Source: a phage. From it: a stretch of 64,000 nt of DNA. The position numbers and the translations under genes are program-made. This document shows, piece by piece, positions 1 through 64,000 of this stretch. The stretch is taken from assembly GCA_024682255.1 (NCBI GenBank), contig GCA_024682255.1_4716.1; one strand, 5' to 3'. Numbering within the stretch: position 1 is the stretch's first letter; the number at the start of each line of letters is the position of its first letter. Under the pieces are notes generated by a model that worked only from the letters and a program-made list of their open reading frames with translations, was not told the origin of the DNA and did no database searches.

Positions 1-26
1 AAAAAAAAAAAAAATAGTTAGCACAT

Positions 27-59
27 CTTCCTCCCTACCCATAACGGGCGGGGAGGAAG
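27..59 (-). terminator. intrinsic terminator-like hairpin followed by T14 on minus strand
   Basis: CTTCCTCCC/GGGAGGAAG stem; minus-strand U-tract (plus-strand A14 at 1-14) about 12 nt downstream. Confidence 0.45.
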
Positions 60-76
60 GTTTATGTCAATTTAAT

Positions 77-415
77 TTAGAACCAGAGTTCTTTCATGAG
101 ATAGGCTTCCATATCGTAGATAAGCCACTCGTCAGGGATTTCTAAAGGATCGTCTTCGGTTAAGGTCAGCATGTGCAGGGCGAACGCACGCTTAATATCG
201 TTCAGCAGTTTCTCGTCGTCGTAACCTTCGGGTAGTTTACGGTCAACCAGCTGGGTTTGTTTATAGACGTCGCGGAACGCTTCAGGGCTGTGTTTATCCA
301 TCGGGAATTGTTCAGCAGCCTGAACCATCGAAAGCGTCCAGCTTACAACATTGTAGCGCTCACCGTTAATTTCACTGAACTGATCATCGATTAAACAGAT
401 TTGTTGTACGTTCAT
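77..415 (-). CDS. hypothetical protein (112 aa)
   Basis: ORF in minus-strand gene array; 4-nt overlap with upstream ORF; no recognisable motif. Confidence 0.5.
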   Translation of the reverse strand: MNVQQICLIDDQFSEINGERYNVVSWTLSMVQAAEQFPMDKHSPEAFRDVYKQTQLVDRKLPEGYDDEKLLNDIKRAFALHMLTLTEDDPLEIPDEWLIYDMEAYLMKELWF

Positions 416-1305
416 TCATTTTCTCCATTCTTATCTTGGTCGCAATCACACTCTTCGACGTCTTTCTTACTTAAACGTAAGACGCTGAGTGCAGCATGCT
501 TGAGTTCTTGCAACGCGCTTTTCAGCTGACCTTCTTCATCGAAATCAAAATACTTCTCGTTGTAGCTTAACGCTGGAATCATATTTACGAGAGGTTCGAT
601 GGCAGGCATCAGCATTTCAATGACGACCTTAGGATCAACAAAGCGTTCAAACCCTTCAGGAAGTTTGCTCGCTACAACCTTATCGTTTTTGATGTAGAAT
701 TTGTTCTTGAACAAATCGTCAAGAATAGCATTCTCTTCATCCGTACGTTTTGCGTGAGGACGATCGATCATCTGCACAAACACATCGCTCAACGCTTCAG
801 GCAACGTCGGATTTTCACGAAGATAAGTTCCAGCCGGAATTTCAATATCGATCTTCGTCCACTCAACAACCTGGTGGTCTCGCGTATAGATGACGTCAAC
901 TTCCCATGCCAGGCCATCAGCGCTTTCTACAGTGTAACGTGTTTTCGCTTGACCTTCCGGAGCCATACGCTCGATAGCATCAAACATCTCGACTGGAATT
1001 TCTACCTCGCTTTCCGTTGCGTCACCTGGACCACGATACACCTTCGTGGTCATGATGTATTTCGGCTCTTCGTTATCGATCTGTATCGCACGTGCGCGCA
1101 CCTGACCTTTCACACCACCAACAGCCGTGTTATCAAACAACCATTGATGTTGCACCATATGTTCGATTTTTGATGCGACTTGACGAAGACGTTCAACACC
1201 GTCTTCAGCCAGTTTACCAAAGAAGACCAGCTCACGTTCCTGCTGTGTCTCACCACTTAACATCATTAAATTGGCGATTTGTTTCACGCCTCTTACTTGT
1301 GACAT
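412..1305 (-). CDS. hypothetical protein (297 aa)
   Basis: Long ORF, co-directional; no recognisable motif. Confidence 0.55.
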   Translation of the reverse strand: MSQVRGVKQIANLMMLSGETQQERELVFFGKLAEDGVERLRQVASKIEHMVQHQWLFDNTAVGGVKGQVRARAIQIDNEEPKYIMTTKVYRGPGDATESEVEIPVEMFDAIERMAPEGQAKTRYTVESADGLAWEVDVIYTRDHQVVEWTKIDIEIPAGTYLRENPTLPEALSDVFVQMIDRPHAKRTDEENAILDDLFKNKFYIKNDKVVASKLPEGFERFVDPKVVIEMLMPAIEPLVNMIPALSYNEKYFDFDEEGQLKSALQELKHAALSVLRLSKKDVEECDCDQDKNGENE

Positions 1306-1373
1306 ACATGCTCCGGTTATAAGGGCCTGCTTCGAGGCCCCGCATTGATTTTTGATTCCACCAAACGCTATCG

Positions 1374-2948
1374 TTACAATTCAAAATCTTCATCGATAAC
1401 ACGCTGGGTAAGCACTTTGTCGCTGAAGAACTCCACCTTGCGCTGATGGTATTTACGGTGCGCTTCAATAGAAGTACATACCAGATACCAGAACGTTGGC
1501 GTCATTCCTTCAAACTTCCCTTTCAGCTGACGCAGTCGTCCCAACACCTGAATGTTGCCGGTTCGTGACCCCATCGCTAACGTCATGAACGTCATCACCA
1601 AGTCAGGAAGGTCGATACCCGTACCTGCCGATTTCACGGTTGTAACGCTGATATCGTTATCCAACAAGACCATGAAATCTTCTTCAGCAGTATAGGGACC
1701 GATCTCTAACTCAGGAATACGTTCACTGAGATAATGCGACAACGACTTACACATATCAACGGTTGCACAATACACCAGCATCTTCATACCTTCCTGATAC
1801 TGGTTCATGAAACCCTTGATGATAACGGTATAGATGAAGTTGAAATACGCGAGTTTGAGTTGCTTGTTCTTCATGATAGACTGTTCGAATATCGTGTGTG
1901 AATAAGCTCCGCCAAACCCTTTGTATCTGACTTTATCTGTACTGCGTAGTCGATATGTTACCGCATTTACCGCAATGTATTTCTTGTATTCGCCTTTTGC
2001 ATAACGGGCTTCTTTCGGATACATCAAATACAGCATCTGTTCGATAAACGGATCATCGGATACCGCTGTTGCCGACAGATAAATGATTTCCGGAATATTG
2101 GCGTAACACTTGACCTTAAACAAGAAATGCAATGCTTCGTGACACTCGTCATGAATCAGCAAACCTATGCCGGTCTTTTCCCAAAACTCAGCGGGATGGA
2201 AGGCATATGGCACAACGCAGTTATTCTTCTCGTAGTCCGCAATATAACGTTGGAACATGTTCAAGGAGAACAATGCAATTTTGAAGTCGAGCTCACCTTG
2301 TTCAACCAAGGTTTGAAACTCCAACATACTGTAACGAGGAATGTCGGGATGCGGTGGATCCTCCTTAGCGTTCCCGCGTATCTCAATAACGTCCCCTGGT
2401 TCCATCCCGAAGAAGTTCAGCAGTGAGCTTCGCCAACCTGGCATGTATCTCGGCGACAGAATGATGCCCGTCCGTACACCACGTCGGAAGGTAATCTCCT
2501 GCGACATGGCCGTTTTTCCTGACCCCGTTTGAGCGGTGTTTAGGCTCATTCTGAAGGGGGTATCCTTACCCCCGTCCATGTACTCCAACCATTCTTGCTG
2601 ATCTTGACGCCATGGAAACTTCCATTTCTTTACGAACTCCACTTCCTTACCTGGTACCGGATCGTGATAAACGATTTCCAACCACTCTTTTCGGATTCCT
2701 CGAGAGAAGATAAAATCCAAAAACGATTTCAACTGTTCACGGAGTAAGTATACCTCGCTATAATCGCTTCTCGCTGCGGCATACGTGTTTATGGTATCGG
2801 TAACCATTCTCCGTGTACGAGGGTCACGCCGTTTCCTCAGATGCAAACAACGGTCTCGAAGGTAATGGCCGATAAGATGGGCAAATCGAAGTCCGTATCC
2901 GCTCAGCCTCATGCCATGCGAGAAGACGTCGATACGAGCTAACTTCAT
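1374..2948 (-). CDS. SF2 (DExH-type) helicase
   Basis: Walker A TGSGKT, Walker B/motif II LLIHDECHE, downstream helicase-C-like SAGTGIDLPDL; 524 aa. Confidence 0.75.
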   Translation of the reverse strand: MKLARIDVFSHGMRLSGYGLRFAHLIGHYLRDRCLHLRKRRDPRTRRMVTDTINTYAAARSDYSEVYLLREQLKSFLDFIFSRGIRKEWLEIVYHDPVPGKEVEFVKKWKFPWRQDQQEWLEYMDGGKDTPFRMSLNTAQTGSGKTAMSQEITFRRGVRTGIILSPRYMPGWRSSLLNFFGMEPGDVIEIRGNAKEDPPHPDIPRYSMLEFQTLVEQGELDFKIALFSLNMFQRYIADYEKNNCVVPYAFHPAEFWEKTGIGLLIHDECHEALHFLFKVKCYANIPEIIYLSATAVSDDPFIEQMLYLMYPKEARYAKGEYKKYIAVNAVTYRLRSTDKVRYKGFGGAYSHTIFEQSIMKNKQLKLAYFNFIYTVIIKGFMNQYQEGMKMLVYCATVDMCKSLSHYLSERIPELEIGPYTAEEDFMVLLDNDISVTTVKSAGTGIDLPDLVMTFMTLAMGSRTGNIQVLGRLRQLKGKFEGMTPTFWYLVCTSIEAHRKYHQRKVEFFSDKVLTQRVIDEDFEL

Positions 2949-4951
2949 AACGTGATTACATCCTCCGGTTTAGGTTCTTTACGCGGTAACAGCATGTAGT
3001 CGATCGGATGATCCGGCTTCATGGTTGGGATATAACTGTTCGGGTTTTGGAACGCATCCAGTTGCTCTTGGTGAGCGAACTTCATACTCAAGGAGCGCAT
3101 GTTCATGTTCTTCTTGAAGGTACTGAAGTATCGTGTTGTTCCCTGTTTCGGCATGCGATAATCTTTCGTGTGTGGCGAACGAATCATGCTGGCGTAGAGA
3201 ATAACATCGAGATGCGAAAGGTTCATTCGTAGACGCTGGGCACACAGACGATGCCAATAGTACAGCACGTTTGCAACTTCTTCCGGCGTTGCTTCGTCTT
3301 CCGAAAGGAATCCGGCACTGAAAGAACCTTTCCCGAATTTGAATTCACGTTCGATTTCTTTTGCGTATTCCATCATGTTTTTGTGGATTAACGGCATCTG
3401 GAATAACGTACGTGAATTGTCCCAATGTTTCAAGTCGAAAATCACAATCCCGTCAGACGTCACTTCCCAGCTATGGCGTTTAAGATAACGGATAAACGCT
3501 TTACTCGGTACAACAGGACGGCCGCAGAAATCGAAATTGACTTTGAGCTTACGATAGCTTTCATCTTTCCTGTCGTAAATCTCCATATCGCAAAGCGTCA
3601 TGTTAAACAGGCGTTGCGGTATCAGCGAACTGATTTCTTCCGCTTCCGCTACGTCGTACAACATGTTCGCAAGACCTAACTTCATCTTAATCAGCACGTG
3701 TTTACCTTTCAGCTCACGTGCGAGTTTGATGTCGTTCATGTTCTGGCTATAGCGAAGGATATGTTGATATTCCGGTGGGATTGGTGCTGTGGATACCGTT
3801 GACGAACCATCGTGGTGTTTGGTAGAAAGAATGTTCTGCGTTACCTGTTGCGAACAGGTGCGCGCTGCGCCATCGCCGACATTATCAGTCAATGCGAAGT
3901 TATGACTTAATTCACCGTAACACGTCGTGCATACCCCAGCAGGATCGGGATGATGGCAATAGTTAACGGAGCGCATGCGTACCGTCGTACCAATCAATTC
4001 TTTCATGTGTGGTTGTATCGCTACCAACGAACCATCATCACGAATAATGAATCGACCATGGAAGCCACGCAGGTCGGTCTCATCACGGATTGGCATCGGG
4101 ATGGTCTCTTTACTACCACAATCACCAGGATGGAGTCGTTGTACAACCGCTGTCGCTATCTGAAGTTCACGACCGAAATATTCAGACTTTTTAATCTGCT
4201 CTTTGTTGAACAGCAACGATTTCGCCGCAGAACGACTTTCTTTCAAGCTGTCAGGAAGAGAGATCAAACCAGCTGCGTATGACCGCATCACTGGGTCACG
4301 GAATATCTCGGAGTTAATATCAGTCAAGAATCCACGCATCCCAATACACTGCAGCACCTGTCCGATCGAAACGTGTTCGGTTCTTACCGCACGTGCGATA
4401 GGGTTTGCATGTAACGTTTTATCGGTGCTCAGTACCTTTGTCAGTTTCTTGTATGCGCTTTCAATGCCTTCGCGGGTGGGTTCCGCTTCGGCGATGATTT
4501 TCTTAACTTCGGGGTGTACGGTAATCTGATAAAAATCGTCTGCGCAAATCGTTGTTACGTATTCCTCCAACGCATACGTAAAGAAGTTATACACATTGTT
4601 AAACATATCGAACAGTGCTTTCCAGAGAACCTCACGATTCTCTTGTGGGTAAGCATACATGCATTGACGATACGCGGCGCTTTGCAACGCAACCGATGAA
4701 CCCGCTGTGAACTTGCGTTTATCAACCAGGTTCTCTTTTGTCAATGGTGTCTCAGGATACATGCGATGCACAGACCAGTGCATGTAACTAAAGAAAATGC
4801 GTCGCGCACGCAACTCATGAACGCCATCGTCCATCTCGATATACACACGGTCATTAGGCTGTGCCCACTCGAACACCTCATCAACCGGCCAATGCATAAG
4901 CTCGCGTGCCCTCACACGACGTTTCGTGGTGGTTGTCTGTGTTGTAATCAT
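2945..4951 (-). CDS. multisubunit RNA polymerase beta-prime-like subunit, C-terminal piece
   Basis: 668 aa; NYCHHPDPAGVCTTCYGEL matches the bacterial beta-prime C-terminal Zn-binding segment (E. coli SCDTDFGVCAHCYGRDL); ATGA overlap with helicase gene. Confidence 0.7.
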   Translation of the reverse strand: MITTQTTTTKRRVRARELMHWPVDEVFEWAQPNDRVYIEMDDGVHELRARRIFFSYMHWSVHRMYPETPLTKENLVDKRKFTAGSSVALQSAAYRQCMYAYPQENREVLWKALFDMFNNVYNFFTYALEEYVTTICADDFYQITVHPEVKKIIAEAEPTREGIESAYKKLTKVLSTDKTLHANPIARAVRTEHVSIGQVLQCIGMRGFLTDINSEIFRDPVMRSYAAGLISLPDSLKESRSAAKSLLFNKEQIKKSEYFGRELQIATAVVQRLHPGDCGSKETIPMPIRDETDLRGFHGRFIIRDDGSLVAIQPHMKELIGTTVRMRSVNYCHHPDPAGVCTTCYGELSHNFALTDNVGDGAARTCSQQVTQNILSTKHHDGSSTVSTAPIPPEYQHILRYSQNMNDIKLARELKGKHVLIKMKLGLANMLYDVAEAEEISSLIPQRLFNMTLCDMEIYDRKDESYRKLKVNFDFCGRPVVPSKAFIRYLKRHSWEVTSDGIVIFDLKHWDNSRTLFQMPLIHKNMMEYAKEIEREFKFGKGSFSAGFLSEDEATPEEVANVLYYWHRLCAQRLRMNLSHLDVILYASMIRSPHTKDYRMPKQGTTRYFSTFKKNMNMRSLSMKFAHQEQLDAFQNPNSYIPTMKPDHPIDYMLLPRKEPKPEDVITL

Positions 4952-5096
4952 TATTACTTTCCGATTTAAATGGTTTTATCATACGGTTTACCAATTCCGT
5001 TGGAGTTTACTATCGTTGTGATAGCATCGGGAATCCCTTCCCTTAGGTTATGTAGGTGTTAATATATCTCCACTGCTGACCTTTATGTCGGCAGCA

Positions 5097-5582
5097 CTAT
5101 CCAGCTTTCTGTTGTAAAGCGTATGGATCCATAGCGTCTGACATATCCGCAAAAACGGTGAGAATAAACCCCTTTATCTGTCTCACTTCGGTCACACGCA
5201 ATCCTTTATCGTTACGATATACGTTTTCCTCACCAACCAACTTTGGTCGGATAACATAAACGCCATCAACAAACGGGAATGTCGAATACGGATAAACACC
5301 AATAGAAATGATGTTTGGATGATCGCCTCGAAGGTCACGTCCGAACTTATCGACTCGGCCATAAACCGTTCCATCCACACCCTCCACTTCAATAAGGTCG
5401 TTACGAATATCCTGAAATAGCTGCTCTAACGTGTCGGCGGGGTACGTATATGCGACGCCTAACGCTGGATCCTCGATCGTTTTGACATTGAATCCGTTAA
5501 GCCAAACAATCCGTTCATCCGCCCATGTTTCTTCATATACCGTTAATCCATCGCCGTATATGTTGGCGTGTGCTATCTCCAT
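5097..5582 (-). CDS. hypothetical protein (161 aa)
   Basis: ORF in minus-strand array. Confidence 0.5.
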   Translation of the reverse strand: MEIAHANIYGDGLTVYEETWADERIVWLNGFNVKTIEDPALGVAYTYPADTLEQLFQDIRNDLIEVEGVDGTVYGRVDKFGRDLRGDHPNIISIGVYPYSTFPFVDGVYVIRPKLVGEENVYRNDKGLRVTEVRQIKGFILTVFADMSDAMDPYALQQKAG

Positions 5583-5739
5583 AATCTCATTTCCTCTTCT
5601 ACGTTAGGATAGATGACATGTTGGATATACGTTGTCTTTGCATATATTGCTTTATTTCCGTCAGAAATAACGGAAAATAAAAACAACGACATAGTTCCCT
5701 CCCACCTCCACATGGGAGAGGGAGGGCTATTCGTGTTTA

Positions 5740-6102
5740 TTACTCGATGCTGTCTTCTTCCGTATCTTCCTCTTCGGAACCATCGAATGCACTCATTGTG
5801 ACGGTGGTATCCCAGTTAGCGGCGTAATCAGCCATCGCTTCACGCAGCGCTTCTTCACCAGCATCACCAGCCAGGTCAAGTACAACTAAACCTTGTGCGA
5901 CGTTTTGAGCAACGGTATCAATAACGGTTGCATCTTCTTCAAAACTACGTACCGGTTCAATGGTACCTACATCAACAGCGTAGTTCGTGGTTGCGGTGAG
6001 CACGGCGACTTGTAGCGCATTGCTATCTTCATCATGCAGTGCTGCTTCAATACCGATTGGACGAGCCAGTTCTTGCAGTGTTAATTTGCGAATTAAGTTC
6101 AT
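5740..6102 (-). CDS. hypothetical acidic protein (120 aa)
   Basis: ORF; acidic C-terminal tail EEEDTEEDSIE. Confidence 0.5.
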   Translation of the reverse strand: MNLIRKLTLQELARPIGIEAALHDEDSNALQVAVLTATTNYAVDVGTIEPVRSFEEDATVIDTVAQNVAQGLVVLDLAGDAGEEALREAMADYAANWDTTVTMSAFDGSEEEDTEEDSIE

Positions 6103-6124
6103 TATGTTTTTCCTCAGGTGAATG

Positions 6125-6553
6125 TTAGCAATCGTTTAAAACTTTTTCGATACGGTGGTTGACAAGTTCATTGAATGACTCTTCAACTTGTTCAATGATT
6201 TCATCAACGTCGATATCTAATTGTTGGGGTTGGATAACATGCTCTTTCATGGTTTCCAGCCAGTATTCGGCTTTAACCATGACGTTAGCGACGTGTTCGA
6301 CCTGGCTGCGTATGTCGACGATCTGGCAGTCAGGATTGTTAATGTCGATGATGTGTCCGTGGTGGTTGATAAAACCTAGCTTATTTGATGCCCTTACCGC
6401 ATCACGAGTCAGTTCTTGCAAGATTAAATTATTGACGTAGTTCACTGCTACGGAACGATTTTCGTTATCACTCATACCAGGGATCCTCTTTAAGTCTTCA
6501 CATTCTAGTGTTAAGCAGTTAAAATAAACCGTTCCTTTAATCAGCATAAACAT
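6125..6553 (-). CDS. hypothetical protein (142 aa)
   Basis: ORF in minus-strand array. Confidence 0.5.
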   Translation of the reverse strand: MFMLIKGTVYFNCLTLECEDLKRIPGMSDNENRSVAVNYVNNLILQELTRDAVRASNKLGFINHHGHIIDINNPDCQIVDIRSQVEHVANVMVKAEYWLETMKEHVIQPQQLDIDVDEIIEQVEESFNELVNHRIEKVLNDC

Positions 6554-6593
6554 CCTCCTCCCACCACATGGGCAGGAGGAGGCGTAATATGCA

Positions 6594-7004
6594 TCAGAAA
6601 GGAGGACGATCTTTAAATTCTAGCAACGTGTCTTCGAAGCAAGCAATAAGTTCAGACTGCAATTCGGTACGGCCTTGTTCACCGAAGAGTTCCAGCAACA
6701 TTAATCCCCGAGCGGTCTTCGTAGCAACCTCTTCGCAGATGCGGAGATCGTGAACCGCATCATCGTTGACATCTTTACGCAACTGCGCTGCAATGGACTT
6801 AAGATTGCCGTCTTCATCGTGTTCGTCACGAAATGCATCATAAGCCGCATCGATGTTCGCGATCCGTGTCAATCCTTCAGAATCCCGCCAGTCTCGATAT
6901 AATCCAAGCAGACGGTTATGATTCTTCGTTTTGACGTTCGGTGCTGGAAGGTTGCGCAACAGATGTGGTGTAATCATTGCTATCACGCTATCCGAATGAT
7001 CCAT
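6594..7004 (-). CDS. hypothetical protein (136 aa)
   Basis: ORF in minus-strand array. Confidence 0.5.
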   Translation of the reverse strand: MDHSDSVIAMITPHLLRNLPAPNVKTKNHNRLLGLYRDWRDSEGLTRIANIDAAYDAFRDEHDEDGNLKSIAAQLRKDVNDDAVHDLRICEEVATKTARGLMLLELFGEQGRTELQSELIACFEDTLLEFKDRPPF

Positions 7005-7015
7005 CGTATACCTCG

Positions 7016-9184
7016 TTAGCTTTCGCAGTCATCTGCGTCGATGATTTGTCCGCCAGCAACATTCAGTTGATGATACAGGATCCTCAACGCACGGTTGCCA
7101 CCAATGGGATACTTCTCGAAGTTGGTCGCAATAGGAATCGCTGACGGTTTATCGGTCGCGTAGATGCTTTCAGTGATGCTATCCACCTGTTTTGGATTGT
7201 TCGCATAATCCATAAAGACGCTTGCGAACCATCCGCCAGCAAAGGCGGTAACTTCGCGATGTTCAGATTCACCACAGTAACGAGTTGGTTGCTCTTTACC
7301 CGGAGAACTGTATTTATCGCTATTACTGAGTTTCGACGGTAATCCATGCGCTTGCAATTTAGGAATACCCACCGCAGACCAATCGTTCGCCGTCTTCTCC
7401 AACATCATGATGTACGTGTCGCCGATCGCAATATCGTTCTTGGTTGTCCGCCACTGCCCAGAACGCCCACGGTACCGTACAGGACCTTTCTTCAACGGGA
7501 ACTCACGAATCAGATTCTCCATACGTTCTGAACCTGCCGCGATACTGTCCGTCGGGATATAAACTTCCGTACCGTGGCGTTGTACGTACCGTAAATGATC
7601 CCATTTATCCTCATCCGTGATACAGTATTTTTCAACAACCTGTTCCACGAACTCAGGACTGACGATATAGTAGTAACGCATCAGTGTGTTCCAAGCGGTC
7701 TCCAGATCGCCTGCATCCATCACCGGTTTCAGTTCACGCATGATCTGATCACCAACGCCGTTGATGTACGGTGCGTTAACACGACTTAAACTCATCCTTT
7801 TGATTACCGTACTATCGTCGAACATGAAGTCCGCAACGTTACCCCATTGGTCGACCGGCATTTCATCGTCTTCCATGATGTCGGTTACGACGAATTTATC
7901 ACCCGCCATACCGGTGAATTTAAACCCGATACCTGGAACAACGTCGTAGGTGTACGTGATGGTCACACGCCAATCATCGAGATTCTCTTTACGGTAATCG
8001 CGGGTTGGTAACACATGACGAAGCTGTCCGTTCGGATTGCGGATATCAATGCCGTGTTCAGCATCAGCCAGGTTCAACCACCACATCACCGTTTGATGAT
8101 GACGTATCGGCGTACCAACGCGTTCACGTTCGTACTTACGAACAGCATCCTGAATTCGGGTGTAAAGCAAACCGATCGCGTTCTCGTATTTCAGGAATTG
8201 ACGATACGGTGGGCGCATCTTCTCTTCCATCATAATCGCACGCTCGCGGGCTTGACGTCCAGAACGACGATGTCGATCGCTGACAACATCGATATCCGTT
8301 ACACGCGCATTCGGTTCAGCGTAAGTGAGATCATCGTAAACATAATCCACACGCTGAAGGTTACACGTCATCATGTCAACAACGCTAAGGATAGGATCGA
8401 TTTCGCGTGTTGCTGCAAGTAACCCATCTTTACGAATACGTTCACCGTTCTCGGGTATTGCTTGGTATACCTCATCATCACCGTAGAGATTGATTGGGTA
8501 TCGTGATTTACCTGACGTGATTGTTCGCTTCTCAATGCCGGTGCTGGTGAAATGCTTCAATACACCACGACGGGCAACACCACCATCCTCGATACATTGA
8601 TAGAAGCTACCGAAACACACCTTGCAATCGCGACCGTAACCCCACTCACGTGTTTCTTGATTGATCGCTGGGCTTTCCATCAAACGAGAATATCGCGGTA
8701 CGATCTGGCCTCGACGAAGGGAATGGAACAAGTTGGTTGGTCGAAAACGGAAACCGTACTGCTGATGCATGATGTGATGCTCGGGCACTTCAAGCAAGCG
8801 TAGCTCGTGACGGTTACCATCCTCTTGGTTTTCATACAGCACGTAATGCATCGTGTTTGTTTTGATGCTGTTTGCTGTATGCCCTGGTTGGAAACGTGGG
8901 ATGATATCTATGATGCGAGATTCGACTGGAAACTCTACTGACCAAGTGTTCTGTCCGTACTGGTATTCAATCCCCGTCGTTAGTCGGGACGGTTTCGCAT
9001 CTTTGATAACCAACGCTTGGCTAAGATGTCCGCCAAACATCGCAGCGCGCTGTGCTGAGTTATAATGCAATAGCCCGTTAAGTCCAGTCCCTACGCCAGT
9101 ATACTCCTGTTTAATGGGAATGATTTTACCTTCAGCGATTGCCTGCTTCACAGATTCATAAAGAGGTTTTTCTTTATAATGCAT
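7016..9184 (-). CDS. multisubunit RNA polymerase beta-like subunit, C-terminal piece
   Basis: LHYNSAQRAAMFGGHLSQAL ~ E. coli beta EHDDANRALMGANMQRQAV; AGDKFVVTDIMEDDEMPVDQWGNVADF...IKRM ~ GDKMAGRHGNKG...EDMPYDENGTPVD...SRM; C-terminal GESEHREV..A ~ GGQRFGEMEVWA. Likely start is internal ATG at 9184 (MHYKEK...); ORF track extends to 9349. Confidence 0.72.
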   Translation of the reverse strand: MHYKEKPLYESVKQAIAEGKIIPIKQEYTGVGTGLNGLLHYNSAQRAAMFGGHLSQALVIKDAKPSRLTTGIEYQYGQNTWSVEFPVESRIIDIIPRFQPGHTANSIKTNTMHYVLYENQEDGNRHELRLLEVPEHHIMHQQYGFRFRPTNLFHSLRRGQIVPRYSRLMESPAINQETREWGYGRDCKVCFGSFYQCIEDGGVARRGVLKHFTSTGIEKRTITSGKSRYPINLYGDDEVYQAIPENGERIRKDGLLAATREIDPILSVVDMMTCNLQRVDYVYDDLTYAEPNARVTDIDVVSDRHRRSGRQARERAIMMEEKMRPPYRQFLKYENAIGLLYTRIQDAVRKYERERVGTPIRHHQTVMWWLNLADAEHGIDIRNPNGQLRHVLPTRDYRKENLDDWRVTITYTYDVVPGIGFKFTGMAGDKFVVTDIMEDDEMPVDQWGNVADFMFDDSTVIKRMSLSRVNAPYINGVGDQIMRELKPVMDAGDLETAWNTLMRYYYIVSPEFVEQVVEKYCITDEDKWDHLRYVQRHGTEVYIPTDSIAAGSERMENLIREFPLKKGPVRYRGRSGQWRTTKNDIAIGDTYIMMLEKTANDWSAVGIPKLQAHGLPSKLSNSDKYSSPGKEQPTRYCGESEHREVTAFAGGWFASVFMDYANNPKQVDSITESIYATDKPSAIPIATNFEKYPIGGNRALRILYHQLNVAGGQIIDADDCES

Positions 9185-9215
9185 AGGACTTCCTATTATC
9201 GAATTGAGGTACGTC

Positions 9216-9569
9216 ATGTCTAACACGCCCCTGAACGACTTTCTTAAGACAAACCCCGATGACCTCATCCACGATCTTGATTTCAGGAACGTTGTTGAGA
9301 TGCATCTGGAATATTTCAAAAATGCCGGACTGGTCTCTACGATAGACATACCACCCGAACGTGCCTACGAATTCGATGGTAACTTTTATGGATTGTGCCG
9401 TGTTCTGCTCGGCGAGGGTAGCGAACCAATGCACTGGATAACCATGAGACTCAATGGTTATCGTGACCCTACGGAATACACCGCCGATGTTCTAACCATG
9501 AAGATTGTCGATACAAGCGCAATCAACACATTAAAACAACAGTACCGCACAATCCACTACAGCGCTTAA
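9216..9569 (+). CDS. hypothetical protein (117 aa)
   Basis: ATG at 9216 preceded by GAGGT RBS; divergent from beta gene; followed by hairpin terminator. Confidence 0.5.
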   Translation: MSNTPLNDFLKTNPDDLIHDLDFRNVVEMHLEYFKNAGLVSTIDIPPERAYEFDGNFYGLCRVLLGEGSEPMHWITMRLNGYRDPTEYTADVLTMKIVDTSAINTLKQQYRTIHYSA

Positions 9570-9574
9570 GATAA

Positions 9575-9603
9575 CCCTCCCACAGCGTAAAGCGTAGGGA
9601 GGG
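9575..9603. terminator. bidirectional terminator hairpin between convergent genes
   Basis: CCCTCCC ... GGGAGGG stem followed by CATTTAT on plus strand. Confidence 0.45.
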
Positions 9604-9634
9604 CATTTATGCCGTCGTTCGCTGACTTAATACA

Positions 9635-10915
9635 TCAGAAACGATTTACAGTACGTCCTGTCCACGCGCTCAGGATGTTGTTACGTTCCATCTCAGCACG
9701 ACGACGTAAACCGTTTGGCGACTGCGGCGCTTGCGGCATCCCCCATCCAGCAGGTTGCATACCCATGCCCGGCCAAGCAGCGTTATTGAACATCGTACCG
9801 TTACGTTCCGCAACACGGTTCATCAACGCATCAAACGTGCTATTACCTGCCGGTTGGTTACCGCCGCTTTCCCACTGATTAGGTTGGACAGGTGCGGTTT
9901 TACCTAACAGGTTATCGATCACACTGCCTGTTGAAGCAGGACGCGGTTGCATACCTTCATGTGCAGCTGCTGATGGATTTGGCTTAACCGTCGGCTGCGG
10001 ACGACTGTTCAGCGTTACACCCATGTTGTATTTCGCTGGCGGAATCTGACCACGATGTTGATTAATCGGTTCAAAATCCTCGACCCAGGTAACATCGCAA
10101 TAACCGTTCTCTTTACCGTCGTACTTATCACCAAACAGTTTGATGAGGTTGTTCAGCGGTTCCATCAGCTTAGCGAAGCTGTGGATAAGACAATCGAAAT
10201 ACGGAGCATGGGGATCGCTTGACCCAGCGTTGTACGTTTCGCTTACTTCACCCGCGTGCGGGATAACGTACTCAACCAGGTTTCTCAGCATGTTAAGATC
10301 TTTCTTGGAAATCTCAACACCACACCAGTACGTTTTCTTATCTTTCGTGCTGATGTGTTCTTCTTCCATGAACGGGAAAGTAACGACCGCAACACGGGTC
10401 ATCTTCTTACCCATGTAGGTTGCGCCGGTACGACGAAGATAAATTTTGGACAGCGTATACGGCGTATCACGTTTCAACCAAACGGTGACCAGTTTACCTA
10501 ACGTCGTTAGCGTTTTATCGCTGGCATCCGCAAGGATATTGAAGAACTCTTTTTGCTTCGGCCCGAAACGTTTTGCTTCTTTAGGATTGATTGCGGTTTC
10601 AACCATCCAAATCAGCATGGAGCATAGCGTGGCATTAAAACGAACAACCATCGCACGACGCAGGAACTGAAGTACTTCCGATTCGCCGTTCATCACGTCT
10701 TCACTTAGTGGATGGAACAGCACGCGTTCAGCTAACTGGTTTCCGGTACGAACTTCGGAAACCGGCATCAGCAACGGCATGCTTTCCACGGTAGCGGCAA
10801 CTGCAACAACTTTACCATCCCCATCCGTAAAACGATATTCTAATTCGTGGGCGTCATTCTCAAAATAGTTAACGCTCTGTAGTGCTTTGCGATAAGCTTC
10901 GATAAGCTTCGACAT
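9635..10915 (-). CDS. hypothetical protein with Q/P/G-rich C-terminal region (426 aa)
   Basis: Long ORF; low-complexity C-terminus (QPAGWGMPQAPQSP). Confidence 0.55.
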   Translation of the reverse strand: MSKLIEAYRKALQSVNYFENDAHELEYRFTDGDGKVVAVAATVESMPLLMPVSEVRTGNQLAERVLFHPLSEDVMNGESEVLQFLRRAMVVRFNATLCSMLIWMVETAINPKEAKRFGPKQKEFFNILADASDKTLTTLGKLVTVWLKRDTPYTLSKIYLRRTGATYMGKKMTRVAVVTFPFMEEEHISTKDKKTYWCGVEISKKDLNMLRNLVEYVIPHAGEVSETYNAGSSDPHAPYFDCLIHSFAKLMEPLNNLIKLFGDKYDGKENGYCDVTWVEDFEPINQHRGQIPPAKYNMGVTLNSRPQPTVKPNPSAAAHEGMQPRPASTGSVIDNLLGKTAPVQPNQWESGGNQPAGNSTFDALMNRVAERNGTMFNNAAWPGMGMQPAGWGMPQAPQSPNGLRRRAEMERNNILSAWTGRTVNRF

Positions 10916-10970
10916 ATTGTATTTCCTTTTCTTTACGTCAACGGTCCCCTTACAACAGGGGACCTATGGA

Positions 10971-12557
10971 TTAGAAGTTGCCTTTGGTAGTTACCGCATC
11001 CACCAGGTTAAACAAATCAACGCTCAGCTTATATACCTCCTGCTGGCTACGGTTGAGCAGCGGGCTGTATGCAGATGGGTTGATGTTCGGCATGGTGTAC
11101 GGAATCGGTGCAGAACCGTCAACGCTGATCTTGAACTGGCTGTCCAGGAACAGGTTAATCGCGCCGCTCACCATAACCGCATTCGGGTTGTTGCCCAACA
11201 TGGAGGGTAGGATATTGGTAATCATGTCAGAACGCATTTGTTCGGCAGCACGGTTACAATCGTATCCTTTAATGAACGGTACAGCATCGGTAACCGCAAC
11301 AGCCCACTGACCAGGCATGATACCGAGTTCTGGGTGACCGTGGTTGTCAGCAATGAAACGGAACGACTCCAACATGCGATATGTCATCGCAGCAGGCATC
11401 ATTGCAGCAAGCGATGAACAATACAGCGTTGGATAATCGATCACGTCCCAGCTCTGGCTATCAGTCGGCATCCAACCAAACTCGGTGGTTGCTGACGTAC
11501 CACGACGAGCTTCCACATACGGGAATAACGTTAAGACGTCACGGATATGTTCACCGAACATCCGTTTCATGTCCGCCCAACTCAGGCTACCGCTGAAAGC
11601 GAATCCTTCATCACGCATAATCGCACCGAATACCGGATGCGCAACCAGCGGTTCTTCACGAACAGCTTGAGCGGCTTCTACGTAAATATCCTCGTTCTCT
11701 GCGCTACCTGGATGAGACCCATTTTCGTACGTCTGACGAATAGCTCCAACATTATCGAAGGCTTTTCTCAGATAGATGGTTGGGATGTTCGTATCAGCAC
11801 TAGCTGGTTTGATTTTCTCCGTTGCGAAACACATTGCTGCTTCCACACCACGGAAAACCGGTTCCGGCTGCGGTGGATAGGATGTACGATGAACCACATC
11901 AGCGTAGGCGGGATCGAACTGCTGCATTACGTTCTGCATGGCTGGGTCCATGAACTGGTTATCAAAACCACCATTGCCCACCCAACGTGCTGTCGATGCA
12001 TAAGTCAGCGTATCCTGAACACGAGTACTGAACTGAACATCACGATTAACAGGGTCGTATGCGCCGGTCAACAGGTTCGTTGCATCCATCGGGGTTGCAC
12101 GAACGATTTGCTTACCGAACATATCCGTTGTGGTTGTTTCGGTTACCTGGATTACGTTCGTGAAGAAGAACACCAGTTCATTCGGTAGATCGATAGCACG
12201 CGTTGTAAACGCATCGAGGCTTACAGAATGGTCGGTGTATCCAGAAATGTAATGGACACGCTTGGTTCCTGGTGCAAGGGCCAAGGATTCTTCTACAGCC
12301 ATCATGAAATGGAAACGGCGTGTGCCCCAACCATTTGCAATCTCCGAAACCCCCTCAGGTTCTGCAGACTGCTGCAACAAACCGGTTGCAAGCTTGTTGA
12401 TTGCTGATGGTGTTGTTGCCGTACCGAACCGCGTCGTGTTAATGAAGTCTTCGATGCTACGCATGCTATCTGCGTGGAATCGTAGTGGACGACGTTGTAC
12501 GTTGTTGTACGGTGCGGTTTCAACCATCAGTATTTCACGAACATTCATCGGGATCAT
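10971..12557 (-). CDS. hypothetical protein (528 aa)
   Basis: Long ORF, co-directional. Confidence 0.55.
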   Translation of the reverse strand: MIPMNVREILMVETAPYNNVQRRPLRFHADSMRSIEDFINTTRFGTATTPSAINKLATGLLQQSAEPEGVSEIANGWGTRRFHFMMAVEESLALAPGTKRVHYISGYTDHSVSLDAFTTRAIDLPNELVFFFTNVIQVTETTTTDMFGKQIVRATPMDATNLLTGAYDPVNRDVQFSTRVQDTLTYASTARWVGNGGFDNQFMDPAMQNVMQQFDPAYADVVHRTSYPPQPEPVFRGVEAAMCFATEKIKPASADTNIPTIYLRKAFDNVGAIRQTYENGSHPGSAENEDIYVEAAQAVREEPLVAHPVFGAIMRDEGFAFSGSLSWADMKRMFGEHIRDVLTLFPYVEARRGTSATTEFGWMPTDSQSWDVIDYPTLYCSSLAAMMPAAMTYRMLESFRFIADNHGHPELGIMPGQWAVAVTDAVPFIKGYDCNRAAEQMRSDMITNILPSMLGNNPNAVMVSGAINLFLDSQFKISVDGSAPIPYTMPNINPSAYSPLLNRSQQEVYKLSVDLFNLVDAVTTKGNF

Positions 12558-12558
12558 T

Positions 12559-14148
12559 TTATTTTTTTCCTCTTAAATTTACTACGTGTTCATTTAATCG
12601 AACAACTAATTGCACAAGCTGCTGACGGATATCAGCTGGACAAAGCATCAATCCTTTACGATCAGCTGGGACTTTCTCAAGGATTTCCGGGCCTGCTGCT
12701 GAAACATCCCAGTCCCATTCACAAAACGCATCGGCCACCATGTTAATACCGACAACCGGTAAAGTTGTACGTTCATCTTCATACATGGCGTGTGGATACA
12801 ATTTATTGACAGTAATGATCTCCTGTGGTTTTAATTGGTGGATAATCTGATAAACATCGTCGCGTTTAACCTGGATACCTACGGTCAGCGCGGCCAGTTG
12901 AGGAAAACCCCAATGGTCTAACAAGCAAGCTGCGATGGCTAACGCTTTTGCCTGATGCACGGCTTCAATCGGTGCCAGACTTCTCGCCGGAAGATGGCTA
13001 TCAAGCAACCATTGTGCCAGTGCTCGGCATCCACGGTTGATTGGTTTTAACTCAACGCTGTCATCATGCTTAGCGTACGTGTATCCGTCGTAACGTTTTG
13101 CGATACGCGCATACATGTCTTCAACTTTACCGTAAGGTGCCGTTTCGTCGACGTCGTGTAACACACGTTCCATCTGGGTAAGATACGCGATATCAAGAAT
13201 GAGTACACGCGGTGAACGTTTATCTTTCACCATCAGCGCATCAATCACGCCTTGACTGTCTTCATCTTGCGCGTTCCCTCGTGGGGTTTTCTCACGAATC
13301 GGTCCGCTGAAACGTCGTTCCGTACAAAGGTTATTCACATAGCTAAAGATCAGTGTTACCAGATGCGTACAACTTACCAACACCCCATCCTTAACGACAG
13401 GCTGTACAGCTTGGTCCAAATCACGTACGGCGAGACGGCGGACGATAGCTTGTGAACGCAACCAGCCGGGCACTTTCTCCGTCGACATGTAATCCACGGT
13501 CATCGACAGCGTGATCTTTTTATCACCCGTCTGTGCACGGATATAGTCTTCCAGTCGGTCGTAAGCAGCGATATCATGAATGCGTGTTTTATACATCAAC
13601 GACATAGCCACTTCTTCTTTACGGACCGTCCCGTACGTTTTCCCTGCGTCAATCAGAAACTCTGCCCAAATCGGCACCATCAGACGGACGTAGATTGCTA
13701 ACGCCGTTAACTCAACGTAATCATTTCGTAAATAGGTTTTCTCAGGTATGTCATCCTCACCTAATGTTGTTTTCATGTCCGGTGGTAATTTTACCCAACC
13801 TGGGGTATTACACAACGCCAGAATCTCTTCATACACAACCGGTTTGTAAATTTCACCAACAGCGCGACTCAACTCCTCCATTTGTTGCTGTGGAGCAATG
13901 TAGTTATCCATCGCTTCACGTGCTTTAACGAACCCTTCGAAGATGTCGTCAATTCGACGTGGGTTCTTTTGTTCTATCCAGGCGAGATACTTGTTAATCT
14001 CCCGCATCTGATTACTAGCCATATCCCCATCGATCTTGATATAACCCTGACCTGAAAATTCCACAGTACGTCCATCACGGTGTTTGATGAGGTAGTGATC
14101 CAGCTTTTCTTTTCCTTGCGTCGTAATGACGGGCACTATGTGCATAAC
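12559..14148 (-). CDS. hypothetical protein (about 530 aa)
   Basis: Long ORF; probable start at internal ATG (MHIVPV...) preceded by AAGAGG RBS; ORF track extends to 14280. Confidence 0.55.
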   Translation of the reverse strand, partial: VMHIVPVITTQGKEKLDHYLIKHRDGRTVEFSGQGYIKIDGDMASNQMREINKYLAWIEQKNPRRIDDIFEGFVKAREAMDNYIAPQQQMEELSRAVGEIYKPVVYEEILALCNTPGWVKLPPDMKTTLGEDDIPEKTYLRNDYVELTALAIYVRLMVPIWAEFLIDAGKTYGTVRKEEVAMSLMYKTRIHDIAAYDRLEDYIRAQTGDKKITLSMTVDYMSTEKVPGWLRSQAIVRRLAVRDLDQAVQPVVKDGVLVSCTHLVTLIFSYVNNLCTERRFSGPIREKTPRGNAQDEDSQGVIDALMVKDKRSPRVLILDIAYLTQMERVLHDVDETAPYGKVEDMYARIAKRYDGYTYAKHDDSVELKPINRGCRALAQWLLDSHLPARSLAPIEAVHQAKALAIAACLLDHWGFPQLAALTVGIQVKRDDVYQIIHQLKPQEIITVNKLYPHAMYEDERTTLPVVGINMVADAFCEWDWDVSAAGPEILEKVPADRKGLMLCPADIRQQLVQLVVRLNEHVVNLRGKK

Positions 14149-14349
14149 AACCTCTTTTCGCGGTTCCCTGTTAAAACGTCTTCTGTGACGTCTACCACAA
14201 AGGTAATATAAGCGTGAATAATTTTGGATTCCGGCTGAGTTATCGCTCAGCATGCAAGGCATCCCGCCGAAGCGAGACACCTTGCACTAACGGAAAATAT
14301 TCGCGTTACCTTCTGAATCGAAGACTCAGAATGCGATGCTAAAGCATGA

Positions 14350-15141
14350 TTAGAACGCTAAGCCATCAAAGGCTACGGACGGATCATCGTCGTCATTTGC
14401 GCTTGGCGCATCCCAACGGGTATCAGGGGCCGCTGAAGCCGAACTTGATGCGTTAGAGTTACCGTTGTACTGGCCGTTACCAGCATTACGGTTACCGCCA
14501 CCGTTGTTATTGTTACGGTTATAGCTATTGTTGCCACCATTACTTACGCTACGGCTTTCACCGTCGAAATTGGTTGCGAGGATGCTCGGCAACACTGCGC
14601 GATGAATACGTACAAATTCCAACGCACAAAGCGGAGAAACAACCCCGATCTGTAAAGGTTGACCAGACTCATCAACCAGAGCGTGGAAGCGCGGTGGCTT
14701 GAATACGAATTGGATGTTCGGTTTTTGGTACGCGGTTACAGCGATATATACCGAACCATCATCATTCTTACCAACCCATGTTGTACTTTCGGTAATCTGT
14801 TTCTTCTTACCTGGGTTATTGCGATCGTCGATAACCTTTTCGTTCTTCATCGCAAAACGTTGGCCTGGTTTACCCTTAGCAACCTGCTCGAGGATCGCAA
14901 GCAGGTTATAGAACGCGTATGAGCTCATGCGCGCCCAAATGCTTTCAGCGCGACCCTGCTGGTCTTTACGACCGGTGTAAACCGTGATACGCGGTTGATT
15001 CTTAGCAACGCTAATTTTCAATGAGGGGATTGAATTACCGCCCTCAACCTTTTCGTCCGCCCACAGTTTCCAGTTGTTGTCGTCATAAGCCGTAGGAATA
15101 ATGTTTCCTTGTGGTTTACTGCCCGAATTCCAATTGCTCAT
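14350..15141 (-). CDS. hypothetical protein; possible SSB-like architecture
   Basis: 263 aa; globular N-terminal part, then Asn/Gly-rich linker (NGGNNSYNRNNNNGGGNRNAGNGQYNGN), then acidic tip DDDDPSVAFDGLAF reminiscent of SSB C-terminal tails. Confidence 0.4.
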   Translation of the reverse strand: MSNWNSGSKPQGNIIPTAYDDNNWKLWADEKVEGGNSIPSLKISVAKNQPRITVYTGRKDQQGRAESIWARMSSYAFYNLLAILEQVAKGKPGQRFAMKNEKVIDDRNNPGKKKQITESTTWVGKNDDGSVYIAVTAYQKPNIQFVFKPPRFHALVDESGQPLQIGVVSPLCALEFVRIHRAVLPSILATNFDGESRSVSNGGNNSYNRNNNNGGGNRNAGNGQYNGNSNASSSASAAPDTRWDAPSANDDDDPSVAFDGLAF

Positions 15142-15214
15142 TTTCAGCCTCGTTACGTAGTGTGAATCAATTTCTGGTTCAGATGATAGTTAATATTAGT
15201 TAAAAATTACAGCC

Positions 15215-16048
15215 TCAGCGGAACATGTCCAACAGAAAACGTTTTGCAAAAGGGTCGCGTAACTGGTTGACACCGAAGCGTGTACGGTCTTCCGTTGTTA
15301 ATGGATTCCACTGACTCTGTTTCGCAAGATCTAACAGCATCCTTTTTATTTTCACCGGTCCGCTGTTAAACTGTACGGCCTGGTCACCGAACGTTCCCAA
15401 TGTCATCTTTGTAAATGGGAGGTTCGCAACCTCTGGACGATCCCCACCAGTAAGTTTGGTCGACCACTGATGTTTTCGTTTCAAGGTTCCGGTATGGCTT
15501 TCTACCAAAATAAGTTCACCAAAACCGGTTCTTGCCAACAAGTCAGAAACATAGTGCGTAGTGATATACGACGTTTTGGTTATCGTGGGTAATTTACAAT
15601 CCATCGATTCGATATTAGGGAGTCGATCTACAGACGCCATCAACCCACGATAAAGTGTAGCGAGTCCTTTTTGTTTTTCGGTATGTGGCTCCTTGTGTAT
15701 AGCGTGCGGATAAACACGCTTTATTGATGCATAGGTTGGCGCATATATCCGCAAGCGAATATGGGGAACGAGTTCATTCACCAGCTGCCTTAGCTGTAGT
15801 AACTCGTTTTGAAAATCCCCTGTTATCATCGATAATGGTAATTTATGCTGCTCGACGTCTTCAAAGCTTTCAACAAAATTGCGTGCTAAAGTACGCAGGT
15901 TGAACAACCAATCCATCGGTGTTTCTGGCTGTTGCTGCACTGCTGATAATGTTGCTGACGTCCCTACCGATAAAGGATAATCACCTAACGTGCGGGCGTA
16001 CATATTGCTCATACCCCACAACTCCTTCTTATCATGGCAACGTATCAA
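15215..16048 (-). CDS. hypothetical protein (277 aa)
   Basis: ORF in minus-strand array. Confidence 0.5.
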   Translation of the reverse strand: MIRCHDKKELWGMSNMYARTLGDYPLSVGTSATLSAVQQQPETPMDWLFNLRTLARNFVESFEDVEQHKLPLSMITGDFQNELLQLRQLVNELVPHIRLRIYAPTYASIKRVYPHAIHKEPHTEKQKGLATLYRGLMASVDRLPNIESMDCKLPTITKTSYITTHYVSDLLARTGFGELILVESHTGTLKRKHQWSTKLTGGDRPEVANLPFTKMTLGTFGDQAVQFNSGPVKIKRMLLDLAKQSQWNPLTTEDRTRFGVNQLRDPFAKRFLLDMFR

Positions 16049-17174
16049 GCCAAGCAGAAACCTTTAAGGCATCAACGTTCGGGTATTTATTACGAATGCG
16101 TTCGACCAACAAACGCTTAACGTTGTCCTTTGTCAAGTCCCCACCTTTCTCGATAACGTTATTGACAAAACTGTTCTTTAATAGCGACTGGTTGTTCTTA
16201 GCGTCCGTTTTAATTGACCAAACGAAGCCTGGATACAAAGAAGGAATGGAGCGAAACGTTTTCGCCGCATCGTCTTCCTTATCGCAGCGTATTCGAATAT
16301 GATCGCCCTTCTTCAATGGAGCCAGTTCCCGTTCCAGAACGCGGACGATTTCATCTCCAACAAGACCGTGCAGTTTTATCGTCTTGTAGACATCTGCTTT
16401 CTTGTTCTCAACAAATTCCCACTGGTCGTTAAACGTTTCCGTTAACATATAACGGAGATACCCTTTTGGACCTTCTTCACCGTGCGCCAAGCGACCGAAC
16501 GAACCACCAACCATGATACGTCCTTTCTGGGATTGTAAGTGGATGTGCCCGCTCACGACCCACCCTTGGGTCTTCTCCACCATTGCGTTATACGCATCAC
16601 TGCTATGAACACATGTTGCTTTTAACGCTTCTGGTGGAAGCTGATATTCAAACGCACCGTGCATCAGAATGAAGTCCGGCGATCCCTTCTCATCAATAAG
16701 TCGGTTCACAGCCGACAACGTCACATCCGGATCGTGGCTGTAGTTATCTGGAAGATAAAGTACTTTTAAACCGAAGTCTTCATCAACCATGCAGAGATCA
16801 TCGTAATAACGAACTTTCGCTCCTATCTCCATGACCTCGTTCTGTTCAACGAACCACTGGCTTTGCTTCTGGTCGTGTAAATTGGTACCCTCAAGAAAGA
16901 TCAACGTAATATCGTGTTTTCTTGCATACCGTAACAACCAGGTACCCCAGGCACGAACAGCAACCACGTCACTCGTCACAAATGTCGTGATACGATCGAA
17001 GACATCACCACTGAATGTAATCACGTCAAGCAGCGCAGGATCTTCTTTTGTAATGTAATAACGCAGTTGGCTAATCAGGTTTACTGTCGGTGTTTGACGA
17101 TGGATAAAGTGAATATCCGACAAGTTGATTCCACGTAATACCCCAGGCGTTTTATTTCGACTGAAGTCTCGCAT
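16032..17174 (-). CDS. Mre11/SbcD-family metallophosphoesterase nuclease
   Basis: Calcineurin-like motifs in order: LSDIH (I), SGDVFD (II), EGTNLHD (III, GNH[DE]), ILMHGAFE (IV), VSGHIHLQ (V). Confidence 0.7.
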   Translation of the reverse strand: MRDFSRNKTPGVLRGINLSDIHFIHRQTPTVNLISQLRYYITKEDPALLDVITFSGDVFDRITTFVTSDVVAVRAWGTWLLRYARKHDITLIFLEGTNLHDQKQSQWFVEQNEVMEIGAKVRYYDDLCMVDEDFGLKVLYLPDNYSHDPDVTLSAVNRLIDEKGSPDFILMHGAFEYQLPPEALKATCVHSSDAYNAMVEKTQGWVVSGHIHLQSQKGRIMVGGSFGRLAHGEEGPKGYLRYMLTETFNDQWEFVENKKADVYKTIKLHGLVGDEIVRVLERELAPLKKGDHIRIRCDKEDDAAKTFRSIPSLYPGFVWSIKTDAKNNQSLLKNSFVNNVIEKGGDLTKDNVKRLLVERIRNKYPNVDALKVSAWLDTLP

Positions 17175-17956
17175 CAGAATTCCTCTAAGTTGCTGCTGCT
17201 AATAGTCCCCGTCGTAGACGGTATGTTTCTACTACCCACCGACGCAGTTGTTGAAGACGTTCTGGCTAGATTCAATCCATTTAATAACCCACGCTCTTTT
17301 ACCGTACGACGTGAACCATCACGAACGTCGTAAAGAGGTACGTTATAATGGTCAAAAATCCGAAGCCATTGCACGTAATCAGCAACAACATGGTCTTTGC
17401 TTTCATTCGGAGCAAAGCGATCAAGCTGATGGTCGACGTAAGCTTTTGCGCTTTCAGGATTGAAGTTATACTGTCGGCGTGCTTTGTCCACCATCGCGAG
17501 GAAACATGTATTGGGGTCACGATTGATGTATGAACGTGTCCGGATAAAGATAGCCGGTACCGTAAACAGAACCTTGCTGTTATTCCCATCAGCAACGATG
17601 TTAACCGCACGATGTGGTTGGCCTGCTATCTTGCACCAATCGTGAACAATGGTGCTATTACTCAGCATCTCCGCGTATTCAGGATCCTGCGAAAACATTC
17701 CTGCGAACGGATACAAGAAATGTTTAACAAACAGCGATTCGGGCAGGATGTTGGGACGCGTCATCTCCTGTAAACCTTTTCGTAGAAGCTCGCTATTGTC
17801 TACCAGCTCCTGCCACATGTCCGGTCGTGTTTTCGGGATGGACGGATCCTGAGCGCGGCGAATGCGCTCTTCTTCATTTACAACCACTACCCCAGCCGGA
17901 TACCCCAATAAATCCGTTCCTTCGCTAACGTTGCTGTTAGTTTGGCGCGCCTTCAT
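17174..17956 (-). CDS. hypothetical protein (260 aa)
   Basis: ORF in minus-strand array. Confidence 0.5.
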   Translation of the reverse strand: MKARQTNSNVSEGTDLLGYPAGVVVVNEEERIRRAQDPSIPKTRPDMWQELVDNSELLRKGLQEMTRPNILPESLFVKHFLYPFAGMFSQDPEYAEMLSNSTIVHDWCKIAGQPHRAVNIVADGNNSKVLFTVPAIFIRTRSYINRDPNTCFLAMVDKARRQYNFNPESAKAYVDHQLDRFAPNESKDHVVADYVQWLRIFDHYNVPLYDVRDGSRRTVKERGLLNGLNLARTSSTTASVGSRNIPSTTGTISSSNLEEF

Positions 17957-18344
17957 TTACTTCCTCCTGCCACTTGATAAAATTACCACGCTCAGATCGC
18001 AGAACACCACCCAAATCGTACGATATACCTTTCTCTGTGACAATCCCACCAATCTGGAGATCAACACGTTCCGTCGTCGGATCGATATACTTGACACGGA
18101 CTTTCAATTCCACGCGATCGTAATAACGCATTAAATAATCATACAACATCCGGTATGTCGCATCTTCCAATTTGGGTGCACTGTACTGCGATGTTGCAAT
18201 GAGGTACGGTAGTGAAACGATAGAGCCTTGGTAGCAATACGACTGGGAATAATTCGATATTGCAAAATTGGTCATTAACCCATCCAGCTTTTTACCCGAC
18301 GCGGTTAAAAAGCTCGACAGTCCCGGTAACGGATTCGATGCCAT
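17937..18344 (-). CDS. hypothetical protein (135 aa)
   Basis: ORF in minus-strand array. Confidence 0.45.
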   Translation of the reverse strand: MASNPLPGLSSFLTASGKKLDGLMTNFAISNYSQSYCYQGSIVSLPYLIATSQYSAPKLEDATYRMLYDYLMRYYDRVELKVRVKYIDPTTERVDLQIGGIVTEKGISYDLGGVLRSERGNFIKWQEEVNEGAPN

Positions 18345-18357
18345 GAGGAACTCCTCT

Positions 18358-18807
18358 TTAAGCGTAATTCATTCCAACCAATCTATCGTAGTTAGGCATA
18401 TGCCCTAACTCCAGTTCGACAGGCAAGGATACATTGGTGCGTGGTGCGTAAAATGTTCGCGTATGCATATCGATATACCCACAGTCCAAATAAACAATAT
18501 CGGACAACTCCGACGGATGTTTAGGCGCGGGAATCTTTAATCGATTATAACACTCAAGCTGCCACCAGGCATGAAAAAAGTTATTGTAGGCGTACGATTT
18601 ACTGTTGGCGACTTTAAGTCCGTAGATCACCCATAACGCCGCCATGAAGTTGGTCGCGTTAATTCGCATCGGTTGTTCATTATTGAGCATGTGCGTGTAG
18701 GTAAACAACGGTGTGTTACCATCACCGAAACGTCCGACTAAGGTATTGTTCGTGCGTTCGACCTCAAATGAAAAATGCTGGCTGCTATTGCCATCAAAAT
18801 GGATCAT
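18358..18807 (-). CDS. hypothetical protein (149 aa)
   Basis: ORF in minus-strand array. Confidence 0.45.
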   Translation of the reverse strand: MIHFDGNSSQHFSFEVERTNNTLVGRFGDGNTPLFTYTHMLNNEQPMRINATNFMAALWVIYGLKVANSKSYAYNNFFHAWWQLECYNRLKIPAPKHPSELSDIVYLDCGYIDMHTRTFYAPRTNVSLPVELELGHMPNYDRLVGMNYA

Positions 18808-18925
18808 TCCGTTCTCCTCAAGCTTTTCATTTCATAGGGTGGTGGAAATTCGTAGAAAGTTACAAAAATAAAAAAGAATGGGCAGCCCCTCCCCACCCGA
18901 AGGTAGGGAGAGACCGCAAATATAC

Positions 18926-19390
18926 TTAAACCAAAGCTGCGATAACGTCGTTAACATTACGGCCTCGCAACTCTGCCGCTAAACGAATAACTTCATCCAG
19001 GGAACGGTTTGTACGAATCTTGGCCACTTTCCAATTTTCAGGATACTGTTCGAAGTTAAGCAACCAAGTCATTACCTTTGCTTGTTCCATACCGTTGAGT
19101 TTGATTGTCGTGCGCGGATTGGCTTTGAACCACTTCTTGCTCAGCTGTGCCATACGGCGAACAGGGTAAGCGTAAGCTCGAGTCCAGTCTTTGGACAGAT
19201 TGTCGAGTAATTCACAGTAGCTGCTGTCGTAGTCTTTGTTGATACGACGTAGTAACCAGTTGGCAGTCATCTGATAAAGTTTATCATCTTCACGTAACCG
19301 CATACCTGCTACTGCTAAATAAATGATAAGACCTGCGCCCAGGATGAGAGACAGGATGAACAGAATTTGGGTTTCTTGTGCTAAAGTCAT
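18926..19390 (-). CDS. hypothetical membrane-anchored protein (154 aa)
   Basis: N-terminal hydrophobic segment ILFILSLILGAGLIIYLAVAG; early-promoter-like motif about 95 nt upstream. Confidence 0.5.
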   Translation of the reverse strand: MTLAQETQILFILSLILGAGLIIYLAVAGMRLREDDKLYQMTANWLLRRINKDYDSSYCELLDNLSKDWTRAYAYPVRRMAQLSKKWFKANPRTTIKLNGMEQAKVMTWLLNFEQYPENWKVAKIRTNRSLDEVIRLAAELRGRNVNDVIAALV

Positions 19391-19475
19391 TTTACTATCC
19401 TCGGATTTCGTTAGGATTTAATTTCCAATATAAGGACAATGTGATATGCCTTATACAGTCGATTGATGTTGTACA

Positions 19476-19493
19476 TCACCTAAGTAATATAGC
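19476..19493 (-). promoter_or_regulatory. putative phage early promoter (TATATTAC core, minus strand)
   Basis: Minus-strand GGCTATATTACTTAGGTG; same motif upstream of two other genes. Confidence 0.4.
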
Positions 19494-19509
19494 CGTGAAA
19501 AATGTTGGA

Positions 19510-20346
19510 TTAACGTGTTCTCCTATCCCGATGCGTATACGACTGAAGACCGATGTCCATATGCGGTAACGTTAGCGTCTGCCAGATCTGTCGTGCGTAG
19601 CGATCAAGCGTATGATCGTCAGTAACACAATCGACGGGTTCGATGAGGTGAGTCGTATACTGGCTTTTCACAGAGAAAGGTTCGTTGTTAGCTGTATCTC
19701 CTAATCCGCTTTTCACCGTGAAGACAAGACGTGTGACTATCATCGCCTTATGTTGCTGTTCATTGTAACGAAGGCTGCGGTATACGGCATAGCTCCCTCC
19801 TTTTAAGCTTCGGGTATAACGAAGGTCGGAGGTCGTCTCGGAAATCTGATACAGCATCCAGTCTAACGTATCTCGCCAGTACACATCATCCACATCAGGA
19901 ACCGTGATACCGTACCGCGTAGGCAGCAATTCTAAAAGCAATTTATAAAGTCCGCGACGTAAGCCATGCTCTTCAGTTTCCGATAAACCGTTTCCAACGT
20001 AACGTGAAATACGCGTACGTAAATACGTACGGATGAACATATTCGCCATCAGTGTTTTCACTCTGCTACTGGTATCCTCAAAGCGATCAACGCTGAAACT
20101 CGTTTCAATCAACCGTCCATTAAAATACAATGCAGCAACATACATCGCATTATTGCTATCTCGTTCAATGTTTAAACGACCGCAGATATTGGCTGCGTCG
20201 TTCATGGTAAATTCTAATTTATCGTGTTCGATACGATAGATAATATCCTCTTGGGTTGCCAGGCTCGCAATGCGACGATAGCCTGGAGAAGTACGTTTTA
20301 CACTCATGATTGTCCTCGTTTTCAATTTTAAGATTGCATGCGGCAT
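19510..20346 (-). CDS. hypothetical protein (278 aa)
   Basis: ORF in minus-strand array. Confidence 0.5.
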   Translation of the reverse strand: MPHAILKLKTRTIMSVKRTSPGYRRIASLATQEDIIYRIEHDKLEFTMNDAANICGRLNIERDSNNAMYVAALYFNGRLIETSFSVDRFEDTSSRVKTLMANMFIRTYLRTRISRYVGNGLSETEEHGLRRGLYKLLLELLPTRYGITVPDVDDVYWRDTLDWMLYQISETTSDLRYTRSLKGGSYAVYRSLRYNEQQHKAMIVTRLVFTVKSGLGDTANNEPFSVKSQYTTHLIEPVDCVTDDHTLDRYARQIWQTLTLPHMDIGLQSYTHRDRRTR

Positions 20347-20389
20347 AAACCCTCCCCGCCTTATGCAGGGAGGGTAGCCATTAAATGGA

Positions 20390-21028
20390 TTAACCTAATT
20401 TACCACCAGCGATGTTGGTGAAATCTTCGCCATCAGGAACTTGCAGTAGAATACGTGCCATGTCCCAGTTGGTTAATGTAATTGCTTTATCATCGATACT
20501 CAGTTCTGGTAGGTCGAGTTCATGATCATCAAACTCGTAAGAAATACTCCATGTTTCATCTGTTTTAGGATCGGTTATCAACACACCGTCTGTTACACGC
20601 ATGTAGTCCGGATGCAGTTCATTACTGAACGTGCTGAACGGATCGGTGTAACATTCAGCATACCCCTCGATCTGCTGACGCTGTGCCTTCGTACGTAATT
20701 CAGGGCACGCCATGATCAGTTGTCGAGATATGCCGTTTGCAGCACGGAAGTCTTCCACGGTGTTACATGGCATGACCACATCGTCATGGAAGATGTTCTC
20801 CGATTGTCTCAACAGCGTCTTACGGAGTTCAGCATAGTTTATCTGATTGAACGCATCGAACGTTGCTAACGATTCAGCGTAAAAATGCTTTACGTGTTCG
20901 CTTGCGCCGCCGAGGCTATTCATCAGCTTGTGGCCGTACTCCATGAAGCTTTTATCGAGACCGGAGGACATTTCTCCGAACCTCAGTGCACGATAACTGT
21001 CTCGTCCACCTGTAAATATTTGCGCCAT
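20390..21028 (-). CDS. hypothetical protein (212 aa)
   Basis: ORF 15 nt downstream of beta-prime exon 3. Confidence 0.5.
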   Translation of the reverse strand: MAQIFTGGRDSYRALRFGEMSSGLDKSFMEYGHKLMNSLGGASEHVKHFYAESLATFDAFNQINYAELRKTLLRQSENIFHDDVVMPCNTVEDFRAANGISRQLIMACPELRTKAQRQQIEGYAECYTDPFSTFSNELHPDYMRVTDGVLITDPKTDETWSISYEFDDHELDLPELSIDDKAITLTNWDMARILLQVPDGEDFTNIAGGKLG

Positions 21029-21043
21029 TACAGGCGTCCTCCT

Positions 21044-21268
21044 TTAGCAATGGTTGTTAGTTGCTTCTATTTCGTCAAGATACGGTTCTACGTCATCGCC
21101 CTCCACGAATTCGTTGAACCAACAGTCAATGGTAGAAATAACCGGTGACTGGTGTTCACATTTCTTAGATACCTTAAAAGGTACGTTATTATCCATCATA
21201 CCGAGTTCGGGTCGAAAACGCCCGAAATGTTTCGCAGTCCAAATGTCTGGGACGATATGGTTGTTCAT
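21044..21268 (-). CDS. RNA polymerase beta-prime N-terminal subunit, exon 3 (MNNHIVP...; 74 codons)
   Basis: MNNHIVPDIW...GMMDNN aligns with the segment immediately after the catalytic DGD in beta-prime (E. coli DGDQMAVHVPL...LMMSTNN; Rpb1 DGDEMNLHVP). Frame is closed by TAG 3 codons upstream of the annotated ATG, so it cannot be contiguous with exon 1. Proposed 3' splice site after G21269; alternative after G21281. Confidence 0.55.
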   Translation of the reverse strand: MNNHIVPDIWTAKHFGRFRPELGMMDNNVPFKVSKKCEHQSPVISTIDCWFNEFVEGDDVEPYLDEIEATNNHC

Positions 21269-21623
21269 CGTGGTGTTCAGCATGAGTCGCTACCTCATAC
21301 CCGCAGCTTTACCTGCAGCTTCCGGTGTTACCGGAATGTCCAGAATACATCTTATCCATATTCCAAATGGAACGTAGGACTTCCGCGCTGGATCTCGCTT
21401 GAGACCACGTATTCGTTGAACGTTCTCCTGAACGGAGCTTCGCTGCTGATCGAACATTGTCACGTACGGTAGGCGTCCCCGAAGGGATTGTCATTGAAGC
21501 CGCGTACATCCGCTACCTTGTTTCTACCTTATCGGTTCCTCTTACGAGGCGTAGCGGCCTTAGCCCTTCCCAGCAATTCACGGAATCCAAGCTCTTCCTT
21601 TCGGAAGGCAGGGCCTATGATTA
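21269..21623 (-). ncRNA. group I intron B (ORF-less, about 355 nt) in beta-prime gene
   Basis: Minus-strand core elements in canonical order: P GAATTGCTGGGAAG (21566-21579), Q GATCAGCAGCGAAGC (21437-21451; P4 TTGCTG/CAGCAG), R GTTCAACGAATACG (21408-21421), S AAGATGTATTCTGG (21340-21353; P7 GAATAC/GTATTC); ends in G. Its 5' guide (P1) pairing was not identified, so boundaries are provisional. Confidence 0.5.
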
Positions 21624-21636
21624 AGCGTCACCGTCG
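21624..21636 (-). CDS. RNA polymerase beta-prime N-terminal subunit, 13-nt mini-exon encoding (F)DGDA
   Basis: Minus-strand cgacggtgacgct lies 8 nt after the HNH stop; first 6 nt CGACGG pair with intron A guide CCGTCG (P10); joined to exon 1 it restores YNADF-DGD; genomic continuation is GCT TAA (stop), so a second splice is required. Confidence 0.5.
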
Positions 21637-23051
21637 CTGTAGTTTAATTTGGTCGAACGTATTCCAATTTCAATCCATGCCAATTACCGCCTTTACTAAT
21701 AGCGGTACTTATCGTAGTCGGATGTACTTTATGTTCTTCAGCAAGGGCGAATCTATCAGGATAGACTTTATGTGTACCATCCTCAAACACCACCTTTACT
21801 GGGAACCTTTGTAATCCACCAGTTTTTGGTCTAGGCTCTTTAGGAATATATTTACACTCGTTCACATCACCAGGATAATTCCTTGTCCACCATGCTTTCC
21901 AACCGTTTCTGGAAAACGTCTTATCTCCATGACATAAGCTATGGCTTAATGTCGCATAACTCACTCCCGCCATTGTTGCCGCCATTACGGTACTTTCCAT
22001 GTGGTACTTGTCTCCATCGGGCGATATTAAAACCAGCCCGCCGTAAATAACATACGACTTACCGACGTCTTCGGATGTGAAACCAACAAATTCCATTCCA
22101 TGGGTAGCCGCATCGTAATACTTCATCAACGGCCATTGTCGTGTTGTACGGAACCATTTTGAAATCTGGGTGTGTGGGATACCGTAACACTTGGCTGCAT
22201 CACGCATGCTGTAATGTTCGGTTATCTCACCAGTTCTCAAATCCTTTATCCATACGGTTTTAGCTTTCCAGTTCAAGCCGGTACGATAGGCATGGTACGT
22301 ATTTTGGGATTGACTTGTCCATTCAAGATTATCCAGGCGGTTGTTATCTTTAACTCCATCAAGATGGTTACCTACTAACATTGATCCCTCAGGAAGCATA
22401 GGTTTTTCACGAAAGGTTGATAGAACAACATGATGAGCTGCTATATCTCTACCTTCATGTCTAACCCTTACATATCCGAATATGTTAGTTTTTCCTACTT
22501 CCTCTCCAGTATAGGCATCTATAATGACACCCTCCTCGGAAGCGGCAAGTCCTGGATAATCTTTACAGTGGTAAAATCCTGGGAATTTTGTCTCTCTAAG
22601 TTTCATCTTCTCTCCGTTATCGGCCAACAGAGAGAAAACGTTCCTCGGAGGCCGACGTTTTCAAATTAAACTATGTTATCGACTATATCTTCATCCTCAT
22701 TGCGAGGAGACTCTCGTTTGGGTTTGTGTTTAACAAAGCCTACTCTACTCAACATCGCGTCTTTCGATAGTCTGTGAGCACACATCTTAACGAATATTCG
22801 TAGATTCCTACAGGCAGGTGAATATTCTTGTTGAGATGCTTCGCTGCGGATTATTCCCGTCCTACCTCTTTTACCATACCCAGGTCATTACGCTGGCCCT
22901 CATCTATGTCACCATGATGAGTTGGTGTGTAGTCCGATTACAGAAACTTCCCGTCAATTAGAGAGTTTTAACTATGCTCCTGTTACCAGGAACCCGACTC
23001 CGACGGCATCAATAAATCAACGTAAGTTATTGATTTAATTGAAGAAATTGG
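21637..23051 (-). mobile_element. group I intron A (about 1.4 kb) carrying an HNH homing endonuclease gene, inserted in the beta-prime NADFDGD codons
   Basis: Minus strand: guide CCGTCG-GAGTCGG (23006-22994) pairs with exon 1 end CCGACTT (P1, U-G at splice site) and exon 2 start CGACGG (P10); P2 hairpin TCCTGGTAACAGGA; P TAATTGACGGGAAG (22947-22960); Q AATCCGCAGC (22843-22852; P4 with bulged A); R GCTCACAGACTAT (22767-22779); S AAGATATAGTC (22681-22691; P7 GACTA/TAGTC); HEG in 3' extension; terminal G at 21637. Confidence 0.8.
21644..22627 (-). CDS. HNH homing endonuclease (intron-encoded)
   Basis: 327-aa ORF; HNH motif HHVVL...VGNHLDGVKDNNRLDNLEW; sits between intron A core and 3' splice site; annotated start is TTG, first ATG 21 nt downstream (MKLRETK...). 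Confidence 0.8.
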   Translation of the reverse strand: MADNGEKMKLRETKFPGFYHCKDYPGLAASEEGVIIDAYTGEEVGKTNIFGYVRVRHEGRDIAAHHVVLSTFREKPMLPEGSMLVGNHLDGVKDNNRLDNLEWTSQSQNTYHAYRTGLNWKAKTVWIKDLRTGEITEHYSMRDAAKCYGIPHTQISKWFRTTRQWPLMKYYDAATHGMEFVGFTSEDVGKSYVIYGGLVLISPDGDKYHMESTVMAATMAGVSYATLSHSLCHGDKTFSRNGWKAWWTRNYPGDVNECKYIPKEPRPKTGGLQRFPVKVVFEDGTHKVYPDRFALAEEHKVHPTTISTAISKGGNWHGLKLEYVRPN

Positions 23052-24307
23052 AAGTCGGCATTGTAGCCTTTCAAGATCATCACGCTTAACCCGATGGTGT
23101 TATCCTGCGGATCGCGTTTAACCTTGGTGATTTCAAGACATTGGTTACTGCTTCGGTCAAGTGATGGGTTTCGAACAAAGCCGCACACAATCCCATCGAA
23201 CGGTGTATCAGCAATAAGCTCATCATGCAGCTCACTCATCATCGGATGATAATTACGGACATGTTCCGCAACGAACGCACGTGCTGCTCTTGGTGAATAA
23301 CCACGATGGAATAACTTGGATTGGATATGTTCTTTATTGGTTAAAGTAAATGGCGCGTATGGGAAATGCAGATGATAATAACGATGGTTCGCTGTTATCG
23401 AACTGATTACGGTACGCGTGGTGAATGGATGTAATGTACCTAATATGTTTTTACGTGTGATACCTTTCTTCTTACCGATGAACTCATCGAAAATAGCTGC
23501 GTGGTATTGCAGCAGCTTCAATTGCACTTTCGCCATCCAGTTTTCTTTCTTTCTGGCGCTCAAAGGTGTTGTTGGATGATAGATGCTATTCAGTGTACCA
23601 ATAGCATCGATCGCACCTTCCATTTTGCTATCCGCATAACGACCGGTTGGCGTATTCTCGATAACGAACATCATGGCTGCAGGAAAGCTGATATACTGAC
23701 TGAAGAACTTATCACGATGGATACGGATGAATTCTCGTAGCGTGTCAACTTTCTCCGTGTTCTTCGGTCCACGTAACGTCGGTCCTTTATACAAGATCTC
23801 CATGATGCGATCGAAGTTCTGTATAAAGCTATTTACGCCGCGACGTATCCCGAATACATCGAATTGCTGCTCCAGATAGTTCTTGAGTTCGATGGGTCGT
23901 TTTACATTTGGACGGTAACTGGCATCAATGAGCCACGTCATCGTTTCAAAGCTTTTGATATTCAACTCGCTTGCCAGCACGAGATGGACCAACGGGTTAA
24001 TGAACGCATCGATTCCTTCAGGAACACGCGCCCACACCGTCGAACGAATCTCTTGTTCTGCTGGGTAGGTTACAACCGTTTTACAGTTCGGACACACCGT
24101 GCCGAGCAGCTCACCACGATTGTAGAAACCGCAACCACATTGTGGTGTGATATCCAACGTATCGCTGGAGTAAACACGGGTGATGAAACTGTTTAATTTC
24201 TTCTTCTCTTCGACGACTTTTGTATCGTAATCATTCAACAAAATCGGCGTAAAAGGAAGTTCTGCGAGCTGTCTATCGAAACTCACGATATCGAGCATGA
24301 TGGCCAT
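23052..24307 (-). CDS. RNA polymerase beta-prime N-terminal subunit, exon 1
   Basis: ATG at 24307 with AGGAGA RBS; Zn finger CGCGFYNRGELLGTVCPNCK (like beta-prime Cys70-88); RNPSLDRSSNQ ~ NRAPTLHRLGIQ; ORF runs ...MILKGYNADF then QFLQLNQ-stop, truncating the universal NADFDGD motif; exon taken to end after the TT of the Phe codon (23052). Confidence 0.75.
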
Positions 24308-24348
24308 GGGGTATCTCCTACAAATGAAAAAGAACGTTAGGACGTATA

Positions 24349-24372
24349 AGGGAGGGAGGTTGCCCTCCCTCC
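24349..24372 (-). terminator. hairpin between chimallin-like gene and beta-prime gene (terminator/attenuator)
   Basis: GGGAGGGAGG ... CCTCCCTCCC stem; T-rich stretch downstream on minus strand. Confidence 0.4.
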
Positions 24373-24399
24373 CGTCAGATTACATCGAACGTTCTTCCA

Positions 24400-26295
24400 T
24401 TAGAACAGGTTGAATGCCCCACCCATGTTGTTAACGCCAACATTCGGACGATCGCTACGTGCGTAGATGTTACCGGAGATGTTACCCAGACCACGAGCAC
24501 GTGCTGCCATGTTACCACGAACAGCGGTACCTGCCAGGTGCTGGATGTTCTCAGGACGGATGGTGAAGCCAGCATCAGCCGCAGCTTCGATCAGCGCCTG
24601 CAGTGCTAACGGATCGAAGTCGTAACGCATTGCCCAGCCGGTTTGTTCCCAGCTACCAGACAGAACACGATCAATGATTTCGTGACGAGCGACAACACGC
24701 TGAGACATCGTCATATCGGTACGGTCGAAGCTGTCTTCCCAAGCTTCTACGGTATCCGGGTTAGTGATGTTCATCATGTACAGATCGTCCATATCACGAA
24801 TATCGTGACGGTGACCATCCTGGTGGTTGTAGTAACCCAGCGGGATACGGTTACCGGTAGCGTAGACCAGCGGTTGGCCGTATTGATATTTCTTGCTGAA
24901 GCAACCCAGGGTAGTATCATCGAATGCACGGAAGAGGGCTTTGTAACCTTCGGAGATTTCTTGAACTTTACCGTCAACGTTGCCCGTATAGATCTTCTCA
25001 GCCGCCGGGATCATACGCAGCAGCCAGCTATACTCGCCTTCTTCCGGTACGTCGATAGAAATCAGCAGAGACGGATACAGAACCTGTTGCAGGAACTTGT
25101 AAATCTGCTCGTTGGTTTGCGTAGACAGATCCAGCGGTGCAGTCACTTCAGGATCCAGCACCATCGCCAGAGCACCTGGGTTATGCGGACCAATACCACG
25201 AGCCGCGTTGCTGATTAAAGACTGTGCCCATGCCATGCCGCTGTTCAGCGTAGCGATGGTACCAATCAGACCCAGCACGAAGCTGTTCGGTGTGAACGCA
25301 TCCAGCTCCAGCGGGTAAACGCTGGTCATCACGTAACGCGGCTGGTATTGTACAGTCGGCGGTACCGGATAGCCGTTAACCAGAACAGGGCCTTGGTTGA
25401 AGGTCGGGTTCTGCGGGCTGTAGGTCAGGTCAATGTAACCGGTGGTGGCGACCAGACGCTGTTGACTATCGTAATCGCTCATCGCTTGACGGATGCGGTT
25501 AGAGATAGTTACAGTGATGTCAGAACGCACAGGGTTACCAACAATATCGCTGTCCTGCATACCGCTGGTGTTGTACTGAACGCTGCTGATTGGCTGATCG
25601 CTTGCCATCATGCCCAGGTTGAACTGCGGCAGACCCAGTTTATCACCGAGACGGATTTCGATCGCGGTTTGGATTGCGTTATCTGCAGCAGACAGCAGGG
25701 TGGTTGCCAGATGCGCAGATTCAGCGGTGATTTCATTGGTCACCACAGCCAGACCAGCGATACGAACAGTACCGTTAGACTTACCGCCAATAGCTGAGTA
25801 CATTGCCGCCATGACTTCGTTGATGAACGTACCGTTCAGGTTATCAACCCAGGTACGCGGTACCAGAATGTTACCATGCGGACCTTGTTCTTCACGACGC
25901 GGCAGCGGAGCCAGACCAGCAACCAGCGGCAGGACGTAACCGAAGAAGTGGTTATGATCACCAACTTTTGCACCGCTCATAACAACCAGGGTCGGATACG
26001 GTACGCTGTACTGGTTCGGGTCAACCGCAACAAAGATGAAGTCGTCTTTGAACTGGGTATCTTCCAGATATTTCTCCATCAGACGACGGAGATTCAGTAC
26101 CTGCTCGGAGCCGGTATTACGGCTGATACGACGGCTCAGTGTACGGTTGATCGTACGCATCGTATGAGTTACTTTAGGACGGTCGGCAAAATCTGCAGCG
26201 GTTTCCAGCGCCTCATCAGCACGTTGTGCGGTGCGGGTTTCAGCTGCACGAATTTCTACATTATCGTTACCGTTATTACGTACGTCTAAGCCCAT
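24400..26295 (-). CDS. abundant early protein; candidate phage-nucleus shell protein (chimallin-like)
   Basis: 631 aa; ATG with AAGAGGA RBS; strongly biased codon usage (CGT/GGT/CTG/AAC) typical of highly expressed genes; TATATTAC early-promoter motif about 72 nt upstream; immediately upstream of beta-prime N gene. Assignment rests on size and context only. Confidence 0.45.
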   Translation of the reverse strand: MGLDVRNNGNDNVEIRAAETRTAQRADEALETAADFADRPKVTHTMRTINRTLSRRISRNTGSEQVLNLRRLMEKYLEDTQFKDDFIFVAVDPNQYSVPYPTLVVMSGAKVGDHNHFFGYVLPLVAGLAPLPRREEQGPHGNILVPRTWVDNLNGTFINEVMAAMYSAIGGKSNGTVRIAGLAVVTNEITAESAHLATTLLSAADNAIQTAIEIRLGDKLGLPQFNLGMMASDQPISSVQYNTSGMQDSDIVGNPVRSDITVTISNRIRQAMSDYDSQQRLVATTGYIDLTYSPQNPTFNQGPVLVNGYPVPPTVQYQPRYVMTSVYPLELDAFTPNSFVLGLIGTIATLNSGMAWAQSLISNAARGIGPHNPGALAMVLDPEVTAPLDLSTQTNEQIYKFLQQVLYPSLLISIDVPEEGEYSWLLRMIPAAEKIYTGNVDGKVQEISEGYKALFRAFDDTTLGCFSKKYQYGQPLVYATGNRIPLGYYNHQDGHRHDIRDMDDLYMMNITNPDTVEAWEDSFDRTDMTMSQRVVARHEIIDRVLSGSWEQTGWAMRYDFDPLALQALIEAAADAGFTIRPENIQHLAGTAVRGNMAARARGLGNISGNIYARSDRPNVGVNNMGGAFNLF

Positions 26296-26359
26296 TTGGG
26301 ATTCCTCTTTTCTTAAACTTTATTAAATGACGTCATTGAATCAGCTTCTACTCGCTCAT

Positions 26360-26377
26360 TCACCTAGGTAATATAAC
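26360..26377 (-). promoter_or_regulatory. putative phage early promoter (TATATTAC core) upstream of chimallin-like gene
   Basis: Minus-strand GGTTATATTACCTAGGTG about 72 nt upstream of ATG 26295. Confidence 0.45.
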
Positions 26378-26549
26378 CCTGAAATTTTTTTCAATATTGG
26401 TGTAACCACATTGAACGATATAAACCCCTAGGCGAACGCTGCCGAGAAGCAACATTCTTTCTACATATAATCAGGATATGTCTGTAAACTTTTACTTCTC
26501 TTATTGAGAGTAAAGTCATATCCGTTTACCATCTTCTTACGGAGTTCGT

Positions 26550-27644
26550 ATGTTTCGTGTTTTAAATAACCTCCCGCGAACATCATCGGGTGTGCAACCC
26601 GTCCCTCAGAATGACTATCTAATACGCGAAGTTCAAAGAAACCTACAGACAATCCAGAACCACTATCAAGGTTTTACCTTCGCGGTTCAGAGCGATCACA
26701 TCCTTGCGTTGCTGCTTGCACAGCTCCCTATGAGATACGACATCTCAGTACAAACTTACTACGACATGATTCTCGATCTTACCCCAGAATTGGGTAATCG
26801 TGTCAAGTTGACAACATCAAGATACGCGGGTAAGTTATTCGACGGTGCTTTCTATCCGGGATTGCACGAAGCTATTATTGCAACCGGTGAAAGTCGTCTT
26901 ATTTCACGTGACATTCTTGACAACTGGCGTAATTGGTCACCAGTTAGAATCGTGACGCATCCATACGCAAATCTTCGTTACATTCCTCTTCACCGAAAGC
27001 AGGTTGAAGATGGACGAGGTTTTGCGGTCATTATGGTTGATGTACCTTTATTAGCGCTACAGTATCGAATGTGGTCTTTGGTCATGGGACATAACGTCGA
27101 CGGCAAATGGGTGGTTAAAGAACCGGTTACAAGCTTCCTTGCGAGTTTTCCGTTGGTTAACGCATTATACTCACACAACGATGTTGTTATACGCAATCGT
27201 TGTTTGTGGGTATCTCCGGCTAAGAATCCACTCAAATCACCAATTTACGTTAACGACCTTGATAACGTATTCAGCCAAGTCGTTCTGTCCGTACAGCATC
27301 ATTTATTACGAAGAAGACGAAGCTACACCGATATGCTTAAACAGATGCCGAGTTTATACGGTGATCAGTACCAAGCAACCCGAATGGGCTACACCGTCGA
27401 TCTTCGACAAACCCGATGGGCAAGGGATCTGGGTTGTCTGTCGTTATGGCAACAACTCGTCACATTGCAAAACGTATCTGAAAGCGTCGGATTCAGCAGC
27501 CAAATCGATAATGACCTGTACCGTGCTGCCGACCGGAGTCTAAAAGAAGGTAACTGGGAATCCTCTCCATTACCTGGCGATTTAAGACGTGAAGTTATTG
27601 CGCAGGTTGCCGACCTCTTAAAAATTCTTCCTGCTGGTGCATAA
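26550..27644 (+). CDS. hypothetical protein (364 aa)
   Basis: Plus-strand ORF divergent from the chimallin-like gene. Confidence 0.5.
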   Translation: MFRVLNNLPRTSSGVQPVPQNDYLIREVQRNLQTIQNHYQGFTFAVQSDHILALLLAQLPMRYDISVQTYYDMILDLTPELGNRVKLTTSRYAGKLFDGAFYPGLHEAIIATGESRLISRDILDNWRNWSPVRIVTHPYANLRYIPLHRKQVEDGRGFAVIMVDVPLLALQYRMWSLVMGHNVDGKWVVKEPVTSFLASFPLVNALYSHNDVVIRNRCLWVSPAKNPLKSPIYVNDLDNVFSQVVLSVQHHLLRRRRSYTDMLKQMPSLYGDQYQATRMGYTVDLRQTRWARDLGCLSLWQQLVTLQNVSESVGFSSQIDNDLYRAADRSLKEGNWESSPLPGDLRREVIAQVADLLKILPAGA

Positions 27645-27710
27645 TCACCTCCCTCTTCCCTTGCATCCTCCCAACCCGTAAGGGAAGGGAGGATGGGGTG
27701 GTGGATTATG

Positions 27711-29864
27711 TTACTCTGCGGTTTCTTGCTTCGGTAAATAACTTGCTGCGATGTCTTGGGCTAACAATGTATTGTTTTTATTCGAGATGAAAATACCGTA
27801 ACTTTCCATTAACGCGTAATACGAACGAACGAGCGTAGAGATCAATCGACGAATATCCATACCTTGAATAAAGATATCAGGAAGCCCGGAGGCTTCGATC
27901 ACCGGTAATGGTATCGTTAAGTTGCTTATCGTTTTCTTATCGTTACGTACAATCCAATCACGGAAACGTTGTTGTAACCCTTTATCCTCCCAGGAATCAA
28001 TCCAATCGTTAAGAAGCGTTTTGTTCTTCGTCGCCAACGGCACACGAACCCCAACATAGGGTGGTTCCTGGCAATGACCGTACGATTGAGCAAACACCTC
28101 TTCCCACATATCGTAAGACTGTTTCGTTACTGCAACATGCGGTTTCACTTTAACACGCGTTAAGAAATCAGGATCGCCTCGTTTCATGGACTCAACGATT
28201 TCGTTTTCTAACGAGATAATATCATCAAGAACCAATCGAATGCTGATCTTCTCATTACGTAACAGCTTATCCATGATACCACACATCATGCGTTCAACAC
28301 GTTTGACGATCATTTTTGGTGCTGACGCATCGCGCATAACCGGACCTTTCAATTCCAGCTTCGGTGGATTGATAGGAACCCCTTCACGCATGGTCATGTA
28401 ACCGTAATAGTTTTTACCCATCGAGGTTAACGACAGAATCAAGAACATATATTCGTTCTTCATTTCCATTACGTACATATGCTCTTTCGCCACACCGATA
28501 TTACCAGAACACATCGCCATCAGATGAACCGTAATCTGCGTAACCAGATAGATAAGCGTGTTTGCTAAGCGCGTCGAAACTGGATTGATCTCCATATTTC
28601 CAAATCGCCACTGAACCCACTCCTGGCAGGTAAACACCGTCGAGTCGGTATCAGACAACACACCCACTTCACGGATTGCTGATGGAAAAGCATAAACACC
28701 AGCCGGTTGATTCTCGGTACGCCAGAACGCCATAATCAAATCAGCGTAGCTTTGGATACGCTGTAGCATTAATTTTGTCGTTGCTGCGGTAAGACGATAA
28801 CCAAGTTCATTTCCTTTTTCTAGCGCTACGTAAATCGCTTCCCCGTTCAAGAACTCCGTGCATTGTGCTGTAATCCAAGCAACCGTGTTGTTATCCATGG
28901 AAGCAATAATGGCTTTAGCCTCTTCCATCGTTTCAACAGGTTCGGATGCCAGTTCACATAACGAGTCAAGAAAATCTCGAACAAATTCAGGATTAAGCTC
29001 ACGTAACGAGTACAGGTTATTGCTGTACATGTAGCAGGCGCGTTCCAGCGGGGTTAAACCGGTAATTAGCTCCCGGATAGTCAGTTCTTTCTCCGGGTCG
29101 AAAGTATATCGATGCAAGCATTTCGATACGTTAGCCCAAACCTCTTCCGGCGTAGGGTAATGCAGTTTGTATTTTACCATTACCTGCTCAATGGCTTTAC
29201 GATCGCTGTTGCGGACAATACTCACGATGTTTTCAATTGCGATATCACAATCGTAATAATGGAAATTGCCCGCAAGGAAGCGTTCGTTGTTCGCATTGGC
29301 TGAACCTGAAGCACAGCGACACGTTGTCGTTAAGCTTGGATGCGCAATCGGATTATAAAAAGGGTTGAACTTGGACGCTTGGGTTCCTGACAAGCTGTTG
29401 TTGTCTAACTTGGTATTGGTTTGTCGTTTATCGTGTAACTCCGCTTCGTCTTTACGTCCATGCGCTTGCGCTATCGACATTTGTTTCTTTTGTTTCTTAC
29501 GCAACTTACCGTTTTCAACCGCAAAGTCGCTTAGCACACTGGAGCGTGTCTCACGTGGATAACAGTTAGCCCACACCGGCGTGATAATTAAATTATTTTC
29601 TTTAATATCGTTGAAGTATTGGCTGAACTTGATGACTTCTTTTTCTCGATTTCCTTCGGTACGCTGTGTTAATACAAGGCAGTCGGGATCAACCATCCCG
29701 TATTTTCCACCAGGACGAACCGTTTCAAGAACAAACTGCAACGCTTCCTGCTGAGATATCCCACGCATGCGCATTAAGAACAGGGTATAATCCTGTACCG
29801 CTTCTTTGGTCATATCCAACGTACGACCATATCCGTTTTCATCGTAAAAGAACGGATTTTCCAT
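27711..29864 (-). CDS. hypothetical protein (717 aa)
   Basis: Long ORF; contains SDTDS and KNYYGY strings but not in a recognisable polymerase motif order. Confidence 0.55.
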   Translation of the reverse strand: MENPFFYDENGYGRTLDMTKEAVQDYTLFLMRMRGISQQEALQFVLETVRPGGKYGMVDPDCLVLTQRTEGNREKEVIKFSQYFNDIKENNLIITPVWANCYPRETRSSVLSDFAVENGKLRKKQKKQMSIAQAHGRKDEAELHDKRQTNTKLDNNSLSGTQASKFNPFYNPIAHPSLTTTCRCASGSANANNERFLAGNFHYYDCDIAIENIVSIVRNSDRKAIEQVMVKYKLHYPTPEEVWANVSKCLHRYTFDPEKELTIRELITGLTPLERACYMYSNNLYSLRELNPEFVRDFLDSLCELASEPVETMEEAKAIIASMDNNTVAWITAQCTEFLNGEAIYVALEKGNELGYRLTAATTKLMLQRIQSYADLIMAFWRTENQPAGVYAFPSAIREVGVLSDTDSTVFTCQEWVQWRFGNMEINPVSTRLANTLIYLVTQITVHLMAMCSGNIGVAKEHMYVMEMKNEYMFLILSLTSMGKNYYGYMTMREGVPINPPKLELKGPVMRDASAPKMIVKRVERMMCGIMDKLLRNEKISIRLVLDDIISLENEIVESMKRGDPDFLTRVKVKPHVAVTKQSYDMWEEVFAQSYGHCQEPPYVGVRVPLATKNKTLLNDWIDSWEDKGLQQRFRDWIVRNDKKTISNLTIPLPVIEASGLPDIFIQGMDIRRLISTLVRSYYALMESYGIFISNKNNTLLAQDIAASYLPKQETAE

Positions 29865-29929
29865 AAATCCTCCAAAAGTTATTTAGTCTGTCTACATCAT
29901 CTCGTATATCTGTTAAAAAAGAAGGACGG

Positions 29930-29957
29930 CATAAAAAAGAACCGATCCAGCCGAAGC
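29930..29957 (-). terminator. rho-independent terminator
   Basis: AACCGATC ... GATCGGTT stem followed on minus strand by CTTTTTTAT. Confidence 0.55.
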
Positions 29958-30162
29958 CAGATCGGTTAAAAAGGATAATAACTGACAGAAAGATATCGAT
30001 GATGTTCGTGAAACAAGATCTTCTCTCGTGTACAATGATGCTAGATCAGAGGGAGGTTGTAGCACGAGAGGTGATTCGCCAAAGAAGGGATAAAAACACG
30101 AATCTATCTTATTTCACTGATGGCACTAACCACTCAAAATATATAGTACGGTATGTAAAAGT

Positions 30163-30576
30163 TTACTGATTAATCAAGTCGTTAGCAACAATCTTAGTGT
30201 AACCTGCCTGATTAAGAATCTGATTAATTTTCGTCACGTCGGTCGCATCCTCAATAACGATGCTGGGTTTATAGATCAGCGTCTTGGTAACGACGATTGT
30301 ACTCTCCTTAATCCAAGGAATCCCTAGAATCACATACTCACCATCGGCTGTAATGACCTCGACGTAATTGTATTTCGTCGGATCGTTCGGTACACTAGAC
30401 GGGAGCCGGGAATAAATCTGTTGGTGAATGGCGTCTACATCACGGCCGTTACGCACAGCCGTACGATAGTTGTACACGGCACTAATTTCTACTCCGTTGA
30501 AGTTAACCCCAAGTTCTGGGGCGTATACATCAAAACTCACAACAGAGCCAATCTTTTCTAAATCAGAAGCTGGCAT
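30163..30576 (-). CDS. hypothetical protein (137 aa)
   Basis: ORF followed by rho-independent terminator. Confidence 0.5.
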   Translation of the reverse strand: MPASDLEKIGSVVSFDVYAPELGVNFNGVEISAVYNYRTAVRNGRDVDAIHQQIYSRLPSSVPNDPTKYNYVEVITADGEYVILGIPWIKESTIVVTKTLIYKPSIVIEDATDVTKINQILNQAGYTKIVANDLINQ

Positions 30577-30591
30577 AATAGCATCCTTTAT

Positions 30592-31110
30592 TTAAAAAAT
30601 GTATTCGTATCCGAAGGTCGTCGCCGACCAGACCCGGATAGATGATAGTGTTCCGCCACGATAAAACGTTTTTGTGAATTCCATATCCTGGGCAACACGA
30701 TAATAAACACGTCCGATAATACGCACGATAAGGTTTCGTGATAACGATCTCTCCTCGCAGTACTCATCGATAAAGTCATCGTCGATATCCGATAAGACAA
30801 CATCTGCAATTTCTTGCAGTAGATTCCTCATCAGCATCTGCCTTCCTTCGGTACCCCACCCAGACAAACAGTAATCGTCTTCTGCCTGACTATAGATGTC
30901 GTTAACCGCCTGTTCGAGCAGTTGCTCAAGATAGTAGTCATCGCGTTTTATAACGTGGCGACGGCGCTCAGTGGCGTATTTTTCCATCCTGTGTTTCTCT
31001 TGTTCGGCGTATGTATTAACGACGCCACAGTCTTTTCTGGATCGTCCCACAATGCACGACGAAAACTGGATACTACCATAACGGTAGGATAAATTTGTAC
31101 AACCTCCCAT
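30592..31110 (-). CDS. hypothetical protein
   Basis: ORF; 5' end overlaps next ORF in another frame, true start probably internal (MEKYATERRR). Confidence 0.4.
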   Translation of the reverse strand: MGGCTNLSYRYGSIQFSSCIVGRSRKDCGVVNTYAEQEKHRMEKYATERRRHVIKRDDYYLEQLLEQAVNDIYSQAEDDYCLSGWGTEGRQMLMRNLLQEIADVVLSDIDDDFIDEYCEERSLSRNLIVRIIGRVYYRVAQDMEFTKTFYRGGTLSSIRVWSATTFGYEYIF

Positions 31111-31436
31111 CCGTAACGATGTGCGTTAGTCGTACGTCCGACATTGAACAGACATAGCTGATTTAAGAAACAGAGCTGCATCTTCGTAAACAACACCATG
31201 TCCTCACGTTTAACGTATCCGAGGATATACGCATTCTCGAACGCCTCGCGTGACAAGACGGGACGATTAAGATACCGCAACGCCAGTACCAACAACGTTG
31301 TTATGCGTAACGGATCTTCTGGGTCATTCATGGTACTCAGCTCTGCTTGTAACCAGTCAGGGATAGTAACCGTCAGACGATAGGTATCTGTTCCACGATC
31401 AACCACATTCAATGTTGAAAAAGGCAACATATCCAT
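30948..31436 (-). CDS. hypothetical protein (162 aa)
   Basis: ORF in overlapping cluster. Confidence 0.4.
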   Translation of the reverse strand: MDMLPFSTLNVVDRGTDTYRLTVTIPDWLQAELSTMNDPEDPLRITTLLVLALRYLNRPVLSREAFENAYILGYVKREDMVLFTKMQLCFLNQLCLFNVGRTTNAHRYGWEVVQIYPTVMVVSSFRRALWDDPEKTVASLIHTPNKRNTGWKNTPLSAVATL

Positions 31437-31974
31437 GAATTCCTTCTAGCTCGAGGTTGTTCTCGCCGGTCTTCGGTAATAACCCACTGGCCGTTAACAT
31501 CTGTGTCATCGAGTAGTCAAAGCACGGAAATATCAGATTAACGGTTTCCTGGATCGCGTCAACATAACTATAAATGGCTTCATAATACTCACCGTCATGA
31601 TCTACGCTAACCAGTTCCTGACACAGTTCTTCGCTTATCATTTCATATACCGGTGGATACCACGATTGAAATGGTCGCTGCATGCGTAACGACCAGTACT
31701 CATACGTCGTATACTGAAGCACGTCATATGCCGATACGTTAATGCGGTCGAAGAAAGCATACTTGTCCATATGCTGATACAACATCGCCAGCACGGTTTC
31801 CAAGCACACCGATATCCGCACGCCGTCATCTTTCCCATTAAGAAAATTAGGTTTCTGCCGATAACGCACAAACGCCGACGGCTTTGATTGCATTATTCCA
31901 CCACCAACCATAACGTCATACTCGTATCTAACGTAAAATTGAAATGCCACCAATCTTCTACACGTGGAATCCAC
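31399..31974 (-). CDS. hypothetical protein (191 aa)
   Basis: ORF in overlapping cluster. Confidence 0.45.
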   Translation of the reverse strand: MDSTCRRLVAFQFYVRYEYDVMVGGGIMQSKPSAFVRYRQKPNFLNGKDDGVRISVCLETVLAMLYQHMDKYAFFDRINVSAYDVLQYTTYEYWSLRMQRPFQSWYPPVYEMISEELCQELVSVDHDGEYYEAIYSYVDAIQETVNLIFPCFDYSMTQMLTASGLLPKTGENNLELEGIHGYVAFFNIECG

Positions 31975-32576
31975 GTACGAAGGATTTGGTTAACTTCGCT
32001 TCGCATCACCGATAAACGACAACGAAAATCGAACTTCTCATCATGGCCGTAGTCTTCATGCATGAAAACTTCATCCAGAACGAACTCAAGTTGCATGTCG
32101 ACATCACGACCAGAGATATTCCGTTTGTACAAATACAGTTCAATCGTGTCGTAAAGCAACGTATGAATATCATAATTTCCGTTCGGTGAGAAATAAGGCA
32201 ATCGCTCATCGAGCATCGTAAACAGATATTCGCTGTAGTTTAATAACGGGATGATGTACCGACGCCCTGTCTGTGGTGTGCGAATATGTATCGAAACCTG
32301 ACTTGGGCGCGGAATAACCGACGGCTTAGAATCGTCTCTCTGAAATTGCTCTAAAGATCGCAACAAAGGTGGCCGCATTGTAACTCTCCAACGCCCAATT
32401 GTAAGGCCCTTCCAACATGTGTTCCCATACGTGAATAAACTCACTACCGAAGACAGGCTCCAGCGCCATGGTGAGATTCGTAAGTTCTGACGCGGCCGCA
32501 TGGTAAGCATCAACATGTCTTTCCATTGACGGATCGTCTTCATTGAAAATACGTTCTGTGTCGCCAGCCCGTTCAA
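31893..32576 (-). CDS. hypothetical protein (227 aa)
   Basis: ORF; start abuts stop of upstream ORF. Confidence 0.45.
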   Translation of the reverse strand: MNGLATQNVFSMKTIRQWKDMLMLTMRPRQNLRISPWRWSLSSVVSLFTYGNTCWKGLTIGRWRVTMRPPLLRSLEQFQRDDSKPSVIPRPSQVSIHIRTPQTGRRYIIPLLNYSEYLFTMLDERLPYFSPNGNYDIHTLLYDTIELYLYKRNISGRDVDMQLEFVLDEVFMHEDYGHDEKFDFRCRLSVMRSEVNQILRTWIPRVEDWWHFNFTLDTSMTLWLVVE

Positions 32577-33550
32577 TAAGTTCGGTAATGAGATCTGTCC
32601 ATGTCTCGTGACACGTCATCATTTCCTGTTCTCGACTTAGTATGCCGATGTCTGCGTGGACGCTGGACTCGAACCGGTCTAAAAGGACCCGAAGAACGTG
32701 CACCTTGTCGATGTATTTCACCGTTATCCAAGAAAGCGGTTGCCACCGACTCAGCATCCATCCGGTACTCGGGAACCCCAAACTCATATAGTACGGGTTG
32801 CACCGGACCGAAGACGGAGCGGCGTTGTTTAAATCGCTCCTTAAGGGCAAGGCCTTGTTTAATATAAACGGGTTCATTGGCGAGTTGTTCCGCTTTTCGT
32901 TTTGCGTGAGCCAATCGAAGTTCTTCCAATTGCCCAAGCCATTCAAATTGTTCATCTGTTAGCTCCTGGGGACGTTCAACAATCGCGCCAGACGGGCAGA
33001 TATTGATCGTAATGTTAATTGACGGCATCGCCATCACTCGAGGATTACTATTACGTACACGGACAACGTGTTCGGTTGCTGATTTACGATCGACGCAATA
33101 CTCTGTTTCTTGGAACTCAAATGCTTTTAACGGCGTTGGTTTTGTTTGACGTTTAGGAACGCGGCCAAGATCAACAATATAGGCATAATCGCACACACGT
33201 TCTATTCCGTAAATACGGTTATCCGACCAGTTCTTACCAAACAGCTTATTGTGATGATAAGACAGATATTCGGTTACCATACCCTGGACAACATCGAAGT
33301 CTTCTCGAAATTCAGGTTGGTACCAAATCGGGCCGAGAATATCTGCGAACGATTCATGACGATATCGAGGATCATGTCGAGTCCAGGTCATTCTCTGATT
33401 AAGATCGAAATCCACCAACAGCTCGGTTAATTGCAATTTTTCCTTCGGAGAAAGCTGGCGTTGATGATGCAAACTCAGACAATCGATAAGCGGTAATGAA
33501 ACCCACGATGCTAATGTGTACAAATCGATCCTGGCTAATCTCTTGGTCAT
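32573..33550 (-). CDS. hypothetical protein (325 aa)
   Basis: Long ORF. Confidence 0.5.
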   Translation of the reverse strand: MTKRLARIDLYTLASWVSLPLIDCLSLHHQRQLSPKEKLQLTELLVDFDLNQRMTWTRHDPRYRHESFADILGPIWYQPEFREDFDVVQGMVTEYLSYHHNKLFGKNWSDNRIYGIERVCDYAYIVDLGRVPKRQTKPTPLKAFEFQETEYCVDRKSATEHVVRVRNSNPRVMAMPSINITINICPSGAIVERPQELTDEQFEWLGQLEELRLAHAKRKAEQLANEPVYIKQGLALKERFKQRRSVFGPVQPVLYEFGVPEYRMDAESVATAFLDNGEIHRQGARSSGPFRPVRVQRPRRHRHTKSRTGNDDVSRDMDRSHYRTY

Positions 33551-33641
33551 ACTCTTTTCCTAAGTCCCCATTGTTTATACACACGATATCTGGGAATAGT
33601 TAAAATATACGGCGTAAAACGAAGCAGGAGAGTTTCTGACG

Positions 33642-33962
33642 TCATTTTCTCCCTCTTCGAATACCACCGATACCTCTTTCGTCTAAGACGTCCCAAGCAC
33701 GCTTTATTTCATCCTCCGTTGCTCTGGTATCTGGAGGGACAACCATAACACAGTCGTGGAATGGCCAATGTGCAGGTCTGGGGTTAGCGAACAAATCATC
33801 CCATTCAAATGTCCATTCTTTCTTTGAGCGATTGTAGTAGAGCGTAAGGTACGTGTTGGTATATGCTGGATAACCACGCATAACTTCAATATCCTTACGA
33901 TCTTGCCGTTCCTGATTCCAATCGTTAAACCGCTTTCTTATTTTCTCCCACCATTTTCCCAT
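33642..33962 (-). CDS. hypothetical protein (106 aa)
   Basis: ORF in minus-strand array. Confidence 0.45.
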   Translation of the reverse strand: MGKWWEKIRKRFNDWNQERQDRKDIEVMRGYPAYTNTYLTLYYNRSKKEWTFEWDDLFANPRPAHWPFHDCVMVVPPDTRATEDEIKRAWDVLDERGIGGIRRGRK

Positions 33963-34015
33963 GCTTTCTCCTACGCGGCATAAAAGCCTGCCCCGAAGGA
34001 CAGGCTCGATAGAAC

Positions 34016-34216
34016 TTAACGACCATCCAATTTCAATGAAGGATGGTTGACGATATGTGCGTGTTTTGCTGGGTCATATAGCTGATATGGAAAATAGCCA
34101 TGCCATTGACGGCCTTGGCATTTCGTACACAAGAACTGACCAGCAGCTTGTCGATTCTCGTAAGCGAGTTCGGTACTATCAACATGACCGCAACGTTCGC
34201 AGATAAACAGCGACAT
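34016..34216 (-). CDS. small Zn-ribbon protein (66 aa)
   Basis: CERCGH ... CTKCQG paired Cys motifs. Confidence 0.4.
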   Translation of the reverse strand: MSLFICERCGHVDSTELAYENRQAAGQFLCTKCQGRQWHGYFPYQLYDPAKHAHIVNHPSLKLDGR

Positions 34217-34253
34217 AGCGCATCCCCATTCACTTGAACCTTTTGGTTCGGCA

Positions 34254-35234
34254 TTAGAAAAGCAAGAAACCGCTATTCTTCGCTTCCGCTACAGTTTCGT
34301 CACCAACTTTCGGTGCTTGTTGACGTGCGTTACGATGTTCGATGTAACGTTTCGCTTCGTCCGCGATCTGTTTGATAATACCCCCTAAACGATCGGTACT
34401 TAAAACAAACGACGTCGCTTCACGAATTGGGCTGCTTTCAGGCACAAAACCATCACAGCTGTAAATAGCGCTAACACCCATGACTTTGGTCGCGTCTTTC
34501 GGATAAAGCGTACAGAAAGCAATCGGGCTATCGTTCTCTTTCGTCCAATCGTATCCCATGAACGTATTCAGTTCGGTGATCGTTGGTTCCAAACCGGTAA
34601 CACGTGGATGGTTTAAGAAGTTTTCCAGGTCGGCGCTGTCAAGACGGCGGTTCTCGCCAGAAAACAGAACACAAAGCTGGCTGATAACAACCTGCACGTC
34701 CAGGTTGACATCCTGCTCCGATTTCCCATTTTCGCCATTCATGTGATAGCTAACAATCACTGGACGTTTCAACCCTTCTGCAGCAGCCATCAGTCCTTTG
34801 AAGGTGCGATCGGCGTTGATGGTTTGGCGTTCATCATCGAACGAGGCGACGATACAACACACCACACGTTCACCGCGTTCCAGCAGATTAGCAACCAACG
34901 CAGGACCGGCAACAGAACCTGAACCACCGCTCAAACTAAAGACCACGATATTAAATTTACCTGGTGTATGCTTATTGAGAATACCTGGGATTTGCGAGCA
35001 GATCAGTTCAGCGTTCTCGTCACGCTTCTTACCGGAACCGTCTAACTCACGACCAGCTGCATCTTTAAAGATGTAAATATGATCGTCGCCCAGTGTGCTA
35101 TCGCGTAGGTTAGCGCGGCTGGTATCAACATACGTCATGCTGTGTAATCCTTTCGCGACTTCGCCTTCAAATGCTGAGCCGATTTCGCCACCACAACCAC
35201 CAACAGCCCAAATATGTACTTGGTTCTCTTGCAT
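34254..35234 (-). CDS. phuZ: tubulin/FtsZ-like GTPase (PhuZ-like)
   Basis: 326 aa; N-terminal VGGCGGEIGSAF and tubulin signature SLSGGSGSVAGPAL ([SAG]GGTG[SA]G-like); size matches phage PhuZ proteins. Confidence 0.7.
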   Translation of the reverse strand: MQENQVHIWAVGGCGGEIGSAFEGEVAKGLHSMTYVDTSRANLRDSTLGDDHIYIFKDAAGRELDGSGKKRDENAELICSQIPGILNKHTPGKFNIVVFSLSGGSGSVAGPALVANLLERGERVVCCIVASFDDERQTINADRTFKGLMAAAEGLKRPVIVSYHMNGENGKSEQDVNLDVQVVISQLCVLFSGENRRLDSADLENFLNHPRVTGLEPTITELNTFMGYDWTKENDSPIAFCTLYPKDATKVMGVSAIYSCDGFVPESSPIREATSFVLSTDRLGGIIKQIADEAKRYIEHRNARQQAPKVGDETVAEAKNSGFLLF

Positions 35235-35298
35235 GTGAACTCCTAACTTAATATGTATTTAACGCACAATGAATCTTTCTTTGCTAAAGGGGTGACCC

Positions 35299-36141
35299 AT
35301 GGGTGCTATTGACTACAGTGTAGATCGTATCTGTCGTACAATACCGGCAGATATCCTACAGTATTGCTATATCGATCGTTACGACTGGCGTAATCGCTAT
35401 CCTCGTTCCGTAGAAGACATCATTACCGATTGGGTAATCCGTAAACGGGTTATCGGCGACATCGATATCTACGGGGGACTACAAACCGTTATCCCCCTCG
35501 ATGATGCCGGTGTCACTATCGAAGAAGTCACCATTAACTGTTATGTTTTCCACATCCCGTTGGAAGCCACACAGGGACGTTATATCACGTCTGCATTATC
35601 CATTATTTCAGGGAGCGTGAACAACTACGGAATAAACTATAACGGGCAATGGGGTGCTTTCAACCAAACCCAGTTTCAACGTCAGCTTTGTGGGTGGAAC
35701 CCCGCAAGCAACACGTTACAGCAAGGGATGAACGCGTTCGGTCCCATGAACGTTCTTAGTACAGCCAACGTTGATATCATCGCCCCTAACACCATCATGG
35801 TGAACAACGTCACGCCTGTACAATTTCCCCTGAGTCTACGTTGTTTCCTTGCCCACGATCCGGAACTTACCAACCTCAGCATGGAGGTTTGGAACGACTT
35901 TTACAAACTCTGTTTATACGCCACACAAAGCGACATCTACAACAGAACCGTTATCCGTCTTGACAGAGGTGTTACAGCACAAGGACAAGAAGTCGGTGCA
36001 TTCAAGGAATACATCGATCGCTTTGCTGATGCTGAAAACACATATCAAGAATTCCTGAACGAAACGTGGGCGGGCGTTGCTGCCTGGAACGATCCACAAA
36101 CTAAACGTCGCGCTATTCGTTTGCAAACCGGTTACTTCTGA
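35299..36141 (+). CDS. hypothetical protein (280 aa)
   Basis: Plus-strand ORF divergent from phuZ. Confidence 0.5.
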   Translation: MGAIDYSVDRICRTIPADILQYCYIDRYDWRNRYPRSVEDIITDWVIRKRVIGDIDIYGGLQTVIPLDDAGVTIEEVTINCYVFHIPLEATQGRYITSALSIISGSVNNYGINYNGQWGAFNQTQFQRQLCGWNPASNTLQQGMNAFGPMNVLSTANVDIIAPNTIMVNNVTPVQFPLSLRCFLAHDPELTNLSMEVWNDFYKLCLYATQSDIYNRTVIRLDRGVTAQGQEVGAFKEYIDRFADAENTYQEFLNETWAGVAAWNDPQTKRRAIRLQTGYF

Positions 36142-36749
36142 TTAACAACAGCTTCCTCCCTCGGTGTTTTTGAGGGAGGTATTTGCCGCTTGAACACTTT
36201 CAGCACGTTCGCAAATTCAGCAGCAATAATACAGGCCGAGGTTGATAGCTTATTGCTGAAAATGAGATCGTCCGGTAAACAATCGAACTGAATACCGTAT
36301 TGCGTCTTTGTCTCATCAACGATCAATGATGGTGTCGATCTTGTCTTCGCGATATCGGTGATATACAAACGTAAAAATAATTCACCGTCTTCGCTATCCA
36401 TAAAACGATAGGTGTTACCAGAAAACGCAACACATGGCGTAACGATAAATTGAACACGATCGTCGATCGGATGGATATTTAACCAACGTTCGATATCACT
36501 GCTACTCACATTCCGCATATTTACTACGGTAAAAGCAAATAGCGTATCGTGATGTTTGGAATAATGCAGCACATACGCCGCACCTTTCTTCCTGTGAATC
36601 CCTTCAATGTATTCTATTGTCGTATAGCCGGATTTATATAGCTTTACTTGCGGTTTCTCACTCATCATAACAACCCTTCCCGTTTCATCGCAGCACGCAT
36701 ACTTGCGTAAAGCGCATTCTTCATTGCACCTGGACGCAACGGATAACAA
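36132..36749 (-). CDS. hypothetical protein (205 aa)
   Basis: ORF in minus-strand array. Confidence 0.45.
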   Translation of the reverse strand: MLSVASRCNEECALRKYACCDETGRVVMMSEKPQVKLYKSGYTTIEYIEGIHRKKGAAYVLHYSKHHDTLFAFTVVNMRNVSSSDIERWLNIHPIDDRVQFIVTPCVAFSGNTYRFMDSEDGELFLRLYITDIAKTRSTPSLIVDETKTQYGIQFDCLPDDLIFSNKLSTSACIIAAEFANVLKVFKRQIPPSKTPREEAVVNQK

Positions 36750-36964
36750 ATCTCATATCGACGTCCTTGTTTTACAGCAATTTTCCTTCCATTCAGAAAC
36801 AACGTGCCATTATCCAGCAACAACTCACCTTGTAGTATCATGAGTCCTGCTTTAACATGACGTCCTTCTTCTTTCGTTAAGACCTTATAGCCATGTTTAT
36901 CCAATAACCACAATTCGTAGATACCACGCGCAGCCTTCGGCATTACTTTCTTCTTCGTCGTCAT
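36665..36964 (-). CDS. hypothetical protein (99 aa)
   Basis: ORF; overlaps downstream ORF by 85 nt. Confidence 0.4.
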   Translation of the reverse strand: MTTKKKVMPKAARGIYELWLLDKHGYKVLTKEEGRHVKAGLMILQGELLLDNGTLFLNGRKIAVKQGRRYEICYPLRPGAMKNALYASMRAAMKREGLL

Positions 36965-36976
36965 GGAAGATCCTCC

Positions 36977-37351
36977 TTAAACTCCTTGTCGGATCATCAC
37001 CAACCGGAGCATGTTGTATTCCAATGTAGCGCTTTCTAATTCGAATTCATATCGATACCAGAAATTCGGCTCTAATTGACCTACAACACATTTACGAACA
37101 TCTGTCTGCACCTTCCTCGACAACACCTGTAACAGTTGTGTTATCTCCGGCTTGAAGTAATACGCCAAACCTAACTGATCAGAATAAAACAGGCCACAAT
37201 CAAAGATGGCCTGTAAAATAACATATTCAACCATCAGGTGACGCGCATCGGGGTCAGGGAATGGCGAACGTAAAGCGAGGTCTAACACATCGACGATTGG
37301 GCCGACATAAATGGCGGCGCGGTACTCACGAATAACACTGATGTTATCCAT
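36977..37351 (-). CDS. hypothetical protein (124 aa)
   Basis: ORF in minus-strand array. Confidence 0.45.
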   Translation of the reverse strand: MDNISVIREYRAAIYVGPIVDVLDLALRSPFPDPDARHLMVEYVILQAIFDCGLFYSDQLGLAYYFKPEITQLLQVLSRKVQTDVRKCVVGQLEPNFWYRYEFELESATLEYNMLRLVMIRQGV

Positions 37352-37364
37352 GGTAGCCTATTCA

Positions 37365-38189
37365 TTAACTATCGCTTTCTGATGTATCGACGTAGTTGAA
37401 AATACGATCCCGTAAACACTCGTAACGAGGCAACGCGCTAAGAATGATCATCTTCAACTGCATCGCGATCGATATGCGTTCTTCATCCGATGCATCATCT
37501 CCCCATTTACCCGGCTTAACCTGAATAGGTTCATGCGGATCCTGCGGGAATATAAAACTTAACAACAGATAATCCGTGCGGAACTCCCACACTTCTCGAC
37601 CGTCGTTATCGGTTTCTTTACGCAACGTGAAGAGTTGACGTTCGGTGGTTGGATCCAGCATCAGCGGTCGACCACGAACGATCTCCAGTTTACGTGGGCT
37701 GACGAACGTCGTACGTTCAGGAAGGTATTTTTCAACATCATCCGTATCCAACAAGAACAAAATGATGTCGTCGAAATACTTCGGTGCGTACGTGTGTATC
37801 GGTTCACCGTCGCTATACGAAGAGATCTCTTGGAGTATTGGTGTCTTAGACGAAAAGTTCTGGCATGAACCACGGGTGATCGGTAAGGTGGTCCATTGAT
37901 GTTCTGTAGACAATTCAACAGGCACCAACGGATAATCATCGATGAATACCACACACGTTGTACTAATGGGTATTCTTCCATCATTGCCGGGTTCAAAAAC
38001 CAAACGTATCTTACCAGTAATCAGCGCCATCTCGTCCGGCATTAAATGGCTTGCTGACCGGGCAAGTCTGAAACCGGCCGCCTGTTTATAAGGTTCAGGT
38101 TTATAGCCACGGACAATAAGAGAGACATCCGCAAGTTCAACGCTCACGAATACATCTTTGGTGTCTTCATTGTTCGTCGTTAACGTCAT
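37365..38189 (-). CDS. hypothetical protein (274 aa)
   Basis: ORF in minus-strand array. Confidence 0.5.
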   Translation of the reverse strand: MTLTTNNEDTKDVFVSVELADVSLIVRGYKPEPYKQAAGFRLARSASHLMPDEMALITGKIRLVFEPGNDGRIPISTTCVVFIDDYPLVPVELSTEHQWTTLPITRGSCQNFSSKTPILQEISSYSDGEPIHTYAPKYFDDIILFLLDTDDVEKYLPERTTFVSPRKLEIVRGRPLMLDPTTERQLFTLRKETDNDGREVWEFRTDYLLLSFIFPQDPHEPIQVKPGKWGDDASDEERISIAMQLKMIILSALPRYECLRDRIFNYVDTSESDS

Positions 38190-39204
38190 TGTTCATTTTC
38201 TCCATTGCAACGAATCGTTCAAGCTCGCGTAATAAACGCTCTTTTAACGCAGGATCAACTTCCGGAGCATGTTTATCACGATACCACTCTGTCCCGTTGT
38301 ATTGCAGGCTAACATGCCATGTTCCTAACGGGCTTTCCTCTGCAGCAGCGATGAAATTCTTAACGCCGGTTTTGGTAGGATACTCCATGATAGGAACGGC
38401 CTGCTTCAGATCCATTACGGTAAGATCCTGGAAGTTATAATCCAGAAGCGTTAATGCGCGTTTGTCGCGTAGCAGTAGCCCGCAATCTAAGATGGTGAAA
38501 TCGATACCCCAGAAACGTAACTTGCCTCCAACTCCAACAGGAGTGTGGCCACGATAAACCGCGAGATAAATCTCACCTTTATCGGTTTCCTTGTTGTACC
38601 CAGCAATGAACGCCGCTGTAATTAATGGTTGATGTCCTTTCGCTAAGAAGACAGGGTGGTTATGATACAACCAGTCACTACGAATCAGATCGGTAACCTG
38701 ACCTAAACGTGCTGTTGGTACCATCACCGATCCCAGAGTCTCATCAACAGGAACCTCGTAATATTCAAACAGAACGCCATCGATTTCTTCGGTAGCGTAA
38801 GGCGTACGTGTAGGATCGTTAAGGAGTTTACGGAGTTTTGTGTCGATTTCGTTAACACGGCTACCCTGTTCTTTCTCACGACTACCGATAACAAAAGCAA
38901 CAAGATTGCGCACGCTAACAAAAACATCATCTTTCTCGGTGTCGCTGAGATCAGCTTCATCCGGCATTGTTGTCCAATGTAACGGACCTTCAACGACCTT
39001 AAGCCATTTATCTTCACGTTCAGGATAAACAAAAGGCTTATGCACAGGAACACTGGTATGCTGAACCCGTAATAACAGGTTACATAACGATGGCAATGTT
39101 TTCTCCAGAGGAGGGACAATACCTGATGTAACGGAAATAACGTAACGATTAAGAACAAGAGAAGCTGAATAGGTGATGTTATCTAATCCTGGTAATTGAT
39201 CCAT
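38167..39204 (-). CDS. hypothetical protein (345 aa)
   Basis: ORF in minus-strand array. Confidence 0.5.
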   Translation of the reverse strand: MDQLPGLDNITYSASLVLNRYVISVTSGIVPPLEKTLPSLCNLLLRVQHTSVPVHKPFVYPEREDKWLKVVEGPLHWTTMPDEADLSDTEKDDVFVSVRNLVAFVIGSREKEQGSRVNEIDTKLRKLLNDPTRTPYATEEIDGVLFEYYEVPVDETLGSVMVPTARLGQVTDLIRSDWLYHNHPVFLAKGHQPLITAAFIAGYNKETDKGEIYLAVYRGHTPVGVGGKLRFWGIDFTILDCGLLLRDKRALTLLDYNFQDLTVMDLKQAVPIMEYPTKTGVKNFIAAAEESPLGTWHVSLQYNGTEWYRDKHAPEVDPALKERLLRELERFVAMEKMNNDVNDEQ

Positions 39205-39462
39205 GATAAGAATCCTTAGTATGTTTGATATGTTGTTTAATTAACATATTAAGTTTAAAAGAGGTTATGTTTTACGTATTGTTAATAACGTATTCTTATC
39301 TCTATTAGGTTATGTTCTATCTAAAGATAGTAAACAGATATAATGCTCCCCACCTCCCCATTCTCCCAAGTAATACTGGCCTACCGGCCCTCTCCTTTTT
39401 AAGGGAGAGAGTAAGCATTCAGTATTGCTCAAATGAATAAGCAAAACAGTATAAACTTACCG

Positions 39463-39488
39463 TCTCGAGTTGTCTCGAGACGGTGTAG
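39463..39488. terminator. perfect palindromic hairpin (terminator-like)
   Basis: ACCGTCTCGAG-TTG-TCTCGAGACGGT in a 308-nt AT-rich intergenic region. Confidence 0.4.
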
Positions 39489-39512
39489 TAGTATCTGTTT
39501 ATCTCTTTTATG

Positions 39513-39866
39513 TTAACAGCCTATTTCTGCATGAACCTTTAACGATTCGAATACATCTTCCTTCTTTATCATCGTCTTGTATAAACGTGATTGAGCAATG
39601 ATCTTTATCCATTGTTGCGGATCGTGTAAACTCACATTTTCAAAACGGGGTGGGGTATTAGCTCCATCGAGTCGGATGTACCCTAAGAGCAATCCTTCAT
39701 GGTCTCCTCGACGGATTTCGATATGTGGTTTGAGGAAGGTATGATTGTCTGGTGGATACCAGCTTACGGTGTAGTAATGGTTTCCTGAAACAACGAATTC
39801 GTGAACGGTTTTTGTTTCATCATCAATGACCGCATTTACGCTGGGAATCATTAATTTTTGAAGCAC
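39513..39866 (-). CDS. hypothetical protein (117 aa)
   Basis: ORF in minus-strand array. Confidence 0.45.
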   Translation of the reverse strand: MLQKLMIPSVNAVIDDETKTVHEFVVSGNHYYTVSWYPPDNHTFLKPHIEIRRGDHEGLLLGYIRLDGANTPPRFENVSLHDPQQWIKIIAQSRLYKTMIKKEDVFESLKVHAEIGC

Positions 39867-40450
39867 GGGACATAAACCTCCATCAACATCGCATAAAGCG
39901 CACCAAGCCCATGCAGGACTTGGTTAGGTGCAAAGGTCGGTGCGTAACATACTTGTTCGGTTGGTGCTTGCTGACGTAAGTCTAACGGATCCCCGTTGAT
40001 AAGCATCTGTAGGAGATCAGCATCATCTTGCAATGTGTCTTCATCGATGTATGCGTCAACACAAAGCAGTCGGTGTAACTGTTCTGGTTTAATTGAAATA
40101 CCTACAACCATGCAGTTGTTGTAGGTGGCGTTGTCCAGAAAGAAGTGGATGACGCCCGCTTGAGGATCGCCACCGTAATGGAGCCAACGCGTAAAACCGG
40201 CCGACATCATCCATAGCGGGTTGTGTTGTAACGCGCTGACGACGCGGGTCTCGAAATCCAAACCAAACTTCTGGAAGATCGCACCCATCTGGAAACGATC
40301 TTCATCGAGACGGTAGCGGAATATACAAGCATCCGATCCCGTTGAGTTATCATACACCGAAAGATACCCACGATGGATTTCCACGGTAACATTGTTGTCG
40401 TCAAGCGTAGCGCTCGCAACGCCGTTAGAAAAGGTTGGAACAAAGCTCAT
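39851..40450 (-). CDS. hypothetical protein (199 aa)
   Basis: ORF in minus-strand array. Confidence 0.45.
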   Translation of the reverse strand: MSFVPTFSNGVASATLDDNNVTVEIHRGYLSVYDNSTGSDACIFRYRLDEDRFQMGAIFQKFGLDFETRVVSALQHNPLWMMSAGFTRWLHYGGDPQAGVIHFFLDNATYNNCMVVGISIKPEQLHRLLCVDAYIDEDTLQDDADLLQMLINGDPLDLRQQAPTEQVCYAPTFAPNQVLHGLGALYAMLMEVYVPCFKN

Positions 40451-40998
40451 CTTGTAATCCTTAATTTACCTGAATGAATTATCGTTGATGGGTCCACGAC
40501 GCGACCGTATTTCGCGTTACGTAATACACGATGCCCGAAGAAGTCAGCGGTTTCCAAAACAACCGTGTAACAACCCAGCTGATGTTGATGCCCCCAAAAC
40601 CGTTCAATGGGAATCCAGCAGGGCGACATGCCTTTGTGTCGCCAATCCGTAACACAACCGAATTCAGCAAACTGTTCAGTAAACCACTCGTCAATGTCGG
40701 TATCCGTAAAGAGAAATACGTGGTTTTTAACCAGATAAGCGAACCCAGGATAAAAAAGCTGAGGGTCATCCGGGTCACGTAGATAAATACGAAGTTTGTC
40801 TAGCGTACCCTCGATAACGATCGTATCGGGTAATCCTGGCGGCGTGAACCGAAGTTGGAAGTTATCCTCGTTTGCCGAGGCGTTAACCAAATACCCCAGT
40901 TGAAGGGGTCGATGCAGTTCGAAAAGGTTAAACGTTAATGCATATTCGATATACTCTAATCCTATATTCATGTCTGACCTATGTGGTATGGACGGCAT
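40447..40998 (-). CDS. hypothetical protein (183 aa)
   Basis: ORF in minus-strand array. Confidence 0.45.
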   Translation of the reverse strand: MPSIPHRSDMNIGLEYIEYALTFNLFELHRPLQLGYLVNASANEDNFQLRFTPPGLPDTIVIEGTLDKLRIYLRDPDDPQLFYPGFAYLVKNHVFLFTDTDIDEWFTEQFAEFGCVTDWRHKGMSPCWIPIERFWGHQHQLGCYTVVLETADFFGHRVLRNAKYGRVVDPSTIIHSGKLRITR

Positions 40999-41103
40999 TG
41001 CATTGCCTTCCGCGAGTGTAATCAGGAAGGTAATGTAGGTTTATTTTAATCTCCATTTCGCGATGATATGACAGTCTTTATTACGTTTACCATCTGAGGG
41101 AGC

Positions 41104-42348
41104 ATGCTCATGTCTTCTATTTTACAGGTGTTTAATGCGCATGCGGAAGGCATTGACATCGACGAGTATTTTGTTAATCAGGTTATCCGTTACGCGACAC
41201 GCTTCCGTACGCAAGACCAAGAACATATGCGTTTTTTCGGTGGGGTTCTGTTAGGTGTACAGAAAATCCGATTCACAACAAGACATAACGATATGTGGTT
41301 TTCCGACGTCTTGATGATGGATGAAGAAAGCTTACGACGCGATTTGAGTAAACTGCCCTTTTACAATACGCAGACCAACCGTGTCGCCTCAAACGCCTTT
41401 AATCTAAGTTGCTGTTGGTTGCTTTATGCGATCTTCCACAGCAAACAAATCAAAAAAGAAAAGGTTCGTGAAGCCGGGATGCTTGCAGCAATGCAAGTCC
41501 TCCATTATAAATTTATTTGTGGTCTGGTAGCACGACGTTATCCTTATAACGCCGATCCGGCTATCGCTATTAAAGCGTACGATGAGTTAACCCTCAAATC
41601 AGGCATCAAGCGTATGAATAGCTGGAATGAGTACATCGACGAACGCTGTAATGCCATCATTGCGCGTAATAGTACACATTTCAGTCGTTGGTCAACCCTA
41701 GAACCTGATAGCGTCGCCGAACGTTTTGTACGTGATGTGAATACCGGAATCCGTAAGGTTATCAACCGTATCACCGATACGTACTATGCGATGTATGAAG
41801 AGGGTAAGAAGATAGGCACGTCCTCTCAAACCGTAGAATTAGACGACGGCCTCGCTGTTCGCGATATCAAACGCAACGAAACCACTTATCGTCAATATCT
41901 GTTCGAAATCGCTTATGACCGAACAAGTTTCGTTAAACGTGAACTCATGGTCGTCATACTCGACGTGCATCATACGACCAATCTTTTATCCCTTGAGCGA
42001 GCGTTAAGCTATATCAGCGCTAACGTAGAACGACCGACAAGAGACGGAAAACAGGTCTCTCAGATGTTGCGGCTTGTAATGGAGCATGCTATCGAGTATA
42101 TCATCTTGAATAAGGTCGATATGCGCGATCTTACGTTCTTATTCTACATGCGTAACGTGTACACGTCTAACCGCACCAGCAACCCGAAACTGTTGGAACT
42201 GCGTAAACTCGGCTCTGAAGTCATTAAGAAAGCAACCAACGCGAGAAACGACGCTGAAGCCGCAGCGACACGCACTGGTGTCTTTCTGTATATCCTACTT
42301 CGTGTGTTTAGCCGTAACTACTATGTTCGACGCGCGATGTCTCGCTAA
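41104..42348 (+). CDS. hypothetical protein (414 aa)
   Basis: Plus-strand ORF; convergent with next minus gene, hairpin terminator between them. Confidence 0.5.
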   Translation: MLMSSILQVFNAHAEGIDIDEYFVNQVIRYATRFRTQDQEHMRFFGGVLLGVQKIRFTTRHNDMWFSDVLMMDEESLRRDLSKLPFYNTQTNRVASNAFNLSCCWLLYAIFHSKQIKKEKVREAGMLAAMQVLHYKFICGLVARRYPYNADPAIAIKAYDELTLKSGIKRMNSWNEYIDERCNAIIARNSTHFSRWSTLEPDSVAERFVRDVNTGIRKVINRITDTYYAMYEEGKKIGTSSQTVELDDGLAVRDIKRNETTYRQYLFEIAYDRTSFVKRELMVVILDVHHTTNLLSLERALSYISANVERPTRDGKQVSQMLRLVMEHAIEYIILNKVDMRDLTFLFYMRNVYTSNRTSNPKLLELRKLGSEVIKKATNARNDAEAAATRTGVFLYILLRVFSRNYYVRRAMSR

Positions 42349-42500
42349 CAACGTAACGGTAAAACTTTACTGACGTTGGTTATTATTTGAAGCATAGGGC
42401 TTCACCCAGGAGTACCATCCCTTTAAGTCGTTTGTCCTCTCCTGGTTAACTGTCGTTCTCTCACAGTGCTCGACAGACCAAAAATGCTCAGGCCTCATAG

Positions 42501-42529
42501 CCTCCTCTGGGAATGGAACCCAGAGGAGG
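42501..42529. terminator. bidirectional terminator between convergent genes
   Basis: CCTCCTCTGGG-AATGGAA-CCCAGAGGAGG stem-loop. Confidence 0.5.
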
Positions 42530-42541
42530 ACTATGTTTGCC

Positions 42542-42862
42542 TTAAAATTCAATGCGACCTTTTGCCGTAAATAATACACCTCTTTGCCAACAGAAAAAAT
42601 CCTCCGATTGAGCGCAGACACGAATACCCACATCGAATAGATGTTTTGTTCTGGCGCTTAAACAATCTGGATCTTCTACATACAACAGAAGACGTTGGCA
42701 TTTATTTTGAATGCGTTCGACAAGGATATTCTTATCGCTTAAAATAAAGTGCGCGTTATCTGTTAAGTTATCGTCGGTTTCCAGCTGCTTGACGAGTTTG
42801 ATTAAAATACGTAATTGCTCAAGTGTGTCATGATCAAGTGAATCACCCATGGCGTACCTCAA
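42542..42862 (-). CDS. hypothetical protein (106 aa)
   Basis: ORF in minus-strand array. Confidence 0.45.
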   Translation of the reverse strand: MRYAMGDSLDHDTLEQLRILIKLVKQLETDDNLTDNAHFILSDKNILVERIQNKCQRLLLYVEDPDCLSARTKHLFDVGIRVCAQSEDFFCWQRGVLFTAKGRIEF

Positions 42863-42935
42863 CGTTATACGTCGTTTGTATTATAATACGCTATCGTCTC
42901 CCCGCCTGTATTAACGGGGAGTCTGCAGACTACTC

Positions 42936-45167
42936 TTAGAAAAAACCGCCCGGACGGTATTGACCCATCGTCATCCACGCATTACGAGAAATATTCCGTT
43001 CATTCGAAGAGCGGCTTATTTGACGATAAGTATTCGCTCGTTCCTCCCTTGCTTTCGTGATCATCGCATCAATAGAAACAGCCGCTGAATCTTCCCCACG
43101 TATTTTTCCTTTATACGTAAGAAGCTCTGCCTCCAATCGATCCAAGATAAGGCCGTTGGTTTCGGTCTTAAGCAACTCATAGATTTCAGCAACGCGTTGA
43201 CGTAGCTTCGCCTGCTGTTGGTTAAGATACGCTTCATACGGATCGATTTCACCCGTTACAGATGCCGGTAAACGACTCATGACTTTAAGCGGATCGATAC
43301 CGTAATGAATCTGTTTCTTAGCGCGCTTGATGAACCACATCGCTAACATCCAGGCGAACGTCATGTCATCATGCATTCCGTCCTGGTGGTCGACACGTCC
43401 ATCTTTGATAACCAATCCAAGGATCTCGGAACACAGCATCTTATCGCGTAACTGCCCGCGGGTTTCTACGATACCTTCCATCAAGATGTCGGAATACAAC
43501 TCCATGCGTTTGCGTGCATCCGTCGTGAAGCCCAAATGCCGTTTACGCTGAGCGTACCAACTTTCATCACGCATGCTCAATGGCAGTTTCAGGTCTTCGA
43601 ACATCGCTGGGTTATCAGCATGTCTGTCCACAATGGTGTTGTATACACGTTTGAACACGTCGATGCCTGCTTGTCTCAGGAACTCTTCAATCGCGTCTAA
43701 CAACATGATTGCACTGCTTTTACGTTCAGGAATCAACGTAACGTTCTTAAAACGCATCATGAAGTTGGCCATCCAACGAGCAAAAGAAAGCAGGCTCAGT
43801 TTATTAAAACGTCCTGTCGCAACAACTTCTGCTGTTTCCACATCCACCATCACCAAACCGATAGCATCACGACCTATTGCATCACTGGTGTCTAAACCAG
43901 CAACCACCTTATTGTTCTGCATGTATGTCTCGATTTTACCTCGAGGTATATACCAGTTAATGCAGTAGCCTTCAGGTGAGATCTCGATATGGTCGATTTC
44001 ACGTTGTCCTGCCATGATCATCTCAACCATCTCAGCGGTTAACGGGCTTTCTGCTGAACCGTTGGTCCAAATGTTCATGTAGTCACGGTCTTTCTGAAGT
44101 TTATCACCTTCCGTTTCGTTCATGGTTTTTGCTAACCATTCGTCACTGAATCCCAATTGAGCATGGTTCCATTGTGCCCCTATCCTGACGGTCGCTTTGC
44201 TAAGTTCACACGGTACGTTGTTCAATACCGTCTGATGCAGATGCTTTTCGTTACGGCAGTCAAAGAAACTTTCAGAGAACGGCGCTGAACGCATGAAAAC
44301 TTCATAAGCCCATTTGCCTTCGCGTTTATCCAATTCACCTGCTGTTGTCGTGTAGATGATACTTGTCAGGTCGCCGTTGCTTAATGCTTCATCGCGTGCC
44401 GCACCCATCGCACCGATACCAGCAGGAACAATGATTTCGATGTATTTCGTAAACGCGGTTTCGTCGCTATGGAATAGCGGGGTTGTTAGACCACGACCGA
44501 TGTTTGTTGCTTGTTTCTTATCCGAACGCGGAATCTTTACCGATAGCTTGTTCTTGAAACGCGTGTAGGTCACGTTCTCTTTGTTCGATGAATCGCGACT
44601 ATCCAGCGTCCAGAGATACGCAGGCAACAGATCGCGTATACTACGCACGTCTTCTACCGTTTTCGTACGGGCATCACCGTCTTTTGTTAACTGAATAACC
44701 TCGGTGTTTCGACTACGAACATAGGTTAGATAACAGAACAACCCTAACATGGTCATGGATTTACCCGTCTGACGTATCTGTATCTGATACCAGTTCGTTC
44801 GGGTAAATATCCCCCAGAGCATCGGAATGTTACCGCGGTTAGCACGGAATGAAATTTTGTTATCACCCGCTTTAGCCGGAACACGCATCACTTCACGGAA
44901 GAAGTACCACGGATTAAGATAGCATTCCGCACTGATCATCTGAATCTGTTCTGACGTCAAATTCGGTGCGTGGGGATCGACACCAATCAATCTTGGGTTT
45001 AATAACGCCATGAAAAACGCAGAGTTCCGGACACCGAATTCACGACGATACAAGATCGCTAAATCACGCCAACTTGTGTTTGTTGTTTCCCAGTGTGGAA
45101 CAGCCTGAGGAAAATAATCCCAATCTTCCTCAAACAGGATGATTTTCTTCGGATCGACAATCGACAT
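42936..45167 (-). CDS. terL: terminase large subunit
   Basis: 743 aa; terminase-type Walker A IRQTGKSMTM (Q-x-GKS); C-terminal nuclease-like acidic motifs GLDTSDAIGRDAIG and HDDMTFAW. Confidence 0.65.
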   Translation of the reverse strand: MSIVDPKKIILFEEDWDYFPQAVPHWETTNTSWRDLAILYRREFGVRNSAFFMALLNPRLIGVDPHAPNLTSEQIQMISAECYLNPWYFFREVMRVPAKAGDNKISFRANRGNIPMLWGIFTRTNWYQIQIRQTGKSMTMLGLFCYLTYVRSRNTEVIQLTKDGDARTKTVEDVRSIRDLLPAYLWTLDSRDSSNKENVTYTRFKNKLSVKIPRSDKKQATNIGRGLTTPLFHSDETAFTKYIEIIVPAGIGAMGAARDEALSNGDLTSIIYTTTAGELDKREGKWAYEVFMRSAPFSESFFDCRNEKHLHQTVLNNVPCELSKATVRIGAQWNHAQLGFSDEWLAKTMNETEGDKLQKDRDYMNIWTNGSAESPLTAEMVEMIMAGQREIDHIEISPEGYCINWYIPRGKIETYMQNNKVVAGLDTSDAIGRDAIGLVMVDVETAEVVATGRFNKLSLLSFARWMANFMMRFKNVTLIPERKSSAIMLLDAIEEFLRQAGIDVFKRVYNTIVDRHADNPAMFEDLKLPLSMRDESWYAQRKRHLGFTTDARKRMELYSDILMEGIVETRGQLRDKMLCSEILGLVIKDGRVDHQDGMHDDMTFAWMLAMWFIKRAKKQIHYGIDPLKVMSRLPASVTGEIDPYEAYLNQQQAKLRQRVAEIYELLKTETNGLILDRLEAELLTYKGKIRGEDSAAVSIDAMITKAREERANTYRQISRSSNERNISRNAWMTMGQYRPGGFF

Positions 45168-45217
45168 ATAAACTCCTCCGATGGAGGGTGCTCGGCACCC
45201 TCCATCGTTGTATTACC

Positions 45218-46957
45218 TTATGCGACTTTACTAATAACGACTGCTGTGATACCGAGATGTAGGTCGACGCCATTCTGTACTTTAATCCAGCGGATATACA
45301 GGTTAGCGTTATCCTGTCCCGTACCACCTGGGACGTTATTGTTCCTATTCCATTGCGAGATTTCGAAACGTTTCTGCACGTTAGGACCAACCATGATTTC
45401 AAAGTGGGTCGGTTCTGGTGCTTTCGATTCCGTTTTCTCAAGATAGAGCGGATGTATCGGGTAGTAAAGCTGCTTCAACCATTCACCCAGATCTGAGTGT
45501 TTGTTCGTCAAGTCAACATACGCGTTACCAGCAACATCGTAAGTAAACAATGCTTTCGTGTTACGACCGTACACATCCGTTGTCGTCGGCGTTGTTTGCG
45601 AGCTGAACGTTACTGTCCAATAATCACCAGATGTTGCCGAACCTGCTTGCAGTAACGTCATTCGAATAGTCTGCGTATGACGTACGCGTTTGTAAACGGT
45701 AGGATCGACTTCATCTAACCAGATGTTATACGCAAATTCCTGAGGTTGTCCGTATTTCTTCGGATTAAACTCAGGGCTGTTCAGTGCCAATTGTACTTTA
45801 TCGGTTACGTTGTAGTATCGTTCACGGTCAACGTTATACAACCAGAACACCAGCTCGTATCCCACTGCATCAGATACCCATTGTGGATAGCAGAACAGTT
45901 TAACACTGTAAGCCCCTTTCGCTTCTTTAGAAACGACAGTATAAGGTACGCTGATATGTTTCACTGCGCCAGGTAACGCGTAGGATGTGTCCTCATCATC
46001 GTCCAGGTAGTAGTGTAACGCCAGCGGGTGTTTGCTGTTGATAACCTGGGACGTGAAGACGTTAAGGCCGTCCAACACAACCTTGTTGCCAGTAACCGGC
46101 CAATGTTTAATGGAGCCGTCACTGTAAGTGACTTCAGCCTGAAGGTCAACGGAATCCAGGTTGACGTTGATCGGCAACTCAAGCAGTTTGGTATCGCTGC
46201 TGCTCAACCACGTTGATTTCAGTCGTACCCCGTCTTCCAGAATATATTTAATACCCTGATCTGGTGTGCGTACATAGTCGGTGATACGAACAATCATACG
46301 TTTCATGGATAGCGGCTGTGGGCCATCGCCATAACCTACTACCATCACCTGCTCAAAATCTTCGACCGGCTTGATGCAGTAACCTTCGCGGGGTGCCCAG
46401 ATAGCTTTATTCGTTCCGTCTTTGTAAGCGATAAGCTGGCACGGAATGAAATCGCTAATCTTATTCCCGCTGTTATCATACATCGCACTGATGATTTCGC
46501 CTTTGGCGCTAATATCAGAACCGCGGAACACCGCGATACGTCGAATATCCGAGCCATGCAGATGGAAACGACGATCGATATTCATCGTAGCTGGGATCGT
46601 GTTCGTATTAATCAAGACACGCCACGTATCGTACGACCATGTCGGATCAATACCTTCGAAGGTTGTCGTCCCATCGTCCTGACCATCGAACGGAGCAGAC
46701 AGCTGACCGATAAGTTTAAGGGTACTTAGTTTAGTGCGATCGTCTACGGCGATAACACGGTATACTGCGTTGGTATCCCAGTCTTCAACTTTATCGTCCA
46801 CGTTGGGAACGTAAAGTTTCCAGTCTTCTTCAACGCCATTATAGATCTCTTTATACGCATAGGTGGTATAGCGTCTGTCGAGATCCTGAATAGCGAGTTT
46901 ATCCGGATGCTGTTGTGCATAAAGCACCGGATTGGTAATCTCTCTTCCCATTATCAC
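45218..46957 (-). CDS. hypothetical protein, possibly virion-associated (579 aa)
   Basis: Long ORF next to terminase. Confidence 0.5.
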   Translation of the reverse strand: MIMGREITNPVLYAQQHPDKLAIQDLDRRYTTYAYKEIYNGVEEDWKLYVPNVDDKVEDWDTNAVYRVIAVDDRTKLSTLKLIGQLSAPFDGQDDGTTTFEGIDPTWSYDTWRVLINTNTIPATMNIDRRFHLHGSDIRRIAVFRGSDISAKGEIISAMYDNSGNKISDFIPCQLIAYKDGTNKAIWAPREGYCIKPVEDFEQVMVVGYGDGPQPLSMKRMIVRITDYVRTPDQGIKYILEDGVRLKSTWLSSSDTKLLELPINVNLDSVDLQAEVTYSDGSIKHWPVTGNKVVLDGLNVFTSQVINSKHPLALHYYLDDDEDTSYALPGAVKHISVPYTVVSKEAKGAYSVKLFCYPQWVSDAVGYELVFWLYNVDRERYYNVTDKVQLALNSPEFNPKKYGQPQEFAYNIWLDEVDPTVYKRVRHTQTIRMTLLQAGSATSGDYWTVTFSSQTTPTTTDVYGRNTKALFTYDVAGNAYVDLTNKHSDLGEWLKQLYYPIHPLYLEKTESKAPEPTHFEIMVGPNVQKRFEISQWNRNNNVPGGTGQDNANLYIRWIKVQNGVDLHLGITAVVISKVA

Positions 46958-49548
46958 TCACCTTTGATTGTGTAAAACTTCGTGAAGTCCACGCGATCTT
47001 TCAAGAACTCACGACTGACGCGTTCTAAGAATCGCAGTTGTTTAACCGTAACTTCAAGCGGTGTCCAACTGTCGTGTGGATGAATAGAGACCATCCGCCA
47101 ATCGTAATTACGTAACGCAGGATCGTAGTCATAGAACCATTTATACGGCCCCATGAAATCCATCAGTTTAACGTCCTGCATGTCAGGATCGGGATCGATA
47201 ACACCATTGATAAGATCGTACGTTACCGCCATCAACGTCGGGCTGATAAGCTGGTATTTGTTTTCAATCGTTACCGGCGTATCGTACTTCACACGAGGGA
47301 AATACAAGGACATATAGTCTTCAACGCGCTTATCGGTTTCAAGACTTTTGTCGCGTAGATAATACGTGTCTGTGTTCACGAGACCACGGATAGGGGCAAT
47401 AACGTGATAAATCGCATAAGGTACCCCATCGTTGACTTTGATGTCGGCAGGGTATTGCGTGTCCTCTGCTGTAACCACTTCGCTACGATCGTAAATACGT
47501 CCACCAACCACAATACGAACAACATGATCGTCGCGAACATTAAACACGTCGTCGTAAGAAAGCTGGTTATGCATCGTCCAACCGGTATCGTAAACGGTTT
47601 CGCCGGTTAAGTCCGTGCGTGGAAAACCGGTGCATCTCACGGTAACCGTGTGTGTGTTCCCTTCACTGAAATACCGTTTCGCGTTGATCACGATCGTTGG
47701 CCATTTTACGATATAATCGATATCGCGTACCAAGCTGTAGCTTTTGGTTGCTCGCTCGTCACCTAACCATACTTCGATTTGACCAGGTTCGAAAGGCAGC
47801 GGATATTCAACATCAATACCCGTCGTAACATCCAACCATACGGTATGGTTACGATGTTGTATTGTGGTCTTATACGCTAAGAAGTAGGTGTCGAACAACA
47901 CTAAACCGGTTTGCTTTCTTCCATCCAACGACCATTTTATCACCCCGTTCTCTTCCGTTACCACAGAAGCATCGTCGGTAACATCCTTCCATGTGTTCGC
48001 AACAGGTTGTCCGTTACGAAGGTTTACGCTATAGCAACGGTAGCTTGCCCATTCACGGATTGGGACGTCGGCAACACCCATCACGTAATCAAGCGTTCTC
48101 CCACCAACACCCGATCGACCCTCAACATAGGACGTGGTTTCATATTGCGGATAAAAATGTCGGCCTGCTGGATGTTGCGTGATACCCAATAATAGACCGT
48201 CACTGTCGTACTCGAAAAACGTCGCATTTGCACGCAAACCCCATGGTACTTCAGCAGTAGGGGTACCCATATCGTCAGTAACGCGTTGTGGACTATCTGC
48301 AACCAGTTTTGCCATCGCGTTATACCCGTAAGCGGAGGTCACCATGTCGATGGTGATATTGCTTTCCTTATTACGCATGATGCGTGTATAATCACTGGCT
48401 TCAAGGGTACGTGCAAAGAACTCAGGTATATTAGCGTTCTGTTCTAACATTGCACCGACGATGACGTCGTCTGGAAGTTTATACAATTCGTGAATGCGAT
48501 TATGTTCAAAGGTTAACTGCGTTTTCAGCCCACTATCGCGGATAACCACTTCCAGGGTTAAATCCCGAAGCGATTCTGCACCATCAACCCGTTCGACGAA
48601 GTAACTGACATAATCAACAGGAATCCCGTAATCACGATGCGTGAGCATGCGGATACTATTTTCCTGGTTGGTATGGTAATAACGTCCTTTTCCGTTAGGT
48701 CCTTTCACGTAGATATCAACATCATCACGATACTGGATCTTAGTATCTATTTCATCTTTCGGTGGATGAATAAGGTACTTCACTTTTTTGTCCAGATCGC
48801 TGTTGTACGTTTTAAGATCTTCTACACGGAAGCTGTACCGATGAACAACCGTACCGTCATAGACGACCTGAATGCTATCGCCGATCTTAAAACTTGACGG
48901 TGGGATGTCTTCAACCGCTTCACCATTGATGCTGCAGTGCGTCCAGCCGATACCGGTTTCCTGGATCTTTTTACGCCAGGCGTATAGCTGACGTTGCCAC
49001 TGCAGAACCTGTGTCGAGCTGGTTACAATCCCCCCAAGGACATGCACTTCACGCCCCGTCGGTTTCGTGTATGATGGATAGCCTTCTGCGAAGTCAGCAT
49101 TGAGATAAGTGCGCCAGTAATAATCACCAACGCCAAGGTCAGCGATATTCGGTTGGTCGAGCACACAGACCAGCATCGTTTCGTTTTCCAGATTACCCGT
49201 CCACGTTAATGTCAACGGGAATTCTTTACCGTCCTCGGTATAGATGTTGTAATACGATCCCTTCACCTCACAGAACTTGCTGAGTTCTCGCCACCACAAC
49301 CGCCCAGCCCCGACATTAAAATCCTCTCCCATATGTCGTCCAATAACAAACACATGGAACGTATTCGTATCGTCAGGAAGATTGAATGTACGATGCCACG
49401 CCGTAAAGTTTTTTACTGCGCCGGTCTTTCCGGTAATACGACGCATCTTGATACGATGCTGGTTGTCCATTAATGGACGGCAGTTCACATTCAGCGCAGC
49501 ATGATTTATCAAGTATTGCGCTGTAGGATTAGAAGCGTTCAACACCAC
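46954..49548 (-). CDS. hypothetical large protein, possibly virion-associated (864 aa)
   Basis: Long ORF; ATGA overlap with downstream gene. Confidence 0.5.
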   Translation of the reverse strand: MVLNASNPTAQYLINHAALNVNCRPLMDNQHRIKMRRITGKTGAVKNFTAWHRTFNLPDDTNTFHVFVIGRHMGEDFNVGAGRLWWRELSKFCEVKGSYYNIYTEDGKEFPLTLTWTGNLENETMLVCVLDQPNIADLGVGDYYWRTYLNADFAEGYPSYTKPTGREVHVLGGIVTSSTQVLQWQRQLYAWRKKIQETGIGWTHCSINGEAVEDIPPSSFKIGDSIQVVYDGTVVHRYSFRVEDLKTYNSDLDKKVKYLIHPPKDEIDTKIQYRDDVDIYVKGPNGKGRYYHTNQENSIRMLTHRDYGIPVDYVSYFVERVDGAESLRDLTLEVVIRDSGLKTQLTFEHNRIHELYKLPDDVIVGAMLEQNANIPEFFARTLEASDYTRIMRNKESNITIDMVTSAYGYNAMAKLVADSPQRVTDDMGTPTAEVPWGLRANATFFEYDSDGLLLGITQHPAGRHFYPQYETTSYVEGRSGVGGRTLDYVMGVADVPIREWASYRCYSVNLRNGQPVANTWKDVTDDASVVTEENGVIKWSLDGRKQTGLVLFDTYFLAYKTTIQHRNHTVWLDVTTGIDVEYPLPFEPGQIEVWLGDERATKSYSLVRDIDYIVKWPTIVINAKRYFSEGNTHTVTVRCTGFPRTDLTGETVYDTGWTMHNQLSYDDVFNVRDDHVVRIVVGGRIYDRSEVVTAEDTQYPADIKVNDGVPYAIYHVIAPIRGLVNTDTYYLRDKSLETDKRVEDYMSLYFPRVKYDTPVTIENKYQLISPTLMAVTYDLINGVIDPDPDMQDVKLMDFMGPYKWFYDYDPALRNYDWRMVSIHPHDSWTPLEVTVKQLRFLERVSREFLKDRVDFTKFYTIKGE

Positions 49549-50476
49549 GGCATGCCTCCAGGAGGTATTTCATGTTGGCTTGGAAATCATTGACGTCACG
49601 CGCCATACGACGCTGATCCGCCATGAGACGAGCCAACACGGTATCACGGTAACCACGATCGTGGTCAGCAGCAGAGCATAAAAGAATAAATGTTGGTGGG
49701 TGCTCTAAAGCAATCCCGGCAACTTCTTTACTATAACCCCCAACCCAACTGTAAGCGGTGATTTCAAACAACAACGCCTGGGTTAACGTGTTCAAACGGG
49801 GACTAATATTACTTTCTTTTAACGCTGTTACAAAAGCTGCCATGTTAGGGATATAACCCAGGTTTTCGGTTACGATACCGATGCTCGCAAAATCGTAACG
49901 AAGCGTTGTCTGGATGGTGCGCACCATAGTTAGTCTTTCATTATTTGTAAGGCTATCTTTAAACAAGCAAAGATAATACCATGCTGTTATGATGGCAACA
50001 TCGCGACGTTGTTGAAGGTCCAGTCCTAAACGTTGTGTGATTTGTCCGCTAATCCAATCACAAAAGACACGCATCGGGATAGGGCCAAGACGTTCAAAAG
50101 GGCGTGTGCCCAAGGATTCCCATCCTACCTGAAGATACGCACGTGATTGAAGAAAGTTATATTCACGTTCGTTAACAACGGTAGTACGCGATCCTGGGCG
50201 TGAAGTATCTGTTGGGGTGCGCGCGTAGGCGCGTTGGTCGATAACAACGCGCTGTCCGTCCATCACTGTTTTAATGACCAATGGATGACCAAAAGAAGGG
50301 ATATCGTCCAACGTATTTTTGTTGCCGATGACTTCGAGAACGGGAGTGTTTACGCCACTTTCTTCACCGGGTGCACTTAACAATCCGCCGACGTAAGCAA
50401 CTTCGATAGCGGTTCGGATACGGTCAATGCCTTTTAGTTTTGTTCCAACAGTTGTGTCGTAAGGAGAGATGAACAT
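49529..50476 (-). CDS. hypothetical protein (315 aa)
   Basis: ORF in minus-strand array. Confidence 0.5.
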   Translation of the reverse strand: MFISPYDTTVGTKLKGIDRIRTAIEVAYVGGLLSAPGEESGVNTPVLEVIGNKNTLDDIPSFGHPLVIKTVMDGQRVVIDQRAYARTPTDTSRPGSRTTVVNEREYNFLQSRAYLQVGWESLGTRPFERLGPIPMRVFCDWISGQITQRLGLDLQQRRDVAIITAWYYLCLFKDSLTNNERLTMVRTIQTTLRYDFASIGIVTENLGYIPNMAAFVTALKESNISPRLNTLTQALLFEITAYSWVGGYSKEVAGIALEHPPTFILLCSAADHDRGYRDTVLARLMADQRRMARDVNDFQANMKYLLEACRGVERF

Positions 50477-50619
50477 ATGTAATTCCTTTATTACGGCATA
50501 TAAGAAAACGGGTTAAGCACACAGATTTACGCATAATTGTAATATTTTACGTTATGCCTATGACATTGTGTCACGTGTGCAATTATGTCATACAATTTCC
50601 TTAAATTAAGGAGAGTTCC

Positions 50620-52692
50620 ATGAGGCTTAAGAATAGCACGCCTCGCGCGATTTTTACGGGCTTTAAAGAGGGTCTTACCACGGATCCGGTTACAGCCCCA
50701 GAGATCACGCCCATTCACCTCCCGTATGTTTTCATTCAGGGTGGTCGTGGTAAAGAGGACACCTTGCTGTTAACAGGGGACGCCCTGTCTACAGTCTACG
50801 GTGAAGATATGCTGAACTACCGCAGTAAGTACGCTTCTCCAGCAACACTGATTGCTCGCCAGGCTGCTTCTACAGGTAGCGCGATCTTCACAAAACGTTT
50901 GGTTGCACCGGATGCAACGGCAGCACGCATCCGTATCGGTGTTGAAGTGGTCGCCGATAAACTGGTCGTTTACCAGCGTAACGCTGACGGGTCTTTCAAA
51001 AAGGACACCGGCGGCAACAAAATCCCTGACGGCGATAAAACCGTTGACGGGTTGAAAATGCGTTGGGTTGTTAACCACGACAAAGATGCCGAAACACCGA
51101 ATGCTTTCGGTAAAGATGAAGTGGTTCTCGGACAACTGACTGCAACAGGTGGTGCCCAGAGCAACTACTATCCTATTCTGGATGGATTGGTGAGCTGGCG
51201 TGGTGCTGACGGGGACAACATCGGCTTACGTCTGGAAGCACCGACCGCGCTGAGCAGTAACCCTACCCGTACCGATATTATCGAACGCATCGGTGCTTTC
51301 CTGTACCGCATTCAGTTCGTGGAACGCAAGTCTTCACGAACTGCGCCGACGGTCATTCGTACGATCGGCGGTATGGAACAAGAAACCTTCGCGTTGCAGG
51401 AAGGTGTTATCCAGCCTGATGACGAAACCGATCTGTCCTTCGGTAAAGTGGTCGTTGATGCCTACGAGTATAATGAAACGGGTAACACCCCAATCTTTGC
51501 TCCAATGGATCAGATGCATCTTTATCAGAAGAACATCGATGACGTCGTCAAGATGCTGTACGAATCTGAAAGCAAAGTTAACAACGATCTGTTAACCGAC
51601 GTCGAATTCGTCGAAGGTCAGATGAACATCTTCACCGGTGTCGATTACAACGGCATTCCGTATCAAACCATCGAAGTTCTCGATGCGGATCAGGGCGGTG
51701 CTATCTTCGACGGTACCAGCACCTTCTACGCGATCGATGGTAGCGACGGCGACGTCAGCTGGGATACCTTCGATGCGTTAGCGAAGCAGCAGTTCGAATC
51801 GTTCGGCAACATGGGCGAAGATCTGGAAGACATGGCTTTCTATCCGTTCTCTATCGTGTATGACATTGGTTACAAAGTCGACACGAAGAAAGCGATGGCA
51901 AACGTCTTGTCTCTGCGTCCGGATGTCATGATCATTGCGTCAACCCATACCTGGAAGGGTGTGGAACTGAATGTCGATGAAGAAAGCTCCATGGGCGCGA
52001 TGCTGCGTAACTACTATCGTCTGCATCCAGAAAGCGTGCTTTACAATACCCCAGCCTGTCGTGCTGCCGTATTCATGCAATACGGGGAGAGCATCGAAGC
52101 GCCAAGCCTGGGTAAAGTTCCGTTGACGCTGGAAGTTGCTAATAAACTCGCAACTTACATGGGTGCTTCGGATGGTGTTATCCGTGGTACTCGCATCGAT
52201 AACAACCCTGGTAACGTTGTCACAACGATGCGTAAAATCAACAAGACGTATCGTAACGCAACGGTCCGTGATCGTGATTGGGAAAACGGCTTGAACTATG
52301 TTCAGACCTACAACCGTAATTCCAACTTCTTCCCGGCTTGGGGCACGATCTACAATAACGACCGTTCGGTATGGCGTTCGTTGATCAACGTGATCATCGG
52401 TTGCGATCTGACTCGTGTCTGCTATCGTCTCTGGGCAGAAACCACCGGTACCACAGGAATGGATGAAGCGCTGTTCCTGAAACTGATGGGCGAACGCTTC
52501 CTGGAATACACCACGGGCCGTTACAACGACCATGTGACTGTTAAGGGGCGTTTCTACCTGGATAAAGAAGACGGCTATAACGGCTTCAGCTATCACGGCG
52601 ATATCAGCCTGATCGGCGATCCAGGCATGACCGTGGGTACGTTTACCATCACCGGGCTGCGTCGTAACACCGAAGCAGCAGAAGCGGCGTAA
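50620..52692 (+). CDS. putative tail sheath protein
   Basis: 690 aa; AAGGAGAG RBS; strong highly-expressed codon bias; immediately followed by a roughly 300-aa gene (sheath/tube arrangement) and a strong terminator. Assignment rests on size and context only. Confidence 0.5.
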   Translation: MRLKNSTPRAIFTGFKEGLTTDPVTAPEITPIHLPYVFIQGGRGKEDTLLLTGDALSTVYGEDMLNYRSKYASPATLIARQAASTGSAIFTKRLVAPDATAARIRIGVEVVADKLVVYQRNADGSFKKDTGGNKIPDGDKTVDGLKMRWVVNHDKDAETPNAFGKDEVVLGQLTATGGAQSNYYPILDGLVSWRGADGDNIGLRLEAPTALSSNPTRTDIIERIGAFLYRIQFVERKSSRTAPTVIRTIGGMEQETFALQEGVIQPDDETDLSFGKVVVDAYEYNETGNTPIFAPMDQMHLYQKNIDDVVKMLYESESKVNNDLLTDVEFVEGQMNIFTGVDYNGIPYQTIEVLDADQGGAIFDGTSTFYAIDGSDGDVSWDTFDALAKQQFESFGNMGEDLEDMAFYPFSIVYDIGYKVDTKKAMANVLSLRPDVMIIASTHTWKGVELNVDEESSMGAMLRNYYRLHPESVLYNTPACRAAVFMQYGESIEAPSLGKVPLTLEVANKLATYMGASDGVIRGTRIDNNPGNVVTTMRKINKTYRNATVRDRDWENGLNYVQTYNRNSNFFPAWGTIYNNDRSVWRSLINVIIGCDLTRVCYRLWAETTGTTGMDEALFLKLMGERFLEYTTGRYNDHVTVKGRFYLDKEDGYNGFSYHGDISLIGDPGMTVGTFTITGLRRNTEAAEAA

Positions 52693-52707
52693 TGAGAGGA
52701 GTCCATA

Positions 52708-53598
52708 ATGCGTCCTGATAATACCCTACTCGGTGAACAGGGTGTTGGTGCTCTTAGCAACGCGGCTATGGTCGATATTCGTGCGGGTGCCCAAAACGGG
52801 TACATCAGCAATATCGGTACGTACGTTGCTAACGCCAACTACATTCCGAACCAAATGTTCTGTCTCCTGCTGGAGGCACCACGTGGTTTCAACTATCTGC
52901 CTAACCCGGATGTACAGATTGGTTATCTGAAGGCGCTGGTAGAAGAGGTTGCGCATTCGATTACCGGTCTGCAACGCGGATTGGAAGTTGAATTCGTTAG
53001 CGTCCCGGTTTCTGGTTCCGGTGAAATCCAGGAAGAAGTCTCTGACGTTAAACGTCCTCGCTCTAACCCGACTTTCGGGATCTATGAGAAAGAAGGTCGT
53101 TCCGTTAGTTACTTCCTGGAACAATGGATCACGTATCTGTTGATGGATCCGGATGCCAAATATCCGATGTTGTCGTCTATCGTATCCACCGGTGGTCCAA
53201 CCGACCTGCTGGCGGATTATCGTAGCGCAACAATGCTGTTCGTTGAGCCAGACCGTCAACACAAGAAAGTGGTTAACGCCTGGCTGTGCACGAACATGAT
53301 GCCTCACGGTACCGGTGACTGGACATCACGTCGTAACAAGAACGATGCGCCAAACGTGGTAGAATTGAGCATTCAGTTCACCGCGTTAACACAGACCAAC
53401 TACGGCGTGCGTGCTTTTGCACAACGTCTGCTGGATAAGATGAACCTACTCAAAGTTAACCCGGATTTCCGTCCGGCTTATCTGAGCGACATCGATCCGG
53501 CTGTGGCGGCGCAGAAGGTTGGCTATACCTTCGACTTTGATAACAACGATACCTTTGAGGTACCGAATACTTATCAAAACGTAACACCTCGCGTGTAA
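52708..53598 (+). CDS. putative tail tube protein
   Basis: 296 aa; GAGAGGAG RBS 15 nt after sheath stop; same codon bias; followed by hairpin plus T-tract. Confidence 0.45.
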   Translation: MRPDNTLLGEQGVGALSNAAMVDIRAGAQNGYISNIGTYVANANYIPNQMFCLLLEAPRGFNYLPNPDVQIGYLKALVEEVAHSITGLQRGLEVEFVSVPVSGSGEIQEEVSDVKRPRSNPTFGIYEKEGRSVSYFLEQWITYLLMDPDAKYPMLSSIVSTGGPTDLLADYRSATMLFVEPDRQHKKVVNAWLCTNMMPHGTGDWTSRRNKNDAPNVVELSIQFTALTQTNYGVRAFAQRLLDKMNLLKVNPDFRPAYLSDIDPAVAAQKVGYTFDFDNNDTFEVPNTYQNVTPRV

Positions 53599-53624
53599 CG
53601 TAAAAAAAAAAGCATATTAACCTC

Positions 53625-53661
53625 CCTTCCTTCCCTAGCCGTCAAGGCCGGGGAAGGAAGG
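53625..53661. terminator. bidirectional rho-independent terminator after sheath/tube operon
   Basis: CCTTCCTTCCC ... GGGAAGGAAGG stem; TTTATGGTTTATTTA downstream on plus strand, T10 on minus strand. Confidence 0.6.
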
Positions 53662-53673
53662 TTTATGGTTTAT

Positions 53674-54213
53674 TTACTGTGTGTTCTTAGCTTCACGAAT
53701 GAAAATAACATCAGGATATTCTTGAGATTCAATGAATTCAGGATTACGATAACGACGAATATGACGCATCGTTGTACAAGCAAGTTTGTAAAGATGTTCC
53801 TCCTCACGTTGTGTTAATAACATCAGTTGCGCGTCTGGGATCACGAATGGGAGTCTTTCATTCACATATTCCCGAAGGTCATCGAGATCATCGTGATGAA
53901 TGCCCTCTGAGAGCTTATATAACGCTTCCAGCAATTCTAATCCACCGAACTGGTAACTTCCTATTGTCGTCTTAAACAATGCGCCAGAACGCGTGGTGGA
54001 TGCTCTATCGGCGACATCGTATTGTTCTAACATATATCCGTAGACCATGCTACGTCGATCCAGGGTATCCGTAACGAGATTACGCCACCGTTCCAATCTT
54101 TCGAGCGCTTTGTCGATAGAGTAAACGATCATGCCATGTTCATCCAACTCTTCCGCAATACCCAATAGTTCATTGTTGTTAGGTTTTGCTGCACCGATAA
54201 GAAAAACACTCAT
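53674..54213 (-). CDS. hypothetical protein (179 aa)
   Basis: ORF in minus-strand array. Confidence 0.45.
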   Translation of the reverse strand: MSVFLIGAAKPNNNELLGIAEELDEHGMIVYSIDKALERLERWRNLVTDTLDRRSMVYGYMLEQYDVADRASTTRSGALFKTTIGSYQFGGLELLEALYKLSEGIHHDDLDDLREYVNERLPFVIPDAQLMLLTQREEEHLYKLACTTMRHIRRYRNPEFIESQEYPDVIFIREAKNTQ

Positions 54214-54626
54214 TACTCAAACTCCTTATTCCAAAACTCGATTAATGAATCGAGCTGTTCCTTACTGGTTATCTCACCTCCCCTAACAAAATGAAATCGT
54301 TCTTGAATGGCGATCTTTTCCAGGATATCGGTAAGCAAATGACGGTGACAGAAATTTCCTGCAGGACAATAACACCCTAACACCACAACCGGATGGGAGA
54401 ATAAAGCCAACCATTCCGGTGTATGATCAACAAAGCTTTTGCGCATAAGCGTGTAGTAGCCTGCGGTATATTCATCCTCGGTTAACGTTTTTGATTTGAT
54501 TCCTGTAACAAGTTCCCATGAAGGTGCGAAGAGCGGGTTACCTGTTTTCACCGTCGTGTCCAGTAGGAACGCTCGTGTGTCTGAAAGCCAACGATACTTG
54601 GCTAATTGAAGGGTGTATAAAAACAC
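54213..54626 (-). CDS. hypothetical protein (137 aa)
   Basis: ORF in minus-strand array. Confidence 0.45.
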   Translation of the reverse strand: MFLYTLQLAKYRWLSDTRAFLLDTTVKTGNPLFAPSWELVTGIKSKTLTEDEYTAGYYTLMRKSFVDHTPEWLALFSHPVVVLGCYCPAGNFCHRHLLTDILEKIAIQERFHFVRGGEITSKEQLDSLIEFWNKEFE

Positions 54627-54729
54627 AGCGCTAACCCCAAAGGATAAAAATAAAACCTTGACATAACCACCACCGCAACCCCATACAGGGCTACGGTGGG
54701 GTCATACAGAGAGACGTGTTAAGTTACAA

Positions 54730-55209
54730 TCAGTCTTTCAGCAGCTCAGCTGCATACGCACTGATGTTGTCGCGAATATGCTTAACCTGAGTTGTTGGGA
54801 AAGATTTCTTATACGCGGTGGTCAGGCGTCCGTAAACCTGTTTCTTCTCGTTAGAGCCGAAACCAACTTCAGCGCTACGTTGAACCGTTGCAGACACAAC
54901 GTCTTTGCCCAGCGGCAGGGTTACAGAAACAACGTCAACCTGTTTGTTATCCGCCATGAACTGCGCGCCAACGCGGCCAACCGCCAGACCGTGAGCCAGA
55001 CCGATATCGGTGGTCAGTTTCTGTGCTTTTTCCAGGATTTCTTTTTCTTCCGGTGTTACCAGAGTACCCAGGAAATCACTGCCCAGCTTCTGGCTACCAG
55101 ATTCGTCCAGTTTAATACCAGCGGCGATTTTATCAGAAAGAGCCTGAACTTCCGGACGTACGTTAGAAGTGGTTTCAGTCGCTACGGTGGTTTCTACAGC
55201 TTCAGACAT
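54730..55209 (-). CDS. abundant small protein (159 aa), function unknown
   Basis: Strong highly-expressed codon bias; TATATTAC motif about 124 nt upstream. Confidence 0.5.
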   Translation of the reverse strand: MSEAVETTVATETTSNVRPEVQALSDKIAAGIKLDESGSQKLGSDFLGTLVTPEEKEILEKAQKLTTDIGLAHGLAVGRVGAQFMADNKQVDVVSVTLPLGKDVVSATVQRSAEVGFGSNEKKQVYGRLTTAYKKSFPTTQVKHIRDNISAYAAELLKD

Positions 55210-55325
55210 GTTAATACTCCAATTAGTTTTTTCGATCGATCAAAAGGATAAAATCAGAAGATTGTTTCTTCATAGGGAAAACACAAGTCGGTTAAGGTTT
55301 ACTTCTTAAACTCCTTGCGTTCTAT

Positions 55326-55344
55326 CAGTTAGGTAATATAGACC
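55326..55344 (-). promoter_or_regulatory. putative phage early promoter (TATATTAC core)
   Basis: Minus-strand GGTCTATATTACCTAACTG about 124 nt upstream of ATG 55209. Confidence 0.4.
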
Positions 55345-56145
55345 TCAACTTTTTTCCAATAATGCCGCAACGTTCCGCGCGAAACGAATCACCTTGTAAT
55401 TGCGGGTCTGTTTGATATCTTCTTCCCCATCATTGTCACCTTCGGACGGATCTTCCCACATGAAGTCTTGTTCATCTGCTTTCTGTAAGTAGCGGTATAA
55501 CTGCACCATACTGCGTGCGGTCGGAGAGATAGCGCGAAGCTCATCCAATTCTTCATCCGTCAACAGAACGTGCGGTGAACGCAGTGGTTCCATTGTCGTA
55601 TTACACAACAGACGAATCAGCAGATCGACACACGGAATAACAGAACCTGGCGATGCGATTTCTGGATGTAACGTATAACCCCAATATACGGTGTTAAAAT
55701 ACGTCAAAACAGCAGGTAGTGACGGATGTTCCATCGCACGACCAATTTGTTGTCTTACGATAGATGCACGATCGTTCAACACATCGAAAGTAATCTGCTG
55801 CGGTTCCATAACCGCAAGTGAAATACCGTACGCGTCAGCCACGCCCAGGATTTCATGAAGGGTCGAACGTTCTTCTTCGGCGGATATTGTCCCGATTGCC
55901 TTACGTCCTGCAAGGTCAATCAGCATCGGTGAAACAGCTTCTTTAACCGCATTAAAAGAAGCCTGGTAAGCGTGTTTATGAATATACAGTGTCCACGCTA
56001 ATGCGCGCTCAGCCGCATGAAGCAGATCGACATAAGACAGTTCTTGATGGCATGGGCCATACACACTCACAGCAAGCTTGGTGGCTTTCTCAGAGGCTTG
56101 CATAATAACATCTGGTGATTTAGGCATATCGCGTTCTTCTTGCAT
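55345..56145 (-). CDS. hypothetical protein (266 aa)
   Basis: ORF in minus-strand array. Confidence 0.5.
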   Translation of the reverse strand: MQEERDMPKSPDVIMQASEKATKLAVSVYGPCHQELSYVDLLHAAERALAWTLYIHKHAYQASFNAVKEAVSPMLIDLAGRKAIGTISAEEERSTLHEILGVADAYGISLAVMEPQQITFDVLNDRASIVRQQIGRAMEHPSLPAVLTYFNTVYWGYTLHPEIASPGSVIPCVDLLIRLLCNTTMEPLRSPHVLLTDEELDELRAISPTARSMVQLYRYLQKADEQDFMWEDPSEGDNDGEEDIKQTRNYKVIRFARNVAALLEKS

Positions 56146-56427
56146 CTTTTTAAATTCCTACTTAACAATAAAGTTCATATACGGCGTATGTATCCGTAGA
56201 ATAATGGGTTCTGGTAAGATCTTACATCAAAATGACGGCATAAAAAGTACCTCCTTACCCATGTGGGTAAGGAGGTTCGTCCATCACGACGAAAGGACGT
56301 TATGTGACGCGGTGTCCATAACGGCCCTGGTAGCAGGCATTAAAGATAACAAAAAGGATGTAAGTTGAGCTAAACCACCTAAATACGGTAACGATTACTT
56401 CCGTACACAATATAACGCAACATCTTT

Positions 56428-57237
56428 TTACCAATGATTAAAGCTGCCCGCTTTAACGACGTCGCAACGCAGATGGTTACGTAACTGATCCAGGAAGACA
56501 ACCGGACTGTCGCCAGACAACATGGCCAGCGCGTGTTGACCACCGGAACGAACAACAAGCTCATCAACCATTGGTGCTGTGATCGGGAGATCGTACGCAT
56601 CCATGATTGCTTTGGCTTCCTGTTCTACGTCTTTCTGGAACCCTTCCATCGTCGGAGAGTCATATTTGGTTGCAAACTCGATCCCAGGTAAGTTAACGTA
56701 ATCGTAAGTCATGACACGGGTCATAACACGACGGCGTTCACGCTGCCAGATCTGAGGATCGGTTAACGCGCGAACAGAAAAACACACGTTCACCAGCGGC
56801 GTTTCAAAATCTTTACGTAATGGATCACCGTACGGTCCGCAAGGAATAACATCCCCCATCACCATCACGACAGGACGCCCACGACGATCACGTCCAGCTT
56901 CTTCTAACCAAATCTTAGAAAAACAATGGCTTACCTTCGTTTCTTCGATTCGTAATGCTCGCTGCAAAAAGCTGGTTGCATCCTGACCGATCTCTGGTTT
57001 AGGGTGACCGTATTCACCTTTCAACGAACGATTGCGTGCGTTTGTTTGCAGTAAGCTGTTTTCCAGGAACAGCGGTTTCGAACGCTCAAGTTCGTAATAC
57101 TCTTCGGTATTGTTAAAACAGTTAAATCCGCCTATAACACAGGTGTAGGCACCGTCAGCATTAGGACGGATAATACCTTTCTTATTCACACCAAGATAAC
57201 TGGTGCAAACAAGATTACTAATTGGTGGTTGCATCAT
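56428..57237 (-). CDS. hypothetical protein (269 aa)
   Basis: ORF in minus-strand array. Confidence 0.5.
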   Translation of the reverse strand: MMQPPISNLVCTSYLGVNKKGIIRPNADGAYTCVIGGFNCFNNTEEYYELERSKPLFLENSLLQTNARNRSLKGEYGHPKPEIGQDATSFLQRALRIEETKVSHCFSKIWLEEAGRDRRGRPVVMVMGDVIPCGPYGDPLRKDFETPLVNVCFSVRALTDPQIWQRERRRVMTRVMTYDYVNLPGIEFATKYDSPTMEGFQKDVEQEAKAIMDAYDLPITAPMVDELVVRSGGQHALAMLSGDSPVVFLDQLRNHLRCDVVKAGSFNHW

Positions 57238-57316
57238 AACCCCTTTATAAGCAACTGAATGAAAAAAGCGTTACATTCCCGCTTTTACGTCAAGAAGGTG
57301 ACGCGTAAGCGTTATA

Positions 57317-58048
57317 TCACCATTCATACGATCCGGCGCACTGATGCCCCAATAGTACCAACGCGTCGTCTTTGGCAGCTAGGTATTTTTCTAACGTTAT
57401 CCGTGAAACAGACACATTAGAGAAATCCATCACGCCTAAGCGATGATCGTAATGGTTAATTTGCATCCGGTAATAACCTTTCTTTACCACCAGAAACTCG
57501 CCTTGACGCAACCATAGCGGAACGTTGTCAACCTCCGCATGGATATAAAACACCGGACATTCTGTCGTAACAGAGTTTTCCTTTCCATCGCTATCTGTAA
57601 TTTTCCCTTTGGGAACAGCCGCGATAAAACATTCTCCGATACGCTCGGTTTGATACCTGTTTGGATAACGCGGATCGTGAAATAACCAGTGCTCATCGCT
57701 AATATCAACATCGGATAATAACGTACGATGCGGACGTAGGGCGATATCAAACGGAACACGATAAATAACGTACCCGCCTAACCAACGGGCTAAGTGACCA
57801 CCGGAATAGTACTGCTTGATTGCGGTACTGTAACCGTATATACAACCCATCAAACTGCTGGATACACAGATCCTTGGAAACGACCCGTCTTCCATACGCA
57901 AGGTACGTTGAGGGATACGCGGCATCATCGTTTTCAGTTCGGTGTCGGTGCTGATATGCAATAAACCGAAAGGAAGCGTTTTACTCGGTACCCACGCGCA
58001 ACGTTCCATGATCGCTCTTGGGACAATAGTCTCGATAGACGATAACAT
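57317..58048 (-). CDS. hypothetical protein (243 aa)
   Basis: ORF in minus-strand array. Confidence 0.5.
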   Translation of the reverse strand: MLSSIETIVPRAIMERCAWVPSKTLPFGLLHISTDTELKTMMPRIPQRTLRMEDGSFPRICVSSSLMGCIYGYSTAIKQYYSGGHLARWLGGYVIYRVPFDIALRPHRTLLSDVDISDEHWLFHDPRYPNRYQTERIGECFIAAVPKGKITDSDGKENSVTTECPVFYIHAEVDNVPLWLRQGEFLVVKKGYYRMQINHYDHRLGVMDFSNVSVSRITLEKYLAAKDDALVLLGHQCAGSYEW

Positions 58049-58049
58049 A

Positions 58050-58760
58050 TCACCCCCTCAGAATCGCTTCTGTTTCGCTGATCGTATCCGCAGGATAAAC
58101 CAAACTACTATCGATTGCGTTATTCACGTAACCACCCATTAAGTTGGTGATGGTGTTTGTACCGCTATCGATAATGTTTCGTAATCCGATGTCGATGGCT
58201 TTTAACGTACTGCGTTCTTCATCCGAAAGCAAACGCCACGCTCGACGACGATCGTTGGGGTCACGTGTGGTGATAGACGCCAGAACAGAATAGATGCTGC
58301 TGTCTGCGTTCAATTTAACGCCAGCCAATTTCGCTGACGTATAGAGCAGCTGATATTTTTCTTTCTCAGTGTACCACCATGGCACCTTACCGAGCGTATA
58401 GATCTCGTTATACATCAGCCATGGGAAAGAGTTTCGCATCACGACATCGGTCGACACCAACACCGTGTCGCCGGGAAGAAACACAAATTCATAAAACGGC
58501 TGACCATCCATGGTAATTTCACGGATGTCAGACGGGTCGATATGGAGCTGGGTCAATGCGTGGCTGACACCATACTGTCCATCAGGAAGAATAATCGGGC
58601 AGCACGCACAAACCCGGTTCTCACTCCCGATGATAGATAAACCCAATCCCTCGTAACGGACGGGTGTCAGAATCGAACACCCGCCACGAGTAACAACAGA
58701 TTTATCTTCTTGTATGTCCCAGTCCGCAAGCACCGCAGCACCGTTGCGGACAAGCGCCAT
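58050..58760 (-). CDS. hypothetical protein (236 aa)
   Basis: ORF in minus-strand array. Confidence 0.5.
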   Translation of the reverse strand: MALVRNGAAVLADWDIQEDKSVVTRGGCSILTPVRYEGLGLSIIGSENRVCACCPIILPDGQYGVSHALTQLHIDPSDIREITMDGQPFYEFVFLPGDTVLVSTDVVMRNSFPWLMYNEIYTLGKVPWWYTEKEKYQLLYTSAKLAGVKLNADSSIYSVLASITTRDPNDRRRAWRLLSDEERSTLKAIDIGLRNIIDSGTNTITNLMGGYVNNAIDSSLVYPADTISETEAILRG

Positions 58761-60284
58761 TTACACCTCGCTAATCTGGATAACGTAAAGCTGCTGGGCC
58801 ACGTAATCGGTGGTCAGATGCATCGTTGCGATGGTCGCTGCTTCGAACACCGTGAGTTCAGGACGTTCACGCATAATCAAATCGATCTCGTCGATGAGAC
58901 GGTTAACGCCTTGAGCGTCTTCGTGATGCATCGTTTTCACGTAGAGCGTACGGAAATACTGCTGGAAATTAGCTACGTCGGTATCGGTAAGGTTAGCAAC
59001 TTCACCACGCACAATTTCCATGACCTTCTTACGGGTATCTTCATCGAGGTCTACCGTAATCAGGTCAGCAAATACACCCTGCAATGCCAACGCATATGCA
59101 CGTAAGCGGTTTGCGGCTTGCTGGCTGGCTTTCATGTTGATGTAGTTACGGTAATGCTGCATGAAGCCCGCACCGTTAGCCAGCAGTTCATCTTTACTGA
59201 TGAGTTCACGTTCTAACAGCACAGCTGCGGTCAGTGCTTCCGGCGAACCACCTTCTTGCAGATAACCCATGTAGACGTCTGCGTTAACGAAAATCGTCAT
59301 CGTTGACGCGTCTTCAGCACGTTGAATCTGAGAAGCTGACGGTGCAGAAAGAATCAGTTCACCACGCTCCATACGCAGGATACGATCGCGACCGACGCGG
59401 GCCATCCCGTTGATCGCCGCAGCGCGAGCTTGTTGCATTTTAGCACGGTAGTTTTCAAGCATCATGTCGTTGCCGTCCTGGATATCTTCCAGCAGGTTAA
59501 CGGCCCACATATAGCAGAGGAATGCAGGAGTTGCCGCAGCGCGGGAACCGTGGAATGCAACGTTATCGCTATCCGGATATGTAATCAGATAAGCGGTGTT
59601 GTTCGAAGAAGGAGCAGAACCACGGAAGAAATAGTTGTAGATGTCTTCCAATGCCTGATCGCTCATCCCTTCCGTTGCTTGCTGTACAAAACGATCCAGG
59701 TTTTCATTACCGGTATACAGCAACGTACGCAGCTTATCACCGGTGATAAACGCAAGCTTTCCGGTTGGGGTGAAATCGTTATTAATCGAAATCAAGCCGT
59801 TGAGATCGTAATCGCTAACTAATGCCTGGTACTCTTCGGAGTTATAAAACTCAGGATAGTAACTCAGACTTACTGTCGGGATCAGTTTCGGTGCCAGGAT
59901 GATCGAATCAATGCGTTTTTCCAGTTCCGGGTACAGCGCACGGCATTTCGGCAGGATGGTATTACGCGCCAACTCTTTGGCATACACCACTTTTTCCACC
60001 ACGTCTTGAACTGCGGTCTGTAAAACTTCATCGTGGATATAAACCTCGCGTTCGCTGGCAGGTGCTACAACGCCATCTTCGGTTTCATCAAGTGTTTCAG
60101 CAACAACCATACGTTCAGCACTAAGCTGCACCAACGCATCCGCATCTTCCGGCGGCTGGTTCCAATGCATGGTTTCACAAACCGCGGCTAACGGCGTGCC
60201 CGGAATGGCTGCGACGATTTGGTTACGTTTGATAAACCCTTCGACAATGGGCTCAACGGCATAAACGGTTTTATTGGTGATCAT
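58761..60284 (-). CDS. hypothetical protein (507 aa)
   Basis: Long ORF in minus-strand array. Confidence 0.5.
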   Translation of the reverse strand: MITNKTVYAVEPIVEGFIKRNQIVAAIPGTPLAAVCETMHWNQPPEDADALVQLSAERMVVAETLDETEDGVVAPASEREVYIHDEVLQTAVQDVVEKVVYAKELARNTILPKCRALYPELEKRIDSIILAPKLIPTVSLSYYPEFYNSEEYQALVSDYDLNGLISINNDFTPTGKLAFITGDKLRTLLYTGNENLDRFVQQATEGMSDQALEDIYNYFFRGSAPSSNNTAYLITYPDSDNVAFHGSRAAATPAFLCYMWAVNLLEDIQDGNDMMLENYRAKMQQARAAAINGMARVGRDRILRMERGELILSAPSASQIQRAEDASTMTIFVNADVYMGYLQEGGSPEALTAAVLLERELISKDELLANGAGFMQHYRNYINMKASQQAANRLRAYALALQGVFADLITVDLDEDTRKKVMEIVRGEVANLTDTDVANFQQYFRTLYVKTMHHEDAQGVNRLIDEIDLIMRERPELTVFEAATIATMHLTTDYVAQQLYVIQISEV

Positions 60285-60517
60285 TACTGCGCTCCCTCCA
60301 ACGCATTACTACCTACGGGTTCTTTGGTTTCCAGACGGCTGTTTAAGCGCGCAGCAACCGCATCTTCCAATCCCAACGGCATAACCTTTTTGTTCACGTC
60401 AGGATCGGCGGCATCATTACCAACGGTTTGACGTACGACCTCAGCAACCAACGTTACCGCGTTCGTCAGCGCAACAAAGCTCGCTGCCCGAGCCGTGTTA
60501 AGTTGTTCTTGGTTCAT
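60284..60517 (-). CDS. hypothetical protein (77 aa)
   Basis: Short ORF. Confidence 0.4.
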   Translation of the reverse strand: MNQEQLNTARAASFVALTNAVTLVAEVVRQTVGNDAADPDVNKKVMPLGLEDAVAARLNSRLETKEPVGSNALEGAQ

Positions 60518-60592
60518 TCACTTTTCCTTTTAATGTCAGAGCATCGCATTCTTGACGTACGTCAAGAAGGTACTGCGTTCAGCGAAATAAAC

Positions 60593-60618
60593 GAGCAGGG
60601 GCATGACGCCCCCTGCTC
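60593..60618 (-). terminator. terminator hairpin after beta gene exon 2
   Basis: GAGCAGGGGC-ATGAC-GCCCCCTGCTC immediately after stop, T-rich flank. Confidence 0.5.
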
Positions 60619-61769
60619 TTATTTAGCGTCGTTAAAGTAAATATCAACAGCTCGTTCCGTTGCGTAGAGGAGACCAAGATTCACAGTCCCAACCACTTCC
60701 GGTGAACCGATGATACGGTTAGCGATACTGGTGCCACTGAAGATAGCATCAAGGGTGTGCCCGTCTTCGGTTTTGTTCACACCATGACCCACGGAAGAGA
60801 CAACGGATTTCGCTTGAGCTGCGAAGGTACCTTTATCACCCATCCCCGCACCAAGGTCGTAACGCATGAAAATACGGATGGCGATCTGGTTCTCGCCTAA
60901 CGGATTACCGTCTATTCTCACGTTACTGTTATTGATACGCCCCGTTGTTGCTTCGTTGAGTTTCAGTTCCTTAACGCGTTTAGCTCGTGCTTTATCCGCT
61001 TCACCGACGAGCGCTGCCATGGTTTCACTCATATCCTCAATCTGAGCGCGGTACAGTACATCGATCTGTACAACTTCACCATGAACGTCAGCACGTGGGT
61101 TATACTGACTCATACGACGTAATGCTTCAACGGCTTCCTGACTCTCATCACTCAGATCGGTTGCAATCGGTTCTTCCAGTGTTGCAAGGATCGTTCGAGG
61201 TTCAACGTGATCGCCGATTTTCACGAGACCGCGAATGTTGAGATGGGCGTCAACGATAAGCGTACGGCTCTTAATCGATGGTGTTACGAGACGATCGGCA
61301 AGATTGTCGAAGATATACGAACTGTCCTCGTGGGTCTCTGGAATATCCAGAATACCGACAAGAGACAGCACGCCTGCGCGCCAAACAACCTGACCTGGGT
61401 TCCACCAGTCGCGTTTAAAATAAAGACGATGGAAAACCACCACATCCTGATCCTTAACGCGATCCCCGACTTTATAATCGGTAATGAGATCGTGAGGATA
61501 ATACTTACCTGGTCCTTTCCCGATTATCGTACCGAGCTGGAAAACCTCTTCCCCTAACTCTGGATCGTCGTACTGTATCGTCAGCGCAGTTTTGGTGACC
61601 TTCTTGACAACACCATCGCCTTGGGCGGCAGCTGCGAAGAGTTTACCAACACGATGCGCGATAACAGTCTCACCGCCGGTGCGCCACGGTTGTACATCGT
61701 AACCTTCAGCAGCAATCATGCGGTTGTGCTGTATACCTATAAATACCAATCTCTTGGGCGAATTTAGTT
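60619..61769 (-). CDS. RNA polymerase beta-like subunit (second beta gene), exon 2 / middle segment
   Basis: VGILDIPETHEDSSYIFDNL ~ E. coli [33 protein letters not shown] ~ SGTVIDVQVFTRD; IAIRIFMRYDLGAGMGDKGTF...SVVS ~ [29 protein letters not shown]. No ATG at ORF start (annotated start is TTG), frame open back to 61770; 5' boundary approximate. Confidence 0.6.
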
Positions 61770-62261
61770 CTTATTCAACATAATCGTACTATTACCAGAA
61801 TAAGACTGAGATTAGATTGTTCAGATAAGGTCGTTGCTTGAAACGATCGTTTCAGCGCTCATCTTATCCCGGAGGCGACGATAGGCACATCACCTCCCGC
61901 TTGCGCTCTCACGCAAGAGCAGACTATATCACATCTCGTTTCAAACGGTGCTTCTTCAGCACCTCAACGAGAGTTCACTTCTTCCCAGCGCATCCAGCGC
62001 CATTCTCTTATCCAAGGAGAATGCCTCACTCGAGGGGTACAGGGGGATGAATCCCTTAGTCGTTGAACCTTTACCTTAGAACGCTTCACAGCGATCCTTA
62101 GGTACTTGGCTGCGGATTGTCCTTAAGCTATTATCTGTTTTTATACCATACCGTCTTTCTTTTCAGAATCCGTTTTGGTCGATAACAGCGATGGATGTCT
62201 TCGCAATTCAGTGAATCTCATCTACATGTCGCCACATAGACGGACCCTGCTATTAAAAGCG
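61770..62261 (-). ncRNA. group I intron C (ORF-less, about 0.5 kb) in beta gene
   Basis: Minus-strand core elements in order: P TGAATTGCGAAGAC (62197-62210), Q AATCCGCAGC (62109-62118), R GTTCAACGACTAAG (62055-62068), S GATATAGTC (61922-61930; P7 GACTA/TAGTC); sits between two beta-homologous ORFs that are consecutive in the beta alignment; exact splice sites not resolved. Confidence 0.6.
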
Positions 62262-64000
62262 TTAATCATCTCTATCAGCAGCAGGTACTGCAAGTGCTGA
62301 TGTACTCATTATTGACGAGCTACCATCCGTTTTCTCGTCGTAGGGTTTCGTTTCACCGTATACAGACACAATGTTTGCGTTAGGTGCAAGGTAAGCAGAG
62401 ATACCTACGTCCCCACTATCCTTCGTACCTTCGGATACAACACCAATGTCCGACTTGTCGTATTCACGATCGCGTGCGCGTCGAAGCGATGTCTTTGAAC
62501 GACCCCCAATACCGGTCATCGTCGCTTCTTCACCCTGCTTGATATCCAGCATCGGGTTGGTTTCATCGATCACGATGGAAGCACTGTCGTCGAGAATTTG
62601 GTTCCAGACACTTACCGGACTGATTGAGATTTTCTGGCGATTTCCTTGACTGCTGTTCTCATTCTGACGAATAGCGCCAACCAGATCCTTATACACCAAT
62701 TCAGCGAACTTATCGTACGTTTTAAAACGTTGGTAGTTCACATCGTTCGTGTTAGGAGCCCAATCATCCAGAAGCAATTCAACAGCACGCAGTAACAACA
62801 TGGCGAAATCGGTAGGTTCTCCCATGTTCTGCAGCAACATACGGCTTACCGGATCAACGAAAAGACGCTCCATGAGTTCAAGTTCGCGTAAATGACGAAC
62901 CTTAAGTCCGGCACCATCGACAACGTTAAAATAGATATCTCGATTGTCAAAAGCGCCGCGAGCGTAACCAATGTAGTTACGGTATTCGTTAAACCCACCC
63001 AGCAACAACGTCGTCATGCGGTCGTCTTTACTGAAGATCAAACTTTCGTCGTCAAAGCTCACCGCGAATTCATCGGGTGCTAGACCCATACGAGAACCGC
63101 GAGGTACCGTACGATAGTTTGCTTTAAGATGTTCTAATAACGGGGTGAGTCCGCCCAGATAACTTAGAACAACACCGACCGGAATACGTACACCCATGAA
63201 TTCAAGATCGGCAGCTTCGATCGGCATCTTGGCCGCATTGATGCCGAAGAAATCAGGGAACGTCCCTACAGGTGTTGGTGTTTGTCCTGACTGACAGATA
63301 TAGAGCTGATTGCGTTTATCGATTGCTAAGAATTCACCCAGCGTGTTACGCGCAAACGTCAGGAGCCCTTCGGCTAACTGTTCGTTGAACCGATCTTCCC
63401 CAATGAACTCCGGTAGCGTTTTTATATCGAGACGTATATCCCAATCAGCAAATTGGATTTGGGTATAATTGCGCGCAAGCACAGCGAAGTAGTACGGAAC
63501 TTTGACAGCTGGATCAAAGACGTTACCACGTTTTAACGTGGTTAAGGGTGAGGACTTATCGTAATACATCGCTGTAAGTTGACGTGTTAGCCAACGACCC
63601 GCATTATTAACGACGCGCTCTGAACGTTTAACAAACACCTTACCGTAGGCGGTACTCAATGCAACTTCGGATGACGATACCTTTCTAATAGGTTTATCAA
63701 CACGTTGTTTACGCATCCGGTATTTGATGCCGTTAACGACATAAATGCCGTCCTTACGAACCTTCGGCAACATCACCGGGAACGTGGTCGGGACACCGCC
63801 TACAGGAGCCAGTTTAATCGTGATGACTTGATAATCCCCCATCACGTCAACGACATCTTCAACTTTATATCCCGTGACAGGGTAACCTGCCTGCTGTACC
63901 GCAACAACGGCAGCTGCGATGTCCTTTTGCATTACGTGTTCGACGTAATGTTTATCCCACACCGCGAGCGTCGATTTACATAAGCTCTTGTCGACGATAA
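62262..64000 (-). CDS. RNA polymerase beta-like subunit (second beta gene), exon 1; 5' end beyond window
   Basis: TGIGGRSKTSLRRARDREYDKSDIGVVSEGTKDSGDVGISAYLAPNANIVSVYGE ~ E. coli beta [52 protein letters not shown]; frame open to window edge (annotated start is GTG). Confidence 0.7.
   Translation of the reverse strand, partial: IVDKSLCKSTLAVWDKHYVEHVMQKDIAAAVVAVQQAGYPVTGYKVEDVVDVMGDYQVITIKLAPVGGVPTTFPVMLPKVRKDGIYVVNGIKYRMRKQRVDKPIRKVSSSEVALSTAYGKVFVKRSERVVNNAGRWLTRQLTAMYYDKSSPLTTLKRGNVFDPAVKVPYYFAVLARNYTQIQFADWDIRLDIKTLPEFIGEDRFNEQLAEGLLTFARNTLGEFLAIDKRNQLYICQSGQTPTPVGTFPDFFGINAAKMPIEAADLEFMGVRIPVGVVLSYLGGLTPLLEHLKANYRTVPRGSRMGLAPDEFAVSFDDESLIFSKDDRMTTLLLGGFNEYRNYIGYARGAFDNRDIYFNVVDGAGLKVRHLRELELMERLFVDPVSRMLLQNMGEPTDFAMLLLRAVELLLDDWAPNTNDVNYQRFKTYDKFAELVYKDLVGAIRQNENSSQGNRQKISISPVSVWNQILDDSASIVIDETNPMLDIKQGEEATMTGIGGRSKTSLRRARDREYDKSDIGVVSEGTKDSGDVGISAYLAPNANIVSVYGETKPYDEKTDGSSSIMSTSALAVPAADRDD

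What the first reader, a model, noticed from the sequence alone, without database searches (positions are those of the whole stretch)
27..60618. Family of CCTCCC/GGGAGG intergenic stem-loops, two with an unusual hairpin plus spacer plus long U-tract layout
At least a dozen intergenic regions carry hairpins whose arms are CCTCC(C)-rich and GGGAGG-rich (27-59, 5697-5726, 6554-6582, 9575-9603, 20350-20374, 24349-24372, 27648-27692, 36164-36188, 42501-42529, 53625-53661, 56249-56276). Two of them (27-59 and 53625-53661) share an extended module: A10-14 on the plus strand, about 12 nt spacer, CCTTCC...GGAAGG hairpin, then TTTATG. They probably serve as factor-independent terminators for the phage RNAP, but the sequence conservation of the arms suggests a specific recognition element.
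Basis: seen in the sequence. Interest (0 to 1): 0.4.

Follow-up and report, generated by a model that had tools for sequence, protein, structure and literature searches.

The report
Jumbo-phage terminator hairpins with TTATG tail
The CCTCCC/GGGAGG stem-loops are real. They are the Goslar-phage version of a sequence-conserved transcription terminator (GC hairpin followed by TTATG-YYGT) whose φKZ and 201φ2-1 counterparts were mapped experimentally, so this is a known kind of element in a new host phage.

Summary
The window is about 97% identical to E. coli nucleus-forming jumbo phage Goslar. All reported hairpins exist; one has coordinates about 10 nt off. They are far beyond chance: 12 CCYCC/GGRGG-armed hairpins versus 0.13 in shuffles. 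At least 10 further members were missed.

They lie 0–31 nt after stop codons or between convergent genes. They are more stable on the sense strand through G·U pairs, so they act as RNA. They are followed at a fixed distance by TTATG-YY-GT.

This matches the φKZ terminator motif BCCYCCCCHWWDGGGRRGGBYTTATKYYGT, mapped by ONT-cappable-seq, and 201φ2-1 motif A. A covariance model trained only on φKZ puts its top window hits on these hairpins.

Across genera the tail is the invariant part, not the arms. Arm order flips in Klebsiella phage Eowyn and in some Goslar members.

The two "A-run + spacer + hairpin" modules, plus a third copy elsewhere in Goslar, are bidirectional terminators. Their spacer is a degenerate minus-strand tail.

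The GGGAGG arm doubles as a Shine-Dalgarno sequence only for gp183 and the tiny gp167 ORF.

Verdict: a new member of a known kind. The open point is that the tail's TATG equals the nvRNAP promoter tetranucleotide.

The parts
1..75 (.). Bidirectional terminator module between convergent gp161(+) and gp162(-). It comprises A14 (1-14), a 12-nt spacer (15-26), hairpin 27-59 and the + strand tail GTTTATGTCAATTTA. On the - strand the hairpin is followed by ATGTGCTAACTA and then U14.
   Evidence: z -5.3 on +, -4.9 on -; phiKZ-trained model hit 24-73(+)
5683..5729 (-). Terminator after gp168: CCCTCCCTCTCCC-ATGTG-GAGGTGGGAGGG with tail AACTATGTCGT. The tail's ATG is the annotated start of the 31-aa ORF gp167.
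6538..6592 (-). Terminator 11 nt after the gp170 stop: CCTCCTCCTGCCC-ATGTG-GTGGGAGGAGG with tail ATGTTTATGCTGA. The sense-strand fold is 4.7 kcal/mol more stable than the antisense fold.
9566..9618 (.). Bidirectional terminator between convergent gp172(+) and gp173(-): CCCTCCC...GGGAGGG with + strand tail CATTTATGCCGTCG.
10943..10964 (-). Intergenic hairpin GGTCCCCTGTTGTAAGGGGACC, 6 nt after the gp174 stop. It has no TATG tail.
14252..14287 (-). Strong UUCG-loop hairpin between gp176 and gp175. Arms are not CCTCC-type and there is no TATG tail. The sense strand is about 13 kcal/mol more stable (-28.5 vs -15.7 for the best hairpin on each strand).
18866..18917 (-). Terminator 8 nt after the gp182 stop: GCGGTCTCTCCCTACC-UUCG-GGTGGGGAGGGGCTGC followed by CCATTCTTTTTTATTT. 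Sense fold is -30.4 and antisense -14.6 kcal/mol.
20337..20377 (-). Terminator 15 nt after the gp184 stop: CCCTCCCTGC-ATAAG-GCGGGGAGGG with tail TTTATGCCGC. The tail's ATG (20346) is the gp183 start codon and the 3' arm is its Shine-Dalgarno sequence.
24340..24374 (-). Purine-first member between chmA (gp246) and gp247: GGGAGGGAGGG-CAAC-CTCCCTCCC with tail TTATACGTCC.
27640..27705 (.). Compound two-tier bidirectional terminator between convergent gp245(+) and gp244(-). It belongs to the dispersed CCCTTCCCTTACGGGTTGGGAGG sub-family.
29926..29967 (-). UUCG-loop hairpin AACCGATCTGGC-TTCG-GCTGGATCGGTT with tail CTTTTTTATGCCGTCC. Its Goslar orthologue is annotated as a putative terminator.
33972..34007 (-). 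Terminator 9 nt after the gp235 stop: GAGCCTGTCC-TTCG-GGGCAGGCTT with tail TTATGCCGCG. This is the best hit of the phiKZ-trained model (E = 3e-4). Its Goslar orthologue is annotated as a putative terminator.
36153..36190 (+). Terminator 11 nt after the gp233(+) stop, lying inside the 3' end of the convergent gp232: CCTCCCTCGG-TGTTT-TGAGGGAGG with tail TATTTGCCGC.
39443..39486 (-). Hairpin ACCGTCTCGAG-ACAA-CTCGAGACGGT with tail AAGTTTATACTG, 28 nt after the gp227 stop.
42490..42542 (.). Bidirectional terminator between gp224(+) and gp223(-): CATAG-CCTCCTCTGGG...CCCAGAGGAGG-CTATG. TATG is present on both strands.
42896..42923 (-). Hairpin GACTCCCCG...CGGGGAGAC, 12 nt after the gp222 stop. It has no TATG tail.
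45165..45207 (-). Purine-first hairpin CGATGGAGGGTGC-CGA-GCACCCTCCATCG, 10 nt after the gp221 stop. It is followed by GAGGAGTTTATATG, where the Shine-Dalgarno sequence lies outside the stem and the ATG is the terminase gp222 start.
53599..53678 (.). Bidirectional terminator module between convergent gp217(+) and gp216(-). It comprises A10 (53602-53611), a 13-nt spacer, hairpin 53625-53661 and the + strand tail TTTATGGTTTATTTA. On the - strand an AACC/GGTT stem extension is followed by AATATGC and then U10.
   Evidence: (E = 0.004 on the - strand)
54650..54705 (-). Hairpin CCCCACCGTAGCCC-TGTA-TGGGGTTGCGGTGGTG with tail GTTATGTCAAGGTTTTATTTTT. It is rich in G.U pairs: sense -34.0 vs antisense -18.7 kcal/mol.
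56232..56284 (-). Hairpin ACCTCCTTACCC-ACAT-GGGTAAGGAGGT with tail ACTTTTTATGCCGTC. It lies in the 282-nt gp212-gp213 spacer.
60577..60620 (-). Hairpin GAGCAGGGGGCGTCATGCCCCTGCTC with tail GTTTATTTCGC, directly after the gp207 stop. Its Goslar orthologue is annotated as a putative terminator.

Best explanation
These are intrinsic (hairpin-dependent) transcription terminators of a Goslar-type chimallivirus. They belong to the sequence-conserved terminator class described for phiKZ and 201phi2-1.

The nascent RNA folds into a G+C-rich stem-loop whose arms are usually all-pyrimidine on one side and all-purine on the other. The stem is followed by a short U-rich stretch ending in UAU, then G-Y-Y-G-U. 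The G lies 5-8 nt after the last G:C pair, which is where a hairpin-destabilised elongation complex would release its RNA.

Many elements are symmetric (CATAA-hairpin-TTATG). Those between convergent genes work in both directions. The two 'A-run' modules are such bidirectional units in which the minus-direction tail is followed by a long U-run.

Shown here: structure, position, strand asymmetry, motif identity and cross-genus conservation. Inferred: that transcripts end there in Goslar.
For: 1. Identity of the phage. The window is 97% identical to Goslar. It carries homologues of the phage RNAP subunit genes in phiKZ-like synteny.

2. Published motif. phiKZ has 133 mapped termination sites, and 61 share BCCYCCCCHWWDGGGRRGGBYTTATKYYGT, including 6 bidirectional ones between convergent genes (PMC10914365). 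201phi2-1 motif A (n = 59) resembles it, and 8 such terminators work in vivo with host RNAP (PMC11512511).

3. The same anatomy occurs here. CCCTCCC..GGGAGGG is followed by TTTATGCCGT. TATG-Y-Y-G-T follows the stem at a fixed distance in Goslar, phiKZ and Eowyn: the G lies 5-7 nt after the last G:C pair in 50 of 64 phiKZ cases and 6-8 nt in Goslar.

4. Covariance models trained only on phiKZ put their best window hits on these hairpins, read on a strand whose upstream gene is co-oriented. The phiKZ stems covary strongly: 99.5% paired and 6 of 7 pairs with double changes.

5. Position. Most hairpins start 0-31 nt after a stop codon, with four exceptions at 62-195 nt. Five sit at convergent junctions. 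In Goslar, hairpins <= -15 kcal/mol number 71 in 16.6 kb of intergenic DNA versus 45 in 220 kb of coding DNA.

6. RNA level. The sense strand is more stable than the antisense strand at 25 loci versus 7 (p = 6e-4). Window/Goslar differences inside stems are G.U<->G.C on the sense strand.

7. The tail belongs to the terminator. TATG tails occur at 13 of 20 convergent-junction hairpins, where no promoter or start codon is needed, versus 14 of 33 co-directional ones. Of 26 intergenic TATGCYG sites in Goslar, 23 directly follow a hairpin.

8. Clade specificity of the tail. TATG accounts for 9 of 10 TAT tails in Eowyn and is present in RAY and LucasX. It accounts for 0 of 5 in T4 and 0 of 5 in a Bacillus phage.
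Against: - No 3'-end mapping exists for Goslar or this relative, so termination is inferred from homology and anatomy.
- The U-tract (typically UUUAU) is short for a classical E. coli-type terminator. ARNold-based annotation of Goslar marked only 3 of the ~21 loci in this region.
- Individual E-values of the phiKZ-trained model in the window are modest (3e-4 to about 1), because Goslar stems have longer inner stems and loops.
- The model also scores the ordinary T4 soc terminator (E = 0.009). It therefore recognises generic terminator shape as well as clade-specific features.
- The published 30-nt IUPAC motif gives no match in the window with <=3 mismatches.
- Three window hairpins (10943, 14252, 42896) lack the tail.
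- Stable 3' hairpins could equally be read as RNA-stability or processing elements.
Confidence: 0.82

Rival explanations
1. Translation-control elements. The GGGAGG 3' arm is the Shine-Dalgarno sequence of the next gene and is sequestered by the CCTCCC arm. Ribosomes finishing the upstream gene, or other unfolding, would then couple translation.
For: The motif GGGAGGG-N2-3-TT-ATG has the geometry of a strong ribosome-binding site. At 20350 the tail's ATG is the gp183 start, and the upstream stop lies 15 nt before the stem. At 5697 the ATG starts the annotated 31-aa gp167 ORF.
Against: - Only 2 of about 21 loci have the Shine-Dalgarno sequence in the arm together with a gene start at the tail's ATG. 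At gp222 the Shine-Dalgarno sequence lies outside the stem.
- Elsewhere the ATG opens ORFs of 2-50 codons or runs antisense into a convergent gene.
- The stretch after hairpin 6554 evolves like non-coding leader: 2 differences with no third-position bias, versus 25 of 31 at third positions in the CDS.
- TATG tails are at least as common at convergent junctions.
- Arm order is reversed in several members and in Eowyn and RAY.
- Most annotated genes have ordinary unstructured Shine-Dalgarno sequences.
Confidence: 0.08
2. Polymerase-read terminators. [quoted passage not shown] This would pause the enzyme with its active site at the G just after the hairpin and enforce termination. Possibly it would also allow immediate re-initiation at that G.
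For: - The phiKZ late promoter is TATG with G as +1. Every base is required in vitro (PMC4666361), and GP123 binds it sequence-specifically in a pocket (PMC12809450).
- In terminator tails G follows TAT in 25 of 39 cases, although TATG is the rarest TATN genome-wide (16.5%).
- The G sits at a fixed 5-8 nt from the stem in five genera.
- TATG is absent from T4 and from a Bacillus phage. The Bacillus phage AR9 nvRNAP reads a different promoter.
- In a pairwise alignment, 7 of 15 named pocket residues are identical and 2 are conservative in Goslar gp039, against 24% overall identity.
Against: - This is purely inferential; neither transcriptomics paper makes the link.
- The pocket is described as incomplete in the transcribing complex.
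- 201phi2-1 terminators work with host RNAP alone.
- In phiKZ the position after TAT is K (G or T), not always G.
- The canonical late promoter P119L has no hairpin.
- A generic Y(-1)/G(+1) elemental-pause preference of multisubunit RNAPs (my own knowledge) could explain the G without any pocket.
- Five pocket residues differ in Goslar, and that alignment is uncertain.
Confidence: 0.2
3. RNA-stability or processing elements. The 3' stem-loops would protect mRNAs from 3' exonucleases, or mark endonuclease sites, without stopping the polymerase.
For: The hairpins are very stable (-16 to -34 kcal/mol) and sit at gene 3' ends. Goslar encodes a 3'-5' exoribonuclease (gp147). ONT-cappable-seq 3' ends cannot by themselves separate termination from trimming back to a hairpin.
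Against: A pure stabiliser does not explain a conserved tail downstream of the stem. 201phi2-1 elements terminate in a two-reporter assay. Stabilisation is in any case an expected by-product of an intrinsic terminator rather than an alternative to it.
Confidence: 0.1
4. A dispersed repeat or mobile-element family (REP- or MITE-like), or DNA-level cruciforms acting in replication, packaging or as hairpin promoters.
For: - Near-identical copies exist. The CTTCC..TAGCCGTCAAGGCCGG..GGAAG module occurs three times with flanks, and its hairpin occurs a fourth time.
- GAGCCTGTCCTTCGGGGCAGGCTT occurs twice in Goslar.
- The two-tier CCCTTACGGGTTGGGAG sub-family has at least 9 copies.
- Two hairpins have flipped loops between the window and Goslar.
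Against: - Sense-strand G.U pairs would be C.A mismatches in the other DNA strand.
- No terminal repeats, target duplications or associated transposase were seen.
- Placement is tied to stop codons.
- The sequence-diverse members share only the hairpin shape and tail.
Confidence: 0.04

Closest known systems
phiKZ conserved intrinsic terminator motif 5'-BCCYCCCCHWWDGGGRRGGBYTTATKYYGT-3' (Putzeys et al. 2024, PMC10914365)
   Same: C-rich 5' arm and G-rich 3' arm. TTAT lies 2-3 nt after the stem and is followed by K-Y-Y-G-T. Elements sit in intergenic or post-stop positions. Bidirectional copies lie between convergent genes. T-runs sometimes follow the tail. The host phage is a chimallivirus with its own multisubunit RNAPs.
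   Different: Goslar-type stems are longer (9-16 pairs, often with an inner stem and 4-7-nt loops, versus 7 bp + 4 nt). Because of this the literal 30-nt pattern does not match. The tail is more sharply defined (TTATGCYGT). A third of loci have purine-first or unrelated arms. No 3'-end data exist for Goslar.
201phi2-1 terminator motifs A/B (PMC11512511)
   Same: Motif A is reported to resemble the phiKZ motif strongly. Elongated stems arise from motif combinations. There are 15 bidirectional sites. The elements function as terminators in vivo.
   Different: The host is Pseudomonas, not E. coli.
Classical bacterial intrinsic (Rho-independent) terminators, including bidirectional ones
   Same: A GC-rich hairpin is followed by a U-rich segment. 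A-tract/U-tract symmetry gives bidirectionality. The phiKZ-trained model also scores the T4 soc terminator.
   Different: The U-tract is short and is interrupted as UUAU. A conserved G-Y-Y-G-U follows it. Arms are segregated into purine and pyrimidine strands (53 of 87 intergenic versus 14 of 102 coding hairpins). T4 terminators lack the TATG tail (0 of 5).
phiKZ nvRNAP late promoter consensus TATG (Yakunina 2015, PMC4666361; PMC12809450)
   Same: The same tetranucleotide, with the G as the functionally critical position.
   Different: Late promoters such as P119L have AT-rich upstream DNA and no hairpin. Here TATG is hairpin-attached (23 of 26 intergenic TATGCYG sites) and persists at convergent junctions. 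The element therefore works like a terminator, not a promoter.

Membership tests
phiKZ-type conserved chimallivirus terminator | G+C-rich stem-loop with a CCYCCCC 5' arm and a GGGRRGG 3' arm | tested here: met
   About 12 of 21 window loci have CCYCC/GGRGG arms. The rest have purine-first or other GC-rich arms, as do some phiKZ members.
phiKZ-type conserved chimallivirus terminator | TTAT starting about 2 nt after the stem, followed by K-Y-Y-G-T | tested here: met
   TTTATGCCG occurs 6 times versus 0.5 expected, and 5 of the 6 follow hairpins. Tail profiles in Goslar, phiKZ and Eowyn agree, with the G 5-8 nt after the last G:C pair. The literal 30-mer with <=3 mismatches gives 0 hits because the loop and stem lengths differ.
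phiKZ-type conserved chimallivirus terminator | Recognised by a structure+sequence model built from phiKZ members only | tested here: met
   Top hits of R1 and R2 in the window are the intergenic hairpins. Only two window hits have E < 0.01. The model also hits a T4 terminator, so it is not clade-specific.
phiKZ-type conserved chimallivirus terminator | Located downstream of genes, with bidirectional copies between convergent genes | tested here: met
   Most hairpins start 0-31 nt after a stop codon, and 5 lie at convergent junctions. Intergenic density of strong hairpins in Goslar is about 20-fold the coding density.
phiKZ-type conserved chimallivirus terminator | Acts at the RNA level | tested here: met
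   The sense strand is more stable than the antisense strand at 25 loci versus 7 (p = 6e-4). Stem differences between window and Goslar are G.U/G.C on the sense strand.
phiKZ-type conserved chimallivirus terminator | Coincides with mapped transcript 3' ends | not testable with these tools
   No Goslar 3'-end data were found. The supplementary TTS tables for phiKZ and 201phi2-1 are not held.
phiKZ-type conserved chimallivirus terminator | Host genome is a chimallivirus encoding phiKZ-like multisubunit RNAPs | tested here: met
   The window is 97% identical to Goslar. The nuclear shell protein, PhuZ and RNAP beta-like subunits are annotated in phiKZ-like synteny.
SD-sequestering translational operator | The 3' arm is the Shine-Dalgarno sequence of a real downstream gene whose start codon follows at 4-9 nt | tested here: not met
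   This holds only for gp183 and the 31-aa gp167 ORF. It fails at the other roughly 19 loci.
nvRNAP late promoter (TATG) | TATG with G as +1 upstream of a same-strand gene, in the AT-rich context seen at P119L, with no hairpin requirement | tested here: not met
   The motif is hairpin-attached. It is equally or more frequent at convergent junctions. P119L has no hairpin. TSS data for Goslar are unavailable.
Rfam-curated RNA families | Match at the gathering threshold | tested here: not met
   Only two group I introns match; nothing matches at the hairpins.

The most novel reading that the evidence does not exclude
The invariant tail of chimallivirus terminators (T-A-T-G at a fixed 5-8 nt from the stem, then Y-Y-G-T) may not be a mere U-tract. 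It could be a polymerase-read signal: the elongating phage nvRNAP would recognise non-template TATG with the same beta-lobe pocket it uses at late promoters. Hairpin and sequence-specific pause would then jointly terminate transcription, and might hand the enzyme straight into re-initiation at the G. That would make promoter and terminator recognition two uses of one protein-DNA contact, conserved from Pseudomonas to E. coli phages.
Probability: 0.18. Interest if true: 0.7.

Novelty: new member of a known kind. Interest (0 to 1): 0.33.

Why it matters
- It gives Goslar, the E. coli model for phage-nucleus biology, a usable map of about 20 likely transcription-unit ends in this 64-kb region and more than 50 genome-wide. 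Only 3 in this region were annotated.
- It shows that the phiKZ-type terminator is a clade-wide signature reaching enterobacterial chimalliviruses whose proteins are only about 24% identical.
- It shows that the conserved part is the tail TTATG-YYGT rather than the CCTCCC arms.
- These short elements are candidate insulator parts for E. coli synthetic biology.
- The coincidence of the tail with the nvRNAP promoter tetranucleotide gives a concrete, testable idea about how these unusual polymerases terminate.

Tried and rejected
1. The published 30-nt phiKZ IUPAC motif run on the window gave 0 hits with <=3 mismatches. Its 3' half alone was not significant (5 hits vs 2.3 expected). The Goslar stems are longer, so fixed-length patterns fail.

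2. MAFFT alignments of phiKZ terminators slipped register, and RNAalifold found no consensus structure. I solved this by seeding Infernal with fixed-geometry instances and an explicit structure.

3. Supplementary TSS/TTS tables of the phiKZ and 201phi2-1 papers and of the dRNA-seq paper are not held. Ceyssens 2014 is not held. I therefore could not test whether 3' or 5' ends coincide with the U|G of the tail.

4. I checked for a link to the RNA-binding protein ChmC. The eCLIP study found no motif, and binding peaks lie near start codons, so nothing ties it to these hairpins.

5. I considered the idea that the pyrimidine-first arm order marks the transcribed strand and rejected it. A CCTCC..GGAGG hairpin reads the same on both strands, and the order bias is not significant (18 vs 10).

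6. I considered gp169 starting at the ATG after hairpin 6554. The substitution pattern argues for a non-coding leader.

7. The sigma-70 terminator scan found 24 sites versus 19 expected and caught only 2 of the elements. Rfam has no family for them.

Full report
**What the window is.**
A 10-kb probe is 97% identical to Escherichia phage vB_EcoM_Goslar, and no other phage record matches at the DNA level. Goslar is a nucleus-forming jumbo phage (chimallivirus). The window corresponds to about 146.6-210.6 kb of its genome. It carries the nuclear shell protein, PhuZ tubulin, terminase, tail sheath and several RNA-polymerase beta-like subunit genes, in the same local order as in phiKZ. I transferred 66 Goslar CDSs onto the window by blastn. 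Most genes are on the minus strand.

**Checking the observation.**
- Ten of the eleven hairpins are exactly as described.
- The eleventh is about 10 nt off; the true stem-loop is at 36153-36181.
- With flanks, the elements fold at -18 to -34 kcal/mol, with z-scores of -2.1 to -5.9.
- Both extended modules are confirmed base by base.
- Against 40 dinucleotide-preserving shuffles, the window has 22 hairpins <= -18 kcal/mol versus 2.3 +/- 1.4. It has 12 CCYCC/GGRGG-armed hairpins versus 0.13 +/- 0.4, and 10 TATG-tailed hairpins versus 0.4 +/- 0.5.

**Anatomy.**
- Position: most hairpins begin 0-31 nt after the stop codon of the upstream gene, read in the direction of transcription. Four exceptions start 62-195 nt after it. 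Five hairpins (27-59, 9575, 27648, 42501, 53625) lie between convergent genes.
- Strand asymmetry: co-directional elements are much more stable on the sense strand because of G.U pairs. Examples are 18882 (-30.4 vs -14.6), 54668 (-34.0 vs -18.7) and 14252 (-28.5 vs -15.7). Convergent elements are about equally stable on both strands.
- Tail: directly after the stem the sense strand reads (T)TTATG, most often TTTATGCCG(T). That 9-mer occurs 6 times versus 0.5 expected, and five of the six follow a hairpin. These include hairpins with quite different arms, at 29940 and 33985.

**Identification.**
- ONT-cappable-seq of phiKZ mapped 133 termination sites. Of these, 61 share 5'-BCCYCCCCHWWDGGGRRGGBYTTATKYYGT-3', a hairpin plus TTAT. 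Six bidirectional terminators lie between convergent genes (PMC10914365).
- The same group found 132 terminators in 201phi2-1. Its motif A (n = 59) 'strongly resembles' the phiKZ motif. Eight tested elements terminate in vivo in P. chlororaphis, that is, with host RNAP (PMC11512511).
- The window's elements have this anatomy. phiKZ instances found here, such as GCCTCCCTTCGGGGAGGCTTTATGTTGT and CCCTCCCGCAATGGGAGGGCATTATGTC, look the same.

**Objective membership test.**
I built covariance models from phiKZ sequence only: R1 from 9 fixed-geometry seeds and R2 from 27 Infernal-aligned phiKZ matches. The phiKZ stems covary strongly.

Scanning all 128,000 positions of the window with filters off, the top hits of R2 are:

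| Window hit | Strand | E-value |
|---|---|---|
| 33972-34007 | - | 3e-4 |
| 53606-53665 | - | 0.004 |
| 6538-6585 | - | 0.032 |
| 5683-5729 | - | 0.067 |
| 20337-20377 | - | 0.078 |
| 9572-9618 | + | 0.11 |
| 45158-45192 | - | 0.31 |
| 24-73 | + | 0.79 |

All eight are intergenic hairpins, read on a strand whose upstream gene is co-oriented (R1 gave the same picture). Individual E-values are modest because Goslar stems are longer with larger loops. For the same reason the literal 30-mer finds nothing. The model also scores the ordinary T4 soc terminator. The family is therefore a specialised form of the intrinsic terminator, not something apart from it.

**Genome-wide statistics.**
I assembled the whole Goslar genome.
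- Hairpins <= -15 kcal/mol number 71 in 16.6 kb of intergenic DNA versus 45 in 220 kb of coding DNA.
- Of 35 co-directional loci, the sense strand is the more stable in 25 and the less stable in 7 (Wilcoxon p = 6e-4).
- TATG follows 25 of 53 sense intergenic hairpins, versus 5 of 102 coding hairpins and 5 of 32 antisense readings. G is the rarest base after TAT genome-wide, at 16.5%.
- The G of TATG lies 6-8 nt after the last G:C pair in Goslar and 5-7 nt in phiKZ (50 of 64). It is followed by Y-Y-G-T in Goslar, phiKZ and Eowyn.
- Of 86 TATGCYG sites, 26 are in the 7% of the genome that is intergenic, and 23 of those 26 directly follow a strong hairpin.

**What is conserved, and what is not.**
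- Arms are strongly segregated into a purine strand and a pyrimidine strand: 53 of 87 intergenic hairpins versus 14 of 102 coding ones (p = 1e-14).
- The arm order is not fixed: 18 pyrimidine-first versus 10 purine-first loci, not significant. A CCTCC..GGAGG hairpin also reads the same on both strands.
- I sampled about 40 kb around ChmA from distant chimalliviruses; their ChmA is only about 24% identical. Klebsiella phage Eowyn has purine-first stems (GGGAGAGGC..GCCTCTCCC) followed by TTTATGCCGT, and 9 of its 10 TAT tails are TATG.
- Erwinia RAY and Xanthomonas LucasX show the same tail.
- T4 shows 0 of 5 and the Bacillus phage AgentSmith 0 of 5.
- So the tail, not the CCTCCC arm, is the clade-wide invariant.

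**The two 'unusual' modules.**
- Both lie between convergent genes: gp161/gp162 and gp217/gp216.
- A third copy with the same A-rich run, ~12-nt spacer, CTTCC..GGAAG hairpin and TTTATGGTTTATTTA lies at Goslar 11150-11260, again at a convergent junction.
- On the plus strand they are canonical: hairpin plus TTTATG plus a U-rich stretch.
- On the minus strand the 'spacer' carries a degenerate tail. At 27-59 it is ATGTGC in the window and ATATGC in Goslar. At 53625 it is AATATGC after an AACC/GGTT stem extension. The A-run then becomes a U10-14 run.
- The phiKZ-trained model scores the minus reading of 53625 as its second-best window hit.
- phiKZ has the same 'tail then T-run' variant, for example GGGAGGGCATTATGTCTTTTTTTTT.
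- They are therefore bidirectional terminators of the same family.

**The RBS idea.**
GGGAGGG-N2-3-TTATG looks like a ribosome-binding site. However, the tail's ATG is a gene start only at gp183 (20346), at the annotated 31-aa ORF gp167 (5692) and at gp222 (45167), where the Shine-Dalgarno sequence lies outside the stem. Elsewhere it opens ORFs of 2-50 codons or points into a convergent gene. The 78 nt after hairpin 6554 evolve like non-coding leader. TATG tails are at least as common at convergent junctions (13 of 20) as at co-directional ones (14 of 33). Shine-Dalgarno sequestration is thus a local side-effect at gp183, not the function of the family.

**Promoter or terminator?**
- phiKZ nvRNAP late promoters have the consensus TATG with G as +1, and every base is required (PMC4666361). 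[quoted passage not shown]
- The terminator tail contains the same tetranucleotide at a fixed distance from the stem.
- The canonical late promoter P119L has no hairpin, and hairpin-attached TATG persists where no promoter is needed. So these elements are terminators, not promoters.
- The coincidence still suggests that the polymerase itself may read the tail. Neither transcriptomics paper draws this link.
- In a pairwise alignment, 7 of 15 named pocket residues are identical and 2 are conservative in Goslar gp039, at 24% overall identity. This is weak support only.
- A generic Y(-1)/G(+1) pause preference of multisubunit RNAPs (my own knowledge) is a simpler alternative.
- I rate this reading at about 0.2.

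**Verdict.**
The finding is real and well above chance, and the 'terminator' interpretation is right in outline. It is a new member of a known kind, the phiKZ-type chimallivirus terminator, here in a Goslar-like E. coli phage where it had not been described. The Goslar paper only ran ARNold, and only 3 of about 21 loci in this region are annotated. What remains unshown is that transcripts actually end there in Goslar.

Noticed in passing
window 61750-62261 (Rfam hit 61900-62266, - strand): A group I intron interrupts the RNAP-subunit gene gp207 in the window. Goslar's gp207 is annotated as one continuous CDS, and the blastn match to it breaks exactly here (query positions 3176/3218). The intron thus looks present in this phage and absent at that site in Goslar.
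   Followed up: partly
window 21644-23041: A second group I intron (22660-23041) follows gp247, as in Goslar. The adjacent endonuclease ORF (21644-22627, HNH_3 domain, E = 9e-6) has no blastn match to Goslar's gp186 HNH endonuclease. The homing-endonuclease cargo therefore appears to have been swapped between two 97%-identical phages.
   Followed up: partly
window 39459-39484 and 54668-54701: Compared with Goslar, the loop (TTGT vs ACAA) or the whole inner stem-loop of these hairpins is replaced by its reverse complement while the flanks are unchanged. This is the signature of template-switch or 'flip' mutation within palindromes.
   Followed up: partly
window 50493-50503 (- strand), 24 nt upstream of the gp219 start: TTATATGCCGT, the same sequence as the terminator tails, occurs without any hairpin in the divergent gp219/gp218 promoter region. 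It is one of only 3 hairpin-less intergenic TATGCYG sites in Goslar, and could be a genuine TATG-type promoter.
   Followed up: partly
L005 1-60 and L008 25270-25307 (the two ends of the Goslar record): A two-tier hairpin plus TATGCCGTCAAGC is followed by A17 at the ends of the Goslar record. This is another long homopolymer about 13 nt after a terminator hairpin, but here it is A rather than T on the tail strand.
   Followed up: no
Goslar genome (coordinates as): 4184, 27780, 43305, 49773, 63711, 72024, 93479, 134620; window 27648-27692: A dispersed sub-family of near-identical two-tier terminator hairpins (CCCTTCCCTTACGGGTTGGGAGRGGG + TATGCYGT) has at least 9 copies. The 24-nt hairpin GAGCCTGTCCTTCGGGGCAGGCTT also occurs twice (Goslar 3506 and 180586). 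Terminators seem to spread or homogenise within the genome.
   Followed up: partly
window 38167-39204 (gp228): gp228 is only 81% identical to Goslar at the DNA level, with indels, while its neighbours are 96-99% identical. It is a local hotspot of divergence.
   Followed up: no
window 56249-56276: The 5' arm ACCUCCUUA is identical to the 3' end of E. coli 16S rRNA, and the 3' arm is the perfect complementary Shine-Dalgarno sequence. It is followed by a 4-codon ORF (MPSF). This is probably incidental to the CCTCC/GGAGG arm composition.
   Followed up: no

What the first reader, a model, noticed from the sequence alone, without database searches (positions are those of the whole stretch)
2945..9184. 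Split RNA polymerase subunit genes from two distinct polymerase sets
The window holds beta-prime N (with introns), beta-prime C (668 aa), a beta C-terminal piece (777 aa) and a second beta gene (exons at 62262-64000 and 60619-61769). Both the 777-aa piece and exon 2 of the second beta gene cover the GDK-to-EDxxxDxxG region, so they cannot belong to the same polymerase. This fits the two multisubunit RNAPs (virion and non-virion) of phiKZ-like phages.
Basis: partly seen in the sequence, partly recalled or inferred. Interest (0 to 1): 0.5.

Follow-up and report, generated by a model that had tools for sequence, protein, structure and literature searches.

The report
Two phage RNA polymerase gene sets
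The window comes from a close relative of the E. coli jumbo phage Goslar and carries genes for both of that phage family's own RNA polymerases (one packed in the virion, one made after infection), which is expected biology; the only fresh detail is an unusual crowding of self-splicing introns in these genes.

Summary
Confirmed, and ordinary for this phage family. The window is about 96% identical in DNA to Escherichia phage vB_EcoM_Goslar, a nucleus-forming phiKZ-like jumbo phage.

Non-virion polymerase (nvRNAP) genes in the window:
- 2945-4951(-) is the beta' C-terminal half (phiKZ gp74, E 1e-86).
- 7016-9184(-) is the beta C-terminal part (phiKZ gp71-73, E 1e-85). The 777-aa ORF is an over-extension; the protein is probably 722 aa.
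- 12559-14280(-) is the gp68-like fifth subunit.
- 21044-24307(-) is the beta' N-terminal part, interrupted by two group I introns.

Virion polymerase (vRNAP) genes in the window:
- 60619-64000(-) is the ortholog of phiKZ gp178, the beta N-terminal subunit (37% identity over 949 aa).
- 58050-58760(-) is a gp176 homolog.

Family profiles of the two beta pieces align over about 374 columns (hhalign E 1.5e-10).

Beyond the finding:
- The vRNAP gene carries an ORF-less 506-nt intron that Goslar lacks, at the PhiPA3 gp210 homing site.
- The beta' N gene has a 13-nt micro-exon that supplies the DGD of the catalytic NADFDGD motif.
- Two related metagenomic phages have different intron sets there, yet their modelled spliced products are the identical 497-aa protein.

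The parts
2945..4951 (-). nvRNAP beta' C-terminal subunit (668 aa). Ortholog of phiKZ gp74 and Goslar gp165. By homology it carries the bridge helix and trigger loop.
   Evidence: PDB 7ogp_D E 1.3e-86; AR9 7s00_D E 1e-13; bacterial beta' about 733-975. phrog_3015 E 5e-170. phiKZ gp74 blastp E 1e-95.
7016..9184 (-). nvRNAP beta C-terminal subunit, probably 722 aa. The ORF extends to 9349, giving 777 aa. Ortholog of phiKZ gp71-73 and Goslar gp171. Unlike phiKZ, it is uninterrupted.
   Evidence: PDB 7ogp_C E 1e-85. Profile A2 against E. coli beta 978-1241, E 2e-27. It matches phiKZ gp71 and gp73 colinearly. Start site.
12559..14280 (-). nvRNAP fifth subunit (sigma-like, for promoter recognition), homolog of phiKZ gp68 and Goslar gp175. 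The ORF from GTG is 573 aa. Goslar annotates 528 aa, which would put the start near 14145.
   Evidence: phmmer against phiKZ gp68 E 4e-32, blastp E 7e-33 over 534 columns. Synteny gp68-69-70-71/73-74-75 is kept. Goslar annotation.
23052..24307 (-). nvRNAP beta' N-terminal subunit, exon 1. It ends ...GYNAD + TT of the Phe codon.
   Evidence: PDB 7ogp_A (phiKZ gp55/56.1) E 6.6e-63. phrog_2987 positions 1-420 of 478. P1 pairing: exon CCGACUU with IGS GAGUCGG, with a U.G pair at the splice site (sequence).
21637..23051 (-). Group I intron 1 of the beta' N gene (1415 nt). It carries an HNH homing-endonuclease ORF at 21644-22627.
   Evidence: Rfam RF00028 54.8 bits for 22660-23041. HNH: phrog_59 E 7e-31. 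P10 pairing: CCGUCG with exon 2 CGACGG. The last base is G. A 12-bp helix brackets the ORF and is kept in Goslar with an entirely different sequence.
21624..21636 (-). 13-nt micro-exon C GAC GGT GAC GCT. It completes the Phe codon and encodes DGDA of the catalytic NADFDGD motif.
   Evidence: It is the only DGD in any frame between exon 1 and the downstream ORF. Spliced models of the window, L011 and L012 give the identical 497-aa protein. Alignment to intronless homologs is gap-free.
21269..21623 (-). Group I intron 2 of the beta' N gene (355 nt, no ORF). The 3' boundary could instead be 21281 (a 12-nt ambiguity); 21269 is preferred.
   Evidence: Weak Rfam hits: 21.3 bits E 0.014 and 16.7 bits E 0.054, with the conserved P3-P7 core. 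99.7% identical in Goslar. Homologous introns occur at other sites in L011 and L012, at 26-30 bits. P1 hairpin: GCU|UA...UAGGC.
21044..21268 (-). nvRNAP beta' N exon 3 (MNNHIVPD... to the stop). Goslar annotates it as hypothetical protein gp185.
   Evidence: The spliced 497-aa product aligns end to end with Xoo-sp14, D6 and spliced phiKZ gp55.
62265..64000 (-). vRNAP beta N-terminal subunit, exon 1 (partial). The gene continues beyond the window end; about 491 N-terminal residues are missing. Ortholog of phiKZ gp178 and Goslar gp207.
   Evidence: Goslar gp207 98.5% aa identity. phiKZ gp178 37% identity over 949 aa. Profile A1 hits only bacterial beta chains in the PDB, best E 1.3e-17. phrog_3148.
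61759..62264 (-). ORF-less group I intron (506 nt), inserted right after the codons DRDD. Absent from Goslar.
   Evidence: Rfam RF00028 56.3 bits. It is an exact 506-nt insertion relative to Goslar's continuous ORF. It sits at the same site as the PhiPA3 gp210 intron (PMC11620839). Identity of the flanking exons to Goslar drops to 57-63% within 30 nt of the site.
60619..61758 (-). vRNAP beta N-terminal subunit, exon 2 (PKRLVF... to the stop). It contains THEDSS and GDK...QAK...SIANR, the counterparts of beta's ED, GDK/HGNKG and PSRM motifs.
   Evidence: Profile alignment to Thermus beta 535-708 and 822-880. hhalign to the nvRNAP beta C family, E 1.5e-10.
58050..58760 (-). Homolog of phiKZ gp176, SPN3US gp244 and Goslar gp210. 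The literature reports it as the fifth vRNAP subunit (a beta' C-terminal candidate).
   Evidence: blastp against phiKZ gp176 E 4e-33, in conserved synteny 178-177.1-177-176-175. Literature: PMC5105663, PMC7618050, Goslar virion mass spectrometry. My own tests of RNAP homology were inconclusive.

Best explanation
The window is a stretch of a Goslar-like chimallivirus genome (a phiKZ-like, nucleus-forming jumbo phage of E. coli). It encodes parts of the two phage-made multisubunit RNA polymerases.

The non-virion enzyme (nvRNAP) is represented by beta' N, beta' C, beta C and the gp68-like specificity subunit. Only beta N lies outside the window.

The virion enzyme (vRNAP) is represented by the large gp178-like beta N subunit and the gp176-like small subunit.

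By homology with phiKZ, SPN3US and Goslar:
- The vRNAP is assembled late, packed into the capsid, injected with the DNA, and transcribes early genes.
- Those early genes include the nvRNAP genes. The nvRNAP then transcribes middle and late genes inside the phage nucleus.
- Neither enzyme uses alpha or omega subunits.

The two beta-like genes are ancient paralogs, split at different positions. Three self-splicing group I introns must be removed from the mRNAs to restore the catalytic motifs: two in the nvRNAP beta' N gene and one in the vRNAP beta N gene.

What is shown here: the homology, the paralogy, the synteny, the conservation of catalytic motifs, and the intron positions. What is inferred from relatives: packaging, timing, localisation and actual splicing.
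For: Identity of the genome:
- The three stretches compared (about 26 kb of the window) are 95.8-97.2% identical in DNA to Goslar.

nvRNAP subunits:
- PDB chains of the phiKZ nvRNAP are hit at E 1e-86 (gp74), 1e-85 (gp71-73) and 7e-63 (gp55).
- The gp68 homolog is found at E 4e-32, with the full synteny gp68-69-70-71/73-74-75.

vRNAP subunits:
- The gp178 ortholog shares 37% identity over 949 aa. gp177, gp176 and gp175 are syntenic.
- The family profile hits only bacterial beta chains, best E 1.3e-17.

Paralogy:
- hhalign of the two beta families gives probability 96.9%, E 1.5e-10, over 374 columns.

Catalytic motifs are present in both sets:
- HEDSS / IEDG.
- GDK..QAK / GFK..GDK.
- NADFDGD after splicing.

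Literature:
- phiKZ subunit lists (PMC8287921; PMC7618050).
- The split sites of beta differ between vRNAP and nvRNAP (PMC7598289).
- Goslar virion mass spectrometry finds gp207 and gp210.
- In SPN3US, incorporation of the other vRNAP subunits, including gp244, into the head depends on the beta N subunit.
Against: - Nothing in the window tests packaging, timing or activity directly.
- nvRNAP beta N (gp123-like) and three vRNAP subunits lie outside the window, so neither set is complete here.
- Splicing is inferred from sequence only. For phiKZ, one long-read transcriptome study did not see the predicted splicing (PMC10914365), although the purified phiKZ enzyme contains the fused gp55/56.1 and gp71-73 chains.
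Confidence: 0.93

Rival explanations
1. The 722/777-aa beta piece and the gene at the window end are complementary fragments of a single split beta subunit, so there is only one polymerase.
For: Both are fragments of beta. Split RNAP genes scattered over the genome are normal in these phages.
Against: They cover the same part of beta: about 374 aligned columns, E 1.5e-10. Both map onto the same bacterial beta residues, Thermus 535-880 and E. coli 978-1241. Each has its own ED and double-lysine motifs. Their orthologs belong to different purified or packaged enzymes.
Confidence: 0.01
2. One of the two sets is a decaying duplicate. The intron-riddled genes are pseudogenes and only one polymerase is functional.
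For: Naive ORF calling breaks the beta' N gene within its catalytic NADFDGD motif and the vRNAP beta gene at its conserved DD|PKR site. Goslar's annotation leaves beta' N truncated.
Against: All interruptions are group I introns whose removal restores the frame exactly. Three phages with different intron sets give an identical 497-aa modelled product. Substitutions around the vRNAP intron are mostly silent: 31 nt changes but only 5 aa changes. The catalytic residues are intact. Goslar gp207 protein is found in virions.
Confidence: 0.03
3. The ORFs are not RNAP subunits at all, and the motif matches are due to chance.
For: Pfam alone gives nothing above threshold for these divergent proteins. 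The only hit is RNA_pol_Rpb2_6 at 16.3 bits, below its cut-off. Single-sequence PDB searches with the vRNAP exons found nothing.
Against: Hits to solved phage RNAP chains at E 1e-63 to 1e-86. Profile hits to bacterial beta at E 1e-17 and 2e-27. Most homologs of the beta C piece carry PF00562.
Confidence: 0.01

Closest known systems
Escherichia phage vB_EcoM_Goslar (NC_048170): nvRNAP genes gp165, gp171, gp175, gp247(+gp185); vRNAP genes gp207, gp210
   Same: Same genes in the same order. DNA identity is 95.8-97.2%. The micro-exon is the same and intron 2 is 99.7% identical.
   Different: - The window has an extra 506-nt intron in the gp207 ortholog.
- The HNH gene inside beta' N intron 1 is replaced by a 29%-identical homolog with no DNA similarity.
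- Goslar's annotation does not join the beta' N exons.
phiKZ non-virion RNAP (gp55, gp68, gp71-73, gp74, gp123; PDB 7OGP/7OGR)
   Same: Four of the five subunits have orthologs here, in the same local gene order. beta' is split after the DPBB domain. gp68-type fifth subunit is present.
   Different: - Amino-acid identity is only 24-33%.
- phiKZ has one intron in gp55 at N|ADFDGD and one in gp71-73; the window has two in beta' N at other positions and none in beta C.
- Four or five extra small ORFs lie between beta C and beta' C.
phiKZ / SPN3US virion RNAP (phiKZ gp178, gp149, gp180, gp80, gp176; SPN3US gp241, gp218, gp240, gp42, gp244)
   Same: The gp178 and gp176 orthologs are present with the same neighbours (gp177, gp175 protease). 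The beta N subunit ends just after the PSRM-type motif.
   Different: Only two of the five subunits lie in the window. The beta N gene carries an intron here.
PhiPA3 gp210 intron in the vRNAP beta gene (Birkholz et al. 2024, Science; PMC11620839)
   Same: A group I intron inserted immediately after the two conserved Asp codons of the gp178-type gene (DD|PKR).
   Different: The window's intron has no endonuclease ORF. It has no close DNA relative in the phage collection, only core-motif matches of 52-87 nt.
Phage genes with several group I introns, and 'similar introns with divergent ORFs' (Staphylococcus phage Twort and SPO1-like HMU phages, as cited in PMC12908238 and PMC11620839)
   Same: More than one self-splicing intron in an essential gene, at conserved catalytic codons. 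The intron core is conserved while its endonuclease ORF is swapped.
   Different: Here the introns are only 13-18 nt apart, inside a single 7-residue catalytic motif. The number and position of the introns vary among phages that encode the identical protein. I found no description of this in the papers searched.

Membership tests
phiKZ-type non-virion RNAP (nvRNAP) | beta' split into N and C polypeptides after the DPBB domain, each homologous to gp55 and gp74 | tested here: met
   7ogp_A E 6.6e-63; 7ogp_D E 1.3e-86. The C piece aligns to the cyanobacterial beta' C-half.
phiKZ-type non-virion RNAP (nvRNAP) | beta C polypeptide homologous to gp71-73, carrying the ED motif and the two DNA-contacting lysines | tested here: met
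   7ogp_C E 1e-85. Profile against E. coli beta, E 2e-27. K477 is invariant, D255 is invariant, and K485 and E254 are nearly invariant in the family alignment.
phiKZ-type non-virion RNAP (nvRNAP) | gp68-type fifth subunit encoded upstream of beta C | tested here: met
   phmmer E 4e-32 against phiKZ gp68; synteny kept.
phiKZ-type non-virion RNAP (nvRNAP) | Intact catalytic NADFDGD in beta' N | tested here: met
   Present only after removal of two introns. The modelled product is identical in three phages. Splicing itself was not observed.
phiKZ-type non-virion RNAP (nvRNAP) | beta N polypeptide (gp123 homolog) | tested here: not met
   The ORFs of the window that were scanned (all of at least 345 aa and some smaller ones) gave no such match. 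The gene is unlinked in relatives too, for example RAY gp002, so it presumably lies outside the window.
phiKZ-type non-virion RNAP (nvRNAP) | Not packaged; expressed early; active in the phage nucleus | not testable with these tools
   Known only from phiKZ, RAY and Goslar studies.
phiKZ-type virion RNAP (vRNAP) | Large (about 1400-1450 aa) beta N subunit homologous to gp178, ending after the PSRM-type motif | tested here: met
   37% identity to gp178 over 949 aa. The profile aligns to Thermus beta 394-880 and the protein stops about 30 residues later. The N-terminal part lies off the window.
phiKZ-type virion RNAP (vRNAP) | beta split site different from that of the nvRNAP, so the two beta sets overlap | tested here: met
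   hhalign E 1.5e-10, 374 columns. Agrees with PMC7598289.
phiKZ-type virion RNAP (vRNAP) | gp176/gp244-type small subunit is a beta' C-terminal homolog | tested here: inconclusive
phiKZ-type virion RNAP (vRNAP) | Physical presence in virions | not testable with these tools
   Reported for Goslar gp207 and gp210, which are 98.5% and nearly 100% identical to the window proteins, by LC-MS/MS.
Group I self-splicing intron (Rfam RF00028) | Covariance-model score above the gathering threshold | tested here: met
   vRNAP intron 56.3 bits; beta' N intron 1 54.8 bits.
Group I self-splicing intron (Rfam RF00028) | The same criterion applied to beta' N intron 2 | tested here: not met
   Only 21.3 and 16.7 bits. 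Support is indirect: a conserved P3-P7 core, U at position -1 and G as the last base, a P1 hairpin, homologs scoring 26-30 bits in L011 and L012, and the need to restore the frame.
Group I self-splicing intron (Rfam RF00028) | U.G pair at the 5' splice site within P1, and a terminal G | tested here: inconclusive
   - Clear for beta' N intron 1 (CCGACUU / GAGUCGG, plus P10 CCGUCG / CGACGG).
- A short 5-bp P1 for intron 2.
- No convincing P1 with a U.G pair for the vRNAP intron (U pairs with A in the best local hairpin).
- L011 intron B has C at position -1.

The most novel reading that the evidence does not exclude
The roughly 30 nt that encode GYNADFDGDAM, the catalytic Mg-binding loop of the nvRNAP beta' N gene, are a hot-spot for small group I introns in Goslar-like phages.

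- At least four insertion sites are used among four near-identical genomes, and a fifth is used in phiKZ.
- The introns leave micro-exons of 13-18 nt. In the window, the DGD triad sits alone on a 13-nt exon between two introns.
- The intron-borne HNH gene is exchanged between strains.
- Together with the strain-specific, ORF-less intron at the PhiPA3-type homing site of the vRNAP gene, this would mean that closely related coliphage chimalliviruses differ mainly by the intron 'armament' of their polymerase genes. That pattern is consistent with ongoing intron-mediated interference competition.
- It would also mean that correct expression of the essential polymerase depends on ordered splicing across a micro-exon too short to form ordinary P1 and P10 helices with both neighbours at the same time.
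Probability: 0.7. Interest if true: 0.5.

Novelty: already known. Interest (0 to 1): 0.25.

Why it matters
The main finding only re-identifies a hallmark of chimalliviruses: two split, alpha-less multisubunit RNAPs. The same genes are already described in Goslar, so it adds no new biology.

Its practical value is in annotation:
- The nvRNAP beta' N gene of Goslar-type phages should be annotated as a three-exon gene. gp247 and gp185 are one protein of 497 aa.
- The beta C gene starts at the 722-aa ATG.

The side observations could matter more.
- Near-identical phages differ in the number, position and endonuclease content of introns within a single catalytic motif. This offers a natural system for studying intron homing, co-conversion and interference competition in nucleus-forming phages.
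- It also offers a system for asking how two ribozymes share a 13-nt exon.

Tried and rejected
- Pfam on the single proteins gave nothing above threshold.
- Single-sequence PDB searches with the two vRNAP exons found nothing. Family profiles were needed.
- hhalign of the vRNAP profile against the single 777-aa sequence was not significant (E 0.051). It became significant only profile against profile.
- First exon model for beta' N: exon 3 starting at CTG AAC (21280), giving 501 aa with ...DGDALNTTMNNH. I replaced it with a start at ATG AAC (21268), giving 497 aa, for three reasons.
  - The alignment to homologs is gap-free and scores higher.
  - The equivalent 12 nt are clearly intronic in the related introns of L011 and L012.
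  - Only this model makes the three phages' proteins identical.
- Rfam's proposed P1 for intron 2 (21706-21685) is rejected. It lies in the endonuclease region that Goslar does not share.
- My first coordinates for the micro-exon were 2 nt off. They were corrected.
- I looked for a P1 with a U.G pair for the vRNAP intron by eye and in the Rfam alignment. None was convincing.
- I searched for more copies of the small intron family in the window with nhmmer and blastn. None were found.
- The ORFs scanned against PHROGs (all of at least 345 aa and some smaller ones) gave no nvRNAP beta N gene in the window.
- The small ORFs at 5097-7004 have no Pfam or PHROG match.

Full report
**What the window is.** Three stretches of the window (2945-9400, 17000-29000 and 56000-64000) match only Escherichia phage vB_EcoM_Goslar in the phage collection, at 95.8-97.2% DNA identity. 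Window position 2945 corresponds to Goslar position 149,525. Goslar is a nucleus-forming, phiKZ-like jumbo phage (Chimalliviridae). The window also holds other hallmarks of that family:
- the nuclear-shell protein chimallin (24400-26295);
- the tubulin PhuZ (34254-35234);
- the split DNA polymerase, the terminase, the tail sheath and the head protease.

**The two ORFs inside the finding's coordinates.**
- ORF 2945-4951(-), 668 aa, hits chain D of the solved phiKZ non-virion polymerase (PHIKZ074) at E 1.3e-86. It also hits the AR9 nvRNAP and, more weakly, bacterial beta' at residues about 733-975 and the cyanobacterial C-terminal beta' half. It is the beta' C-terminal subunit.
- ORF 7016-9349(-), 777 aa, hits chain C (gp71-73) at E 1e-85.
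  - A profile of 21 family members hits E. coli beta 978-1241 at E 2e-27. It is the beta C-terminal subunit.
  - The first 55 codons are an ORF over-extension. An AGGAAG ribosome-binding site precedes ATG 9184. The nearest homologs are 722-730 aa. The extension overlaps a conserved + strand gene at 9204-9569.
- Four or five small ORFs lie between the two genes (5097-7004). They have no detectable relatives. In phiKZ, gp73 and gp74 are adjacent.

**The rest of the non-virion set.**
- Comparison with phiKZ proteins shows the whole block gp68-gp69-gp70-gp71/73-gp74-gp75 is colinear with window 14280 down to 1374. ORF 12559-14280 is therefore the homolog of gp68 (E 4e-32), the sigma-like fifth subunit of the phiKZ nvRNAP (PMC8287921).
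- ORF 23027-24307(-) lies next to chimallin, just as gp55 lies next to gp54 in phiKZ. It hits gp55 (7ogp_A) at E 6.6e-63. It is beta' N.
- No gp123-like beta N gene was found among the window's ORFs that were scanned. That gene is unlinked in relatives as well.

**The 'second beta gene'.**
- The gene running off the window end corresponds to Goslar gp207, 1448 aa.
- In the window it is interrupted by 506 nt that Goslar lacks. Rfam calls this insert a group I intron at 56.3 bits, above the gathering score.
- Joining 62265|61758 restores the frame. The spliced fragment is 98.5% identical to gp207 with no gaps.
- It shares 37% identity with phiKZ gp178 over 949 residues. The neighbours gp177, gp176 and gp175 are syntenic.
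- Single-sequence searches of the PDB found nothing. A 14-member profile hits only bacterial beta chains, best E 1.3e-17. Three colinear stretches match Thermus beta 394-463, 535-708 and 822-880. These hold the HDDANR, ED and GDK...PSRM regions.
- The protein ends about 30 residues after the last of these. It is therefore a beta N-terminal subunit that extends much further toward the C-terminus than the nvRNAP beta N does.

**Are there two sets?**
- Profile-profile comparison of the gp178-like and gp71-73-like families gives probability 96.9% and E 1.5e-10 over 374 columns. It pairs residues 561-955 of the window's spliced fragment with residues 81-547 of the 777-aa ORF.
- Both proteins therefore cover the same third of beta, and each has its own copy of the active-site elements:
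  - HEDSS against IEDG;
  - GDK...QAK against GFK...GDK.
One detail differs: the 'GDK' in the nvRNAP piece aligns with the second lysine, not with the canonical GDK.
- The literature agrees.
  - The beta split sites of vRNAP and nvRNAP differ (PMC7598289).
  - phiKZ vRNAP is gp178/149/180/80/176 and phiKZ nvRNAP is gp55/68/71-73/74/123 (PMC7618050).

**A second vRNAP gene in the window.**
- ORF 58050-58760 is the gp176 / Goslar gp210 homolog (E 4e-33).
- SPN3US genetics identified this family as the missing beta' C-terminal subunit candidate (PMC5105663).
- I could not confirm RNAP homology independently.
  - The family is large: 597 cluster representatives.
  - Its profile finds nothing in the PDB.
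  - hhalign against the nvRNAP beta' C gives E 0.16.
- I therefore file it as a vRNAP subunit on literature evidence only.

**How it most likely works.** This paragraph is inferred from relatives, not shown here.
- The vRNAP is packaged and injected, and it transcribes early genes, including those of the nvRNAP.
- The nvRNAP, with its gp68-like specificity subunit, transcribes middle and late genes in the phage nucleus.
- Both enzymes lack alpha and omega subunits.

**The vRNAP intron.**
- It sits immediately after the codons DRDD. This is the same position (after the two conserved Asp, phiKZ D1071-D1072) as the PhiPA3 intron that carries the gp210 endonuclease used in interference competition (PMC11620839).
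- Here the intron has no ORF and no close DNA relative in the phage collection.
- Identity to Goslar falls to 57-63% within 30 nt of the site and to 70-77% up to 120 nt upstream, against about 95% elsewhere. There are 31 nt changes but only 5 aa changes within 60 nt either side. This looks like a co-conversion tract or a recoded homing site.

**The beta' N gene has three exons.**
- Exon 1 ends ...GCC GAC TT (23052). Its last seven bases pair with GAGUCGG in the intron, with a U.G pair at the splice site.
- The adjacent CCGUCG pairs with CGACGG, the first bases of a 13-nt exon (21636-21624, C GAC GGT GAC GCT). That exon completes the Phe codon and supplies DGDA.
- Intron 1 (1415 nt, Rfam 54.8 bits) carries an HNH ORF.
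  - In Goslar that ORF is replaced by a 29%-identical homolog with no DNA similarity.
  - The 12-bp helix bracketing the ORF is preserved with a wholly different sequence.
- A second intron of 355 nt follows the micro-exon. Rfam scores it only 17-21 bits.

**Comparative support for the three-exon model.**
- Two IMG/VR contigs of Goslar-like phages carry other intron arrangements.
  - L011 has introns at AAC GCT|GAC and GCC|ATG, with an 18-nt mini-exon.
  - L012 has three introns, at GGG T|AT, TT|C and GCT|ATG, with two 13-nt mini-exons.
- All the spliced models give exactly the same 497-aa protein as the window.
- That protein aligns without gaps to intronless homologs: NADFDGDAMNNHIVPD against NADFDGDQLNLTLMPD.
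- phiKZ uses yet another site, N|ADFDGD.
- Splicing itself has not been observed. I found no description of this arrangement in the papers searched.

**Verdict.**
- The feature is already known biology for Goslar and its family, so the finding itself ranks low.
- The strain-variable intron crowding in the catalytic motif is the only part I would follow up.

Noticed in passing
window 21044-24307 (-); also L011 3501-5701 and L012 3501-6090: The nvRNAP beta' N gene has three exons. A 13-nt micro-exon (21624-21636) encodes the DGD of NADFDGD and lies between two group I introns. Related metagenomic phages have two or three introns at other positions within the same roughly 30 nt, yet their modelled spliced products are the identical 497-aa protein. 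Goslar's annotation (gp247 truncated, gp185 hypothetical) misses this.
   Followed up: yes
window 21639-22675 (-): The HNH endonuclease region of intron 1 has no DNA similarity to the one at the same place in Goslar. The proteins are 29% identical, while the flanks are 97% identical. L012 has the same intron core with no endonuclease gene at all. The endonuclease gene therefore appears to have been swapped or lost independently of the ribozyme.
   Followed up: partly
window 61759-62264 (-): An ORF-less 506-nt group I intron sits in the vRNAP beta N gene at the DD|PKR site. Goslar lacks it. PhiPA3's endonuclease-bearing intron uses the same site. The flanking exon sequence is heavily, and mostly silently, recoded relative to Goslar (57-63% identity within 30 nt). 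No convincing P1 helix with a U.G pair was found.
   Followed up: partly
window 5097-7004 (-): Four or five small ORFs (161, about 31, 120, 142 and 136 aa) lie between the nvRNAP beta C and beta' C genes, which are adjacent in phiKZ. They have no Pfam or PHROG match. A strong terminator-like hairpin (12-bp stem) lies at 6554-6582.
   Followed up: partly
window 9185-9349 (-) and 9204-9569 (+): The 5' end of the 777-aa ORF overlaps a conserved opposite-strand gene (phrog_3455, Goslar gp172). The beta C protein almost certainly starts at ATG 9184 (722 aa).
   Followed up: yes
L002 12214-12642 (Goslar 211817-212245), just beyond the window end: Goslar has an annotated group I intron between gp206 (phiKZ ORF179-like) and gp207. 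The window's vRNAP intron shares a 52-nt core match with it. Whether the window's phage has this upstream intron too cannot be seen, because the window ends inside the gene.
   Followed up: no
window 58050-58760 (-): The gp176-like 'fifth vRNAP subunit' belongs to a large, uniform family of about 240-aa proteins (597 cluster representatives). Its AlphaFold model is confident (pLDDT 88): a beta-rich N-terminal domain followed by a helical C-terminal part. It has no significant match to any solved structure, so its proposed identity as the beta' C-terminus remains untested.
   Followed up: partly

What the first reader, a model, noticed from the sequence alone, without database searches (positions are those of the whole stretch)
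14350..15141. Possible divergent SSB-like protein
The architecture resembles single-stranded DNA-binding proteins: a globular N-terminal region, a roughly 40-residue Asn/Gly-rich flexible linker, and an acidic C-terminal tip ...DDDDPSVAFDGLAF (compare E. coli SSB ...DDDIPF).
Basis: inference. Interest (0 to 1): 0.4.

Follow-up and report, generated by a model that had tools for sequence, protein, structure and literature searches.

The report
ChmC, a known jumbo-phage RNA-binding protein
This gene is ChmC (also called Imp6), an already characterised protein of nucleus-forming jumbo phages that binds single-stranded RNA and DNA with a Whirly-type fold rather than the OB fold of classical SSBs, although its relatives end in a tail almost identical to the bacterial SSB tail.

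The parts
14350..15141 (-). chmC / imp6 coding sequence (263 aa plus stop), the orthologue of Goslar gp176
   Evidence: ORF listing. 262 of 263 residues are identical to Goslar_00176, with one extra Gly in the N/G tract. tblastn reaches PHIKZ067 and PhiPA3 061. The paper names Goslar gp176 as ChmC.
14572..15108 (-). Whirly/PUR-like nucleic-acid-binding core (aa ~12-190): strands 40-46, 49-59 and 65-71 with helix 74-89, then strands 95-105, 113-125, 131-137 and 143-146 with helix 165-190
14434..14553 (-). Asn/Gly-rich intrinsically disordered linker (aa 197-236; 35% N, 20% G, 20% S)
   Evidence: Composition and enrichment P = 2e-9. pLDDT is 41-50. The only difference from Goslar gp176, one extra Gly, lies here. 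The paper describes this N/G-rich region, within the disordered C-terminus, as the driver of condensate formation.
14353..14421 (-). Acidic C-terminal tip (aa 241-263, TRWDAPSANDDDDPSVAFDGLAF). It is a divergent form of the family's DFDDDxPF tip.
   Evidence: Net charge -5. The family consensus ends DFDDDxPF. The C-anchored commonest residues are D-F-D-D-D-I-P-F. The window's last 8 residues match only 2 of 8 positions.
15148..15151 (-). Shine-Dalgarno GAGG, 6 nt upstream of the ATG
   Evidence: Read directly from the sequence.
12559..14145 (-). Downstream neighbour: homologue of phiKZ gp68 (Goslar gp175), a non-virion RNA polymerase subunit in phiKZ
   Evidence: BLASTP to PHIKZ068, E = 7e-34, full length. 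PHROG 3209. The statement that gp68 is part of the nvRNAP comes from bioRxiv 10.1101/2024.03.27.586873. The start is placed at the ATG that corresponds to the Goslar annotation.
10971..12557 (-). Second downstream neighbour: homologue of phiKZ gp69 = Imp1/PicA (Goslar gp174), the direct binding partner of gp67/Imp6
   Evidence: BLASTP to PHIKZ069, E = 2e-16, full length. PHROG 3141.
15215..16012 (-). Upstream neighbour: phiKZ gp66-like protein (Goslar gp177), function unknown, part of the conserved gene block
   Evidence: PHROG 3229, E = 7e-65. Same position in phiKZ, PhiPA3, 201phi2-1, RAY and Goslar.
16032..17174 (-). SbcD-like nuclease gene (Goslar gp178), at the upstream edge of the conserved block
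   Evidence: PHROG 100, E = 3.7e-40. Annotated as SbcD-like in PhiPA3, 201phi2-1 and RAY at the same position.

Best explanation
The ORF encodes ChmC (Chimallin C, also named Imp6) of a Goslar-like nucleus-forming jumbo phage (Chimalliviridae). Its N-terminal ~190 residues fold as a tandem beta-beta-beta(-beta)-alpha repeat of the Whirly/PUR type. In the PhiPA3 orthologue this domain assembles into a homotetramer and binds single-stranded RNA, and more weakly ssDNA, on a basic surface. The Asn/Gly-rich disordered linker gives multivalent weak self-association, which yields RNA-protein condensates and, in PhiPA3, localisation to the nuclear shell. The protein is made early and is abundant. It binds phage mRNAs inside and at the phage nucleus, associates with the shell-bound import factor Imp1/PicA, and is required for mRNAs to reach the cytoplasm and so for phage protein production and virion assembly. 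What is shown here: the identity of the gene, the fold, the disorder, the synteny and the conservation of the tail motif. What is shown in the literature on orthologues or on Goslar gp176 itself: tetramer formation, RNA and ssDNA binding, condensates, the knock-down phenotypes and Imp1 binding. What remains inferred: the physical mechanism of mRNA translocation, and the function of the acidic tip. The tip may be autoinhibitory, a docking peptide, or both.
Confidence: 0.88

Rival explanations
1. It is a divergent member of the classical OB-fold SSB family that coats ssDNA at the phage replication fork.
For: The linker plus acidic tip recalls bacterial SSB. The PhiPA3 orthologue binds ssDNA. No SSB is annotated in Goslar.
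Confidence: 0.02
2. It is a non-OB functional analogue of bacterial SSB. Besides, or instead of, handling mRNA, the Whirly tetramer would coat ssDNA in the phage nucleus. Its C-terminal DFDDDIPF-like tip would be a docking peptide that recruits replication, recombination or import proteins (phage-encoded or host SSB-interacting proteins), in the way the SSB-Ct does.
For: The commonest residues at the last 8 positions in 145 homologues are D-F-D-D-D-I-P-F. 30 of the 145 share 6 or more of 8 identities with the E. coli SSB-Ct, and 3 are identical (SSB-Ct sequence and binding mode from PMC10164576). The tetramer, disordered linker, tip and phase separation parallel E. coli SSB. ssDNA is bound at 184 nM. 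Plant Whirly proteins, the best structural matches, are organellar ssDNA binders (the role of plant Whirly proteins is my own knowledge). No SSB is annotated in Goslar, and the classic OB SSB is listed for T4-like jumbo phages, not for the phiKZ group. Knock-down gives small nuclei. In PhiPA3, deleting the C-terminus abolishes shell localisation.
Against: The protein prefers RNA about 3-fold, and eCLIP finds it on phage mRNAs. mRNA accumulates in the nucleus on knock-down. The Goslar-type tip in this window matches the SSB-Ct at only 2 of 8 positions, so the motif is not strictly required. Absence of an annotated SSB is weak evidence in a genome that is mostly 'hypothetical'. The acidic tail is equally well explained as an autoinhibitory electronegative cluster. 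No partner for the tip has been identified.
Confidence: 0.2
3. It is primarily a structural or adaptor subunit of the nuclear protein-import machinery (Imp1/PicA-Imp6), and its nucleic-acid binding is secondary.
For: There is a direct, SEC-stable gp67-Imp1 complex of about 2:1. The PicA/Imp1 homologue lies two genes downstream in the window. A review lists ChmC/Imp6 among the contributors to cargo import.
Against: Imp6 was not recovered in the genetic selections for import-defective phages. It was found only as a binding partner. The RNA-binding-surface mutant fails to behave like wild type in Goslar, and mRNA localisation changes on knock-down.
Confidence: 0.15

Closest known systems
ChmC / Imp6 of Chimalliviridae (Goslar gp176, PhiKZ gp67, PhiPA3 gp61; Enustun et al., NAR 2024, PMC11077065)
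   Same: It is the same protein: 262 of 263 residues are identical to Goslar gp176. The fold, the N/G-rich linker, the acidic tail and the gene neighbourhood all match.
   Different: There is one extra Gly in the N/G tract. The host phage is a Goslar relative at about 97% nucleotide identity, not Goslar itself.
Bacterial homotetrameric SSB (E. coli SSB; Pfam PF00436)
   Same: The modular logic is shared: an oligomeric core that binds single-stranded nucleic acid, a poorly conserved low-complexity disordered linker, and a conserved acidic amphipathic C-terminal tip. The ChmC family's commonest tip residues equal the SSB-Ct sequence DFDDDIPF. Both proteins phase-separate in a way that depends on the disordered C-terminal region, and both bind ssDNA.
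   Different: The core fold is Whirly/PUR-like, not an OB barrel, and there is no sequence homology. The protein prefers RNA. Its documented role is mRNA handling at the phage nucleus, not replication. The Goslar-type tip is divergent (..DDDDPSVAFDGLAF).
Whirly / PUR / MRP superfamily (plant p24/PBF-2 and StWhy2, T. brucei MRP1/MRP2, Pur-alpha)
   Different: Sequence identity is only 8-14% and no Pfam profile matches. The first repeat has three strands rather than four. The long N/G linker and the SSB-like tip are absent from those families.
Phage SSBs with acidic C-terminal tails (T4 gp32, T7 gp2.5); comparison from my own knowledge
   Same: They have an acidic C-terminus, aromatic-ended in gp2.5, that both autoinhibits nucleic-acid binding and docks replisome partners.
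   Different: Those proteins have OB folds and are established replication proteins. Nothing of the kind has been shown for ChmC.

Membership tests
ChmC / Imp6 family (Chimalliviridae) | Sequence homology to the named members Goslar gp176, PhiKZ gp67 and PhiPA3 gp61 | tested here: met
   99% identity to Goslar gp176. tblastn hits PHIKZ067 (E = 3e-12, 90% coverage) and PhiPA3 061 (E = 3e-8). PHROG 3284, E = 1.6e-36.
ChmC / Imp6 family (Chimalliviridae) | Position in the conserved block next to the nvRNAP subunit gp68 and Imp1/PicA gp69 | tested here: met
   The downstream ORFs match PHIKZ068 (E = 7e-34) and PHIKZ069 (E = 2e-16). The same order is seen in five phages.
ChmC / Imp6 family (Chimalliviridae) | Whirly-like core followed by a disordered C-terminus with N/G-rich and acidic sub-regions | tested here: met
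   This matches the description in PMC11077065.
ChmC / Imp6 family (Chimalliviridae) | High-affinity ssRNA binding, homotetramer, condensates with RNA | not testable with these tools
   Shown for PhiPA3 ChmC in vitro. The Rmut-equivalent basic residues K42, R51 and R71 are conserved here.
Classical OB-fold SSB (PF00436 and phage gp32 / gp2.5 types) | OB-fold (five-stranded beta-barrel) ssDNA-binding domain | tested here: not met
Classical OB-fold SSB (PF00436 and phage gp32 / gp2.5 types) | Match to an SSB sequence profile | tested here: not met
   No Pfam family matches at E<=1. The PHROG hit is a family of unknown function. The PDB sequence search found nothing relevant.
Classical OB-fold SSB (PF00436 and phage gp32 / gp2.5 types) | Disordered linker capped by the conserved acidic tip (SSB-Ct, DFDDDIPF) | tested here: inconclusive
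   At family level the feature is present: the commonest residues at the last eight positions are DFDDDIPF, and 80 of 145 homologues match 6 or more of 8 residue classes. In this window's protein the tip matches only 2 of 8 positions, although DDDD, Pro and a terminal Phe are present.
Classical OB-fold SSB (PF00436 and phage gp32 / gp2.5 types) | Role as the replication-fork ssDNA-coating protein | not testable with these tools
   ssDNA binding at 184 nM is reported for PhiPA3 ChmC. No replication assay has been reported.
Whirly / PUR / MRP structural superfamily | Tandem beta-beta-beta(-beta)-alpha repeats forming a nucleic-acid-binding sheet | tested here: met
Whirly / PUR / MRP structural superfamily | Match to the Whirly or PUR sequence profiles | tested here: not met
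   No Pfam hit. Membership is at the level of fold only.

The most novel reading that the evidence does not exclude
The ChmC family may be a convergent, non-OB 'SSB' of the phage nucleus. Its conserved C-terminal DFDDDIPF-type peptide, identical in its commonest residues to the bacterial SSB-Ct, would be a true docking motif. It could recruit phage replication, recombination or import proteins to single-stranded nucleic acid, or it could mimic host SSB to capture or divert host SSB-interacting proteins. No paper in the searched library links ChmC with SSB.
Probability: 0.2. Interest if true: 0.6.

Novelty: already known. Interest (0 to 1): 0.25.

Why it matters
As a gene call it adds nothing new, because ChmC/Imp6 of Goslar has already been studied by knock-down, microscopy and mRNA FISH. 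It matters in two ways. First, it shows that an 'SSB-like' tail architecture read from raw sequence can point to a protein that binds single-stranded nucleic acid even when the fold is unrelated. Second, the near-identity of the family's C-terminal tip to the bacterial SSB-Ct suggests a concrete, cheap experiment (tip peptides, single-residue C-terminal deletions) on two open questions: how ChmC is tethered at the nuclear shell or to Imp1/PicA, and what acts as the SSB in nucleus-forming phages.

Tried and rejected
- **Pfam and PDB sequence searches.** The Pfam scan of the ORF found no family. The PDB sequence search gave only spurious WD40 matches at E>0.1.
- **Word-indexed homologue search.** It found only 5 proteins, so I replaced it with the exhaustive HMMER search.
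- **Promoter and terminator scan.** The sigma-70 and intrinsic-terminator scan around the gene found nothing above shuffles. That is expected for a phage transcribed by its own RNA polymerases.
- **Literature searches.** The first search for 'Chimalliviridae + SSB' was too unspecific. 'ChmC + SSB' returned only irrelevant papers.
- **Tip scan of the Goslar genome.** The first version was too strict: it required 3 or more D/E in the last 10 residues and missed ChmC itself. I redid it with the last 16 residues.
- **P0006.** This hit (945 aa, 11 matched stretches) looked like a multi-domain relative. It is a perfect 85-aa tandem-repeat artefact and was excluded.
- **Opposite strand.** The short ORFs inside the gene on the plus strand (42-87 aa) have no support and were not pursued.
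- **Whole-proteome OB-fold scan.** I inspected only the product names in the RefSeq record.

Full report
**Observation.** The window carries an uninterrupted 263-codon ORF at 14350-15141 on the minus strand. A GAGG ribosome-binding site lies 6 nt upstream of the ATG (read). Residues 1-195 are ordinary, with a net charge of +6. Residues 197-236 are 55% Asn+Gly, against 14% in the rest (binomial P = 2e-9). The last 23 residues (TRWDAPSANDDDDPSVAFDGLAF) carry six Asp and have a net charge of -5, and the protein ends in Phe.

**Identity.** tblastn against phage genomes finds Escherichia phage vB_EcoM_Goslar at 98.9% identity. The hit is locus Goslar_00176 / gp176. The pairwise alignment shows 262 of 263 identical residues, the only difference being one extra Gly in the N/G tract. 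Over 24 kb the window is 96.8% identical to Goslar at the DNA level, so it comes from a close relative, not from Goslar itself. Weaker hits (22-33% identity over 80-90% of the globular part) fall in phiKZ-like jumbo phages of Pseudomonas, Erwinia, Vibrio, Burkholderia and Bacillus. They include PHIKZ067 and PhiPA3 gene 061. Pfam has no match. PHROGs places the protein in family 3284, 'unknown function'. The PDB sequence search finds nothing relevant.

**What the literature says.**
- Enustun et al. (NAR 2024, PMC11077065) name PhiPA3 gp61, PhiKZ gp67 and Goslar gp176 'Chimallin C' (ChmC).
- They report an AlphaFold-predicted Whirly/PUR-like fold and a homotetramer by SEC-MALS. Binding is Kd 58 nM for ssRNA and 184 nM for ssDNA, and it is abolished by the basic-surface mutants Kmut and Rmut.
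- They describe a disordered C-terminus made of a ~40-residue N/G-rich region and a ~15-residue S/D/E-rich region. Deleting it abolishes condensate formation and, in PhiPA3, shell localisation.
- In Goslar itself, dCas13d knock-down of gp176 reduces plaquing, nucleus growth, bouquet formation and phage protein levels, and leaves mRNAs inside the phage nucleus.
- A second group found that phiKZ gp67 binds the import factor Imp1/PicA (gp69) directly in a ~2:1 complex, and named it Imp6 (bioRxiv 10.1101/2024.03.27.586873).
- phiKZ orf67 tolerates no transposon insertions.
- Two recent reviews summarise it as ChmC/Imp6, an RNA-binding factor possibly involved in mRNA export.

**Independent checks made here.**
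- *Homologues.* An exhaustive HMMER search with residues 1-200 found 461 homologues at E<=1e-3.
- *Structure.* With a 138-sequence alignment, AlphaFold2 gave mean pLDDT 82.8 and pTM 0.73. pLDDT is above 95 over residues ~12-190 and 41-57 over residues 195-263. The topology is strands 40-46, 49-59 and 65-71 with helix 74-89, followed by strands 95-105, 113-125, 131-137 and 143-146 with helix 165-190.
- *Foldseek against the PDB.* It finds nothing at E<=0.001. Its only high-probability hits (0.92-0.98) are human PURA and MRP1.
- *Foldseek against viral models.* It finds only uncharacterised jumbo-phage proteins, for example from Pseudomonas phage EL and Klebsiella phages Eowyn and Miami.
- *RNA-binding residues.* The PhiPA3 residues R35, R44 and R63 align with K42, R51 and R71 here. 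The Kmut lysines are not conserved; they align with S37, Y55 and E66.
- *Synteny.* The order SbcD-like, gp66-like, ChmC, gp68-like, gp69-like is the same in phiKZ, PhiPA3, 201phi2-1, RAY and Goslar. The two downstream window ORFs match PHIKZ068 (E = 7e-34) and PHIKZ069 / Imp1 (E = 2e-16).

The functional intuition was still good. This is an oligomeric protein that binds single-stranded nucleic acid and carries a disordered linker and an acidic tail, and its orthologue does bind ssDNA. The verdict is 'partly supported'.

**An addition: the family's tip is the SSB-Ct motif.**
- *The motif.* The orthologue tails end ..FDEDMPSF (phiKZ)..FDDEIPNF (PhiPA3)..FADDLPF (RAY) and ..DDIPF (a metagenomic member). 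I took 145 homologues of 180-320 aa, which are representatives at 50% identity. Of these, 131 have three or more D/E in the last 12 residues. The last residue is F in 69, M in 28, W in 13 and L in 12. Twenty-nine end in D[DE]{1,2}[ILVM]PF.
- *Consensus.* The alignment consensus ends DFDDDxPF. Anchored at the C-terminus without gaps, the commonest residue at each of the last eight positions is D, F, D, D, D, I, P, F. Thirty sequences share 6 or more of 8 identities with that string, and three are identical to it.
[quoted passage not shown] Through its terminal Phe, its carboxylate and its Asp residues, the SSB-Ct docks about 20 partner proteins, and it also folds back on the OB domain (PMC10164576). 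E. coli SSB also phase-separates through its linker and tip.
- *Whether this has been reported.* The ChmC paper never uses the word SSB and interprets the tail as an 'electronegative cluster'. No paper in the searched library links ChmC and SSB.
- *Is there another SSB?* In the Goslar genome and the window, ChmC is the only ORF that combines a low-complexity linker (76-78% G/N/Q/S/P/A) with an acidic tip ending in a hydrophobic residue. No Goslar product is annotated as an SSB. A comparative study lists the classic OB-fold SSB as a hallmark of T4-like jumbo phages, not of the phiKZ group.
- *What follows.* These facts leave open, without demonstrating, that ChmC doubles as a non-OB SSB analogue, or that its tip is a docking peptide.
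- *Points against.* The protein prefers RNA and is found on mRNA. The tip in this very window is divergent, at 2 of 8 positions. Absence of annotation is weak evidence. I put this reading at about 0.2.

**Mechanism, with steps marked.** Shown here: gene identity, fold class, disorder, synteny and tail conservation. Shown in the literature for orthologues or for Goslar gp176: tetramer formation, ssRNA binding stronger than ssDNA binding, condensates that depend on the disordered C-terminus, nuclear or shell puncta, Imp1 binding, essentiality, and mRNA retention on knock-down. Inferred: ChmC coats nascent phage transcripts near the non-virion RNA polymerase and hands them to a shell-associated translocation site; and the acidic tip either masks the basic RNA-binding face until RNA arrives or docks a partner.

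**Novelty and score.** The feature is already known and has been studied experimentally in essentially this protein. Interest is low (0.25). What lifts it slightly is the SSB-Ct identity of the family's tail, which I did not find reported and which is easy to test.

Noticed in passing
window 61900-62266 (-), between ORFs 60619-61749 and 62262-63962: A group I intron (Rfam RF00028, 56.3 bits) splits an RNA polymerase beta-subunit gene. At the corresponding place Goslar has only 41 nt (208354-208394) inside an uninterrupted gp207. This phage therefore carries an intron insertion that Goslar lacks at this site.
   Followed up: partly
window 21644-22627 (-) and 22660-23041 (-): A second group I intron (54.8 bits) is shared with Goslar and lies next to the nvRNAP beta-prime gene. 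The adjacent 327-aa ORF carries an HNH_3-like motif (..NHLDGVKDNNRLDNLEW..). It has no megablast similarity to Goslar's HNH endonuclease gp186, which occupies the same slot, so the endonuclease appears to have been swapped.
   Followed up: partly
Goslar genome 46471-48081 (locus L009), outside the window: The DnaB-like replicative helicase gp43 also ends in a short acidic, aromatic-ended tail (..FDENAAPSNELQFDLEF). This is reminiscent of the acidic C-terminal tails of phage replisome proteins (the comparison is from my own knowledge).
   Followed up: no
proteins P0012, P0017, P0034, P0049 (419-466 aa): Some metagenomic homologues are about twice the normal length and match the ChmC core in two stretches, or in their C-terminal half. 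They may be tandem-duplicated or fused ChmC variants.
   Followed up: no
protein P0006 (945 aa): The second-best HMMER hit is an artefact. It is eleven perfect copies of an 85-aa unit whose weak matches add up, not a ChmC relative.
   Followed up: yes
protein P0001: A 263-aa protein 99% identical to the window's ChmC is deposited as a 'hypothetical protein' of Salmonella enterica serovar Schwarzengrund and sits on a 241-kb contig. A Goslar-like phage genome therefore appears inside a Salmonella assembly.
   Followed up: no
window 24400-26320 (-), approximate, mapped from Goslar 171003-172898: The nuclear shell protein ChmA (Goslar gp246) lies about 10 kb from chmC in the same window. The PhuZ tubulin and large terminase homologues lie further along. 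The coordinates are inferred from the collinear megablast map and were not checked individually.
   Followed up: no
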